Positions 1 through 64,000 of a DNA stretch of 64,000 nucleotides are shown here, piece after piece. The notes beneath the pieces were generated by a model, which was given only the letters and a program-made list of their open reading frames with translations, had not been told where the DNA came from and did not search any database. The DNA comes from Trichosphaerium sp. ATCC 40318 (taxonomy: Eukaryota; Protista; Tubulinea). The stretch is from NCBI GenBank assembly GCA_038496445.1, contig JALMLS010000621.1:62001-126000 (forward strand), written 5' to 3'. Positions within the stretch are counted from its first letter, which is position 1; each line of letters begins with the position of its first letter. The translations under genes were made by a program, and so were the position numbers.

Positions 1-2
1 AT

Positions 3-581
3 GGAGTTGCGATAGCAATGCCTAGAGCTTATGGATCTGTGTTGGATGTGTTTGCCAATCCTTCAATCGACACTGTGGCGGTTGTAGCTGAGAGTACGTT
101 ATCTACGCTCACACAACTACACAGAGAAGGTGTAGTGCATAACAACATCACGCCAGATAACATCTTGGTGTTCCCTTCAATGGACATAATGCTCACTGAT
201 TTTGGCGCTTCTGGGTATGTAAAGGATACCAGAAAGCTCAAAACCTTTAAGGGCACTCCTGGTTATGTGTTGCCGTCTGTTGAGCGCAAAGGGTACACAA
301 CGCAGAATGACCTTTACGCAGTCGGTGTGACGACAATGCGTATCGCATTAGGCGACGAATACGTGCCTTGCGATGAGTACTCTGGTGAAGGTGAGTTCGA
401 GGTTAACCGCCTCTGCTTTCAAAAGTTGAAGGAAGTATTCCTGAAACGCTTTGAGCACTCGCTTCACCATGATGAGTGCTTGCTAGTCGATTTTGTTCAG
501 GCTTGCCTGGAACCATCAACCGAGTATCAGAGTGCGTCGGATTTGATGGAACATGATTTCATCTCATTAGCGTATGACTGA
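3..581 (+). CDS. Protein kinase-like domain (C-lobe), probable pseudokinase; 5'-truncated by window
   Basis: Frame is open from the window start. Kinase motifs: VVHNNITPDNILV (normally HRDIKPEN), LTDFG, GTPGYVLP, NDLYAVGV, DFVQACL...LMEHDFI. The catalytic Asp is replaced by Asn. Confidence 0.8.
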   Translation, partial: GVAIAMPRAYGSVLDVFANPSIDTVAVVAESTLSTLTQLHREGVVHNNITPDNILVFPSMDIMLTDFGASGYVKDTRKLKTFKGTPGYVLPSVERKGYTTQNDLYAVGVTTMRIALGDEYVPCDEYSGEGEFEVNRLCFQKLKEVFLKRFEHSLHHDECLLVDFVQACLEPSTEYQSASDLMEHDFISLAYD

Positions 582-2288
582 AGGTCGGTGTAGAATCTCT
601 TGGGATGCCATTGTTTTTGGCAAAGGAGTTTTTTTTTCAGAGAGTTTTTTTAAATTGTAGGTGGGATCTTTGGTTTTGGGTTGTGGTATGAACCAAAGAT
701 CTTCTCTCATTTCTCTCTATATTTATGTTTTTAAAGGGTACCCTTGTTGGTTTGGTATTGTGGGACGAACCAAAAGGGCTAGACCTAATTTTTTTTTTAT
801 TTTTTATTGGATTACTTTTTTTATTTTTTAGGTGTTTTCTGTTTCCTTGATCGTATTGTGTGTGTGCGTGACAGGTTATTCTGTAACAGTTTGCCTCTTT
901 AATAAAATAATTATTCGTTTGATAACATTGGAAGTTGTTGTTTGTTCATAGTCATTGCCATTCATCGTTGCATTCTCAGTTTTTTTTCTTGTCTTGTTTT
1001 CACAATTGAGCCATTCTATTTCAAAACTCATTGAAGTGTCATTATAAAACGTTGATAAATATATTGCATGCATATGAGACGATGCAAGAGAAGCGTAGAA
1101 TATCGCAGCTTTGAAAACAAATAAAAAAAGCATTATTGTTTGTACTTATTGTTACCTTGAGGCTTATTTTTTTGCACTCAACTGGTAGCTGCCAACAATC
1201 TTTATGTATTGTACATTGCTTTTTTTAATATTGCTGTAACCTTTTAAGGACGGGAAATCATACAGGCGTCCACCTCAGCCAGCTACTGCCGAGGTTTTGG
1301 GAGTTTTTGTTGGAATTGTCAATTCCTTTTTTTTTTTGTTTTGTTTTTCTCGCAGATGACAAATCTGCTGTCGAGAGAAAGTACCAAAGTATTTCTTTTT
1401 ATCATACCAAATACTTGATAGGAAAAAAATTGTGGTAACACCTAAAGTAGTCCACATATCCTCTGGGCACTGCTAAACACTCAAAACGTTGTTTTTCTCA
1501 TTGTTGCGTTTTGCAAATCAATCAGAAATTTGAACCACTTTTCGATCTTGCATCAAACACAAATACTCGAATTTCGATATAGACGTTTACTTTAGTACCC
1601 TTTTGGTTTATGTAACTGTACAAACGGCACTACAAGGATGCAAAAACCACAACGCCAAAAGCAAAGCGATTTGCAAGTGCTGCAAAAAACAATACCAAGT
1701 GCGTGCTCGGATAATTGCTTCAGCTTAGGTAGTAGTCAAAAAAAATGATAAGCGTTACACGCCTGTCAGAAGTATCTTGCAAAAGTACATTGTCCCATAA
1801 CATCCAGTCGCAGTGGGTTACAGCGTATCCATCGCAGTAGACTAAGCGTACAGAATGCATGTCTTTCTACATCCTTGACAAGTCAGTGTCGATCCAGAGG
1901 TTGTAGTGTTGGCACAAATAATCGATAGGCATGAAACAACACAGATGAGGGTTACAGAAGTACGTGTCATCTTGTTTTAGGGTTATCGTCAATTGTCATG
2001 TTAATAGTTAATTAACTTGCCAACTTTTTTTTGTATGTGCGGTTTGACATAAACTAGTCTCGATAAGTTCATGGCTATTAAGATCCAAAGTAGAACTATC
2101 AACTAAATTGCCTATTTTTCAGCAAAGTAAACTGTCTTATACCACCGGTTAGCACCATTGTGGTGACTGTCTGCCTTTTATCAGATACATTTTGTCTGAT
2201 TAAAAATTTCCTCTATTTTTTATTATTATTAATGTACACGTGTTTTGGGATTTCTTTTTTTTTTTCATATTTCTTTTTTTTGATATAA

Positions 2289-5200
2289 TTACAAGTAGTC
2301 ATCAACCACTCTTGCCGGAGGCGGACGTTGTGGTATAGGAGGTAAACGTGTTTTTTTTTGTACTCTTCTTACTTCTGTACGTAATTTTGTTAAATCCCTT
2401 GCAGGACAAGAATAACTAAGAGCACGTGTTCGCTAAAAATAAAATTAATAAATGTTTAGATTTTGTGTTTTGGACTTACGTTTCTCCTTTTGAGCTTTGG
2501 TGTTCCTCCTGATGGTTGTGGAGGTATTTTAGGTAGTTTCTTTGTAGCTCCAGGTGGTACAGGTCTTCTCATCCGTGGTGGACCTCGTGGAGAGGCCATC
2601 TTAGGTGTGCTTGGAGGTGGATGTGTAGGACTACTTTTTGGAGGTACAGGTCTTCTTACTGTTGGTTTAGAGTCTTTTTCTTCAGATGATTCACCGTTTT
2701 GGTTTGTATTTACAGTCGGTTCCTCTTTTTCTGCTTCTTCTGGTATTATAGGATCAATTGGCCTCAATCCACCAGGCGAAGTAGATAAAGGACGTCTTAT
2801 TGGTGCAAACAAAGGTTTTGGTTTTGGTGGCCTTACATTTGACATTCTAGATTGGAGTTAACTTTTTGTTTTTGATGCATAGGCAGCTTTGAAGGCGAAA
2901 GCCTATGGTGGAGATCAAGGCGTACCTTCTCTGTTGTTTTAGTTTTATATTTTTCAAGGCTATTGTGGCGCTTCTGTGTCGACCTGAGGATAAACGATAA
3001 GTATTTTTTTCGAATCGTTTTTTTTTTTTTGGTTTTGATAAGAACTTACGCATTTGTTTAGGGCTATTTACTTTTGATGCTGTGTGTTCTTTCTTATGGT
3101 ACGAAATGCTATCAACCTGAAGTAAATGTAAGATAAAAGCTCGAACCTCAAAAATCAACAAAACACGTGCCCATTCTTTAGCTTCTTCTATTGAGTCTGT
3201 ACGTATATAATAAGCTTTACTTTCGCATTGTAACCACTCTTTATGCTTTGTTTTCTTTGCTATGACTATCGTGAATCCATTACCTAATAATAGTATTTAA
3301 TAATCACTGTGTTAAGTATATAAAAAACAAAACTAATCAACCGGGGGAGTTCCTGTACAAAATAAAACAGAGCGGAAAAATAATGTCCGCAAAAGTTGTG
3401 CAGTATCTTTTTTAAGGTTCTCAACAGTTAAAAAGTGCGTACCATGTGGTAAAAATGCAACTCGTTCTATATCTGATAAATCGACCATTTGTTCCATCTC
3501 ATATGGCTTTGAAGGCGCAAGGCTCTTTTTTAATAGCTTCCTTAAATTAATTTTCTTCTTGGCAAGGAGTAATGCATCATTAAACAAAAACAAGACACCT
3601 GTTGATACAAATAGAGTGAGAATCTTTTTTCTTTTGTTTTGATTTGAATCAAAACGTGATTTATCACGTGTTTATTCAGTTCTTTTTTTTTTTTCTAAAC
3701 CTTACCTTTTGTTTTAGGGTTAATATCAGCACCATATATAATCTCACTTTGCCGTATAAGCTTACGACTGATAGCAACCAAGTCCTTTAAAAAAAAGTAA
3801 GAAATGACTTAAGGTATTTAAGTAAGACTTAAAAAAAAGTTGATCGTTTCACGTGAGATCTCCGAAATTAGATGTTATAACGCACCACAGAGTGTTTACT
3901 TCCTTTTCCTGAAATACTAATAGGAAATTAAGGAGATGGAGTTTTTATTGTTGTAGTACCTGTCTCCGATGTGAACGAGAACTAAAGTTGCCTCGTATAT
4001 TTTTTTTTGAGTATCCATCTTTGTTGCTACGGACGATACAAGCTTTAATGCTTCCTTCAAGCGCTCATAATCCTCATGTGTTTCGGGTGTACATTTAAGA
4101 AGCTCTTTGATAAGAAGAGGATACTTTGTAACGCGTTGAATTGGCTAGGAAGTAAAAGTTAGTAAAATGACTTTCCGCCATAAAAAGATGGTCTGTCCTG
4201 TTTTTTTTCTGTTTGTTTTTATTGTCTTACCTTTATTCTGTAAGAAGATAACGTTTGTCCAACAATCAAAGCTTGTTTCTATGACCATAATGAGAAAAAA
4301 GGTAAAAAAAACCATTGACTAAGAAATTTAGTCTTACACTCAGGAACTCATCGAAAGCTGGCATCTGTCTTAATCTCATGATTGTTTCCGTTGTTGAATC
4401 AAATGACATGACATACGTCGAGTATATAAGGAAGTATTTGCCCTACAAATCACGTTTTAGAGAAAATTTCGCTTCTTTTTTTTTCTGAAAAATACAAAAG
4501 AACTACAAAACATGTTGGTTCAACAGTTGACGTACAAACTTTAAGAATATATCACCAATTAACTCATTACTAGGCCATTCGTTATTTCTAGAAACTAGTT
4601 CTCCTAGGAATTCCTTGTTTATATTTAATATCGTCCGTAACTCGCTGAACATTGCAGCGTATTGACCTAATAAAAAAATAAGAAAAAAAAACAGTAAAAA
4701 AAAAGGTTATCGCAAATAAGATCGTAGCGAATGATCTTTAACGGAAATGAAACTCTGACGTATAGTTTAAACGTATTAAAGTAGGTTTTAATGGATCACA
4801 AAGAACAAAAACCAAAAAAAACGCTAATGGAGAGTAGGAAACAAAAAAAACACAAAACGACTTTTTGGGGATAAAGTACAACTTTTTTTTTGGTTTTTTT
4901 TTGGGTTTCGATAGAGGTGTATTACACTTTGCACTTTTTGTTAATAAAGGAATATAATTTTCGCTTTTTTCATAATCTCCACGTGATCGAACCGACAAAT
5001 TAATAAAAAAAATGTAAAATAGATCTAGAATACTCCCTTTTTCTTTAAATGTAATTAAACGTACTCTCTGATAAAGTTAAACCAGCTTCAGACGCCTGTA
5101 AACCTCTATCGTACGCCTATATTAAAAAAATTAACTACTGTTTTTCTCCTCCTGCAACATTTTGTTTTTTTTTTTTTCGTTGTCGTCAAAAAGACGCAAT

Positions 5201-5575
5201 CTAAACGAAGTGTATATATACCTCAACGCATTCTTTCAAGTCCTTGACATAGCGTAGTTCCGTTTCCACAATCTCTTGTACAACCATTCGACGCTGTTTA
5301 CTAACCGCAGGCGTCAAAGGGACCTTAGTCTTAGGTCTTGAAGGAATGTTTAGGTGAGGCGGAGCAGTTTGCTGCGCAATATTCTTGCATTTAGCCAATA
5401 AGTCCATTTTATCACGTGGTACAAATTCTCTAACTGCTGATGAGCCCAAAGAGGCAAATATTGCTCTTCTTTGAGGACCAGACAGTGGTTGACCAGCCAT
5501 GGCTTTTTGTAAGTCACTGGCTATTTTTTTCGATGTAATATTTATGCTATGATATCTCCGCCTTCTTTCTGTCAT
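2289..5575 (-). CDS. Dbl-family RhoGEF (DH-PH) with proline-rich C-terminal tail, multi-exon
   Basis: DH start RRMVVQEIVETELRYVKDL (5300-5221). DH core IQRVTKYPLLIKELLKCTPETHEDYERL (4146-4060). PH-like FLFNDALLLAK and YRTDSIEEAKEWARVL. Splice phases join a small exon (~2985-2926) to the Pro-rich ORF at 2846-2480, and a last exon 2432-2289 ends ...VVDDYL*. Confidence 0.85.
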
Positions 5576-7735
5576 GTTTGCTACGCCCTTTTTGAAGTCC
5601 TTTTGCGCTGTTTTCTGTTAATTGCCTATACGGATTCCTCTCAGGTATTGTTCGATTATACACGACGGTATGTTGTTGTGTATAACAAGGGGTTTTCGAA
5701 GGAGCGAGAAGAGTTGTTTGTAGTGTAAACTTTAAGAAAAAAACGAAAATCACATAAAGCAAATTAGTTTTGTGAGAAAACTGCACTGTTTTTGCCCTCA
5801 CGTGGGTTATGCTGGGGAGCTTATTACATATTATACAAAAGTGTTGTAATTGAAATATAACTTAATGATATGCTGGTGACAACATACAATCGTTGTTGAA
5901 AACGCAAACCATGTAATAATAATGTTTCGGAGCACGTTTGTGTTCTAAACATAGGGTTGTTAGTACTACCGAGGTTATATGACGACAACAAACGGGGTGT
6001 ATGCGTGGGACACTTTAGGGGAACCATTCTTAGAACAACCAACCTCACTACTAATGTAAGTATTGCCTTCACCAATTTCCACGCGTTTCCAAAGCAAAAA
6101 CATAAGGTGCTGTTGTTCATGATTCCGGTATTTATTTTTGACCTTGAATTGTAGCTATAATGGTACGAGAGCGTGTCCCGTTTCTGAACTCGCAAAGGTA
6201 TATACCCTAAACGAATTAGACTTCAAACTCGAACGATTTTTTTTCGAAGACAGAAAATGAAAATAAAATTATGATTGGAAAGGCGGTGGCTCTCTGCTCG
6301 CTAGTGTTCCTCAGGTGACTTCAACGAACAAGGCTATTCAACAAAGAAAGCTCCGTCATTATGAAAACAAAAACTCCCAAAAAGCACAAAGACGCTAGGA
6401 GACACGTGCCTGCCAAGTGCCAAGGTTCAATTTGCCATCAGTAATAGGTATTGTTATGTTAGCTCCGAATAATGAAGACTTCACGTGTGCAGGCATGTCA
6501 TCAGGTCCTTCACAAGAGTGCCTATAACTCTTGCTTTCCGGTACGATAGTATCAACTATATCAGCCATGTCTCAAAAAAACTTATAAGACCTCAAGGCAA
6601 CCATAACGGTTTGTTTTTTTTCTTTTTTTTTTTTGGTTTGTTTTCTACCTTGTGCTCTTACCTAAGCGTACGTCTTTATCCCAGTTTTCATTTAGAGATA
6701 GTGCTGCTGATGTGTGTTGTACTAAAAACAAAAAGTAAGCATGTTGGCGCTAGGTTGACGTTTGATGTTGGGTTTTCTTTCAACAGAATCGTTTTATATT
6801 GTGAACTGCTTGAATATGAGCGTGTGGAGTCGTTGTAGGACGTACAGAATAAATTGAGGAGACCAACCTTATATTCTTTTATCTGAGGTACCTGGTATCG
6901 TGTATGTATGGTATAAAGCCGTTTATACACTCTAAACTAACGTACGCGTTTACAAATTTCTTCGGTAACCTAAGAACAACTTAAACTTCATTCCTGCATG
7001 CACAAAAATACAACTTAGCGTAGTAAATGCTATTTTACGTAACTTTTACAAATACGTACCAAATGACAACCTCTGCCTAGCCTCGGCATCTTCACAGTCT
7101 GTTGTGACCACATAATACGTAAATAGCGCCCGTATTACAAACGACGACAAAAAAAGCAACGGAATTGACTCGACTTTCCGAGATGTTGTTTTTTGCTTCA
7201 GCGTGACCACCCATATTTTTATTTGGGTACGATTGCCGTGTATAGTCACAAAGACCAGCCCGAAGTATCTAGAGGGACTATCTTTATAAGTAGTTTTCCA
7301 ACTGTTAATCCCACGTGACAAAAGATGACCAGTTCATGAGGCATTGTAAATCAGCAAAATAAAATGGAACAAGCATGCGTTTTGAGCTCAAAGTATTGGT
7401 GTAAAGTAAATTATAAGTCTTAATCACTGCTTACCACTCCGTTAGTTATTCACAATCACAATAATTAACTCCTTTTTGTAAATCACAAACCAAGACAAGA
7501 ATATAGATGCACGTGATTTGTATTCTGGATAGAGACTATTTTAAACCAAGAAACGACAACAAACTCCATGTTAGTTCTACCCGTAGCGTGCTCAATCACT
7601 TTTACCAGGAGTATGTCAAGTGGTTGCCACTTTTGAGAAACGCTTGTATCATCGCTCGTGCTAATGATGGACAAACAAGACAAAATGACTGACATTGAGG
7701 TTTTAGATGTTCCACTGGAATACCATTAGATACAA

Positions 7736-7773
7736 TCCCGGCGAAATAATTGGGCGCATTTATTTCGCCGGGA
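7736..7773. repeat. Perfect 14-bp inverted repeat (hairpin) with 10-nt loop
   Basis: tcccggcgaaataa-ttgggcgcat-ttatttcgccggga; a GC-rich stem in AT-rich intergenic DNA. Confidence 0.8.
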
Positions 7774-8566
7774 AAAGGAAAAGAATGGACTGTACATCAA
7801 TTCCTCCTTTCTCGTCGTGTACAACTCGTTATGCATTACTGAAAACTTACTATTGATAAATAAAACTTGTAGGATTAGCCCGCCACCACCGTTTCGCTCC
7901 CATATCCTTTCTTCTTACAAAGGGGGTAGAAGGTCTGGAGTGGTTGGTCTCTTTGGTTTGTACCGATTAAGGCCAAACACGTGTTCACTTGTTTATCTCT
8001 CTCCGTCACAGGGAGTGAATGGTTATGTTTTCTCTCGTATGACAGATGATGCTTTGTCTGCTCTTTGGAATCACTAAATTTAGGTTTTTATAACCCAGTG
8101 TCACGCTTGGGTGGTGTACATAATATCGAGTCAAGGGGTTGTACATTTATCATGGATACACACCGCCTTTTAGGGTGTATGAATATAATAAGTGGATCAA
8201 AAATATCTCTCTGGTGCATATAATCGTACTGGCATGTAATGCAACTTACAATTGGCTTGTGCCACTTTAAAGTATTGAATGTGCATCACTGTCATAAAGG
8301 GTCTAATGCGAAGCACTCAAACGTAAATCATTATTTTTGCCATTTACAGAGTTATCTTAACCTTACGCTGATATTTTTATTTTATGTCTTTTGGTATTAC
8401 TCAGTGATGAATAGACTGTGATGGTATTCGTATTAATTGGTTCTTCTGCGATAGCCACTTGTGAAGAAAGACGATATAAGTGAACAACTTCATTAGCTTA
8501 AGCGTTTATTTTACATTACATTCTTATCACGTGGATGCACGTGACAAGTACAGCCTAAGATTTTTT

Positions 8567-9380
8567 TTACTCTACAAAACCGTCTAGCGAGGTGGTTGAG
8601 TCATAGTCAGGAAGCTTGAACGGCTTTTTGCTTTTGGCGTTGAGTCTTGCATAATCGATATGCTTGAACTTTGAAAATTTGAAGTTGGTGTCCCATATGT
8701 TACGAAGTACGTAGTCTTTCCATTTACCATCAATAACACCTTCTCCATTTATACCATGATGATTTATCTCTACAACTTCTTTCCAAGCTGTTTGTCCAAG
8801 AACACCTACATCAGGAAGTCAGAAAAAACAAAACAGATTCTATAAGAAAAAGTTGCTGTAAACGTACCGTGTGGTTGGTCTTTTAGAGCACGTTTATCGC
8901 CGTTGTACTTGGTTCTCATATTCAGATGGCAGGTGCTATGTGATGAAGATGAGAATCTGACAGAGATTCTGTAGTGCTGAGTGATGACTTGAATGCGATC
9001 ATTGTTTGCTTTTGATCTTTTCAGTTTTCCCAAGCTCAGTGTCTTTCTCGCCCCTGATGCAAGTGGTCCACCGTTGAATTCAATACGATGAGACAGATTA
9101 TTACGATCACATGATACAAACAATCTGTCATTTCCAAGGATAATACCGATCTGACCCATGTATGTTTTGTTACTCTTTTCGCGGAGATCAGCGTGTACAA
9201 ATAAAGAGTTTACAGCCACATCGTTGTCGCTAATGATGGCATAGTACATGTCTGGCTTTGCGTGGAAATCTATGAGGTACATCAGCGAGTGTTCAAGAAG
9301 TAAAGCACGAGGTTGATAAAAAGCGTACCGAATTTTTGTCCGTTGAATCCAACAAAGTGAGGGTCACCAGAGATACCTGG
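8567..9380 (-). other. C-terminal VWD-like / root-cap-like domain with GDPH motif (part of gene A)
   Basis: ISGDPHFVGFNGQKF|DFHAKPDMYYAIISDNDVAVNSLFV...TYMGQIGI...HLNM...PHG|VLGQTAW...GEGVIDGKWKDY...DTNFKFSKF. GDPH codons are at 9368-9357. Confidence 0.7.
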
Positions 9381-12300
9381 GTTTACACAACGGAATGTGA
9401 AGCTAAATACACTTTCTCTGTTGGTTGTGGTATTACGCAATGTTATCGTGATGTTGATGAATTGCTCTAAAAACATGTGTGAGCCATTTGCTTTTAATAG
9501 CTGTATTGCTCAAGGCATACCTGTTAATAAAGTGACATTTTGAGACGTGAAGACAGGGCCAGAAGTGTCTGTGAATGAAGATCCATCAAGAGAGAATTCG
9601 AAAGTAACTTCGTCTGTATTTACAGTGTCGACACTGACTTGAATAACACCGTCAGGAACAAGTTGCTTATTCAGTGTGATGCCATCCTAGGAGCACAAAA
9701 GTGAGACCAAAGCGTTTTAACTTTGAAAATTACGTACCTGTAAGATAACAACAATACCACCTGTTGGACTGATGATTTCAGGCATACGTGTCATATCAGG
9801 AACAAGGAAGAACCCAAAATCAATATTATTATCTTCAAAAGGAAGTGCTCCTGTTGTCAATGTAGCACAAGACAATTCAGATAAAATCCCATCACCGAAG
9901 ACGTCAATAGATTGAATAGGACCTCCATCAGAATCCATGGTAGGATCCCCACCTTGACCTGAGAGTGTAGGTTGAAATCCTGTATCACTAGAAAGATATG
10001 AGGTACTGACATCAAAGAATGAAAGGCGTACGTGACATTCACACAAATGGTGTACTCAGTATTTGGGAAGATGCCATGGTCAGGAGTTGTAAAGTTAAAG
10101 TTACCGCCGGCTAGAAAGTTTATATGAGTACTTGGTGGTCATGGTATTATCTAGCAAGCGTACTTGTAGTTGTAGTAACAGCATAGAACATGTTGTTTTC
10201 AAGAACAACGATTTGAATATCAGGAATACCGGTATCTTCAGGGTCTAAACATCAAAAGTAAGAACTTTTCCTTCAATTCAATGGGCTTTTGTACCTTGTA
10301 TACCATCCCCATCGATATCCAAAAAGATTGAGTCTCCAAGTTCTACAGAGTCTGGTAGGAACCCAAAGTCTACAATTGTCGATACATCAGTGTTGTTTGA
10401 TCCCAGCACAACTGTTGCACAAGCAGCAGAAGTTTCTGGAATACCATCTCCATCAACATCGATTAGCCTTTTTCACGGTTAGTACAACACATTTTATGTT
10501 ATTGATTGTTTCCGTACATTGGCAATCCATCAGAGTCTGATCCAACAGGTGCAGGTACATTTGCTGGAGAGGGGAAGAGCAAAGGAGGACTTCCAAAAGG
10601 CACACAAACTTCGTAAGTGGCATCAGGAATCAGTTGGGTAAAGTTGTAGCCACCGTCTGGATCGCTAACTGTTGAGTCCACAAGTGTTCCATTAAGGAAT
10701 AAAAGAATGGTTGCATTGCCAATTGGCGGTTCTGAAGGATCTAGTTGAAAAAAAAGATTAGCGAAGGGTGACTAGGTAGTAAGATAGTCTTGTACCTTGA
10801 ACGCCGTCTCCGTCTGTGTCAAAGAAAAGAAGGTTACCAATAGTAGATGGAACGATGATTACTGCGAAATCAACGTTATCTGTGAAAGATCCATCGAGCG
10901 AAGTGGTTACTTCTCCGCAAGATGCGCGATCGTTTGTGCCATCACCATCAAGGTCAAAATCAAATGATAAGACACCATTTGAATCCATACCAGAGTCAGA
11001 ACCTTGGCCTGGTGGAGGAATCAAAGGAAAGAATGGTCCACCCAATACACCAGAGATATCAGCGCAAACAGTGTAGTTTGTATTACGAGAAAGAGGTGGT
11101 GAAGGGAAACTGTATCTGCCCATAGTATCAGTTGTAGTTGTTGTAACAATGACACCAGAAGTATCAAATATAACGATGAAAACACCACTTGGTCCATCTT
11201 CTCCAGGATCTGCGAAAAGGTGTTAGTCACGTGCGCAGTTTTTAAGAAAGAAGGGTTGACATACCTTGTACGCCATTCCCATTGTCATCTAAGAAAATGC
11301 GATCTCCGACGAGCATAGTTACAGGTGGATGAATGATTCCTATATCCACTGTAGTGCTTAAGTCTAAGCCTGACAATGGCGTTGTGACGGTTGTACAAGC
11401 TGCAGGTGCAGGTGTGCTACCGAAATTGAAAGTTGAAAGAGTGGCATCATAGTCAAGGTTTTCATCAGAGCCGATATTGAATGGAGACACTGTCTCATCT
11501 TGTTCGAGTTCGACGCAAATTATATACTCTGTCAAAGGATCGATGCCATCTGATGACACAAAAGTGTACATGCCATTGGTATCAGTAGTTGTACGACTGA
11601 TTTCAGTTCCATTTGTCAGCGCGATTACAACCAAACGAGATGGTACAGGCAAATCACCAGAATCTTTGTGTTGAAAATTAGAAATGATTGAACTGACTGT
11701 GAAATGGTTGTACCTTGAATGCCATCAGAGTTTATATCAAAAAGAACTGTATCTCCAATTTCAATTGGAGGATCAGTTATAAAACCGAAATCGTTTGTGA
11801 GGTCACTAGCACCTGCTGGGGGAGATACCTGCAATGTTGTTAGTTTTTTGTCAAATAAAACAACAAATAAACAAAAGAGATGTTGTTGTTTTTTTCGTAC
11901 AATGCTGGCGCATGAGGCTGCGTCTTGAATAAAGTCACCATTAAAGTCATAAGAATCAAGAGATCCGTCAGAATCGAGTGTATCATCAGCAATAGCATTT
12001 TGAGTTGTTGGTACAGTGCCATCAGGTTGTTGTACACAAATGATGTATGGTGTTAAAGGCAAGAACATATCCTCGCTGATAAACTGGTAGAAACCGTCTG
12101 GATTAGTTGCTCTTTGTATAACAAGGCTTCTATCTTGGCGCAATAGAACGACTTGCAAAGGAGAAAAGGTTCCATCTCCGAGGTCTAACAAAACTGGTTA
12201 ACTTTTTTGAAATCAAAAAAAAAGGTGTACCTTGAACACCATCGTAGTTCCTGTCACGGAATACTCTGTTACCAATCGAAGATTGAAGAATACCAACATC

Positions 12301-15300
12301 GTTAGAATCATCTATTCTCATAGGACCAGAGACTGGTGTTGTAATGTCAAAGCACGCTGCGTTTTCGTTGATAGAATCTGGAGGTTGTGAGAAATCGAAA
12401 GTATTCAATGATGCATCAAAGTCTATTGTATCGTCGCCGCCTTGGTTCGCTGGTGCTACGGTTTCACTCGGTAGAAGCTCAACACATATTGTGTAAGGTT
12501 GGTTGGGAATGATACCGTCGGTGGAAACAAAACGATAATTGCCGTTTCCATCTGTATCTGTTCTTGATACTTCTGTTCCTTGATAGATAATAACGACTGT
12601 TCGGGAAGAAACAGGTTCGTCTCCACCATCTTGTAGGCCATCATTGTTGATATCGAATGTAACACTGTCTCCAATTTCAATAGGAGGATCTGTCAAGAAT
12701 CCGAAATCTATGGTCCTATCAGATGACCCTCCAGGTGGCGAATCCTAGAAAACACGTGTTACAACCTTACATTGTCAAAGAGTTTAGAAGTGTCGTACAA
12801 TATCAGCACATGATGCACTGTCAGGTGTGCCATCACCATCAAAGTCATAAGCACTAGTTGTACCATCAGAATCAAATGCGTCACCAACAGATGCAACATT
12901 CGCTGGTGATAGGTCGGTTTGAGGGGGTTGTTGAACACATATTGTGTAAGGGCTTGAAGGCAAAAGACCATCTGTTTGTGTGAATGTGTATTCTCCACTT
13001 GCGTCAGTAGTCGTTCTAGCAACTTCACTTCGATCGCGTCTTAGAAGGACAACGATCACGTTTTCGTATCCAACAGGTAATCTAGCTGTTGTAAAGGCTG
13101 TTAGCTTGATACACAAGTACTTTTTGTGGTTGTAAGGCGTACAAGATTGAATTCCATCTGCAAAAAGATCCAAGAAAACCATGTCTCCGACTTCAACAGT
13201 TTGAACTCTTAGACCAATATCAGTTGTATCAACAGTTTGTCCTGGTTGAATGGGGTCCTAACGTAGTATTGTAAATACAAGAATAGATGTAATAAACTTA
13301 CGATAAAGGCACAAGAAGCTTGATTAGGAACACCATCGCCGTCAAAATCAAAAGTACTTAGAAATCCATCAGAATCAATGGTATCATCTCGACCAACATT
13401 TGGGGTTATAGGTAGTTCTGGGCTGATCAATTCGACGCAAATTGTGTATTCAGTATTAGGAAGAATGCCATCGGATGTAGTGACTGTTGCGATACCACCA
13501 CCGGATGTGGTAGTACGTGTAACTTCAGTGCCATCACGGAGAGTGATAACGACTGTTCGTGAAGGTACGACAGAATCTCCAAGATCTTGTGTTCCATCAT
13601 CATTAACATCAAGGAATACAAATGTTTCAATCGTTATTGGTTGAGTCACAAATCCAAAGTCAATGTCATTATCTGTTGCTCCTGTGATAGGAGATGTCTA
13701 AAAATAGAATCATTAACAGAGTCAGGAATATGTTGTAAAGTACGTACAATATCAACACAGGATGCACGTTCAGGTGTTCCACCAGATGGAGATAAGTTAA
13801 TCAATCTTTCCATACCATCAGAATCAATAGCTCCATTGACTTGATCAGGCGTTGTTGGATCATTGCCTGCTGGAATTGGAGTACAAATGATGTAAGACGT
13901 TTGTGGAAGGACTCCATCACTTGTTCCAAACGTATAGATACCACTTGAGTCTGTGGTTATTGTAGCTAAGTGTGTGCCATCCGATTGTAGAATGACAACT
14001 GGATGATTTGCTACGCCTGTATCTCCAGCATCTGTATGCAAAGTTAAATTAAACTCTTTCGTTTCTAGATTTGTACCTTGAGTGCCATCTCTGTTAACAT
14101 CATTAAAGACATAATCACCAATAAACAAAGGTGGAGTGATTATTCCGAAATCTACTGTGAGGTCCGTAGATCCAAGTGATGGTGAGGTCTAAACAAACAT
14201 CTTAGAATGACGAATCACTTTTGAAACGTACTATCACAGCACAGGAAGCATCTTCTTCAATTGAATCTCCATTAAAGTCGAATGAGCTATCTTGACCATC
14301 AAAATCAATGGCGTCGTTGACACCTTGTTGATTTGCTTGTGCTGATATTTCACCCGGTTGAAGAGGAGTACACACAATGTACTGTGTGTTTGGTTGAATG
14401 CCATTTGTTGAGTCGAGAATGTATTCTCCTGCGCTTCCAGTAGTCACACGACCGACTTCTGTACGTGTTGAAGCAAGTGCGATAATTACCAGGCGTGAAT
14501 CTAAAAGCACATCGCCAGGGCCTTGAAAAAAAGTTAATTAAGTGTTTGGCACTTTTTTTGTTTGCAATAGTACTTTGAGTGCCATCGTTATCTGTATCAA
14601 AGAATACTCGATCTCCAATTTCAACAGTTTGAGGTATGAATCCAAAATCAACACTGACATCTGTATTTCCGAGAGCTGGAGAAATCTAAAGGAAAAAAAC
14701 TTAACAACAACAAACAAAAAGTGATTCAAATCAAAACCGTACGATAATTGTGCAAGACGCTGGTTCAGGAACTGAGTCTCCATCAAAGTCAAACAAACTT
14801 AGTGTTCCGTCTGAATCTTGAGAATCGTCTCCTTGGTTATCAGCGGTGACTTGCTCTCCTGGTCTGATTGATGAACAAATTCTGTATGTTGTACTTGGTT
14901 GAACATTGTCTGAAGTCTCGAACATGTAACGACCACTACCGTCTGTTATCTTTCTTGAGACTTCATTGCCAGCAAGATTTAACAAAACTACTGTGGCACC
15001 AATGATAGGCAAATCACCACCGTCTAGTAAAACGTAAGAAATTCTTAAGTTTAAGAAAGTTTGAACAAAGATGTCATTCATACCTTGAATACCGTCTTGG
15101 TTGGTGTCAACAAACACAAAATCTCCAATCATTATTGTTTGAACTGTTGAAAATCCGAAATCAACATCGTTGTTTGTATCACCAAGAGGAGGTGATTGCT
15201 ATTGAATTAAATCAAAAAAATGCTTAAATGAAAAAACAAAGCGTACTATTTGAGCACAAGATGCTGGATCGTTAATATTGTCATTGTTAAAGTCTGCAAT

Positions 15301-18300
15301 GTTATCGTTTTGAGTACCGTCGGAATCTGTTGTCTCATTTGCTCCGAGGTTGGCAACACTTGGTTCTGTACTTGGTGGTATAGCCACACAAATGATGTAC
15401 ATTGTATCTGGCAATACACCGTCTGTTGTTGTAAACGAAAAGTCGCCGGTGCCATCAGTTCTTGTGCTAGCAACGAAAGTACCATCTGGACGCAATAACA
15501 CAACGTCTTGGTTGGTAATGCCGTTTTCGGATGGATCTACAAAGTACAGTCAGGAAAGGAAGGAACTGGATGTTGTGTAGTACCTTGAATACCGTTTGAA
15601 TTATCGTCAGAGAACACGTGATCACCAAGAGTGGTGATACCGACAATTGTACCAAATCCGACTGTATTATCAGTCATACCAGGTCCAGGGGAGATTATGT
15701 CTGTACAAGAAGCTGTTTCAAGTGTACCATCAAGAGGAACGTTGAAATCGAATGTTCTTGAATCTCCATCGGAATCAACAGTGTCAGGACCGGCATCAGG
15801 GTTCACAAGAAGCTCAGTAGGGAGCACTTCGATACAAATGGTGTATGATGTGCCTGGTTGAATACCATCTGTTGAAGTATCGAATGTGGCACCACCTGAA
15901 GAGTCTGTTGTTGTCCTTGAGACAACTGTACCAGAAGAGTCAGTAATTACAACATTTCTGTTCTGGATTGGAGCATCGCTAAGATCAAAAATGTTGTTGT
16001 TGTTATCATCGTTAAATGCAGTAATGACAAGAGTCACAGGTTGGTTTCTAAACCCAAAATCGTAATTTAAGTTAGATACACCAACACTTGGTGATGTCTA
16101 AACAAACACGTGAGTAAAGAGCCAAAACATAAAATAAAGGTACGTACAAAGGCGACGCAAGATCCACGTTCTGTAATGCCATCGGGTATTGCCGACAAGT
16201 CGATGTTACGCAAGACACCGTCAGAGTCAAGATCTTCGGTTGTTTGATTTGGTAATGTTGGATCGTTGCCATCTGGTATTTGAGCACAAATTGTATACGT
16301 TGTCGATGGTAGAACGCCATTTTGAGTACCAAATAGGTACTCTCCCATTGAGTTTGTTGTAACTCGAGTTATTGGCATATCTGCATTGTCAAATAGCACA
16401 ACAGCTATTCCATCAAGAGGCATATCAGAGGCATCTATGTTTGTTTTAGAGGTGAAAAGTGTCTTATAGTGTTACCTTGAATGCCATTGCCGTTTGCGTC
16501 AAAAAACACGAAATCTCCAATAAATTGATCTGGAGTTGCAACACCAAAGTCCACGGTGTTGTCAATAATACCAAGAGCTGGCGTGGTCTACATTGTGTCA
16601 GTTTTTAACAAAACAATATGCGAGTTACTTACAATTGAAGCACATGAAGCTGGATCAAGGCCATCGAGAGGTATGTCAAAGTCGTATGAGCTTGAAACAC
16701 CATTTGAATCCGTTGTAGCGTCACCTTGACCTGTCATCGAAGGCAGTTCACCAACATTGAGTGGAATACAGATTCTGTAGTTTGTGTTTGGAAGAATACC
16801 ATCAAATGTATCAAAACTGTATTGACCCATTGAGTCTGTCACAGTGCGAGATACTTCAGCATTATCGCTTTGTCGTATGATCACGATAGTGCGAGTTCCA
16901 GACGGTAAGTCTCCAGCATCTTAAAAAATATATTAAGCTCTTGAAAACTGTAAAAGGTGTTCGAAGTGTACCTTGAATGCCATTTTCATTGTTGTCAAAG
17001 AAAACAAAATCTCCAACAACAATGGTTTGAGGAATGAATCCGAAATCTACGTCCAAATTTACAGTGCCAAGAGTAGGAGATGTGATGTCGACACAAGATG
17101 CCGGTTCGACAATTGAATCGCCATCAAAATCAAAAATACTGGTTGTTCCATCAGAATCTATGGTATCATCTAATCCTGTATTGATCATAGTTATTTGTTC
17201 TCCGTTTCGTATTGCAGCGCAAATAGTGTAGTCTGTCGAAGGTTGAACATTGTCGAAGGTATCAAACACGTAATTGCCAGTGCCAGTGGTGATCTTGCGA
17301 GCAATTTCAACACCAGAACGTGTCAATAGAACAACTTCAACATTTGAAATAGGATCATCACCACCGTCTATAGCAACATTAACATCACACAGTGTGTGTT
17401 TTGCGTGTACCTTGAATACCGTTCCTGTTGTTGTCAAGGAATAACGAATCACCAACAGACACTGTCAAGATATTGACAAAACCAAAGTCATGAGATGTAT
17501 CAGAAACACCAAGAGCAGGCGATGTCTGCAAGAACTTGTTAGACTACAATGCGAGAGAAGAAAATAAAAAACGTACCAGTGTGATGCATGAAGCATCATC
17601 AAATATCATATCTCCATCAAAATCGAAAAATGAAACGATGAGATTACCATCAGAGTCATTATCATCGTTGGCTCCTTGGTTCATGGGAGCGACTTCTTCT
17701 CCTGATCTGATTGGAGAACACAGAGTGTAAGCTGTGTTTGGAAGCACACCATCAGCAGTTGTGAACGAGTAGATACCCATCGAATCTGTCATTGTACGAA
17801 CAAGTTCAGTACCATCACTTCGCAGTAATACAACTGGATGAGATGTAATAGGCATATCTGATGGCTCTATGCTGACTTAGTAAAACGTGCTAACAGGTCA
17901 CTTTACCTTGAATGCCGTTTCTATTTACATCAAAGAATACAAAGTCTCCGATTGTTACTTCTGGAGTAACAAGACCAAAGTCAAATGTGTCAAGTGTCAT
18001 GCCAGGTGATGGTGATACCTAAAAGCAATGAGTTAGATATTCGGTTGTAAAGTGAAGGTTATCGTACAATGTTAACACATGAAGCTGGATCGTTTGAACC
18101 ATCCATGTTAAAGTCAAAAGTACGAGAATCACCATCTGAATCGAGATCATCTGATCCAATATTCAACATGGCTGAATCCTCCGTGATCATAATTTCAACA
18201 CAAAGAATGTATGGTGTATCAGGTTGTATGCCATCAGATGTGGTGAATGTGGCAACACCTCCACTCAATGTAGTGGTACGTGTGACTTCAGTGACACCAT

Positions 18301-21300
18301 CAGGAAGGGTTATCACAACGGTTCTGGACGGTATTGGAGAGTCACCAGCATCTTGACGCCCATCGTCGTTGACATCAGAGAATACAAATGTTTCGATTGT
18401 GATTGGTTGAGTCACAAATCCAAAATCAATGTCGGTGTTTGACACTCCTGTACTTGGCGTTGTCTAGTGACATGTGTTATTGAATTTGAAATAATACGTA
18501 TATAAAGCAAGGTAACGTACGAAGGAAAAGCAAGAAGCTCGCTCAAGGGTACTGTCAGGAGGTGATGTGAGATCAATGGCAGTTATTCTTCCATCAGAGT
18601 CGATGGTATTGTCTCCACCTTGACCAGTGGCTGTTGGATTGTTTTGAAGTGGTACTTCAACACAAATCATGTATGGTGTTGATGGTAGGATTCCATCTGT
18701 TGTACCGAATGAGTAAGCGCCTGTACCATCACTGTTTGTTTCAGTAATGTAGGTGCCACTTCCATCTAACAGCACAACAAGTATGCCACCGAGTGGCGTA
18801 TCATTCATATCTAGTGGCGGTAAGAGATTGCTTACTGCATAAGAAAAAGTGTTTAATAGCGTTACCTTGAATGCCATTGCCATTTGCATCAAAAAACACG
18901 AAATCTCCAATAAATTGATCTGGAGTTGCAACACCAAAGTCCACGGTGTCATCAATAATGCCAAGAGCTGGCGTGGTCTACATTGTGTCAGTATTTCTAA
19001 CAAAAAAACCTGAACACTTCTAAATACTTACAATTGAAGCACATGAAGCTGCGTCAAGGCCATTGAGAGGTATGTCAAAGTCGTATGAGCTTGAAACACC
19101 ATTTGAATCAGTTGTAGCGTCACCTTGACCTGTCATCGAAGGCAGTTCACCAACATTGAGAGGGATACAGATTCTGTAGTTTGTGTTTGGAAGAATACCA
19201 TCAAATGTATCAAAACTGTATTGACCCATTGAGTCTGTCACAGTACGAGATACTTCAGCGTTATCGCTTTGTCGTATGATCACAACAGTGCGAGTTCCAG
19301 ACGGTAAGTCTCCAGCATCTTAAGCAAAATATGAGTTTGATAAAAACAATACAAGAGGTGTACCTTGAATGCCATTCTCGTTGTTGTCAAAGAAAACAAA
19401 ATCTCCAACAACAATGGTTTGAGGAATGAATCCGAAATCTACATCCAAATTTACAGTGCCAAGTGTAGGAGATGTGATGTCGACACAAGATGCCGGTTCG
19501 ACAATTGAATCGCCATCAAAATCGAAAATACTTGTTGTTCCATCAGAATCTATGGTATCATCTAATCCTGTATTGATCATTGTGATTTGTTCTCCGTTTC
19601 TTATTGCAGCACAAATGGTGTAGTCTGTCGAAGGTTGAACGTTGTCGAAGGTATCAAACACGTAGTTGCCAGTGCCGGTTGTGATCTTGCGAGAAATTTC
19701 AACACCAGAACGTGTCAATAGAACAACTTCAACATTTGAAATAGGGTCGTCACCACCGTCTGTAAAACAACATTACAATAATTTCTTAAATGTTTTATGC
19801 ACGTGCCTTGAATGCCATTCCTGTTGTTATCAAGAAACAATGAATCACCGATTGATATTGTCAAGATATTGACAAAACCAAAGTCATGAGATGTATCAGA
19901 AACACCAAGAGCAGGCGATGTCTACAAGAACACTTGTTAGACTACAATGCGAGAGAAGAAAATAAAAACGTACCAGTGTGATGCATGAAGCATCATCAAA
20001 TATCATATCTCCATCAAAATCGAAAAATGAAGTGATGAGATTACCATCAGAGTCGTTATCGTCGTTGGCTCCTTGGTTCACAGGAGCAACTTCTTCTCTT
20101 GATCTGATTGGAGAACATAAAATGTAAGCTGTGTTTGGAAGCACACCATCAGCAGTTGTGAACGAGTAGATACCCATCGAATCTGTCATTGTACGAACAA
20201 GTTCAGTGCCATCACTTCGCAGTAATACAACTGGATGGGACATGATTGGAGTATCTGACGGTTCTGGAAACGACATTGTGAGTATGAAACTAGTTAACAT
20301 ATTAGTACCTTGAATGCCATCTCTATTGACATCAAAGAATACAAAGTCTCCGATTGTTACTTCTGGAGTAACAAGACCAAAGTCAAACGCATCAAGTGTC
20401 ATACCAGGTGATGGTGATACCTAAGTATAGATTAAGAATATTAAGTAATGCGACAACACGTACAATGTTGACACATGAAGCTGGATCGTTTGAACCATCC
20501 ATGTTAAAGTCAAAAGTACGAGAATCACCATCTGAATCAAGATCATCTGATCCAATATTCAACATGGCTGAATCCTCCGTGATCATAATCTGAACACAAA
20601 GAATGTATGGTGTATCAGGTTGTATGCCATCAGATGTGGTGAATGTGGCAACACCTCCACTCAATGTAGTGGTACGTGTGATTTCAGTGACACCATCAGG
20701 AAGGGTTATCACAACGGTTCTGGATGGTATTGGAGAGTCACCAGCATCTTGACGTCCATCATCGTTGACATCAGAGAATACAAATGTTTCGATTGTGATT
20801 GGTTGAGTCACAAATCCAAAGTCAATGTCAGTGTTTGACACTCCTGTACTTGGCGTTGTCTAGTGACACATGTTATTGAATTTGAAATAATACGTCTATA
20901 AAGCAAGGTAACGTACAAAGGAAAAGCAAGAAGCTCGCTCAAGGGTACTGTCAGGAGGAGATGTGAGATCAATGGCAGTTATTCTTCCATCAGAGTCAAT
21001 GGTATTATCTCCACCTTGACCAGTGGCTGTTGGATTGTTTTGAAGTGGTACTTCAACACAAATCATGTATGGTGTTGATGGTAGGATTCCATCTGTTGTA
21101 CCGAATGAGTAAGCGCCTGTACCATCACTGTTTGTTTCAGTAATGTAGGTGCCACTTCCATCTAACAGCACAACGAGTATGCCACCGAGTGGTGTATCAT
21201 TCATATCTAGTGGTGGTAAGATATTGCTGACCACATACGAAAAAGTTTGTAATAATGTTACCTTGAATGCCGTTGCCATTTGCATCAAAAAACACGAAAT

Positions 21301-24300
21301 CTCCAATAAATTGATCTGGAGTTGCAACACCAAAGTCCACGGTGTCATCAATAATGCCAAGAGCTGGTGTGGTCTATGTAATTATTAACGTTATGTATCA
21401 AAGTTAATGACAACTTACAATTGAAGCACATGAAGCTGGATCTGGACCATCAAGAGGTATGTCAAAGTCGTATGAGCTTGAAACACCATTTGAATCAGTT
21501 GTAGTGTCACCTTGACCTATTATCGAAGGCAGTTCACCAACATTGAGTGGGATACAGATTCTGTAGTTTGTGTTTGGAAGAATACCATCGAATGTATCAA
21601 AACTGTATTGACCCATTGAGTCTGTCACAGTACGAGATACTTCAGCGTTATCGCTTTGTCGTATGATCACGATAGTGCGAGTTCCAGACGGTAAGTCTCC
21701 AGCATCTTAAAAAATATATTAAGCTCTTGAAAACAGGAAACGCGATATTACCTTGAATGCCGTTCTCATTGTTGTCAAAGAAAACAGAATCTCCAACAGC
21801 AATGGTTTGAGGAATAAATCCAAAGTCTATTGTCAAATCGGTGTTTCCTCCAGATGGTGATGTGATGTCAACGCAAGAAGCACGATCGAGAGAATTGTCT
21901 CCGTCAAAATCAAACGTGTCAAGCGTGCCATCAGAATCAATTGTTGTGTCAGAACCTTGAAGTGCAGTGGTAGGTTGTTCTCCATTGCGAACCGAAGAAC
22001 AGATGATGTAGTTATTCGAAGGTTGAAGGCTGTCCGAATTATCAAAGATGTAATTTCCAGTTGCAGTTGTGATCTTGCGAGCAACTTCGACACCAGAACG
22101 GGTCAACAGAACAACGATTGCATTTGGAATTGGATCGTCGCTACCATCTATATAAAACGGTTAAAGTTGAATCAATATATTCTTCTTTGAGCCTCGTTGG
22201 TACTTACCTTGAATGCCGTTCCTGTTGTTATCGAGGAATAATGAGTCACCAATTGAGACTGTCAAGATATTGGTGAAACCAAAGTCATGAGATGTATCAG
22301 AAACACCAAGAGCAGGTGAGGTCTATGAAAAGTTATCAACAATCAATGAAAATCAGTTAGATGTGGCTTACGATAGAAATACATGAAGCATCATCAAATA
22401 TCATATCTCCATCAAAGTCGAAAAATGCAGTGTTCAAAATACCATCAGAGTCATTATCATCACTTGCTCCTTGATTCGGAGGAGCGACTTCTTCTCCTGA
22501 TCTGATTGGAGAACATAGAGTGTAAGCTGTATTTGGGAGCACACCATCAGCGGTTGTGAATGAGTAGATACCCATCGAATCTGTCATTGTACGAACAAGT
22601 TCAGTGCCATCGCTTCGCAGTAATACAACTGGATGGGACATGATTGGAGTGTCCGATGGATCTAGGTGAATTAAGTACAATTTTTTTTAATTAGTCACTT
22701 TACCTTGAATGCCGTTTCTATTGACATCAAAGAATACAAAGTCTCCGATTGTTACTTCTGGAGTAACAAGACCAAAGTCAAATGTGTCAAGTGTAACACC
22801 AGGTGATGGTGATACCTGGAGTATACGTAAGAAATTATAAGCAATGTAACTACACGTACAATGTTAACACATGAAGCTGGATCATTTGAACCGTCCATGT
22901 TAAAGTCAAAAGTACGAGAATCACCATCTGAATCGAGATCATCTGATCCAATATTCAACATGGCTGAATCCTCCATGACCATTATTTGAACACAAAGAAT
23001 GTATGGTGTATCAGGTTGTATGCCATCAGATGTGGTGAATGTGGCGATACCTCCACTTGATGTAGTGGTACGTGTGATTTCAGTGACACCATCAGGAAGG
23101 GTTATCACAACGGTTCTGGATGGTATTGAAGAGTCACCAGCATCTTGACGTCCATCATCGTTGACATCAGAGAATACAAATGTTTCGATTGTGATTGGTT
23201 GAGTCACAAATCCAAAATCAACATTGAGGTCTGACATTCCTTGGCTTGGCGATATCTTTAACATTACATTAGCGATAGGTTAAGGTAATAAAACACGTAC
23301 AATCTCAACACACGAAGCTCGCTCGAGTGTACCATCAGGAGGTGATGTTAGATCGATAACAGTAATCGCACCATCAGAGTCGATGGTGTTATCTCCACCT
23401 TGACCAGGGGTTGTTGGATTGTGAGTTGGGCTAACTTCAGTACAGATGGTGTAACTCCTGTCCGGAAGGAGACCATCCGCTTCTGTGAAGATATAACCGC
23501 CCATAGGATCAGTATTTTGACGTGCAACCTCAGATAGGTCACTTGTTCTAAAGAGTACAACCAAGTTCGACGAGATTCCACTGTCGCCACCGTCTAATTG
23601 TAAATTGAGAATAAAGTCAATCACGACATTAAATTACGCACCTTGTAGACCATCACCATTTGCATCGAAAAAGACAAAGTCTCCAACAAACAAACTGAAA
23701 GTAATGATACCGAAATCATGTGAAAAATCGTTAATGCCAAGAGGTGGAGAGATCTAGAAAGGTATTAGTATTGATGTTAAGTCAAGATACAAATAAAATT
23801 AGCTTACAATGTCAACACAAGATGCAAGGTCTTGAGTGCCGTCTCCATCAAAATCAAAAGAGCTCAGAATACCGTCGGAATCGGTAGTATCTGATCCAAT
23901 GTTTTCCATACTCGGTATTTCGCCAACATTGAGTTGTACACAAATAGTGTATGCTGTGCTTGGTAGAATACCTGCGAGGGTACCAAAAGTATAGCTTCCA
24001 GCAACGTTTGTCATTGTTTGTGCGACTTCAATGCCATTGCTGGTTAGTGATATTGCTACAACTCTAGAAGGAGCAAGAACATCACCAACACCTGTTAAAT
24101 CAGTTAGTCACGAAAAGAGTTTTATCAATTTATAGTCGTACTTTGAGTGCCATCGTTATCTATGTCGAAAAACACTCTGTTACCGACTTCAACTGTTTGT
24201 TGTACAAACCCAAAGTCAATCGTAAGGTCTGAGCTTCCTATTGCAGGCGCAGTCTAATCACGTGACGTTAGACATGTGGCAACTTTTTTTTTTGAATAAA

Positions 24301-27300
24301 TATTCGAAACTAGTCCGTACAACAGCAGCACAAGAGGCTGGATCAGTAATCATATCTCCATCAAAGTCGAACATACTGGCTGTACCATCTGAATCTAAAG
24401 TGTCATCGCCTTGATTAAAAGCAGTGACTTGTTGACCACTTTGTACAGCTGCACAGATAATGTAATCGACGTTAGGTTGAACGCCATCGAATGTATCGAA
24501 TATGTAGGTTCCCATGCTATCTGTTGTTGCTCGTGAAACTTCAATTCCACCTTGAGTTAGTACTACTGTTGATCCAATAATTGGATTATCACCCATGTCT
24601 ATTTGGAAAGGTCGTTACACATCAATCAACCCATTATGGTCGTACCTTGGAGACCATTTCTGTTGTTATCGAGAAACAATGAGTCACCAATTGAAACGAT
24701 TTGTATATTAGCGAAACCAAAGTCATGAGATGTATCAGAAACACCAAGAGCAGGTGAGGTCTGTAAAAGAGTTATTAACAAAAACATATTGAAGTAATTC
24801 ATTTTGTGACGTGCGATAGAAATACATGAAGCATCATCAAATATCATATCTCCATCAAAGTCGAAAAACGCAGTATTGAAAATACCATCAGAGTCATTAT
24901 CATCACTTGCTCCTTGATTCGGAGAAGCGACTTCTTCTCCTGATCTGATTGGAGAACACAGAGTGTAAGCTGTGTTTGGAAGCACACCATCAGCGGTTGT
25001 GAATGAGTAGATACCCATCGAATCTGTCATTGTACGAACAAGTTCAGTACCATCACTTCGCAGTAATACAACTGGATGAGATGTAATAGGCATATCTGAA
25101 GGTTCTAGAAATAATGATTAGTGGAGGTAGGTTAATGGAAAATTGTTGTACCTTGAATGCCGTTTCTGTTGACATCAAAGAATACAAAGTCTCCGATTGT
25201 TACTTCTGGAGTAACAAGACCAAAGTCAAATGTGTCAAGTGTCATCCCAGGTGATGGTGATACCTGAAAGCAATGAGTTAGATATTCGGTTGTAAAGTGA
25301 AGGTTATTGTACAATGTTAACACATGAAGCTGGATCGTTTGAACCATCCATGTTAAAGTCAAAAGTACGAGAATCACCATCTGAATCGAGATCATCTGAT
25401 CCAACATTCAACATTGCTGAAGTTTCCGTAGATACTAATTCTACACATATAGTGTACATAGTGTCGGGTTGTATGCCATCAGATGTGGTGAATGTGGCAA
25501 TACCTCCACTTGATGTGGTGGTACGTGTGACTTCAGTGACACCATCAGGAAGGGTTATCACAACAATTCTGGATGGTATTGGAGAGTCACCAGCATCTTG
25601 ACGTCCATCGTTGTTGACATCAGAGAATACGAATGACTCGATTGTGATTGGTTGGGTAACAAATCCAAAATCAATGTCAGTATTTGATAACCCAGCACTT
25701 GGTGATGTCTAGTACAAATTAGTGCGCTGAAAATTAAGTGAGAAGAGATAGCGTACAAAAGAAGCACAAGAAGCTCTCTCAAGGGTACTGTCAGGTGGAG
25801 ATGTGAGATCAATGGTAGTTATAGATCCGTCAGAGTCAATGGTATTGTCTCCACCTTGACTTGGGGCCGTAGGATCTTGAGTTGGGAGTAGTTCAGTACA
25901 AATGATATAATCCGTATCAGGCATTACACCATCAGAGGTTTGGAAATTATAAAACCCGTTCATATCAGTGTTGGTCATAGTGATCACACCACCAGAGCTA
26001 TCCAATAAAACTACAGGATACATAGAAACTGGTACATCTCCAATGTCTTGAACACATTGTAAGTTTAAATGAAAAGGAAAAATATTGGGTACCTTGTAAG
26101 CCATCTCCGTTTGCATCGAAGAATACAAAGTCACCAAGGAACTGGTCCAAAGTCACAATACCAAAATCGATAGTATCATCAACAATGCCTGGCGTTCCAG
26201 AAGTCTACGTTGTGTTAGTTAAGAAACTAGTTACTACTCAATGCACGTACAACATCAGCGCACAAAGCAGCATCAAGGACACCGTCACCATCAAAGTCTA
26301 TGATTTGTACAAGTCCATCTGAATCAATGGTATCCAATCCTGCGTTTGGATCTGCTCCACGCTCGTTTGCGAGAATAGGAACACATACAGTGTACTGCAC
26401 ATTGGGTAGAACACCATCAAAAGTGTCAAAAGAGTATGCACCAGAGCTGTCAGTAAATTCTCGTCTTACTTCCAACCCATCGCTTACTCTGTACAAGACA
26501 ACAAGTCGTGATGGAACTCCAATATCGCCACCGTCTATTTTGATTGTATTTTTAGTTTGAAATTCACTATTTATAGAATAGCGTTGTTTCGTACCTTGTA
26601 AGTTGTCTTGGTTAACATCAAAAAATATGCGATCGCCAATCGCTACTGTTTGAGGTACAAATCCAAAATCAAAAGTCAAGTCTGATCCAGTCGAAGGCGA
26701 CATCTAAAAAACACAAGAGTGTTAGAGAAACAAATAAAGAACGAGAAAAACAAGTGTTTGATTTTTTTTTCAATAAATCGTACCAGAATAGCGCAAGAAG
26801 CGCTGTCAGGGACCAAGTCTCCATCGAAATCAAAGGTAGATACCATACCATCAGAGTCAACAGTATCATCTCCACCTTGGTTATCAATTGTGGGCTGTTC
26901 CCCGTTTCGAGTTTCAACACAAATTGTGTATTGTGTGTCTCGCATCAATCCATCGTTCGAGTCAAAGATGAATGTGCCCAATAGATCACTTGTTTTTCGC
27001 GAGACTTCAACATTGTTGAACACTAGAACAACATCTACACCAGAGATTGGTGTGTCTCCACCATCTTAAACAACAATTTTAGATTTGTAATCATTTAGTC
27101 AGTACAACGTTTACCTTGGATACCGTCTCGATTGTTGTCAAGGAAGATGGAATCACCGATTGTAATGAGTATGTTAGTGAAACCAAAGTCATGAGATGTA
27201 TCAGAAACACCAAGATCAGGTGAGGTCTGTTGAAGAGTTGTTAACAAAAACATATTGAAGTAATTCATTTTGTAACATACGAAAGGAATACATGAAGCAT

Positions 27301-30300
27301 CATCAAATATCATATCTCCATCAAAGTCGAAAAATGAAATATTCAAAATACCGTCAGAGTCATTGTCATCACTTGCTCCTTGATTCGGAGGAGCAACTTC
27401 TTCTCCTGATCTGATTGGAGAACATAGAATGTACGCTGTGTTTGGCAGAACACCATCAGCAGTTGTGAATGAGTAGATACCCATCGAATCTGTCATTGTA
27501 CGAACAATCTCAGTTCCATCACTTCGCAGTAATACAACTGGATAAGATGCGATGCCAGGATCAGAAGGGTCTAGAAATCATGTTAAGAAGTCTTCAGAAC
27601 ATAGATATAGGTACCCTTAATTCCGTTCGTGTTCACGTCAGAAAAGACAAGATCGCCAATGACAATCTCAGGTGTCACCACACCAAAGTCAATGGTGTCG
27701 TCAGTAACGCCAGGCATAGGCGATGTCTAAATCAGATTAATAAAATAAGACCCAAAGGTAAAAAGGCGTACAAAATCAACACATGAAGCTGGATCGTTTG
27801 AACCATCCATGTTAAAGTCAAAAGTACGAGAATCACCATCAGAGTCAATAGTGTCGTCAGCACCAACATTTATGGTGGTTGAAGATTCTGTGATCAACAG
27901 TTCGACACACATGATGTATTGTGTCGTTTGGAGAAGACCGTCTGCTGTACCGAACGTTGCCATACCCATACTGTCAGTCATACGTCGTACAATCTCTGTT
28001 CCATCAGGAAGTAGTATGACCACATTCCGTCCAGGAAGAGGAGAATCCATGGCATCTTGAATACCATTTTCATTGACGGCGTCAGAAAACACAGTAGGGG
28101 TTATGGTAATTGTTCGAGATATGAAACCAAAATCATAGTTCATGTTAGACATGCCAGTACTAGGTGAAACCTAAAAAATAAAATAATCAACTAAAGTGCT
28201 TTTAAGTAAGAAAAAAAAATAGGTCTTACAAGGTCAATGCAAGATGCGCGATCTAGCATCATGTTTGGTGGATTCGATAAATCCAATGTACGTATAACAC
28301 CATCAGAGTCGATGGTATCATCAGCACCTTGGTTTGCGATCGAAGGATCTTGGTCAGTTGGAAGTGGAGTGCAAATGGTGTATTGAGTATCTGGTGCTAT
28401 TCCCTCACTTGTATCGAACGTGTAAATACCGTTCATGTCAGTCGTCTTTCTCAATATTTCCATCCCTGCACTAGAGTATAGTATCACGTCGTAATTGGCG
28501 AGAGGCATATCAACAGCATCTTGGTAAAGGAGTTATAAAAGGGAACGTTCAATGCATTTTAAAAAAACTTGAGGCTATCAGTTAAGCTGTACCTTGAATG
28601 CCATTACCGTTCGCATCAAAAAATATAAAGTCTCCAATAAACTGTGTTGGTGTGGTGATACCCAAATCAACATCTGGATTAGTATCACCAAGCGCTGGAC
28701 TCGTCTACAAGGATATAAGAAAAATAATCAAATAAAAAAGAAAAAAAACAAAAAAAGACATACGACTGAAGCACATGAGGCTGGTTCTGCAACAGAGTCA
28801 CCATCAAAATCAAAAGAGCTTGGTACTCCATCAGAATCATCAGTTGGATCCATGCCAACACCACTCGGAGAAGCCAGTTCGCCGACCAACAATGGAACAC
28901 AGATAATATAATTCGTGTTTGGTACAATGTTGTCATCAATTGTATTGAATTCATAAGATCCTGTAATCCTCGAAGTCGTTGTAGATACGAGACTTCTGTC
29001 GTTTGCATTTAAAATCACAACCTGTCTCATCTGTACCCCAACATCTCCAGGATCTACCAAACAGAAATAAGCAAATGCAATTCTTTAAACATAAGACAAA
29101 CAAAATACAAACCTTGAAGGCCGTCTTCGTTGTTATCAAAGAAAACAAAGTCACCAATTGATATTGTTTGCGGAATAAATCCAAAGTCAAGCGATAGATC
29201 AGAACTACCGAGGCTTGGAGTCGTCTATTTAGGATGATTAGAAACTAGTAAATAACCAATTTTCGAAGAAAAAAAAAACATACAACAATAGTGCAAGAGG
29301 CAGGTTCATCGATCATGTCTCCATTGATGTCGAAAGCAGCAAGGACACCATCTGAATCAGCTGTATCATCCATGCCAATATCATTAAATGTGGGTTGCTC
29401 TCCAGCCCTGATTGAAACACAAATGATGTAGTCTGCGTTTGGTTGAATGCCATCGAATGTATTAAAGTCGTAATTGCCATTCACATCTGTGATGGTTCTC
29501 GCAACGACATTATCTGCCATGCTGATTATAACGACATCAGTGCCTTGAATGGCGACATCCATGGCATCTAATCAGAAATTAAACAAATAAAGAAAACCAA
29601 GTTTATCTTCAACGCTACCTTGAAGACCATCTCTATTGCTATCAAGGAACACATAGTTTCCAATTGTAACAATTTCAATATTTACAAATCCAAAATCAGT
29701 TGTGAAGTCGGTGATACCCAAACCAGCTGATATCTAAAGGAATTGGTGTAAGTCACTAAATAATTGTAAAAAACATACAAGGTTGGCACATGATGCATCA
29801 TCAAGTACACCATTGCCATCAAAATCAAAGAAATCCGCTTGAAGAGATCCATCAGAGTCCTGAGCGTCACTTGGACCTTGGTTGGCTTGTGTTGGTTCTT
29901 CACCAAATCGTATCGCAACACAAATGGTGTAAGGAGTGTTTGGCATGACACCATCAGCCAGGTTGAATGAGTACAGTCCATCAATATCTGACACGGTACG
30001 TGCAAGCTCAGTTCCGTCACTACGGAAGATGACGACCGTCTGTCCTTGAATTGGAGTATCGGATCCTGAGAAAAATAAGAAAAGATGTGTATGGTGGAAT
30101 GATGTTTACCTTGCTGGATACCATCAGAATTCACATCAAAGAAGATGAAGTCACCAACATCTTGTCTTGCGATACCAAAGTCAGTTGTATCATGTGTCAT
30201 AGCGGGTCCAGGAGCAGTCTAAATACATCAACAATCAACAAACGTGTGATATAAACGTACAAGTGATGCACAGGAAGCTGGTTCCAGGGTGGCATCTTGA

Positions 30301-33300
30301 GGAACTGTAAAATCATATGATGACAATAATCCATCAGAGTCACGAGCATCGCTCGGTCCTTGATTTGCATTTGATGGAAGTTCACTTGGAAGCAATAAGA
30401 CACATATCTCATACATCTCGTTCGCAATGACACCAGTATCTGTGTCGAATGTGAAAATACCAGAACCGTCAGTATCGGTTCTCGCTACTTCCATCCCACC
30501 AAACAACAATACAACCTGTCTCATCATGACAGGTGTGTCGAACATATCTTGGATTGCAGCACCGTCTTCATCGAAAAATACAAATCCTTCAATGACACTT
30601 GGTTGTTCTACAAATCCGAAATCGTAGTTCAAGTTGTTAACTCCAGTGAATGGCGATGTCTAAAAAAAGAAAAAAAAAAGTAAACAATGAGCTGTTAAAC
30701 AAATGAATACGTACAAAATCAAGACATGAAGCCCTATCAGGCATGCCATCAGGTGGTATGGATACATCAACCATACGTAGAACACCATCGGAATCAATTG
30801 TCCTGTCTGAACCCACTGAAGTTGCTGCTGGGTTGTGTACATCTGGGATCAATGTACAGATAGTGTACAATGTGCTGGGATCCAATCCATCGATTGTACC
30901 AAACATGTAAAATCCAAGGTTGTTCGAATTTGTACTGCTAACACGCACACTCATACTGTCAAATAACACTACAGGATTCATGGCTACAGGTGTATCTCCA
31001 CCATCTAAAAAGTTATAAGCGCCAATTAACCTTGTGTTTGACACGAGGTACCTTGTAGGCCATCTCTGTTTACGTCAGTGAAAATAAAGTCACCAATAAA
31101 TTGATCTGGGGTGATAAGACCAAAATCAATGTCCAAGTTTGTTGTACCAAGAACAGGGCTCGTCTAATTAAAAGTTTAGTGTTAGCGAATGAAGAAAAAA
31201 CAACTTAAAACGCACAAAAGATGCACAACTGGCGTCTTCTTGAACTGTGTCCATGTTAAAATCAAAGGATAATAAACTACCATCAGAATCAAGCATGTCA
31301 TCAGAACCTTGGTTCGCTGTTGTTGGTAGCTCTCCCAATACGATTTGTACACATATGGTATAAAGTGTGCTTGGAGTAATGCCATCAAAAGTGTCAAATG
31401 TAAACAATCCAGATGAGTCTGTTGTTGTTCTAGCAATCTCAAGGCCGCTACCGCCAGTCTCAAATATAACGACAGTGCGAGTTTGAACAGGAACATCACC
31501 GGAATCTAAACGTTCATAAGTGACAAAAACAAAAAAGAACATTCAATCAAAAATTGCATTTTTTAATTGTACCTTGAATGCCATCGTTATTGATGTCAAA
31601 GAAGACTCTATCACCCATCGTGATGGTTTGAGCAACAAATCCAAAATCTATTGTTAGATCGGACTCGCCTAAAAGCGGTGCAGTCTAGGAAGTACATTAG
31701 ATCAACCGAGTATATTATAAAGTGAGCACTTACGACACTAGCGCACGATGCAGGTCTGAGCAACATATCATTATCAAAGTCATATGAGTCAATGAACCCA
31801 TCTGAATCACGCATGTCTGAGGGACCTTGATTGGCAGCGGTGGGTTCTTCATCAGCTCTAATCGTAGTGCAAATCACATATGGCATGCTAGCTTCAACAC
31901 CAGACATTGTGTTAAATAAGTACAGCCCATCCGAGTCTGTTATAGTGCGGCTGACTTCCATTCCACCTTGTATTAACACCACAGTGGCACCAATGATTGG
32001 AACATCAGGCATATCTAAGCATGTTATTTTTGGTTGATAACAATAATTATTTTTCTGTTTACCTTGAATACCGTCTCTGTTGGTATCGAAAAACACATAA
32101 TCACCGATTTCGATGTCTAATGTCAACAAACCGAAATCGATCGTAATATCAGTCTGACCTGGTATTGGTGATCTCTGTGGGTATTGTTAGAACTGAGTGA
32201 AAACTATTAACATACAATTAATGTGCAAGATGCTGGATCACCCATCATGTCTCCATCAAAATCAAACATGGAGTCACTGCCATCAGAGTCGATGGTGGAA
32301 TCGATACCCGCAGTTGTTGAAGTTGAAGCTTCGTTTGTGATGAGTTGTACACAAACAAGATAATCTGTTGCTGGTTCTATTAAAGGTGTTGCAAATGAGT
32401 ATGCACCGGATACATCAGTTGTTGTTCTTGATACTTCAGTGCCATCAGGTAGAAGTACAACAACAGTTCTCATTGAAACAGGAATATCTGTGCCATCTTG
32501 GAGACCGTCTGCGTTCTCATCAAAAAACACGTAATTGCCAATAGCTACTGGCATTATGATAAATCCAAATCCGATTGTTCTATCGTCAATACCCAGAGCA
32601 GGAGACGTCTAAGCAATATGAGTTAACACCATACCAATTTTGATAATTAATAGCACGTACAATACCAACACATGAAGCCGCTTCAGTCATGCCATTAGGA
32701 GGTATTGTAAAGTCAGCCATACTCAACACGCCATCAGAGTCGATGTTATCGTCGACACCAGCGTTTGTCGCAGTTGGCTCATCGAACATGCGTATGCGAA
32801 CACAAATGGTGTATGTAGTGTCAGGCAGTACGCCATCCATTGTATCGAAAGTAAAGATACCCATTGGATCTGAAGACGTGATGGATACTCTCATACCATT
32901 CATGTCCAACAAAACAATATCTGCACCGTTAATTGGTGTGTCACCCATATCTAAATCAAGAAAAATGTGAGAACAATCATTTTAATCACGTGTTTTGGTT
33001 TTTTTGGTATTACCGAATATGCCGTTTCTATTTTCGTCCAAAAACACTTGATCTCCAAGAGCTTGTTGAGGTCGAACAATACCGAAATCAAGTGTGAGGT
33101 CACTGATACCAACAGGAGGAGTAAGAATGTCGCGACAAGATGCGAAATCAAATGTAGAATCTCCATCAAAGTCGTAACTGCCTTGAGTACCATCAGAATC
33201 GATGGATCTATCAGAGCCAACTCTTGTTGGTGATAGAATCTCGCCGACAAGGACAGGTATGCACACAGAGTATTGTGTTAGAGGGGTAAGAGCCACATTA

Positions 33301-36300
33301 TCCAGTAGGTACATGCCTAACATGTTTGTGGTAGATCTTGTTATTTCTGTACTGGATTGATCAATAATAACAACAATACGTCCAGGAACAGGTTCGTCAC
33401 CAGCATCTGTTTTTAAAACCATCTTAGCAAATCACAAATATTTATTTAGGGTATTAAATATTTTAGTTATCCTAGGCCCCTTAGTAGCGTACCTTGTATG
33501 CCATTATTGTTAACATCAAGGAACACAAAATCACCAATGAGAACCGGCGGCGCTAAAGTACATTGTTAGTGCTTTACATTTAAACAAAAGAAGAAATCTT
33601 ACGCGTTGGAGCGAGCGTTGTTGGTGGTTCTGTTGTTGGTGGTGCCGTTGTTGGTGGTTCGGTTGTTGGTGGCTCTGTAGTTGGTGGTGCTGTTGTTGGT
33701 GGTTCCGTTGTTGGCGGTTCTGTTGTTGGTGGTTCTGTAGTTGGTGGTTCCGTTGTTGGTGGTTCCGTTGTTGGTGGTTCCGTTGTTGGCGGCTCTGTGG
33801 TTGGTGGTGCCGTTGTTGGTGGTTCCGTTGTTGGTGGTTCCGTAGTAGGTGGTTCCGTTGTTGGTGGCGCCGTTGTTGGTGGCTCTGTAGTTGGTGGTTC
33901 CGTTGTTGGTGGTTCGGTTGTTGGTGGTGCTGTAGTTGGTGGCAACGTAGGAGCTTCTGTAGTTGGTGGTTCTGTAGTTGGAGGTTCCGTAGTAGGTGGT
34001 TCCGTTGTTGGTGGCGCCGTTGTTGGTGGCTCTGTAGTTGGTGGTTCGGTTGTTGGTGGTTCCGTTGTTGGTGGTGCTGTAGTTGGTGGTTCCGTAGGAG
34101 CTTCTGTTGTTGGTGGCTCTGTAGTTGGTGGTTCCGTTGTTGGAGGTTCTGTCGTTGGAGGTGCCGTAGTTGGTGGCCCTGTAGGAACCATAGTTGTTGG
34201 TGGTTCTGTAGTTGGTGGTTCTGTCGTTGGAGGCTCTGTGGTTGGTGGTTCTGTAGTTGGAGGCTCCGTTGTTGGTGGTTCTGTACTTGGTGGTTCCGTT
34301 GTTGGTGGTGCCGTTGTTGGTGGTCTTGTAGGAACCATAGTTGTTGGTGGCGCTGTAGTTGGTGGCAACGTAGGAGCTTCTGTTGTTGGTGGCTCTGTAG
34401 TTGGTGGTTCCGTTGTAGGTGGTATTGGCTCGTGACATATACCTAGATCAATGTTGTGGTTCCTGTAGCCTGTGGAAGGGATAGAAATAGTGAATACTGC
34501 ATTGGAACCTGAACGCGTATAATCGTTGTCGTGTCTGTCACTTGTTCCAGCACCAGTAGTTGGTATTGTTACTATCATCAAGGGCATCTGTAAGGACTCT
34601 TGTGATAATGGAACAGTAATGGTCCAACTTGTGGCCCCAAAAAGGGGGGAAGAAGCACCAGCGGCGTAATACCTAAATATCAAATTAAGTTTTTTGTTCA
34701 GGTTGTTTTTTTTCTGTATAAAAGCTTACCCTCCGTTCGCCGTTACTACGGTTTCTGGTCTGCTCGAGGGGCCTCTATCTACCATCAGTCCGACATTATC
34801 TATTCCAGGCTCGCTTGGATCTTGAATGCCATCACAGTCAACATCTAGCCAAACATAGTTTCCGATTTGAATTGGTGGAACTAAGCAAAGAGGTTCTATT
34901 TCGCCAAGTCCTGTAGCTTTACCAAAGAATGAAGGATTGTCATCACTATCGTATAGTATATTCGCTAAAACTTTCTGACCAACAGCTGTATTGTGATTTG
35001 TAATACCAGCAGTATTAGCACTCGTTTCACCATTGACAGGATCTATTTGAGTGAAGATCATTTCACCAGTACCTGAAAAACAAAACGCCGTCAATACAAA
35101 CGATAACAACAAAAATTAAAGTTAAAACTTGAGTTCGCTTACCTATCACTGTTGTTACAGTGCCTACAAACGTTTCTTGATGAAAAGCTTGACCTAATAT
35201 AGGGGCATTTATGTATACATCATCAGAAAAGAACTCTGCGTCAACCATTTCGTTATCAAGGCTTGAATCTATGTAAGCAGTATAACCACCGCATGTCGCA
35301 GCTCCTACTGCTCCAGTTTCTTTTGTATAAGTTCCTTAAATTAAAAAAATGAGACACACGTGATTAATTACAAAAAAGGAAGGTGTTTGTACCGGATCCA
35401 TCATTTGAGAAACATATTGCATCACCACCAACATCGCCTGCCATATCAGATCCACGGGCGCCTGTTTGACTGCCGAATCTATCTGAAAACGCTAATATCA
35501 TGTTGTGTTGCTCATCAAATGCAATACCAGATAGGATAGGCTGTGGGTGCGCAACTATAAAAGAATAAACAAAAAAGTAACTGAAAAATGATTACGGCTG
35601 ATGTTCTGTACGTACACTCTGAAAAGCAGTTTGGAAGCATGGAAATATCATCAAGCCATGCATTCCACTGTATCCATTCTTGTTCTATGGTATTTGGACT
35701 GCAGTCGAGTGCAGGTTGGCGATCAAAATCCATCCCTTCTTCTACTATCTATGAGAGAAAACGTTTAGTTTTAGTAGACAGGAAACAAAATAATTAATAA
35801 TTCCTGCGTACATTCGTCCAAGAGAATGCCACCGTACCAAAGTCGTCTGCTGGCGCGCTGTATACGTAATACATCAAGTCAGATCTCATTTGAGTTGATT
35901 GAGCGGTACAAACTATACCAATGTACAGTATGCCCTCGTGGTACCTTAAAAAGCACATGTGAGAAGAAACGATACAAAGTTTTTGTTAAAAACTACGAAA
36001 CTTCGCTTGTAAATAGCTGCGTTAAAAAAAAGCCATAGTAAGTACGCACGTGACACCGAATGGGCGAAAATTTAAGTTTAACTCTCCGCCTGGCGTAGCT
36101 GCGTCTACAACACAGGAAGCTATTCATTGTAAGCATAGCAAATAAATGTTTAAAAATAACAACAAAACAAACAACAATTAAGCCACGTGATAAAAAAGCT
36201 ACCTGGATTGGTGGGTATATCTTCAGATGAAATGTCACTCATTGTAATATCTGCTGGCATTTCCGCCACATCTAAGTAGTTTGTAAATAAACAAGAAGGA

Positions 36301-37666
36301 AGTAAAAATAGGTGGGAAAAAAAAACAACAAGCATACCAATATCAATGCGAACAACAGTTCGAGAAAATAGATTGACAACATAGACGAATTCTTCATCAT
36401 CGCTAATATCCATACCACCGAAACCATGCTTTCCAACAAGAGGAATTGCTAATGCATCAGTGTCCAAATCATTGCTATGCAACTGAGAATTTAGCAAATC
36501 TGTTGCTGGTGACCCGAGAGCTTCCATATCAATTGTTTGCACAATATTACAGCCCATCGAGGCTGTATCGAACAAACGATATATAGTCGATGGCGTTTGT
36601 CCGGTAATATAGCCAACGTGTGCTTTTTGGTAAGAACCTGAAACACATTAATACCAAACTTACCAACTTAGCTCTCTATCTACTATATAAAAAGCCGAAA
36701 GTGTGGACGTACTGGCAAATATTTGAGTAGTCATAGGAGAGTATGCAATACCCCATATAGGGCCTGTTTCAGGTGCGTTGCATACTGTTGTTGGAGCAAC
36801 AGAAGCAGCCGCATTATTAAAAAACGTGGGATCGCTTACAATATTTGTACCGACTGTATTTGCTTTTGTTACTAAAGTAGCTTCCTGAATGGATTGATCA
36901 CCTGTTAAATTATTTGTTACAAAATTGTCACGTGATGAAGGGAAAAAAAAAAAAAAACAAAGAAAATAGTTTCAAAAGCCTATTTATTTGTGAACTCTGA
37001 CGCGATGTTTTCAGAAAACGTACCTCCAACAAAGCAAGTGGATAGGATATCAAACGATAGGCGTACTCCGGGCATTATATCGCCATTACAGAAATCGTGA
37101 ATAATAGATAAAGGAATATCTGCTGCAGTTTCAGGGCCTGTAAATACATACGTCGCAGCAATCACTGCGCCCCCATCAGCATTTATTGAAGAAGATGTCA
37201 CGAATTGTGTCGGGGCATTGACTACCTCTAATCTCAAAGGAATCACTGATATCGGAGTTAGTTGAACTATTTTATAAAAACGTTTGGGTTTTTTTCCATC
37301 TGCTTTAAAAAAACCATGTTAAAAGCAACACTTACTATCAGCTACAGTTAAAGTAAAAGTTCCATCTGCTATTGTTGTATCAGTAGCTACCATCGCATTT
37401 GCGTCGTCATAAGCTTCTATGACAACGTCGATAATTCCTAGTTGAAAGGGTTTAGTGACTTTAAACTGTTTGAATGGTCACATGATTGCCAAACAAAATT
37501 ATTTGTATTAGACCTGACTTGGTTCTTAACAGCGCGTACCAGGTTCTAAAGCATCCCTTCTACCATCGAAATCAAAGTCACGGAATACAGTACCGCTTAT
37601 ATCAGCAACTGAAAGGCTGAATAGCGACAATAAAGCCATCACAAACAGTGAAAAAGTATAACACAT
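8567..37666 (-). CDS. Giant secreted SdrD-B-like repeat protein (adhesin/cell-coat-like), paralog A; ~100 introns, est. ~7,500 aa
   Basis: ATG at 37666: MCYTFSLFVMALLSLFSLSVA (signal peptide), then DISGTVFRDFDFDGRRDALEPG. This is followed by a head domain, a PPTTE linker and ~49 repeats of IGDxVFxDxNxDGxQD...VVL...TTDxxGxYxF...YxIC...NQGxDDxxDSDG...FDFDGD...ASC...DFGF split by GT-AG introns. The C-terminus has GDPHFVGFNGQKFDF, and the last exon ends ...SLDGFVE* (stop 8569-8567). Confidence 0.88.
9820..33552 (-). repeat. Tandem array of ~49 SdrD-B-like domains (~480 bp each incl. introns), with 5-unit higher-order period (~2.4 kb)
   Basis: Manual count of recurring exon units. Near-identical units recur every ~2.4 kb, e.g. 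ORFs 18059-18445, 20392-20841, 22752-23264 and 16588-16884, 19020-19283, 21404-21670. Confidence 0.85.
33604..34433 (-). repeat. Coding 15-bp minisatellite, (PPTTE/PPTTA)n mucin-like linker, ~55 units (gene A)
   Basis: ORF 33580-34683 translation; ggtggttc(t/c)gt(a/t)gtt units on the + strand. Confidence 0.9.
34870..37100 (-). other. N-terminal head domain of gene A (bacterial-type, probable beta-propeller-like)
   Basis: Spliced motifs: GPIWGIAYS, VGKHGFGGMDISDDEEFVYVVNLFSR, RPFG...YHEGILYIGIVCTA, WNAW, HPQPILSGIAFD...LAFSDRFG, HQETFVG, FGKATGLGEIEPLC, leading into IQIGNYVWLDVDCDGIQDPSEPG. Confidence 0.65.
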
Positions 37667-39540
37667 GAGGAATGGCTTTAACCCAGTGAGTTTTTTCTGT
37701 AGAATAAAAGTAATAATTCACGTTTTCTTACACAAAAATTACAACTTGAAAGCGATAATTTATTTACAAAGAACTACAGGGTGGCGTATTATTAACAATT
37801 AAAAAGATAAAGCCTTTGAAAGATTTTTCTAATGAGAGATTAAGTCACAAAGTTTGTATCTGTAGTTCCGAGATACTCCACAAAATTTAGTGGGGTGAAT
37901 AAACGCAATATTAAAGGTCCCCCGGACAAACATTACTAGAGTTAGTCAATATTACGTGAAATTGCCAGGTACTAGTAATTGAATACAAAAATAGGCAGTT
38001 TTTCTAACAATTTAACAATATGTTGCCACTCCATTTAAGATAATTCTACGAAGGTCCGAGGATTCCCGAACGATTTGATGTGTAACATTACTATGTTTAG
38101 AATGCTTTGATACCTTTTTTTGAAACTTGTCTATTCCACACATCAAATAAAACCCGAGAGACTTTTATAAAAACACGTGATTATTTTTCTTGCAGAAAAC
38201 GATGCCGTCGCGGCACCAGCAAAGAAAAAAAACACAAAATACTTTGGTTCGAAAATAGTTCAAATCGTTCAAATTCCCTATTTTTTTTTACCTACAGAAT
38301 CGCCTGGGTTTTAGTTGGCTTATTAAAACAGTATTTTCAAGGGAAAAATGTGGGATTAGAAAGCATAGAACTGTAGTACATTACTCCGATAAAACCGTCT
38401 GTAGTACGCTGTACACATCTTGGTATTGACCCCAAAACAATAAATAGATAGTTTACAGCAATTTTGTATTTGATGTGATATTCGTAAAATAGTACCCGAA
38501 TCCTTTATTTCAAATCAAGGTATCATTTGAATAAAAACAAATCTTTCTTCATGGACCGAAAAAACAACCTTTCTTCATGGTGAGTGAACAAAAAAAGATC
38601 GAGGGTCGGGTTTTGTGAACAGTAAAGTAGATCTTTTCATTTCTAATTTAGCTCCGGCAAGCTTCTAAATATATTTACTTTGGGACATGCGAAATAGTTA
38701 CTAAACAAACATAGGGGCAGCATCGCTTATGAGACAGTTTCAGACATTTTTTTGAAAAAGTATGTCTTGAAAATGAAAAAATGTGTTGTTAAAACAATTG
38801 CTTTGACTGTCGGTACTTTTAGTCCGCACAGCATAAACGAATCGCAAAATGGGTTCTATACCTATAATTATAGCATCCTAGACACATGTAAAAAGTAGCA
38901 ATTGAAGATTAAGAAACTTCTTGAGGTGAGTAAAAACGTATCGAAAATTCTCGAAATTCGTCATATCAAAAATCTAAATTGTGTACATTTTGAAACTGTC
39001 TACGATGATGCCCATAGGTGGAGTGTAAAACTGCGCATACTCAAACAGAATTGAAACCTGCCCGAAATAAACCAAAAAGCCAGAGATATGCTTGAAAGCG
39101 ATATGGTAAAGAAACCAAAGCTGTTTGAGAACTACGTATGAAAAGTAAAGAATCTCCGTCAACACAATCTAATAGATCTTCGTTTTGCTAGTCATGTTAA
39201 GAAACTATGCATTTAACCTTATTCAACTGTTCAAAAGGTGAATGAACTCCCAATTGGTAATAAACACGTGGAACGACCAGAGTTTGTTTGCATTTTTTTT
39301 AGAGTACAGTTTTTATAGCGAAAACAATCTAACAATACTTACAGCTGCAACAGTTTGCAGTGTACCGTTCTCAAACTCTGAATATTGTAATTCGAATATT
39401 TTTGAATACAATATTAAAAATAGAATTTGAACAAAAATAGAACCAAAAAGTGCTATTTTGGTGGTGCAACAACGAAAATAGGGTTTGTTTTTTGAGTGCT
39501 TAAACTCATTACTTCAAATGTTACCAAAAAAGGGGCCATA

Positions 39541-39774
39541 GTTGTTTCCGAATTTTCCGAAAACAAAAATTCGAAAGTGTAGAAAGATGCAGAAAGATGC
39601 ATAGCTAGGGCAGTCCACTTAACTAGAAAGCGCCTGGTTCACTTACGGTCGGGTCCTCGCTGTGCTCGGAACTAGAACCCGACCTTCGCTCACATATAGT
39701 GATCCATTGGTGGGTATAGGCATTCGGTTTTTGTATCGAAATCTATTTTTTCTTTCGAAAAATTCGGAAAAAAC
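39541..39774. mobile_element. Possible MITE-like element (imperfect ~29-bp terminal inverted repeats, internal GC-rich hairpin)
   Basis: gttgtttccgaattttccgaaaacaaaaa (39541) pairs with the reverse complement of ttttttctttcgaaaaattcggaaaaaac (ends 39774) with ~4 mismatches. Internal stem ggtcgggt...acccgacc. No clear TSD. Confidence 0.3.
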
Positions 39775-41203
39775 GTGGGTCCGACAGAAACGTCAACTTT
39801 TATTTGAAGGGGATTACCTTACTCGGTCAAAGCCGGTATCTGTATGTGATAGCAAGTTTGAATGGCGTATTTCGAAGGTGAACTCCAATTCAACGCTCAA
39901 GCAAACTTATGCAAAAAATGGGAAACTGTATTAACCCTGCCACAAACTTCAAGGACAAACATGGAACTGCAGTATGTATCGCTCTTTTCTATTTGTGAAG
40001 TACGTAACCAGTAAATCAATAACCAAAAACAAAGTAAACTTTGACTAACCATTGGTTTTTTTTTGTAGCACGCAGTAACCAATGTCAAAAATTCGGCAAT
40101 TGTTGGCCACCATTCCAGTGATTTCAAAGTGTGCGGTGTTTCTGCCAAGGATGTAGACTTCTAAGTGATGATAGTATCTGGTACAATGTAACCAATAAAG
40201 TACCTCCCATTACATAGTTTAAATTGTTTGAAAAGTACAGCTGGTTGCAATTCTGAAGCTGTTCATATTGGACCTGTGGTAGTATCTCCATGCAAGAGTT
40301 TAACCGTATGGTTAGCTGCTATATGTTTGTTGTTTGTTAGACCATCGGCCCTTCACACGACACCTGAAGAAGCAAGTTATTCTAGCTTCAGCGTAGTCTT
40401 TCGCTGCCTGTATATCAGGTGTAAGTTCACAAAATCTCGTTAGATCACTAAAAACGTGCTTGCTTCCTTTGCAAGAGTCAGTCTTATTTCATTTATTGCA
40501 AAACTAAAGTGCCAGAACGGCCTGACACAGTAGTTAAAAACATCGATGAAAGTATCATCGAGAGTGTGTCTTTTCTTATTATCATACTTGAGTCTTACTT
40601 ACATATCACGAGAAATGATGAGGATGCTGTAGAGATGCCAGAAGTTGAAGGTGTTTTAGGCAAGAATACTGAATGTAGGGCAAATTAGCCTTACCTTGAT
40701 AGCGCCCTATAAAGTCACTCAATTGATTTTGTATACAGTATTGTTGTTGGCACTGAAATAGTTACCACTTTAAACCCTTAATTGTATGCTGTCATTTTTT
40801 TATTCAAAACTGTAAATATTCGTAGTTTGAGACGTTAGTTCTCAGTAAATTATGTTGCACGCTTTACAGGTCACTGTGATTACAGACCACTAAACGTGAA
40901 TTTAAGAGTTAAAGCAACATGAATTCAAAGGAAACTATAGCGCTTGTATTGTTACTTGTGTACACCTCACTCTACCACGTGTTAATGCCATTATTTCCGA
41001 AAGATGTTGTACTAACCACAGCTGTGATTTAAGTTTAGTTGCAGACCTTGAGCACGCGCGCAATGTGAATCAATATTGGTTGATAAAAGTGGTATAGAAT
41101 GCATCTTAAAGTCAAGTGATCTTGTACATTGAACTGTATGAGATAGTTAGATGTATGTCACAGTGCTAGTAATAGCACTGTTTTGAAGTAGAAAACACCA
41201 GCA

Positions 41204-41912
41204 ATGGCAAACCAGGTTGTAGATACACATGAACTAGCTAAGCTTATGTGCAATTTATTAGACCTTCCACTTGAGCTACAACTTGATATAAACGATTTAG
41301 ACTTCACTGTATATCAATTATGGCCGTTACTATCAAAACAAGCAACAACCACAAGGTTTGACAATAAACTAAACAAACATGGCAAGTGGATAAGAAAGTT
41401 CTCTTCAACACAACAAATATCAGTTAAAATGTACTGGAGACATGGAAAACGTCTTGGAGTTGTCAAACAGTGGCATACTAACAGACAATTGCAAAAAACT
41501 CTGTAACTACAAGAATAACCAACTTCATGCAGGAGTTTGCAACAAGTGGTTTGATGACAGTAAACTAAGAACGGAGTGTAGCTACTTTAGAGGCTAATTA
41601 CATGGCGAATAAAAAGTGGAAAGATGGTTTTAAAATCATGCCCTTTTAAAACAACATTGCTTTTATTTCAATGGTAAACCAGATGGAGAATAGAAGTGGA
41701 GTAATGGTAAATTGACACTGCATTGTTCATATGCCAACAATAAACTAGAATGTGAATATAAGGCACGGTATGGCAATGGTAATCAACGTCAAATATGGAT
41801 TCAATGTAATTTTGTTGATGATGTACACGTGGTATGGTATAATAATGGAGATATAGCCGAGAAACTCCTTTATGCTATTGAAAAACGTTTGAGCAGAAGG
41901 AAAATTTGGTAG
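41204..41912 (+). pseudogene. Decayed F-box-like + MORN-variant (YwqK-like) repeat gene
   Basis: LLDLPLELQLDI then repeats YWRHGKRLGVVKQWHTNRQL / NYKNNQLH.GVCNKWFDDSKL / YFRG*LHGE*K / YFNGKPDGE*KWSNGKL / YANNKLECEYK. One frameshift near 41495 and four in-frame stops; no introns. Confidence 0.7.
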
Positions 41913-41929
41913 AGGAAAAACAATACATC

Positions 41930-42860
41930 ATTGGAATCTATCAGACTTATATTATTCTTCCTTTGAGTGCCTCATTCCCATCTCTGCAACTCCTGTATTA
42001 ATCAAACAAATGTACATAGTTAAGGTGTTTCACAAAGTGGTATTATACCTGATCATGTGATACCTTCATGAGAAAATAATTTACGCCATACATTGACTTC
42101 ATTCCTGTGTTTGTGATACTCGTACATAGCCACAAGGTCGTCACCATGTAGATTGTAATCCCTTATCAGTTATGTTATTGTTGATAACCATAGATTTTTA
42201 ATGACGGTACAAATAGTATTTTACAGGCGTTTGATAAGCGGGGTAGTTTGTTACTTAAGGTAGTTTCCAGTGTAACAACTTCGGTGAGTAGTTCAATCAA
42301 TGACAGATTACGATAGAACAAGTTTTTTAATGCAATGTAATTTATTGATTTGTACAAGAGATTAATCCAATAAATGGGATGGGTCTCTGGCTGCGTTGAT
42401 CCAGGTAGGGTCGCAGTCAAGCGAGATGGAGTCTCTCCTCCAATCTGGTAGTGTTGGACTAACAAGAACAAGTGAATCTAACACTGGAAAGAAGAGCAAG
42501 AACTGATAGTAATAATTTGTTGTAGAACTGTATTACTTTTGACTGCTTGCTCTACAATACGGAGCGATTGATATAACGCAATGCTAGTGATCAAGTATTT
42601 CATAACGTGTGTAAACCACATGGATATCTGATCGTTGTGTCCTACAGGACACATAACACAATAATATAACCGTTGCTTGGGAATAGTCTTTCGTTTCATT
42701 GAGGGTAGCCACTTGTCTAAACGGACACTTGTTAGAAGATTCAATGCATTTTGATACGGGTTTAAACAACTCACTTTAGAATAGACATTCATTCATCCAA
42801 GTATTGCTTTATGAAATGGATAACTTGAGAGATAAATAAGAGAGTGTATTGAACAGATAT
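41930..42860 (-). pseudogene. Possible degenerate leucine-rich-repeat gene fragments
   Basis: Broken ORFs 42175-42471 and 42478-42792, plus a fragment VTTLWLCTSITNTGMKSM resembling Cys-containing LRR units; many stops. Confidence 0.25.
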
Positions 42861-44736
42861 TTTATTTACATCAGGTGTACTGTGCAACATCCAATGCGTC
42901 TTAAGATAAGACGTTTGGTGCAGGGTCATACCACGTGGTTTGCTTTTGCATTATTGCTTTGTGGAAAGCAATCTTATCCTTTATTGTAGCACTTGATAAT
43001 GCAAGCCCAGAAACACGTGCCATATTCTGCATATTCAATAAGACAACAAATACAATCACTACACTTTTTCGAAAAAAAAAAATTGAACGCACGCTTCTAA
43101 CATTGTTGGCGTACAATTGAGGGTTACCTATCCACAAGTAAATTATAATGGTTACAATCAGTATGTGTACCTTTTTCTTCTTTTGATGGTTTGTACGTGT
43201 CAAGGTAAGTCAGTTGAAGTCTAAAATGATAAGGAGGTTCACAAATTTATGAAGTATTTTTATACCTGTTTCTAAAACTTGTCAGGAAAAACAGTAAGTG
43301 CCAGTGTATAGGAATTGTCTCCCAAGATATCCCAAAGTATGTGTTATCTGGGTACCTAACAAAAAAATAATTGGTTCCTCATCCTTGTTATCCTAAAGCA
43401 CGCACTGGATGACAACAGGTTGCACTGGCAACCCAGATACAAAGGCACCTTGGATAGATAAGAAACAGGCTGCAAAAAAAAAATTGGTGGGTACCTGTGC
43501 GGAAATGTATAAGACTAGTACCATTCGTAGTTGTTCCTTCAGGAAATATAACAAGAGGTTGCCCTGTAGAGCAAAGTGTTTAACGAACAAAAAATGTACG
43601 AAAGAGTTTTGTTACCTGTTTTCTTTTTTTGGCGTTCTACTATATCTGACGTTGTTGAACTTCGGCCATTGCCATCAGATGATTTATCTCTCATATGTTT
43701 GTTCGCAAATACTGAGTTATAAACCTGAGACAGGAATCCAAACATGAAAACATGCTTTACACTGCCCTAAAAAAATAAAAGTAAATCAGACTGCTAATAT
43801 TTCAGTAACAACCCAGCCATGACTTGCAATTTGTTACGTACCTTTGCAACAAAAGAAGGTCCGTGAAGACCGAGTAATATTAGAACATCCAAGTAAGACA
43901 CGTGATTTGACACAAGTGTTGTACAGGCTGGCTAAAAAAACCCGAAAGGTCAGCAAACAAAAAAAAAAAAAAAATGACAAGTTCAAAAAACTAAAGAAAA
44001 AAGAGTGTTGTCCACGTGCGTCTAGTCTTCCTTTTTGCTCGATTGTAAAGAACCTACACGGCTGTTAACAATTAACGTTCTTGTACCGCACTAAGACGTT
44101 GATAGGTCATACCCAAGGATAGCAAGCCCAAAACGTATGTAGTAGTATGAGAAGCTTCTCATTATGCTCAATTTGTTTGTTACGCGATTATCAGCTGGTA
44201 TCTAACGTTATTTCAGCTTCTCAAAACGTCATTGAATGTGAGAACCGGGGAATACTTACCTCACGTATTACTAACCAGTGAATGAGCCAATAGAACGTTA
44301 TCATTGGTATGCCGATACATATGCGAATCTACAAACGTCACAAACTTGATTACAAATAACTAACGTTAGTACAGGCAGTAATACACAGAATCCTATCATA
44401 AACAGTTAAGATAACGCGTATGAGCACAATTTGAGTGTGTACCGAAGATAAATTGAAGCCAAACTGTCAAACCTCCGTTATTGAATATCGGTATACGCCC
44501 ATGCACAAACGGTGCTACGTCTACCTCCTTTTCCATTGGTGTTACCGCCTTGAAATGACCTTAACGCCTTAATAAGTCATTTTTCGGTAAAAACGTCACA
44601 GAATCGCGTAAGATCAACCCTTATAGCAGAAGGTGACATTTGGGCCTTGTACAATGCCTTAACAAAACGTAGTGTAACTTACGAAAACTTACCATAAAAC
44701 CCTTCAACAAACCTGAAAACCACTAAAGGTTCAACC

Positions 44737-46361
44737 ATGGTTCTTTGTAAACGTAACGTACCTCCTGTGCATGTATTGCACAAAATTGAGGGTAAATACT
44801 CTGATAAAGTCCCAAAAGAAAAACTATGTCAGTACACCAATCAAGCTACGCTCGCTGGTGTGCTCACCCAATTGACAATGCTCACTCAGTACGCTGACGA
44901 GATGTTCACCGGGTTAATGGAAGAGGCCGGTTCTACCTACGACCGCATCAAAAACCTCACCTCACGCACTCAAAAGCTCCAAACAGAGATGCCGAAAATA
45001 GATGAGTTCTTCAAGCGCCAATCGCTCAAACGTATGAATGAGACAAGCCGCGTCAGCTGGTACGTTAATGTCACCACTCACAAAGCCTTTTAAAGCAAAA
45101 CATTATTGTACAAACGAGTTTTTTTTTACTTATCATCACTAAGGCGCTCAGCAAACTCTGAAGAGCATCAACACTTCACTCGTGAAACAATACCTAATGC
45201 TTTACATCAAATTTACAAAAAAAAGTGTTCACCACCTCCAAACCTCGTCATACTCGACGAACACGCCGAAAATGAAGGAAACTGCTTGGGTAAATACACT
45301 TACCCACAATTCTTCATCGAAGAGTGGATCATGGAGCAAAAACGTCAATTGCAGGTCTTAAAAGAAGAGCGTAAAGCCAGACGTGCTGAACGCGCAGGAA
45401 AACGAAAGGACAGGAAAGAAAACGTCCAAGACAAGAAGAAGCCAAGGCGTTTAAAGAGGATTAGATACGATCCAAACACCGGAGAGAAGATTGTAGAAGT
45501 CTACGAAGCAGATGCCGACGCTCCTGCAGGAGCTGCACCTTTACCACCAACAGAGACAAGCACGTCAACACCTGCAGCCCCGCCTGCTGCTACAGAGAAC
45601 GCTCCTGCTGCCGAAGTCAGCACAACCAGCTCTACAAAAAAGAAAAAGAAGCGCCCAAAGAAATCGCCTCGCTCACCTCCAAAGGCTCCAGCTGACGCTG
45701 CACCACTCCCTCCACCAGGTATAATTTTCGTTGTCTCATTTCTTGTTTTTCTGACATAAAGCTTTAGCTCCCGAAGCACCAAGCGTTAATGCTCCGCCAC
45801 CACCGCCTATGCAGAATGGAACTGCTCCAAAACCAGCAACACCTACACCTGCTCCTGTAGCCGCTCCACCACCTCCTGCAGCGACACCGTATGTCCCTCC
45901 ACCACCACCAACTACCAGTACGTTTTTCTACCATCCTTTTGGGTATTTAGTTTCTCACTAACCTACTCTCAGGTGTGGTTCCACCACCTCCTCCTCCAAT
46001 GGCTGTAGCTCCTCCTCCACCTCCTATGGGCGGTATTCCACCGCCACCTGCAGCTGGAATGCCTCCACCGGCTCCTGCCGCACCTAAGGGCGGTCTGCTT
46101 AGCCAGATTCGTATGGGTGCTTCTTTGAAGACACCAACGCCTGTTGCCAAAAAACCAGCCACTGAGCGCTCTGGATTGATTCAAGCTATCCAAGGCGGTA
46201 TTAAATTGAAGTCAGCTTCCGCAAGGAAATTGCCTGAGAAAAAGGCTTCCACTCAAGCTCAATCCGTTGCTGACATTCTGGCGCGTCGTATTGCCATTCA
46301 GCCAGACTCAGACTCTGACAGCGAATGGGATAACTCCAGTGAAGATGAGTGGTCCGACTAA
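44737..46361 (+). CDS. SCAR: SCAR/WAVE family actin nucleation-promoting factor
   Basis: WHD (TLAGVLTQLTMLTQYADEMF..., CSPPPNL..LD...CLGKYTYPQFFIEEW), basic region, poly-Pro, WH2 motifs, C (SVADILARRIAI) and acidic end (DSEWDNSSEDEWSD). Exons ~44737-45059, 45144-45718, 45768-45917, 45973-46361. Confidence 0.93.
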
Positions 46362-46514
46362 ACTGCATCAAGGCGACACGAGCTCTTGAAACACCATTGC
46401 GCGTTGACTTTGAATTACATTACATTTTATTAAAATAAAGAAAAGATTCTTGTTTTCTTCTAAACATTCCTTTTGGGTTTGATTTCATTTGCTTGTTTTT
46501 TTTTCAGTTTTCGT

Positions 46515-49209
46515 TTACTCGTCCATGTCGTCACGCAACATTTTTACTTTAGTAGTCTCGCTATCCCAAACGGCGATGGCTTCAACGGTAAAGTAACACA
46601 TTGGAATACCAAGCAATTTCTACAAAGAGTTAAAAAAATTAGCAAAACAGGACTCGTCACGAAATGCAAAGGTGTTGAAATTACAAGACGTACAATGATT
46701 TGTGCTTGCTCCGGACGAAGCTCTTGTCCTTTAGTACACACAGTGTGTTCATATCGGAGCTTAATGATACCATTATCAAGTCGTGTTGGTAGCCCGTTCT
46801 TACGCAATTGCGGTTCGAGTTCGTGAGAAAAATGAGAAACGCCATCCTTAATAAGCACGTGAGCAATTATTCACTCTTTTGAAAAGGGAAAAATTCGAAA
46901 CACAAGAGGCGCAACGCCAATAAAAAACCAAAGAAAAAAAAACAAGAAAAACCTGTTGGCTTCTATTGAAAAAAAAATCAAAGTTCACATTTAAAATTGG
47001 GCAAAGTGAATTCTCGCGCTTAAACTAACTGGTTAGCCTAATCACACAAGTAACAAAGCAGTTTTTACGTCAAAACAACTTCACACAAAACTCAATAACA
47101 ACATGGCAACAGGCATTAAACTAGTAGTAGTAGGTGATGGCGCTGTAGGTAATAATATTATCTAAAACTCCTTCAAAACACGCTCCTAAACACCCTTCTC
47201 AAGGTAAAACGTGCCTCCTCATTAGTTACGCCAATAACAGCTTTCCGGATGACTATGTACCAACTGTATTGTACGTACAATGCCAAAGTAGATGGCTAAC
47301 GATGAAACAAAACAAAAAAAATTAAAACTTAAAATTTTAGCGATAATTACGTTGTTACTCTCACAGCAGGCGAACAACAAATTGAACTTGGTTTATGGGA
47401 TACCGCAGGTAAATTACCCCTTTAATAATAAATCGTTGTTCTAATTGTTGCTTACTTCAATTTTTAGGTCAAGGTAAACGATACTTTACAAATCACGTGT
47501 TCGCCTAACGTTTTTTTTTTCCATCGATGCATCACTTTTTTTTTAAATGGTTTTAAAAGTCAGTTTTACTTATTTCTTGTATTAGAGGAATACGATAGAT
47601 TGCGTCCGCTATCTTATGCTGTACGCACAACAAAAGAAAATCCTTTTTTTTTTTTTTTTGAAATACTGGAACTTTAAGGCTAATGGTTTTGTTTTTAGAA
47701 CGCAAATGTGTTTCTCATATGTTTCTCAGTGGTAAACCCAACCAGTTACGAAAATGTAACAGCCAAGGTACGCCGCTCAACCCCGATTTTTGAAAATACA
47801 AGTAATTGGCTTTGATGCTCACGTGATTTTCGCTAGTGGTACCCAGAGCTCATGCACTTTTGTCCTGGAGAACCAATTATTCTCGTCGGTACAAAAATGG
47901 ATTTACGCGAAGAATCGTCTACTATCGAAAAGCTCAAGGCAGCAGGACAGACTGCAGTCACCCAACAAAAAGGTGATGAGCTTAGCAAGAAAATTAAGGC
48001 TATTTGTTATATGGAGTGTTCTGCAAAGACGCAACAAGGACTCAAAGAGGTAAGAATCGAAACAAGACCAAATTCGTTTCAAACTTCAAGAAAAGAGAAC
48101 AAGAAGAAAAAAAAATGATGACATTTTTCATTTGTTGTTTCTCGAAAAGACGTGACTCTGACGGTTTCACTAGGTATTCGATGAAGCTGTAAAGGCTGTA
48201 TTATTTAGCTCAAAGAAGGGCAAAAGACGAGGTGGTTGCGTATTATTGTAAAAGAAGTCATTGGGGGTAGTGACCGTATAATAAATTCAAAACCGAATAT
48301 TAGAATAGCTTTCAAAAAAAACCAAGTTTTTGTTGTTCTTCTTGCACTCAGGTTGTTCAAGGGCAATTGCGCTCATTCTCTTTTCATAAAACAATTATTG
48401 ATTACGTACCTCTTGAAGAATAACATCTTGTGTTGCTTCTGTGCCTGCTTTTGGGAACTGTGGAAGGCGGGTTTTCGTTAAAATACTAAAAATTGAGGAC
48501 ACGTCAGTTGTCAAACAAAAAGCGAAGAAAAAAACAGTCGTAGACTGCATCATTGACATACGATTGCACGTGTTTAAATGTGTCATTGGTAAATAGAAGA
48601 ATTTTTTTTGGTAGACCTATAATACGCGTCAGTACAACATACAGGAGGACCTCCTTTTGTTTGTAAGCAAAAAAAATTATTCTTTGAAAATAAAGTGCCA
48701 GTGCTAGCTTTGTACCTCTTGTAAGTGGTGGTATTTGACATAAATTAGGTCTCAATTCATCTGTTTCATCCCTGCCGAGTGCAAAGCGAAGGAGTGTAGC
48801 CTTTGGGAATAAAAATCTAGAATTACGTCAAAAAACGCTTTTTGAGGTTTTTTTTCATTTATTTGTACACACCTGGAGCCTTTTAGTTGTGTGCGCAAGT
48901 GAATAAGCCCTAAAATTAATTAGAACACCTAAATCGTATCTAAATGGTCATAAACGCTTTAATTACCATCGTTACGCATGTTGTGTAGCTCAATAACATC
49001 TATAACGCATAAGAAATAATTACATTCATTAGTTTGAGGTCGTACATAGATAACGGTACTCATCTATGCTCTCTCGTACAAGGTTTACAATTTTTTCCTT
49101 GTTGTTTCGCGTTTTCTTCTCCGTTTGGGTGAAAAGAACTGTAACCAAGGTTAATAGAATTCAACTTGTATGTATACGTACGTTTTTGTCGTCTACCGGC
49201 TTTTGGCAT
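46515..49209 (-). CDS. MRT4: mRNA turnover protein 4 / ribosome assembly factor Mrt4
   Basis: MPKAGRRQK...TQTEKK...HNMRN...ALGRDETDELRPNL...FPKAGTEATQDVILQE|DGVSHFSHELEPQLRKNGLPTRLDNGIIKL..HTVCTKGQELRPEQAQII|KLLGIPM...*. Contains a 1563-bp intron at 48409-46847. Confidence 0.88.
47103..48251 (+). CDS. racC: Rho-family small GTPase, RacC-like, nested in an MRT4 intron
   Basis: [84 protein letters not shown]...|WYPELMHFCP...VGTKMDLR...YMECSAKT...|VFDEAVKAVL...KKGKRRGGCVLL* (CAAX). Closely resembles Dictyostelium RacC as recalled. Confidence 0.92.
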
Positions 49210-49589
49210 TGTGTAATGTAAATGAGGTGAGAAATACTGGCTAAAAAAACTCCAAATTTCGTTAAGTCACGAAAGGGAAAAAAAAATACAAGCTTCAACT
49301 GGAAGTGTACAAAGAGCTGACCGATCGGAAGTTGCAACTTCCAAGCCCAACCGAAGTTATTCAGCGATTAACGCGTTTTCACTTTTTGAAATGAAGCAAA
49401 ACAAACTTTGATGCAAAGAACAACAAAGTGCGAAACTGCACAAAGAGAAATAACGACAATAACTTTAAAAATAAAAGAGCCACTGTTATTTATAACAGTA
49501 GCATTTTACAATGTAGTCAGGATCTTAATAGAGCTTATTAGGAGGCTCTTAGTTCTATTTTTTTGAAGATTTTGATAGATATTCAAAAT

Positions 49590-51119
49590 CTATTTGAGCT
49601 TTCCTTCGGCCTTGCGTTGCACCTCCTTGAGCTCGAAATACTTCTTCCATTCGCTTGTCAAGCATTTCTAGAATAGGAAGGAGTTTAGACTGATGTGATT
49701 TTAAAACAAAGCGAAAAATATTATTACCTTGACATCAGTACGCTTGACTGTTGTTATCCTGAATTCGAAAGGTGATTCGCCTGTCAGCACTTTAACATCA
49801 GCTGGGTTATCCATTTTAAAATGGCCAGTAGACAAAGACGCATGAAGTGCTTTTACTTCAAGCACACGTGCGTTATCTTAAACAGAGAAATTAGACACTT
49901 GAAACTTCAACAAAGAAAAAGTTCATTTTTGAACTTTAACATTCAAAATAAACGTACTAGCTTGAACGATAAAATCAACAACATATGTTTGATGAGGAAT
50001 TAAGTCTTTTACGGTCTCAAATAAAGCCTTAATCTTTGCCTCTTTAGATTTCTTATCCTACAAGACATCGAGTTAAGGCCAAAAAAAAACAACTGCAAAA
50101 AAAAAAAAAGCAAACAAAAAAAAACGGCCGGAAAACAAGAAAGTCTCGGTGGGTACCTTTACAACTTCCTTGGAGTACAAATACTCAGACTGTTGTGTAA
50201 GTGCTGTGAGTTTGTTATTATAAACAAAACCACGTATTACAGTTCCAGCACGTAGGTCTGCATTCCATTTTGATATAAAAACGGGTACAGGGAATTTACG
50301 TTGTACCCTTGACATGTGAATACAAGTCTGTAGATCTTTTTTAAAAGCAAGACTTCGTGTTATTAACTCTACAGCATCTTGTCCTGTAGTAACTTTGAGT
50401 CCTTGGCGAGCTGCCTCATGCAATGCGTCAATTTCGGCGTTATCTAGGTCAACTCCCTATTTACAAAGAAAAAAAGCGTTAGAGTAACGCTTAAGAGTGG
50501 TTTGGTGCTATTGTACTTCTTTTTTATGCTTTTTGAATGTTTTTTCATGTAACACCTCGTTTAGGGTTGCTTTTGTACTGCCGCAGAACTCATTAAACGT
50601 CCAGTCTTTTGCAGTTTTAGAACCTAGTACGTAAAGGTAAGTCCCTGCGTTTGATTGTCCGCAAAAAACAAAAAAACCCTATCAGACACGCACCCATACG
50701 GATGAATACAGGTGCTCCCATCTGTGAAATGGCTGTATCCAGCTTTGCAACTAAAACGTCTTAGAAGGTTATATTAAACGCATAACACATACCTAGGCCA
50801 TCTAGAATCACTTTAACTTGTTCAGGAATCGGGATAACCAGTTTAGGGTCTTCCTGTGCGTTGAATTTTGCTACGACGGCTTTTGCCTCTACTTCCGATA
50901 GTGGAACGAATGATAGGAAAACGCCATTATCCTAGCGTAAAATAAGCGGCGGAACGCTCGCTACAAAAAAAAGAAAACGCTTACCCCAAGCTTACTCCAC
51001 CATTTGTACATGCCGGCGATGAGGCAAGAATCTACGGCGTTTAGTTCAATGTTAACTTTGCCAGACAGGAAATCCTCGGCCATTTTACTCAAATCTGATT
51101 TTTGTGCTGCTTCAGCCAT
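49590..51119 (-). CDS. Cdc123/D123-like ATP-grasp family protein, catalytic motifs degenerate
   Basis: PVFIRMG|SKTAKDW, LKVTTGQDAVELITRS, ISKW...VIRGFVYNNKLTALTQ, YVVDF, VLEVKAL, PFEFRI. Multi-exon; ends ...AEGKLK*. Confidence 0.6.
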
Positions 51120-51201
51120 TGTTGATGATAATAAGTGTTCAACTAACTGGTGCTTATTTGGACGATACCGTTTTGATTACTTAACTGTTCAGTTTAAGTG
51201 T
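51120..51201. promoter_or_regulatory. Putative compact bidirectional promoter
   Basis: Only 82 bp separate the inferred divergent start codons at 51119 (-) and 51202 (+). Confidence 0.45.
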
Positions 51202-53421
51202 ATGCAATTTTTTGGCGCACAGAGGGCATTGTACATGGTCGTAAAGCCGTTATGACTAATTGCAGTTTGTATCTCAGTGAAAACGCAAAGAATTTATCAA
51301 AAGAACAAGCAAACGCCCGTCGTCTCATCCATGGTTCGGTAGAACACAATTTGCGGGAATTTTTGTATTTAGATGGCACCTCGGAGCTACGATTATGGCT
51401 ATGCAGTTCTCTTAGCGTAATTAAGGTTGTTCTCAATACCGTTAACGATTTTTAACCCTCTACTAGCTGAAGGACAGGCATAAGGTGGATATAGTCAAAG
51501 GGGCATTACTCGACGCGTCAGACGCTTCCCTGGAACAAATATTGCTGGTAAAGTGACACTTTACACCTAAACCACAAGGACGCCATACTGACGTTGGCAT
51601 AGAAAATGTGCGGCGTTATGGAGGATAAGATTGGACGAGTGCTTGCCACTGAACCAAGATTATTTCAAAAATACTTTAAGGGCGACAAGGCGAGAATGTT
51701 AAAGTGGTTTGACTGGTTTTACGTCGATGACGACCAAAGTAAGAGAAATCAGCCTTTCCAGTATGGTGCTGATGCAATTGAAAAATTCGGGTTTGCGCAT
51801 CGAGATGAGAGCTGGGACGACACCATGAGATGGGATTCTCATAGACCTATAACACCTGTATCTGCTGCGCGGCAGCGACAACTATTTATGCATTTGAACG
51901 TCTATAAAACTGTCAAAAAACTCATCAAATGTACGTGCCCCTTTGGTTTATCACGTGACCTGAATGAGAAATAGCAAACAAAAAAACTAGAAGACGAGAA
52001 AAAAATGTCTTTTTTTTTTTTGCCTTTTTGTTTCTTCTTAGCTTTTCCATCGCCACTAACCCTTTGTGTGGTTACAGATGATAGATTTTGGGAATCAGAA
52101 GATTTCTTAAACACTGTAAGGGATGGGAAGTTCTTATCTGTGCTGGACAAGATGTACTTCGTACAGTACGCTCAATCCAACGGTTTCTGTTCTTTTTTGC
52201 TTATCTGTGCGTTTTAGAATAATGCTTAGTGAATACCGTCGGAATGACCGCTCTTATATTGGTCGCAAAGTAGATCAATTATTTGATGATTATATCGCAT
52301 CTTGCGATGTTGGTGAAGTGCTATCTGATTTACTAATGACGCTCACTGTAGAACAATCTGTTCATATTGTAAAGCGCTTACATAGACTCCATGATAACCC
52401 TAGAACAGACGTACGTTAAACATCCCACTATCAGAAAACTGTTGTGTCCATATTCTATGAAACGATCTTTTTCAAGTTAACTAAATGCAGTATCCCAATT
52501 TTCTTTTTTTTACGAAGTTTTTCTCATGCAGTTATAGGTAATAACTCGAATCCTTGGTTGTATTCTTGGACGTGAAAACAATGATAGTATATCTGAGAAG
52601 TGGGATAAATTGTTACTATTTAACGCGCTAACACCTCAACACCGTCATAAAGTCATTTATGCCATTGTGCGTATTTTCTTGTTAAGTTTTCAAACCATGT
52701 GAACTTCAATACAATCAACAACCAATCAAAACATTTTGTGTCAACAAATCAGCACTAGTAATTCTCGTATTACAAGTTGTGGCATAAATAGCGCTTTGAG
52801 AGTTATTTTTATTTTACAAACAATCACGTGATTGTGTGACTTTTTTTTGCTTATTTTATTTTTACCTAGTTTCATGATGATTCACAAACACCGGTGTATA
52901 ACAAGTTTAATACTCTGCATGGTGATCCAAAGGTTGATAGTTGTCAACATTACGCTTTAAAAAAAGAGGTGTTGTCCGTCACTAGTTCGAAACAATCTCA
53001 TGGTGGTGATTATAACGCTCTCAAGTTTTTTTTGATTGAGTCTGTAATTCTAGAATACCGGCTTACAAAATTCGCTACAGACAAGTCTTCTTATGATGAT
53101 ATTCTTAAAGAGAATAGTTTAATTGTTACGCCGTATTATCAAGAAGCAGTCAGTACACACAAAAAAAAGAGACGTAAAAAAGATAAAGGAAAGAAAAAAA
53201 AACACAAAAGATGGTCGGGTGATGACGGGTCATCTGATAGAGATACTAAAACATTTGATGGATGGCATTTAAATTTTATAGATGAGAATATTGGAAAGCG
53301 TAATTCTACCTCAAGAAAAAGAGAAATAGGCGCTACACGTCCTCGAGTTGTTGGGATTTCTGAGATGCCTTGTATTTTAGCAACTTATTTTTTTAATGTA
53401 CAGTTTTTGTATAAACAATAA
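51202..53421 (+). CDS. Conserved hypothetical protein (resembles an uncharacterized family seen in plants), Lys-rich C-terminal tract
   Basis: Spliceable exons with SELRLWLCSSLS, LKWFDWF...YGADAIEKFGFAHRDESWDDTMRW...LNVYKTVKKLI, FWESEDFLNTVRDGKFLSVLD and KKKRRKKDKGKKKKHKR. The start codon is inferred via a 35-bp intron at 51231-51265. Confidence 0.65.
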
Positions 53422-53969
53422 AAGACACGAACTATCTTTTTTTCAAACAAAAAAATGTCACCCCCTTTTAATTCCTTTGGATCCTATGTATGAGTGGTAC
53501 AATATGTGTCCGGAAAATTCGGTAGTCCTTTTTTCTATACATAGTAACGTAAGATAACTTTTCCGACAAAAATGAAAAAAAAAAAATCTACAAAAAGATT
53601 TTCGGAGTTGTCTTGCATTTATTTCAAGTATTTTTCTGCGCAAAGTGCTTTAATAGATATATGTGATGTATAAAGATATATGTTCGCAAATTGTACACAA
53701 TATTAGGGCTGGATAGTTTGTGAAAAAAACACTAAAGAAAGAAGAACTAGAGTTTTTTTTTTTGTGAATGTATTTTTTGACCATTTGCAGTAGCCTTTGT
53801 GTAAATTTACTCGGCCGGAGTTGAAGATATGTGTGAATACGTATGTACTTGTATTATATCTTTTACATGTCCTTATTACAAGTTTATTCTTTTTTCAGTT
53901 TGTGTTGCTGTTACCCTTTTTGTGTGTACGTTTTCAAATTTAATTAAATCTCTACAGTTAACCACTCAG

Positions 53970-56900
53970 ATGTTTCAAAGCGAAGCTCCTATGCTTACAC
54001 TGTTAGCAACGCTGTTAATTCTGTGTAGAGTTAACGCTCAAATAAGCGGTATAGTATACCGTGACTATGATTTTGACGGCAGAAGAGACGCTCTAGAGCC
54101 AGGTATGTAAGGTAACAATAGGCTAATTAACTTTCCGGAGGTATCTCTATGGTGGATCTTGACCTTTTCGACGGCAACAATATGAATGTTGGATCTGCTA
54201 CAACCGATTCCAACGGCGCCTACAGCATTTCAGTTGTAGCTGGTAAACCCGTTTTGTCACGTGACACCAAATATTTTTAACTTTGGTTAGGAGTGTACAG
54301 ACTAGAAGTATCGAACAGTCCAGCACTGTTCACCCATTCCTCTTCAACGAACAATGACGGAGGACCTGTTTTTTCAACAACACATGTATTTTCGGCTCCT
54401 ACAACTAGTGCTGATATTCCTCTATCTGCACCTCATGACTATTGTGTTGGTGATATTGTAGATGGAGTCAGAGCACAATTTGATGTCGTCACCACATGCT
54501 TTGTAGCAGGTTAGTTGAACTGTTCGCTTCTCGCAAAAAGTTCTAACAATTACTGGGTAGGTGATCAAACTACTGCGGAGTCAACGATAGTTTTAAAACC
54601 AAACACTGCCGGCACAATGGACTTTTTTGATTTTGCAGCCGGTTCAGAAGATTTTACAACGGATGTATGTACAGATGTACAGACAGGACCTGTTTGGGGG
54701 GTTGCCTATTCACGACTTACAAGGCAGTTATATCTAAGTAAGTCGCCACCATGCAGAATGATTATTTGGGCTTATACTAAATAGGTTCGTTTCAAAAGAC
54801 GCATGCTGGGTATACTGTTGGTCAGACACCATCCACCATTTATAGGCTTGACACTAGAGCCGGAGTAACATGTAACATTGTACAGAACATTGACATGGCA
54901 GCGTTTGGATTCCCGGCTACTGACTTGGCGCCGAACCAATTGCATAATGTCGCAGACTATTCAATTGATTCAATTGCTATACCGCTTATTGGCAAGCATG
55001 GGTTCGGGGCTATGGATATAAGTGATATCGAAGACTTCCTTTACGTTGTAAACTTATTTTCCAGGACAGTTATTCGTATTGGCCTTGGTACGCAGCCTCA
55101 CGGTTTTTTTTTTGGTGTTCTCAGCTTTCAAACAAAAACCCAAAGTCCGTATCTTGTAAATTTTAAATCACACTCTTTTTAGAAGTCTCTGCCATGCCTA
55201 GACTTATCGAAGCGAGTGATATCATCGCAAAAGCTATACCGGATCCAGGTACAAACAAAACCCCACATGTTAGCTCGCGCACCTTGATAAACACGTTTTA
55301 GGTGCATCATGTGTATTTGATATGGCAACGCCTGTTAACGTATTGAACTTGAATGTTCGCCCTTACGCCATTAAGTGCGTCTTTTATTTTTTTTTACTAA
55401 CAACAATACCTTATAAACGCTCTAAAAGCACTACAAACCATGTTTGTTTGCTACCTGAAAACATCAAGTTTTGTTCAAAAACAAAACATTTTGGCTAACA
55501 AAAGACCGTATTTAGATACAATGAGGGTGTCTTATACCTCGGTATGGTTTGTACTGCCGAAACAACTAATTTGCGCTCTGACTTGAGGTACTACGTGTAC
55601 ACTACTCCAGCAGACGACTTTGGTGCGCCTGGGCCAGTAACTTGGACCAAGGTAAATTTTAATCTTTTCTCTTCATTTTGAAGTTCGCTAAGCGTTTTAA
55701 CATTAGATTGTGGACGAAGGAATGGACTACGATCGTCAACCTGCTCTGCAATGTGGTTCCTCAGGTATCCCAGCCCAGGAGCATATTCAATGGAATGCAT
55801 GGACGGAAACTTTTTTAGCTCCTGAATGTTTCGAAGAAGGTACTGTATCTCTCCTTTTGGCTATTAACACCTAGCTTTTTTTTTAATTTTATCACGTGAC
55901 TTTTTTTTTTTTCAAATTTTTTCTCAACCTATGATTAGTGGCACATCCGCAACCTATACTAGCAGGCATTGAGTTTGATGAAACAGGGAACATGATTCTG
56001 GGATTTCAAGATAGATTTGGAAGTCAAGCAGGAGATTATAGTGTCGACGTAGTTGGCGATATTGGCGGGGACGCACTCTGTTTTTCATACGACAGTGGCA
56101 ATGGTACTACACACATTTATTAGATCTGTTTGAATAATTTTTACCGTTGACGCGTTGTGTAGACATTTGGATAAGAGAAAGTGGACTTGGTGGTCCCGCA
56201 ACTTGCGGTAGTAACACAGCAAATATAGCAAGTGGTCTTGGACCTGATGGCGGCAGTGAATTTTTCTACGGTGACGTTTACACTGATTCTAATGGCGCCG
56301 GCTTTCATCAAGAAACTTTTCAAGGTGGCTTGGTAACTGTTCTTGGTGGGTATCTTTTTCACAATTTTATTATTTTTCTTTTTTCAAGGCATCACCAATA
56401 TTGGTTGATTTTTACTCTTTGATTTCTTCTTTCGTATTTTATTATTATTTACAATGAGTTTGGTATACATACATTATTACGACTTCTAAATTAAATCATA
56501 TGCTGAGCCTTTTTTTTTTTCAATAATTATTTTCCAATAAAATCTGGTCTGATTGAGTATAGGAACTGGCGAGCTTATAATGCCAGCGATGGACCCTCTT
56601 GATGGAAATTCCGGTGCTTTCTCAGGTGGTATTACAAATCAGCAGTCCAGGTATTTTTATACATGGTTGACTAGCTTGGATTAGACAGTTACTCTGTATC
56701 TGAAAAATAATTTTATTTACGTTTTAACTACAACACATCTACTCTGTATAGCCAGAATTTAATTTTTCAGAGTAAACGTATAGGATCAATCAAAAACCAA
56801 CCTTTATTTTTATCGAAATACAGAGTAAACTTACAGAATCAATCAGTATTTTCTCTTAATATTTTTGACAAAATTCAGGGATGGACAAAAAGTACTTTCC

Positions 56901-59900
56901 TATCTATTATATACAGGCGGCAATACTGGTATTTTTTTTGCGAAATCTACAGGTGTGGGGGAGGTAGAACCAATATGTGATCCTCCACCATCACAAATCG
57001 GCAACTACATTTGGATTGACACTGATTGTGATGGTATTCAAGATCCAAACGAGTCAGGTCCTGATGGCGTCATTGTTACGTTAAATCGTAATGACGGTAG
57101 CCCATTAGTAACTTCAGTTACTTCGAATGGCGGGTGCGAACACTCTAAATATATTATTAAATATGTCTCTTACTTTACACCAGCTACTTTGGATTGACAT
57201 CTCCTGATCCAATATTTTCGCCTGTCAGTTGGACAATTACCGTGGATATGACACAAGCAAACTTACAAATGCCTGACGTTTCTAATTTTGTGTCAGCATT
57301 GAACGCTGGAACAAATGATCGTCATGATAACGATTTTGTATTAGGTGTCAATGCTGTAGCGTCCGTAGATGTTTTAGTACCTACAACAGGGTACAGAAAT
57401 CACAACATTGATCTTGGGGTTTGTCATGGAATACCACCAACGACGTTGCCACCAACGACATCGCCACCAACTACAGAACCACCGACAACCGAGCCACCAA
57501 CAACATCGCCACCGACTACAGAACCACCAACAACCGAACCACCAACTACTGCGCCGCCAACAACTGAGCCACCAACTACTATGCCCCCAACCACAGAACC
57601 ACCGACAACTATGGCACCAACACGTGCGTCTAAAAATAAAAATCAATATTGATTTTTTATCAATTAAACAAAATACTTAGATCCGCCTGTACTCATTGGT
57701 GATTATGTGTTCCTTGATGTTAACAATAATGGCATACAAGGTACGCTACTTTAGGTCCAAGACAACTAAAATATTAATAGATGCTGGTGATGAACCTATT
57801 CCTGGACGTATCGTTGTTATTATTGATCTGTTAGGTGTAGAAATTGAAAGAACTACAACAGATATGTCTGGCTTGTACTATCTGGATGATAATGCTCTTG
57901 ATCCTCTTACTGAATACTCCGTGTGCATACCTGTTCTTGCTGGCGAGATTTTATCACCAACAAGAGTTGGCTCTGATATATCCATAGACTCTGATGGTAC
58001 TCAAGGCAGCTACGACTTTGATGGCGATTCTACATCTGATTTCGCATCTTGTCGCGACATTCGCACTCCTGCCTTCAAAATCAGTGACTTCACACTTGAT
58101 TTCGGTATTGTTCGACCTCAACAAGCTCTTGGAGATCAAGTATTTTTGGACGAAAATAGAAACGGCATATTCGGTACATGCAATAAAACCAAAACACGTG
58201 ATTAAAAGGATTGTTCTCACATTTTTCTTGATTTAGATATGGGTGACACACCAATTAACGGTGCAGATATTGTTTTGTTGGACATGAATGGTATGAGAGT
58301 AGCCATCACGTCTTCAGATCCAATGGGTATCTTTACTTTCGATACAATGGATGGCGTACTGCCTGACACCTCATACACCATTTGTGTTCGCATACGCATG
58401 TTCGATGAGCCAACTGCGATAAACGCTGGTGTAGACGATAACATCGACTCTGATGGCGTGTTGAGTATGGCTGACTTTACAACACCTCCTAATGGCATGA
58501 CTGAACCGGCTTCATGTGTTGGTATTGTACGTGCTATTAAACATCAACTTTTCACTCACAAAAGTTGTTTAGATGTCTCCTGCTCTGGGTATTGACAATC
58601 GAACAATCGGATTTGGATTTATCATCATGCCAGTGGCTATTGGCAATTACGTGTTTTTTGATGTGAACGCAGACGGTCTCCAAGATGGCACAGATATTCC
58701 TGTTTCAATGAGAACTGTTGTCGTACTTCTACCTGGTGGCACTGAAGTATCAAGAACAACAACTGATATATCCGGTGCATACTCATTTGCAACACCTTTA
58801 ATAGAACCAGCAACAGATTATCTTGTTTGTGTACAACTCATCACAAACGAAGCTTCAACTTCAACAACTGCGGGTATCGATTCCACCATCGACTCTGATG
58901 GCAGTGACTCCATGTTTGATTTTGATGGAGACATGATGGGTGATCCAGCATCTTGCACATTAATTGTACGTTAATAGTTCATTTTCACTCAGTTCTAACA
59001 ATACCCACAGAGATCACCAATACCAGGCCAGACTGATATTACGATCGATTTCGGTTTGTTGACATTAGACATCGAACTCGGTGATTATGTGTTTTTCGAT
59101 ACCAACAGAGATGGTATTCAAGGTAAACAGAAAAATAATTATTGTTATCAAAACAAAATAACATGTGCTTAGATATGACTGATGTTCCAATCATTGGTGC
59201 CACTGTGGTGTTAATACAGGGTGGACTGGAAGTCAACCGCACTATAACAGACTCGGACGGGCTGTACTTATTTAACACAATGTCTGGTGTTGAAGCTAGC
59301 ATGCCATATGTGATTTGCACTACGATTAGAGCTGATGAAGAACCCACCACTGCCAATCAAGGTCCCTCGGATATGCGTGATTCAGATGGATTCATTGACT
59401 CATATGACTTTGATAATGACATGGTGCTCAGACCTGCATCGTGCGCTAGTGTCGTAAGCTGTTTTATAAAACTGACTTTATTTGTATTAAGTATTTTGTC
59501 TTAGACTGCACCGTTATTAGACGAGTCCGATCTAACAATAGATTTTGGATTTGTTGCTCAAACCATCACGATGGGTGATAGAGTCTTCTTTGACATCAAT
59601 AACGATGGCATTCAAGGTACAATTAAAAATGCAATTTTGATTGAATGTTCTTTTTTATTTTTGTCACTTATGAACGTTTAGATTCCGGTGATGTTCCTGT
59701 TCAAACTCGCACTGTCGTTATATTTGAGACTGGCGGTAGCGGCCTTGAGATTGCTAGAACAACTACAGACTCATCTGGATTGTTTACATTCGACACTTTT
59801 GATGGCATTAGTCCAAGCACACTTTATACCATATGTGTACAAATCGTATTGGGAGAGCTACCAACAACAGCGAACCAAGGTTCTGATGACATGATTGATT

Positions 59901-62900
59901 CTGATGGTAGTTTATCATCCTTTGATTTTAACATGGACACAGTTCAAGAAGACGCCAGTTGTGTATCTGTTGTGCGTTGTTTTGAATTCCGCTCTTTATC
60001 CAATGCTGATTTTTTGTTCAAATTAGATGAGTCCTGTTCTTGGTACAACAAACTTGGACATTGATTTTGGTCTTATCACCCCAGATCAATTTATTGGTGA
60101 CTTTATTTTCACTGACGTAAACAGAGATGGTCTTCAAGGTATGTCTTGGAGCAAACCCCAACTTTCATTGATGTTTGTAACGTTGTTATCTTTAGATGGT
60201 GGAGACACACCTATAGCCATGAATCCTGTAGTGTTATTTGACAGTATGAGTGCGCGTGTTAGCAGTACAAATTCGAACAACCTTGGATTTTACATGTTTG
60301 GTACAATCGATGGATTGGATCCCAGCACATTGTACACTATCTGTACATTGATCCCAGATGTACACAACCCAGCAACAACTTCAGTGGGTTCAGACGGGAC
60401 AATTGATTCCGATGGTGTTCTACGTATGGTTGATGTATCCATACCACCTGATGGCATGCCTGATAGGGCTTCATGTCTTGATTTTGTACGTATTCGTTTA
60501 TTTGTCATTTCTCGTTCATAACAGCTCATCCCCTTTTTTTAGACATCGCCATTCACTGGAGTTAACAACTTGAACTACGATTTCGGATTTGTAGAACAAC
60601 CAAGTGTCATTGAAGGATTTGTATTTTTCGATGAAGACGGTGCTGCAATCCAAGATATGTTTGACACACCTGTCATGATGAGACAGGTTGTATTGTTGTT
60701 TGGTGGGATGGAAGTAGCGAGAACCGATACTGACGGTTCTGGTATTTTCACATTCGACACAGATACTGGTGTCATTGCGAACGAGATGTACGAGATATGT
60801 GTCTTATTGCTTCCAAGCGAACTTCCATCAAATGCAAATCAAGGACCGAGCGATGCTCGTGACTCTGATGGATTATTGTCATCATATGATTTTACAGTTC
60901 CTCAAGATGCCACCCTGGAACCAGCTTCCTGTGCATCACTCGTACGTTTGTAGCACACGTTTGTTGATTGTTGATGTATTTAGACTGCTCCTGGACCCGC
61001 CATGACACATGATACAACTGACTTTGGTATCGCAAGACAAGATGTTGGTGACTTCATCTTCTTTGATGTGAATTCTGATGGTATCCAGCAAGGTAAACAT
61101 CATTCCACCATACACATCTTTTCTTATTTTTCTCAGGATCCGATACTCCAATTCAAGGACAGACGGTCGTCATCTTCCGTAGTGACGGAACTGAGCTTGC
61201 ACGTACCGTGTCAGATATTGACGGACTGTACTCATTCAACCTGGCTGATGGTGTCATGCCAAACACGCCTTACACCATTTGTGTTGCGATACGATTTGGT
61301 GAAGAACCAACACAAGCCAACCAAGGTCCAAGTGACGCTCAGGACTCTGATGGATCTCTTCAAGCGGATTTCTTTGATTTTGATGGCAATGGTGTACTTG
61401 ATGATGCATCATGTGCCAACCTTGTACGAGTTTCTTACAGTTATAAATCTAAAATGAACTACCCTCCTGTAGATGTCAGCTGATTTGGGTATCACCGACT
61501 TCACAACTGATTTTGGATTTGTAAATATTGAAATTGTTACGATTGGAAACTTTGTGTTCCTTGATAGCAATAGAGATGGTCTTCAAGGTAACGTTGAAGA
61601 TAAACTTGGTTTTCTTTATTTGTTTAATTTCTGATTAGATGCCATGGATGTCGCTATTCAAGGTGCTGATGTTGTTATAATCGATATGGCAGATGCTGTA
61701 GTTGCGAGAACCATCACAGATGTGAATGGCAATTACGACTTTAATACATTCGATGGCATTCAACCAAACGCAGACTACATCATTTGTGTTTCAATCAGGG
61801 CTGGAGAGCAACCCACATTGAATGATATTGGCATGGATGATACAAGTGACTCAGATGGTGTCCTTGATGCTTTCGACTTTGATGGAGACATGATCGATGA
61901 ACCTGCCTCTTGCAATCCTGTTGTAAGTTGTTTTTTCGATATGAAACACGTTATTTACTTGTTTCTAATCCATCCTAAATAGACAACTCCAAGCCTCAGT
62001 AGTTCTGATCTATCATTTGACTTTGGATTTATTCCACAAACAATATCAATTGGTGACTTTGTTTTCTTTGATAACAACGAAGACGGCCTTCAAGGTTTGT
62101 ATTTTGTTTGTCTTATGTTTAAACAATATTGCATTTGCTTATTTCTGTTTGGTAGATCCTGGAGATGTTGGGGTACAGATGAGACAGGTTGTTATTTTAA
62201 ATACAAACGACAGAAGTCTCGTATCTACAACGACTTCGAGGATTACAGGATCTTATGAATTCAATACAATTGATGACAACATTGTACCAAACACGAATTA
62301 CATTATCTGTGTTCCATTGTTGGTCGGCGAACTAGCTTCTCCAAGTGGTGCTGGAATGGATCCAATTGATGATTCTAATGGAGTGCCAAGTTCATTTGAT
62401 TTTGATGGTGACTCTGTTGCAGAACCAGCCTCATGTGCTTCAGTCGTATGTCATTTTTTGGTTTTGTTTTGATTACTTTTCTTACAACTTTGTAGACAAG
62501 TCCAGCGCTTGGTGATACTGACATAACCATTGATTTGGGTATCACCACACCAACGCAGTTTGTTGGTAACTTTATATTTTTTGATGCGAACGGTAATGGC
62601 ATTCAAGGTACAACTTAACTGAAAGCCTTTAGTTTCATTCAAATTCATTGTACGCCCCTTTATAACTCCTTTACCAAGATGCTGTTGATATGCCTCTCGC
62701 CAACTACGACGTGATACTATACTCTAGTGCAGGGATGGAAATATTGAGAAAGACAACTGACATGAACGGTATTTACACGTTCGATACAAGTGAGGGAATA
62801 GCACCAGATACTCAATACACCATTTGCACTCCACTTCCAACTGACCAAGATCCTTCAACTGCAAACCAAGGTGCTGATGATACCATTGACTCTGATGGTG

Positions 62901-64000
62901 TTATACGTACATTGGATTTATCGAATCCACCAGACATGATGCTAGATCGTGCATCTTGCATTGACCTTGTACGACCTATTTTTTTCTTACTTAAAAGCAC
63001 TTTAGTTGATTATTTTATTTTTTAGGTTTCACCTAGTACTGGCATGTCTAACATGAACTATGACTTTGGTTTTATATCTCGAACTATTACCATAACCCCT
63101 AATGTGTTTTCTGATGCCGTCAATGAAAATGGTATTCAAGATGCCATGGATTCTCCTCTTCCTGGACGGAATGTGGTCATACTACTTCCTGATGGAACAG
63201 AGATTGTACGACGTATGACTGACAGTATGGGCATGGCAACGTTCGGTACAGCAGACGGTCTTCTCCAAACAACGCAATACATCATGTGTGTCGAACTGTT
63301 GATCACAGAATCTTCAACCACCATAAATGTTGGTGCTGACGACACTATCGATTCTGATGGTGATTCTCGTACTTTTGACTTTAACATGGATGGTTCAAAC
63401 GATCCTGCTTCATGTGTTGATTTTGTACGTCTTTTTACCTTTTGGTCTTATTTTATTAATCTGATTTAGACATCGCCTATGCCTGGCGTTACTGACGACA
63501 CCATTGACTTTGGCGTGGTGACACCTGAGATTGTCATTGGCGATCTTGTCTTTTCTGACGTGAACACGAACGGAATTAAGGGTACCTGTCTTAGCTCAAC
63601 TTTTGCTTGCAAAAATAACACCTCTGCACTTTAGATCCTTCTGATCCTGGCATTGCATCTCATCCAGTTGTGTTACTTAGATCTGATGGCACTGAACTTG
63701 TTCGTACAATGACAGATTCAATGGGTATCTACTCATTCACAACTGCTGATGGTCTTCTCCCAAATACAGCTTACACTCTATGTTCTCCAATCATACCAAA
63801 TGAAGAAGTCGCTTCTCCAAATCAAGGAGCAAGTGATGATAATGACTCTGATGGTATTTTCAATACTGCGTTTTTCGATTTTGATGGAGACATGATATTT
63901 GATGATGCTTCATGTATTTCCATCGTACGCCACACCAAACGAATAACTTGGGTATTCCTACTAACAACTCTTCAACAGACATCACCTGATCTTGGTGTTA
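53970..64000 (+). CDS. Giant secreted SdrD-B-like repeat protein, paralog B; 3'-truncated by window
   Basis: MFQSEAPMLTLLATLLILCRVNA (signal peptide), then QISGIVYRDYDFDGRRDALEPG. Head is colinear with gene A's, followed by a short PPTTE linker and 13 repeats matching repeats 1-13 of gene A. Confidence 0.88.
57431..57622 (+). repeat. (PPTTE)n mucin-like linker of gene B, ~12 units
   Basis: ORF 57194-57652: IPPTTLPPTTSPPTTEPPTTE...MAPT. Confidence 0.9.
57680..64000 (+). repeat. Right arm of long inverted repeat (matches ~33552-27207 in reverse); 13 SdrD-B-like units
   Basis: ORF 60570-60953 equals ORF 30228-30632 over its length, ORF 63044-63469 is near-identical to 27727-28152, and several introns are shared almost verbatim. 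Confidence 0.9.

What the first reader, a model, noticed from the sequence alone, without database searches (positions are those of the whole stretch)
8567..37666. Giant intron-rich eukaryotic protein built from bacterial SdrD-B adhesin modules
Seen: a 29-kb gene with ~100 spliceosomal introns encoding signal peptide + SdrD-B-like domain + head + SdrD-B-like domain + mucin linker + ~49 SdrD-B-like repeats + VWD-like end. It has no obvious TM helix or LPXTG. Established: IGDxVxxDxNxDGxQD...TTDxxGxYxF...DSDG...DFG is the Ca-binding B-repeat of Staphylococcus SdrD-type surface proteins. As I recall, the head motifs (WGxAY, GKxGxGxxDIS, PQPILxxIEFD, HQET, FGKAxGLG) occur in bacterial 'SdrD B-like domain' proteins. 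Inference: a bacterial adhesin was acquired horizontally, gained introns, amplified massively and fused to eukaryotic mucin/VWD modules, giving a long, rigid, acidic filament for a cell coat, test or substrate/prey adhesion.
Basis: partly seen in the sequence, partly recalled or inferred. Interest (0 to 1): 0.92.

Follow-up and report, generated by a model that had tools for sequence, protein, structure and literature searches.

The report
Amoeba giant protein from bacterial adhesin parts
A single-celled, amoeba-like eukaryote carries a transcribed, intron-rich gene for a secreted protein of about 7,900 residues whose head and 49-domain stalk are of bacterial surface-adhesin type, joined to a mucin-like linker and a self-cleaving-type (GDPH) end domain, so bacterial adhesin parts have apparently been rebuilt into a eukaryotic surface filament.

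Summary
On the minus strand, from the ATG at 37666 to the stop at 8567, lies one gene of about 98 exons. Its GT-AG introns have a median length of 51 nt, and the product is about 7,898 aa. The parts in order are:
- a signal peptide
- a B-type sandwich domain
- a ~500-aa head
- an SdrD_B domain
- a 277-aa Pro/Thr linker
- exactly 49 tandem SdrD_B repeats, arranged in a 5-domain super-repeat
- a small beta-rich domain
- a GDPH tail

There is no TM segment, no LPXTG and no hydrophobic C-terminus. Net charge is about -950. RNA-derived contigs confirm 4 of the head introns.

The first ~760 aa align collinearly (27-30% identity, E to 1e-79) with a large module family. Every named member is bacterial (Bacteroidota, Chloroflexota and others). 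No eukaryotic relative turned up. The head of a bacterial homologue folds as a beta-propeller. None of 77 bacterial relatives matches the tail.

The tree does not show nesting in a bacterial clade and the donor is unresolved. VWD membership of the tail rests on the motif plus an embedding hit. Function is inferred.

A paralogue in the same window has a 40-66% identical head and a ~95% identical stalk. The scan had already found this family on other DNA of this genome (s1-378512, s1-397353, s1-406605).

The parts
8567..37666 (-). Whole gene: ~98 exons, ~7,898 codons, 97-98 GT-AG introns (median 51 nt)
   Evidence: splicing confirmed at 4 introns by RNA-derived contigs; indels against the paralogue fall only in predicted introns
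37604..37666 (-). Signal peptide (aa 1-21), the only strongly hydrophobic N-terminal stretch
   Evidence: hydropathy scan; inspection
37088..37603 (-). N-terminal B-type / CarboxypepD_reg-like beta-sandwich (aa 22-129, exons 1-3)
   Evidence: aligns with the first domain of the bacterial module; bacterial counterparts hit CarboxypepD_reg/SdrD_B; weak hit to the repeat HMM
34873..37087 (-). Head (aa 130-628, ~10 exons): predicted beta-propeller by homology
   Evidence: exon 5 phmmer gave 69 hits and all named ones are bacterial; collinear blastp E to 1e-79; AF2 model of bacterial homologue P0008:1-720 has pLDDT 86.5 and Foldseek hits Kelch, TolB, YVTN, BtuG and YWTD propellers
34426..34872 (-). 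SdrD_B domain directly after the head (aa 629-758)
   Evidence: Pfam PF17210 E 1.5e-08 and 2.5e-08; repeat HMM 25 bits
33545..34425 (-). Pro/Thr-rich mucin-like linker (aa 759-1035; 15-nt period, ~55 copies)
   Evidence: only a sub-threshold Extensin_1 match
9798..33544 (-). 49 tandem SdrD_B repeats (~132-134 aa each; two invariant Cys; D 13%, K 0.1%), with a 5-domain (~2.4 kb, 8-exon) super-repeat in the middle
   Evidence: AF2 of one repeat best matches SdrD B1 and UafA B domains
9390..9797 (-). Linker plus small beta-rich domain before the tail (aa 7565-7665); no family assigned
8570..9389 (-). C-terminal GDPH / VWD-like domain (aa 7666-7898); GDPH at 9357-9368; Cys at aa 7666, 7739, 7799; hydrophilic C-terminus
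   Evidence: Atlas nearest clusters VWD 0.95, diatom VWFD, Root_cap, ITI_HC_C, RGM; no match in 77 bacterial relatives
53970..64000 (+). Paralogous gene in divergent orientation, running off the window: same architecture, head 40-66% aa identical, stalk exons 94.9% nt identical

Best explanation
This is a real, expressed nuclear gene of an amoeba-like protist. It encodes a secreted, unanchored-looking giant filament built on the plan of a bacterial fibrillar adhesin.

Shown:
- a signal peptide
- an N-terminal module (B-type sandwich, ~500-aa head, SdrD_B domain) that is homologous end to end to a module common in surface proteins of Bacteroidota, Chloroflexota and other bacteria
- a Pro/Thr linker
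- 49 tandem SdrD_B domains
- a C-terminal domain with a GDPH motif that the bacterial relatives lack

Inferred history:
- A bacterial gene or gene fragment carrying the head module and at least one B domain entered the lineage.
- It was fully ameliorated (40% GC, ~98 introns).
- It was joined to a mucin-like linker and to a GDPH/VWD-type domain that this genome reportedly also uses in other surface proteins.
- Its B domain acquired a conserved Cys pair and an extra acidic loop.
- It was then amplified as a 5-domain, intron-containing unit.

Inferred mechanism:
- The protein is exported. The acidic B domains keep the DxNxDGxQD and DSDG loops of Ca-binding staphylococcal B repeats, so they probably bind Ca2+ and form a long, mechanically strong rod. 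At about 4 nm per domain the rod would be of the order of 0.2 micrometres.
- The O-glycosylatable Pro/Thr stretch acts as a flexible neck.
- The beta-propeller at the distal N-terminal tip binds a ligand on substrate, prey or other cells.
- The GDPH domain cuts itself between Asp and Pro, as VWD domains do. It would hold or couple the rod to the cell coat through Cys7666 paired with a downstream Cys, or through the activated Asp.

The neighbouring paralogue has a very different head on a nearly identical stalk. This suggests a family of such filaments with different specificities.
For: - Gene structure and splicing.
- SdrD_B identity: (17/17 repeats). Best PDB folds are 10ps and 4jdz (SdrD) and 3irp (UafA), TM 0.57-0.60.
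- Repeat count and super-repeat: 49 repeats; lag-5 identity reaches 100%, and at lag 5 mean identity is 60% against ~42% at other lags.
- Ca-loop motifs: strict DxNxDGxQD in 36/49 repeats and DSDG-like in 49/49; two Cys in 49/49.
- Head module homology.
- Named relatives are all bacterial.
- Propeller fold of the homologue.
- Tail: absent from the bacterial relatives, whose C-termini are DUF11, GEVED, SdrD_B or T9SS. The nearest Atlas clusters of the tail are eukaryotic VWD, VWFD and Root_cap.
- Secretion and anchoring: no TM, LPxTG or GPI-like end; net charge ~-950.
- Purifying selection on the stalk between paralogues: dN/dS 0.28 over 1,716 codons.
- Literature: staphylococcal B domains are Ca-stabilised, extremely mechanostable folds (PMC6232131). 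GDPH in VWD domains is cleaved autocatalytically and the fragments are held by disulfides (PMC10880436, PMC8267560).
Against: - The head tree (quick search only) places the two amoeba sequences on one long branch (1.68) outside the sampled bacterial sequences. Nesting is not shown and the donor is unknown.
- Identity to bacteria is only 27-30%, so the event is old or the gene evolves fast.
- PF17210 is reported in at least one other protist group, the thraustochytrids (PMC8917795). The B domain as such is therefore not unique to this eukaryote.
- The tail did not reach significance in Pfam, PDB or word-based searches when tested exon by exon.
- RNA support covers only four head introns from short contigs of a run whose RNA status is a guess.
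- The head fold was modelled on a bacterial homologue, not on the amoeba protein.
- There is no localisation, Ca-binding, cleavage or binding data.
Confidence: 0.68

Rival explanations
1. Same gene and same origin, but the product is a structural matrix, cyst-wall or coat scaffold. It would be a Ca2+-crosslinked acidic polymer, not a ligand-specific adhesin, and the propeller would serve self-assembly.
For: Extreme acidity and Ca-loop motifs. There is no membrane anchor. GDPH/VWD domains and odd Cys counts (three in the tail) are typical of polymerising mucins. Several paralogues exist.
Against: The tip-head plus stalk polarity, and the strong divergence of heads on near-identical stalks, fit diversified ligand recognition better than a uniform scaffold.
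Confidence: 0.2
2. No bacteria-to-eukaryote transfer. The module would be ancient in eukaryotes and lost elsewhere, or it moved from a eukaryote into bacteria.
For: The amoeba heads branch outside the sampled bacterial sequences on a long branch. Identity is low. SdrD_B occurs in some other protists (PMC8917795).
Against: The module has hundreds of members in at least five bacterial phyla, often in tandem copies within one protein. No eukaryotic member appeared among 69 phmmer hits of 1.84 billion representatives or 228 profile hits.
Confidence: 0.07
3. Artefact: bacterial contamination, misassembly of a repeat, or a dead gene.
For: Long near-identical repeats are hard to assemble. The repeat number could be wrong by whole 5-domain units.
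Against: The gene has ~98 spliceosomal introns, four of them seen removed in RNA contigs. Flanking genes are ordinary eukaryotic ones. GC equals the surroundings. The reading frame is intact over 7,898 codons. dN/dS against the paralogue is 0.28.
Confidence: 0.03

Closest known systems
Bacterial 'SdrD B-like domain-containing' surface proteins with a B-domain / beta-propeller / SdrD_B module (e.g. WP_185155628.1 Rudanella paleaurantiibacter; MFN8488963.1 Caldilineaceae; relatives in Spirosoma, Saprospiraceae, Nitratifractor, Blastocatellales)
   Same: The whole first ~740 aa are collinear and share the consensus motifs TWGxAY, VGKxGLGDxDISDD..YVVNL, YPQPxLSDIEFD and FGKANGLGD. An SdrD_B domain follows.
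   Different: Identity is 27-30%. The bacterial proteins have no introns and often carry 2-5 copies of the module. Those examined end in DUF11, GEVED, SdrD_B or T9SS sorting domains, and 77 relatives have nothing like the GDPH tail. I saw no Pro/Thr mucin linker in them, though this was not tested separately. Their B domains mostly lack Cys.
Staphylococcus SdrD / SdrG B repeats (PDB 4JDZ, 10PS; PMC6232131)
   Same: Pfam family PF17210, best structural match, EF-hand-like acidic loops, and tandem arrangement as a stalk.
   Different: There is no A region (N2N3), no Ser-Asp repeat region and no LPXTG. The gene has 49 domains rather than 2-5. Each domain has a conserved Cys pair and an extra FDFDGD loop. 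No significant sequence hit to any PDB chain.
Bacterial fibrillar adhesins as a class (tip adhesive domain, repeated stalk, anchor; bioRxiv 10.1101/2021.12.07.471604)
   Same: N-terminal putative binding domain, long stalk of one repeated beta-sandwich family, and a distinct C-terminal end module.
   Different: It is encoded by an intron-rich eukaryotic gene. The anchor is replaced by a GDPH/VWD-like domain, and a mucin-like neck is inserted.
VWD / GDPH self-cleaving domains (FCGBP, MUC2, SUSD2, RGM; ITIH and plant Root_cap relatives; PMC10880436, PMC8267560)
   Same: A GDPH motif preceded by a Cys seven residues upstream, with further Cys downstream. The nearest Atlas clusters are VWD, VWFD, Root_cap, ITI_HC_C and RGM.
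   Different: No significant HMM or sequence match was obtained on single exons. No C8/TIL companions were seen. Cleavage is untested.
Paralogues in the same genome (scan notes s1-378512, s1-397353, s1-406605)
   Same: Same stalk domain and GDPH end. The in-window paralogue has the same full architecture as far as it is visible.
   Different: Different head sequence (40-66% aa identity) and a different repeat number (62 reported for s1-378512, which I did not check).

Membership tests
SdrD_B domain family (Pfam PF17210) | Match to the Pfam HMM above the gathering score (29.7 bits) | tested here: met
   66.9, 54.0, 44.4 and 35.3 bits on ORF pieces. 17 of 17 single-exon repeats match at E <= 0.001, best 6.5e-18.
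SdrD_B domain family (Pfam PF17210) | Prealbumin/CnaB-like beta-sandwich fold closest to solved SdrD B domains | tested here: met
   AF2 model of one repeat has pLDDT 77.6. Top Foldseek PDB hits are 10ps, 4jdz (SdrD) and 3irp (UafA), with TM 0.57-0.60, rmsd 2.3-4.2 and prob 1.00, but E is only ~3e-3.
SdrD_B domain family (Pfam PF17210) | EF-hand-like acidic Ca2+-binding loops | tested here: inconclusive
   Motif level only: strict DxNxDGxQD in 36/49 repeats and DSDG-like in 49/49. Actual Ca2+ binding is not testable here.
Staphylococcal Sdr / MSCRAMM adhesins | LPXTG cell-wall sorting signal | tested here: not met
   No LP.[TSA]G anywhere in the model and a hydrophilic C-terminus.
Staphylococcal Sdr / MSCRAMM adhesins | N2N3 (dock-lock-latch) A region as the ligand-binding head | tested here: not met
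   The head is homologous to a bacterial module that models as a beta-propeller.
Bacterial B-domain / propeller / SdrD_B module family (unnamed) | Collinear ~730-aa module with the conserved motif set | tested here: met
   blastp E 1e-58 to 1e-79 over aa ~20-760 against many members. Motifs are in the alignment consensus. Exon 5 alone gives E 4e-18.
Bacterial B-domain / propeller / SdrD_B module family (unnamed) | Bacterial-type C-terminal end (T9SS sorting domain, DUF11, GEVED) | tested here: not met
   The amoeba tail has no match in 77 relatives. The relatives end in DUF11, GEVED, SdrD_B or PF18962.
VWD / GDPH (DPH, Root_cap, ITIH-C) superfamily | GDPH motif at the start of the domain with a preceding Cys | tested here: met
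   Cys 7666, then GDPH at aa 7673-7676 (window 9357-9368).
VWD / GDPH (DPH, Root_cap, ITIH-C) superfamily | Significant match to a family HMM or solved structure | tested here: inconclusive
   Single exons gave no Pfam hit, no PDB sequence hit and no word-based homologue. The Atlas embedding gave VWD at 0.95 with 164 shared features, which is borderline. The spliced tail has no reference and was not typed in, so the proper HMM test was left out.
VWD / GDPH (DPH, Root_cap, ITIH-C) superfamily | Autocatalytic Asp-Pro cleavage | not testable with these tools
   Needs expression of the tail followed by mass spectrometry or a gel.
Gel-forming mucins | PTS domain plus VWD-C8-TIL assemblies and a CK/CTCK domain | tested here: not met
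   A Pro/Thr domain is present. No C8, TIL or CK was detected in any exon scanned, and the tail has only three Cys.

The most novel reading that the evidence does not exclude
This protist may have turned a captured bacterial adhesin into a modular eukaryotic family of 'fibrillar adhesins'. In this reading, interchangeable and fast-diverging beta-propeller heads sit on a stalk kept nearly identical between genes by recombination or conversion. The filament would be fixed to the cell coat by a self-cleaving GDPH domain that takes the place of the bacterial anchor. The family would serve to recognise or capture prey or substrate. That would be a eukaryotic reinvention of sortase/T9SS-type surface display using an autoproteolytic anchor.
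Probability: 0.3. Interest if true: 0.8.

Novelty: new variant of a known kind. Interest (0 to 1): 0.62.

Why it matters
Bacterial genes in amoebae are common. A complete adhesin plan (tip domain plus stalk) that has been intronised, amplified to 49 domains and grafted onto eukaryotic secretory modules is not described in the literature I could search.

If the reading holds, the gene gives three things:
- A natural experiment on how a prokaryotic surface-display architecture is re-anchored in a cell that has no cell wall, sortase or T9SS.
- A candidate for one of the longest Ca-stabilised protein rods in a eukaryote.
- A testable case of head diversification on a concertedly evolving stalk.

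It also puts on record a large bacterial module family (B domain, propeller, B domain) that has no Pfam model for its head.

Tried and rejected
- Pfam on single head and tail exons gave nothing except the SdrD_B start (one search failed on frame).
- PDB sequence searches with the tail exon and with a repeat gave no hits.
- The search for homologous proteins with the tail exon and with one repeat gave no hits. Its length window of 0.55-1.75x excludes giant proteins, so these blanks mean little.
- The Atlas search on the last exon had low recognition and was uninformative.
- P0049 looked like a possible eukaryotic fragment. Its contig L001 is 54% GC with 26% identity and is most likely bacterial.
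- I tested whether the stalk derives from the head-adjacent B domain. Bacterial head-adjacent domains score only slightly higher against the stalk HMM (median 40 vs 35 bits, p 0.01), which is not decisive.
- The tree to test nesting shows only a long amoeba branch. The careful search did not finish, so the quick tree was used. With only two groups and no outgroup, nesting cannot be decided.
- My gene finder over-spliced at a lower intron penalty. I kept the penalty-6 model and corrected exon 3 from RNA and the tail by reading-frame continuity.
- An earlier scan note says exons are homogenised while introns are unrelated. For 27206-33792 this does not hold as stated: introns are 84% identical and dS (0.10) is compatible with ordinary divergence under purifying selection.
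- The Rfam scan of the window found nothing.
Pfam, structure prediction and full-length searches on the amoeba's own spliced sequence were therefore left out.

Full report
**The gene.** Six-frame ORFs between 8 and 38 kb show dozens of minus-strand pieces with the same acidic repeat. The sequence shows an ATG at 37666 followed by a hydrophobic leader. It also shows short GT...AG interruptions and a stop ending at 8567.

I wrote a small splice-aware dynamic-programming gene finder that uses codon log-odds, trained donor and acceptor matrices and an intron-length prior. After two corrections the model has 98 exons, 97 introns (40-122 nt, median 51; donors mostly GTACG or GTAAG) and 7,898 codons with no internal stop. 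One further in-frame intron is still unspliced in exon 44.

Two independent checks support the model:
- Contigs of public run X1 skip exactly four of my head introns on the minus strand: 37437-37538, 37246-37335, 35943-36047 and 35334-35391. One of these joints corrected my exon 3. The run's RNA status is only a guess in the record, but contigs lacking GT-AG introns can only come from spliced RNA.
- In a 6.6-kb alignment with the paralogue in the same window, all 171 gap columns lie in predicted introns and none in exons. Exons are 94.9% identical and introns 83.8%.

Only the head was laid on reads, so a transcript over the whole locus is not shown.

**Architecture.**
- Residues 1-21 are the only strongly hydrophobic N-terminal stretch. 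There is no other TM-like segment, no LPxTG, and the C-terminus is hydrophilic.
- Pfam SdrD_B (PF17210) is hit well above threshold by repeat pieces and by 17 of 17 single-exon repeats.
- An HMM built from the repeats finds exactly 49 tandem copies at aa 1036-7564. It also finds one copy after the head (629-758) and a weak N-terminal one.
- Every repeat has exactly two Cys. Asp makes up 13% and Lys 0.1% of the repeats. The whole protein has a net charge of about -950.
- The strict loop DxNxDGxQD is present in 36 of 49 repeats and a DSDG-like loop in 49 of 49.
- An AlphaFold model of one repeat (pLDDT 77.6) finds SdrD B1 (10ps, 4jdz) and UafA (3irp) as best PDB folds at TM 0.57-0.60, although the Foldseek E-values are weak.
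- Between head and stalk lies a 277-aa stretch of 104 Pro and 104 Thr with a 15-nt period.
- After the last repeat come about 100 aa of unassigned beta-rich sequence. Then comes a ~230-aa tail that starts with Cys-x6-GDPH (aa 7673-7676, window 9357-9368) and has two more Cys.

**Super-repeat.** Repeat identity is about 42% at most lags but 60% at lag 5, and individual lag-5 pairs reach 100%. The DNA period is 2.38-2.46 kb at 80-87% identity. Each 5-domain unit comprises the same 8 exons (396; 112+290; 115+396; 287; 112+290 nt). The introns were therefore already in place when the unit was amplified. Amplification happened in the eukaryotic genome after intron gain.

**Head.**
- *Searches.* Exon 5 (99 aa) was scored against all 1.84 billion representative proteins. 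It gave 69 hits at E <= 0.001, the best at 36% identity and E 4e-18, nearly all large proteins. I looked up 30 of them. Every named one is bacterial: Caldilineaceae and Caldilinea, 'Chloroflexi bacterium TSY', Rudanella, Bacteroidia and Bacteroidota.
- *Collinearity.* In the sandbox, my spliced first 800 aa align collinearly over aa ~20-760 with these proteins at 27-30% identity and E down to 1e-79. Many bacterial proteins carry the ~730-aa module two to five times.
- *Motifs.* The consensus of 33 bacterial modules contains TWGxAY, VGKxGLGDxDISDD..YVVNL, YPQPxLSDIEFD and FGKANGLGD.
- *Profile search.* A profile search found 228 more members at E <= 1e-10. The named ones are from Spirosoma, Runella, Saprospiraceae, Sphingobacteriales, Arundinibacter, Caldilineaceae, Nitratifractor, Blastocatellales, Acidobacteriota and a gammaproteobacterium. 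Several carry DUF11, GEVED or the T9SS sorting domain PF18962, and none is eukaryotic.
- *Fold.* An AlphaFold model of the Rudanella module (pLDDT 86.5, pTM 0.89) is a beta-propeller flanked by B-type sandwiches. Foldseek finds Kelch, TolB, YVTN, BtuG/XusB, nidogen and LRP/ROS1 propellers, plus SdrD for the flanks. The fold of the amoeba head is inferred from this homologue.

**Origin.** The distribution argues for transfer from bacteria: hundreds of members in at least five bacterial phyla against one protist lineage. The tree does not add to this. The two amoeba heads form one long branch (1.68 substitutions per site) attached to an unresolved bacterial bush. With only two groups there is no way to show nesting, and the careful search did not finish. 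The donor is unknown and the event is not recent. GC equals the flanks.

SdrD_B as a domain is not unique to this eukaryote, because a thraustochytrid transcriptome paper lists many PF17210 proteins (PMC8917795). I found no paper describing a eukaryotic protein of this kind.

The bacterial B domains of this family match the amoeba stalk HMM at up to 68 bits. Most lack Cys, and the top hits lack the FDFDGD...ASC segment. The stalk domain is thus a derived, disulfide-bearing version.

**Tail.**
- None of 77 bacterial relatives matches it, and their ends are DUF11, GEVED, SdrD_B or T9SS domains. The gene is therefore a chimera.
- The Atlas embedding of the main tail exon puts it nearest to VWD (0.95), diatom VWFD, Root_cap, ITI_HC_C and RGM clusters, which are wholly or predominantly eukaryotic.
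- Exon-by-exon Pfam, PDB and word searches were negative. The spliced tail could not be submitted because it has no reference.
- Membership in the VWD/DPH superfamily is therefore a well-motivated lead, not a result.
- An earlier agent reached a 'DPH/Root-cap' reading on a paralogue (s1-378512). I did not reproduce that.
- From the literature, GDPH in VWD domains is cleaved between Asp and Pro and the fragments are held by disulfides across the cut (PMC10880436, PMC8267560). Here Cys7666 lies upstream and Cys7739 and Cys7799 downstream of the putative cut, which would allow the same arrangement and leave one Cys free.

**Paralogue.** A second gene starts near 53970 on the plus strand, in divergent orientation, and runs off the window. 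From inside the Pro/Thr linker onward (33792 vs 57434), the two genes are one continuous 6.6-kb alignment at 91% identity. dS is 0.10 and dN/dS 0.28 over 1,716 codons. The heads are only 40-66% identical in protein and barely alignable in DNA. Either the stalks were recently exchanged between older genes, or the heads diverge much faster. Both readings fit a family with different tip specificities.

**Mechanism (inferred).**
- The protein is exported.
- The B domains bind Ca2+ and form a stiff, force-resistant rod. Staphylococcal B domains are the most mechanostable folds known, and calcium stabilises them (PMC6232131).
- The Pro/Thr neck is O-glycosylated and flexible.
- The propeller at the far N-terminal end binds a ligand.
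- The GDPH domain at the other end self-cleaves and mediates attachment or polymerisation.

This is the plan of a bacterial fibrillar adhesin with the wall anchor replaced.

A purely structural role (coat, cyst wall or matrix) is the main rival. According to unchecked scan notes, the organism is an amoeba with insertional mitochondrial RNA editing like the heterolobosean BB2. I did not verify the taxon.

**Verdict.** It is corrected in its details: the parts are not Staphylococcus-like, the head is a propeller, nesting is not shown, and the tail family and the function are unproven. The scan had already met this gene family on other pieces of the genome. What this window adds is the complete N-terminal module with its bacterial family, and the head/stalk contrast between neighbouring paralogues.

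Noticed in passing
window 35860-36931, + strand: Two small cDNA-type runs (X2, X3) carry the SMART template-switch oligo directly before 35860 and 36152. They give plus-strand contigs antisense to the head exons. One contig is spliced at plus-strand GT..AG introns 36038-36098 and 36629-36670. This is an antisense, probably non-coding transcript over exons 4-8 of the giant gene.
   Followed up: partly
window 33792/57434 (junction inside the Pro/Thr linkers of the two paralogues): There is a sharp boundary. Upstream, the heads show only 69-72% DNA identity in patches. Downstream, the stalks align as one 6.6-kb block at 91% identity including introns. This suggests recombination or gene conversion limited to the stalk.
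   Followed up: partly
whole window; gene 8567-37666: CACGTG occurs 45 times against 8.7 expected from base composition, while GTGCAC occurs 0 times against 8.7 expected. Inside the gene, 10 of 11 copies lie in the 5.4 kb of introns and only 1 in the 23.7 kb of exons. The excess was already noted elsewhere in this genome (s1-383652).
   Followed up: partly
bacterial proteins P0001, P0053, P0056, P0011 and others: The ~730-aa B-domain/propeller/B-domain module is repeated in tandem up to five times within single bacterial proteins. Its ~500-aa head has no Pfam model.
   Followed up: partly
window 44737-46361 (+), 46473-48409, 18-581 (+), 5201-5575 (-): The flanking genes look like ordinary eukaryotic cytoskeleton and signalling genes: a SCAR/WAVE-like protein with a poly-Pro and WH2-like end, a Rac-type GTPase near an MRT4-like gene, a protein kinase fragment and a DH/RhoGEF-like exon. 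They were read from ORF translations only.
   Followed up: no
window 10797-12744 (last six stalk repeats) and 9738-10740: The C-terminal repeats (44-49) are the most divergent, at 30-35% identity to the rest. Some have DYDA or DFDA in place of DSDG. The proximal end of the rod is therefore older or under different constraint than the amplified middle.
   Followed up: no

Follow-up and report, generated by a model that had tools for sequence, protein, structure and literature searches.

Palindromes whose arms are kept alike by gene conversion, and whose spacers undergo inversion, have been described (PMC8327919), and in the human inversion HsInv0241 the exchange of the differing first exons of AQP12A and AQP12B has little effect (PMC3961182). 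In yeast, head-stalk chimeras of the FLO genes can alter adhesion (PMC3512402). A model of interlocus conversion at HMA4 holds that short introns stay homogenised and that only long introns escape (bioRxiv 10.1101/2025.10.29.685298). Shufflons are high-frequency reversible switches that typically operate through a site-specific recombinase (PMC11868660).

We analysed a 64,000-nucleotide window (the whole stretch of DNA under study) from the protist Trichosphaerium sp. ATCC 40318, which carries two paralogous genes, A and B. In agreement with an earlier sequence-only reading, self-BLAST of the window showed that A (minus strand) and B (plus strand) are divergently oriented and share an inverted repeat, in which positions 27206-33792 match 63999-57434 with 91.0% identity over 6,655 columns and 37 gap openings. 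The human inversions HsInv0241 (AQP12A/AQP12B) and HsInv0389 (FLNA-EMD) and the primate X palindromes likewise have inverted arms, maintained by conversion, around a spacer with unique genes (PMC3961182, PMC8327919), and HsInv0241 is the closest arrangement to this locus. In the human and primate systems, however, inversion has been shown and the palindrome arms differ by less than 0.2%, whereas here the arms are 91% alike, patchy and composed almost wholly of gene body, and inversion is hypothetical. The yeast FLO adhesins resemble the genes studied here in having a head, a repeat stalk and an end domain, and recombination between paralogs across the repeats can swap their stalks; on the other hand, they are subtelomeric lectins with Ser/Thr repeats whose heads recombine too (PMC3512402). 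The genes described here have stalks of folded SdrD-B modules, each interrupted by about two introns, form an inverted pair at one locus and show no head exchange.

Gene A occupies 8567..37666 on the minus strand. Its spliced model, built by script and curated by hand, has 99 exons and encodes 7,906 amino acids without an internal stop, and it extends 18.6 kb to the left of the region covered by the earlier reading. All introns of the model are of the GT/GC-AG type, with GC-AG donors at 24814 and 19806, and two of them correspond to spliced joints in RNA run X3, which represents spliced RNA from this strain or one close to it. The median intron in the window is 52 nt, as befits an intron-rich eukaryote. 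The protein begins with a signal-peptide-like start, followed by the head (34430..37666, about 768 aa), a Pro-Thr linker of 276 aa in which a 15-nt unit recurs about 55 times (33603..34423), a stalk of about 49 SdrD-B modules and an end domain of 226 aa that begins at a GDPH motif (8567..9380). Modules A1-A13 form the left arm of the inverted repeat (27206..33552) and are homogenised with those of B, and a super-repeat of five modules is present in about three copies further along the stalk (16455..23422, period 2,396 nt). The Pfam family SdrD_B (PF17210) scored above its gathering threshold on five single exons from the stalk and head. The tested exons of the C-terminal domain had no Pfam match, and an atlas search with one of its exons returned nothing above 0.82. 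A word search with a stalk exon of 171 aa yielded no homologs, a negative that the length limit of the search renders uninformative. Queries in the database searches and fold predictions were single exons or bacterial homologs, and the joined spliced models were compared by script only. The spliced model contains no transmembrane segment or hydrophobic anchor after the signal peptide. Introns interrupt the stalk modules (8567-33552) at two constant positions, and the exact absence of one or both of them from several modules points to precise loss or gain of introns. Judging from domain homology, the protein most likely acts as an extended rod on which a propeller head is held off the cell, with a presumed role in adhesion.

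Gene B, on the plus strand, has its start at 53970 and runs through 13 modules to the edge of the window. Its head (53970..57437, about 759 aa) has one additional intron relative to head A (56651-56878), and its Pro-Thr linker (57434..57623) spans 65 aa. The linkers thus differ fourfold in length (276 aa in A, 65 aa in B), which is a possible further source of variation. Modules B1-B13 form the right arm of the inverted repeat (57681..64000), which is cut by the window edge; the arms are therefore at least 6.3 kb long, and the distal part of B lies beyond the window. Each gene has its own start, signal peptide and open frame. Both are intact and probably both are expressed, which is shown in part.

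The heads differ to a far greater extent than the stalks. Head motifs quoted in the earlier reading are present, and the two heads are 54.7% identical in protein (411/752). Their synonymous sites are saturated (Sd/S 0.76) at a dN of 0.37, the longest identical DNA stretch is 18 nt, and the paired head introns are at chance level (identity 0.26-0.56). On these substitution counts the divergence of the heads is old and under constraint. The diversification of the heads proposed earlier corresponds to this old divergence, and positive selection is not demonstrable from two sequences. A profile built on one head exon of each gene detected 118 relatives, and the top named ones are bacterial, namely giant proteins annotated as SdrD B-like domain-containing or similarly, from Caldilineaceae, Caldilinea, Bacteroidia and Rudanella. 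In local blastp, the full-length head aligned with bacterial proteins at 28-33% identity over about 750-800 residues (E 1e-62 to 1e-83); these relatives are giant surface proteins of Chloroflexota and Bacteroidota. The predicted fold of a bacterial head homolog (pLDDT 89) matches SdrD B domains and beta-propellers. Taking the fold from this bacterial homolog only, the head most likely consists of an SdrD-B-like domain, a beta-propeller and a second SdrD-B domain, and a bacterial origin of the head is likely. The bacterial proteins of Caldilineaceae and Rudanella (for example MFN8488963.1 and WP_185155628.1) are homologous to the entire 750-aa head, and SdrD-B modules are common to both groups. 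In contrast to them, genes A and B are eukaryotic, have about 100 introns, place one head on about 49 modules, and include the Pro-Thr linker and the GDPH end domain. Several of the bacterial proteins have multiple heads each; the top homolog (Caldilineaceae, 4,919 aa) carries the head module five times within a single chain. A literature search for SdrD proteins in amoebae returned nothing on point.

The arms of the inverted repeat are not uniformly alike. Near-identity had been placed directly after the linker, and the shared arm indeed starts at the exon that follows it (33552 / 57681), but the second stalk exon reaches only about 82% identity over roughly its first 300 nt. The inner edge is therefore graded, and identity of at least 97% is found only from near 33100/58080. 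Sliding windows along the arms alternate between 96-100% and 70-85% identity, and no identical run exceeds 220 nt. Paired stalk exons of A and B are 95.6% identical (dS 0.10, dN 0.03; core dS 0.03-0.05), the proteins encoded by the visible stalks share 94.6% identity, and each B module is closest to the A module at the same position, whereas modules within A are typically 52% alike. The introns follow a different course. The claim that identity often includes them applies to 11 of the 22 internal pairs, which are 0.83-1.00 identical; three others are at 0.68-0.76 and eight at 0.60 or below, against a core identity of 0.42 ± 0.09 for unrelated introns. These eight diverged introns, one of which reflects a 45-nt indel, sit between exons that are 96-99% identical. 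For example, the intron at 30714/60486 has an identity of 0.60 and is flanked by exons with 98.3% and 99.0%. At a neutral divergence of 10%, the probability of chance-level divergence is about 6e-7 per intron. No donors for the eight introns were found elsewhere in the window.

Further signatures point to exchange in small pieces. Differences between the stalk exons are unevenly spread (chi-square 127, 19 df, p 4e-18). Among six copies of one module, incompatible site pairs rise from 8% at distances under 50 nt to 43% at distances over 150 nt, with permutation p values for mosaicism down to <0.0002, and B13 is itself a mosaic that is A13-like at its 5' end and A17-like at its 3' end. In the super-repeat of A, most paired exons are 89-98% alike (one is 73%) and most introns are unrelated. 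Two introns of gene A that lie 7.2 kb apart (25312 and 18067) are identical, and the intervening copies are not. Among the diverged introns, 4/25 share at least 10 nt at the 5' end, compared to 0.1% expected by chance. The excess of exon differences within 10 nt of diverged introns is weak (7.1% vs 2.9%, p 0.07), which weighs against conversion. The low dS next to chance-level introns, the uneven exon differences and the mosaic modules support the previous suggestion that ongoing recombination homogenises the stalks.

This patchwork of old heads and introns among near-identical exons leads us to conclude that the locus probably goes back to an old inverted duplication, the copies of which short-tract gene conversion has kept similar. 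The inverted arms with a unique spacer, the patchwork divergence and the mosaic copies are those of inverted paralogs under interlocus gene conversion. According to this explanation, an old inverted duplication of a gene for a giant secreted SdrD-B-repeat protein would have produced the two genes. Ordinary homology-driven DNA conversion would then copy short tracts between in-register stalk exons, and the same process would act between repeated modules inside one gene; for both, the sequence signatures are strong. The tracts would require near-perfect homology and halt at dense differences, so that the heads, the linkers and some introns of 45-57 nt would have fallen below the homology threshold and drifted freely, with other introns carried along. 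Selection for two different heads may contribute to keeping them apart. A toy conversion model with a near-perfect seed and a stop at dense differences left 50-nt introns unrelated at a synonymous divergence of 0.04-0.06; its settings were arbitrary, all introns escaped and the co-homogenised half was not reproduced, and it thus speaks to feasibility only. The escape of introns as short as 45-57 nt is the odd part of the pattern. As at HMA4, exons are trapped in concerted evolution and unconstrained parts escape, but it is the long introns that escape there (bioRxiv 10.1101/2025.10.29.685298) and introns of 40-57 nt that do so here, and this difference counts against the explanation that we prefer. 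A literature search for exon-only homogenisation returned nothing on point, and no related loci were found in metagenome contigs.

The homology that would sustain short-tract conversion would also permit a rare crossover between the arms, inverting the middle and exchanging the distal stalks in frame as a by-product that needs no dedicated switch. The inverted segment would be 33553..57680, 24.1 kb or more, and contains the heads, linkers and 5' regions of the two genes together with the unique genes of the spacer. The presence of SCAR, Rac and MRT4 in this middle segment, reported earlier, was borne out. The SCAR/WAVE-like gene (44737..46361, plus strand) was recognised by sequence features and presumably belongs to the SCAR/WAVE family; the exon tested had no Pfam match. 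It adjoins the complete Rac GTPase gene (47103..48251, plus strand), which is nested, in antisense orientation, within an intron of the MRT4-like gene (46515..49209, minus strand; Pfam RL10P_insert, E 1e-13 on one exon). A D123/ATP-grasp-like gene follows at 49590..51119 on the minus strand (weak Pfam D123 match, E 0.002). On the other side, we take an intron-rich gene at about 42950-44200 (minus strand), with the motif VIFPEGT near 43550, to be a probable acyltransferase. Broken frames at 41192-41912 (plus strand), with an F-box-like start followed by MORN/YwqK-type repeats, had no Pfam match and are probably a decayed gene. Beyond the C-terminal end of A, we assume that minus-strand exons at about 2450-5620 belong to a DH-PH Rho guanine-nucleotide exchange factor, which they resemble, with a proline-rich tail; a small gene at about 6130-6600 (minus strand) is presumably YjbQ-like, and positions 1-581 (plus strand) presumably hold the end of a protein kinase-like gene.

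The geometry of the proposed flip, a lossless inversion of about 24 kb with exchange of heads and stalks, proved correct. All 22 complete paired stalk exons are equal in length in A and B, so that chimeras arising by crossover would be in frame. Because both 5' ends travel with their heads, a flip would switch neither head on or off, and because the visible stalks are about 95% identical in protein, a swap would matter only if the distal part of B, beyond the window, differs from that of A. It is conceivable, though unlikely, that inversion recurs without a program and has a functional effect: the arms would then be an active flip site that works without a recombinase, both orientations would segregate among cells or strains, and the heads would gain a different stalk length and end domain. 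This reading is compatible with the old duplication and short-tract conversion, and both can hold. It draws on arms of at least 6.3 kb with identical runs of up to 220 nt, on the preserved frame of the chimeras and on the conserved unique genes of the spacer, which would make inversion a harmless outcome; inverted repeats in humans do cause recurrent inversions (PMC3961182, PMC8327919). However, the arms are only 91% alike and are interrupted every few hundred bases by unrelated introns, whereas human breakpoints fall in regions of very high identity (PMC3961182), and the similarity of the visible stalk proteins implies that the effect may be slight.

RNA could in principle have served as the template instead, if reverse-transcribed mRNA of one copy converted the exons of the other and left its introns untouched. 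Such a process would produce homogenised exons with many unrelated short introns, as seen in both the arms and the super-repeat, and might account for the modules in which one or both standard introns are missing. On the other hand, the 11 introns that are 83-100% identical would require a template that had not been spliced, no stalk intron among the 22 pairs is absent from just one copy, and identity leaks into the 5' ends of introns. Since the co-homogenised introns and this leakage favour a DNA template over spliced RNA, we regard RNA-templated conversion as very unlikely.

The high exon identity and the exact register of the modules would also follow if the stalk had recently been duplicated onto a second head that was already old, or if the assembly were collapsed or wrongly joined. 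Neither process, however, yields both the roughly 9% of arm columns that differ and the eight unrelated introns, and RNA contigs contain both A-like and B-type letters. We therefore consider these origins highly improbable; assembly collapse and a single recent duplication, taken as such, were rejected on the diverged introns and the arm differences. The RNA letters come from run X3, in which one A-like piece carries new variants and others show the B letter at seven sites. In one piece, 31929, 31961 and 31968 have the B letter and 31951 has the A letter. The X3 contigs have a depth of 2-5 (3 for this mosaic piece) and may include a third paralog, which is one account of the mosaic besides shared polymorphism and a private change; we treat the mosaic as weak evidence. 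RNA contig 3 seems to change from A to B across 57 identical bases; since the assembly may have joined two pieces there, we did not count it as a chimera. Runs X1 and X2, which derive from one sample, covered about a quarter of the head-A words (34400-37700) and nothing on the stalk (27600-33560). Possible causes are 5' bias, filtering, a different stalk in that strain or a transcript confined to the head; in the last case, translation that continues into the intron at 33602 would end at a stop after 8 codons.

With respect to bacterial shufflons and phase-variable inversions, as defined in PMC11868660, the likeness is that a lossless inversion could swap variable and constant parts of a protein. 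The shufflon-like reading given earlier was not sustained by the comparison. We found no recombinase-like open reading frame or Pfam match in the spacer (37.7-53.9 kb), although a spliced or distant enzyme would escape this search, and no dyad site common to both inner edges. Upstream of A and B, nothing is shared beyond 23-nt chance matches. In place of short crossover sites, the homology consists of kilobases of coding sequence, and in place of a single expression site with silent cassettes there are two genes complete at their 5' ends, with spliced stalk pieces of both the A-like and the B-like kind in RNA run X3. Three features that define shufflons were thus not found here, and the locus does not belong among them. 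A programmed head switch, in which a dedicated system would flip the cassette often and so change a surface adhesin, gains some appeal from the lossless, reversible geometry and from variable heads on near-constant stalks, but with both heads starting inside the segment and a gradient rather than a sharp site as boundary, in addition to the missing enzyme and dyad, its probability is minimal.

The combination of a bacterial-type propeller head with an SdrD-B stalk in an intron-rich eukaryote makes these unusual genes. Islands of 45-57 nt that escape between exons of 96-99% identity limit the tract length and the homology needs of conversion in this protist, and the locus is in this respect a clear natural record of the reach of gene conversion. 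If the arms do act as a flip site, they would offer a eukaryote a reversible way to tune a giant surface protein, and the finding of both orientations together with different distal stalks would make the locus a case of reversible adhesin recombination in a eukaryote.
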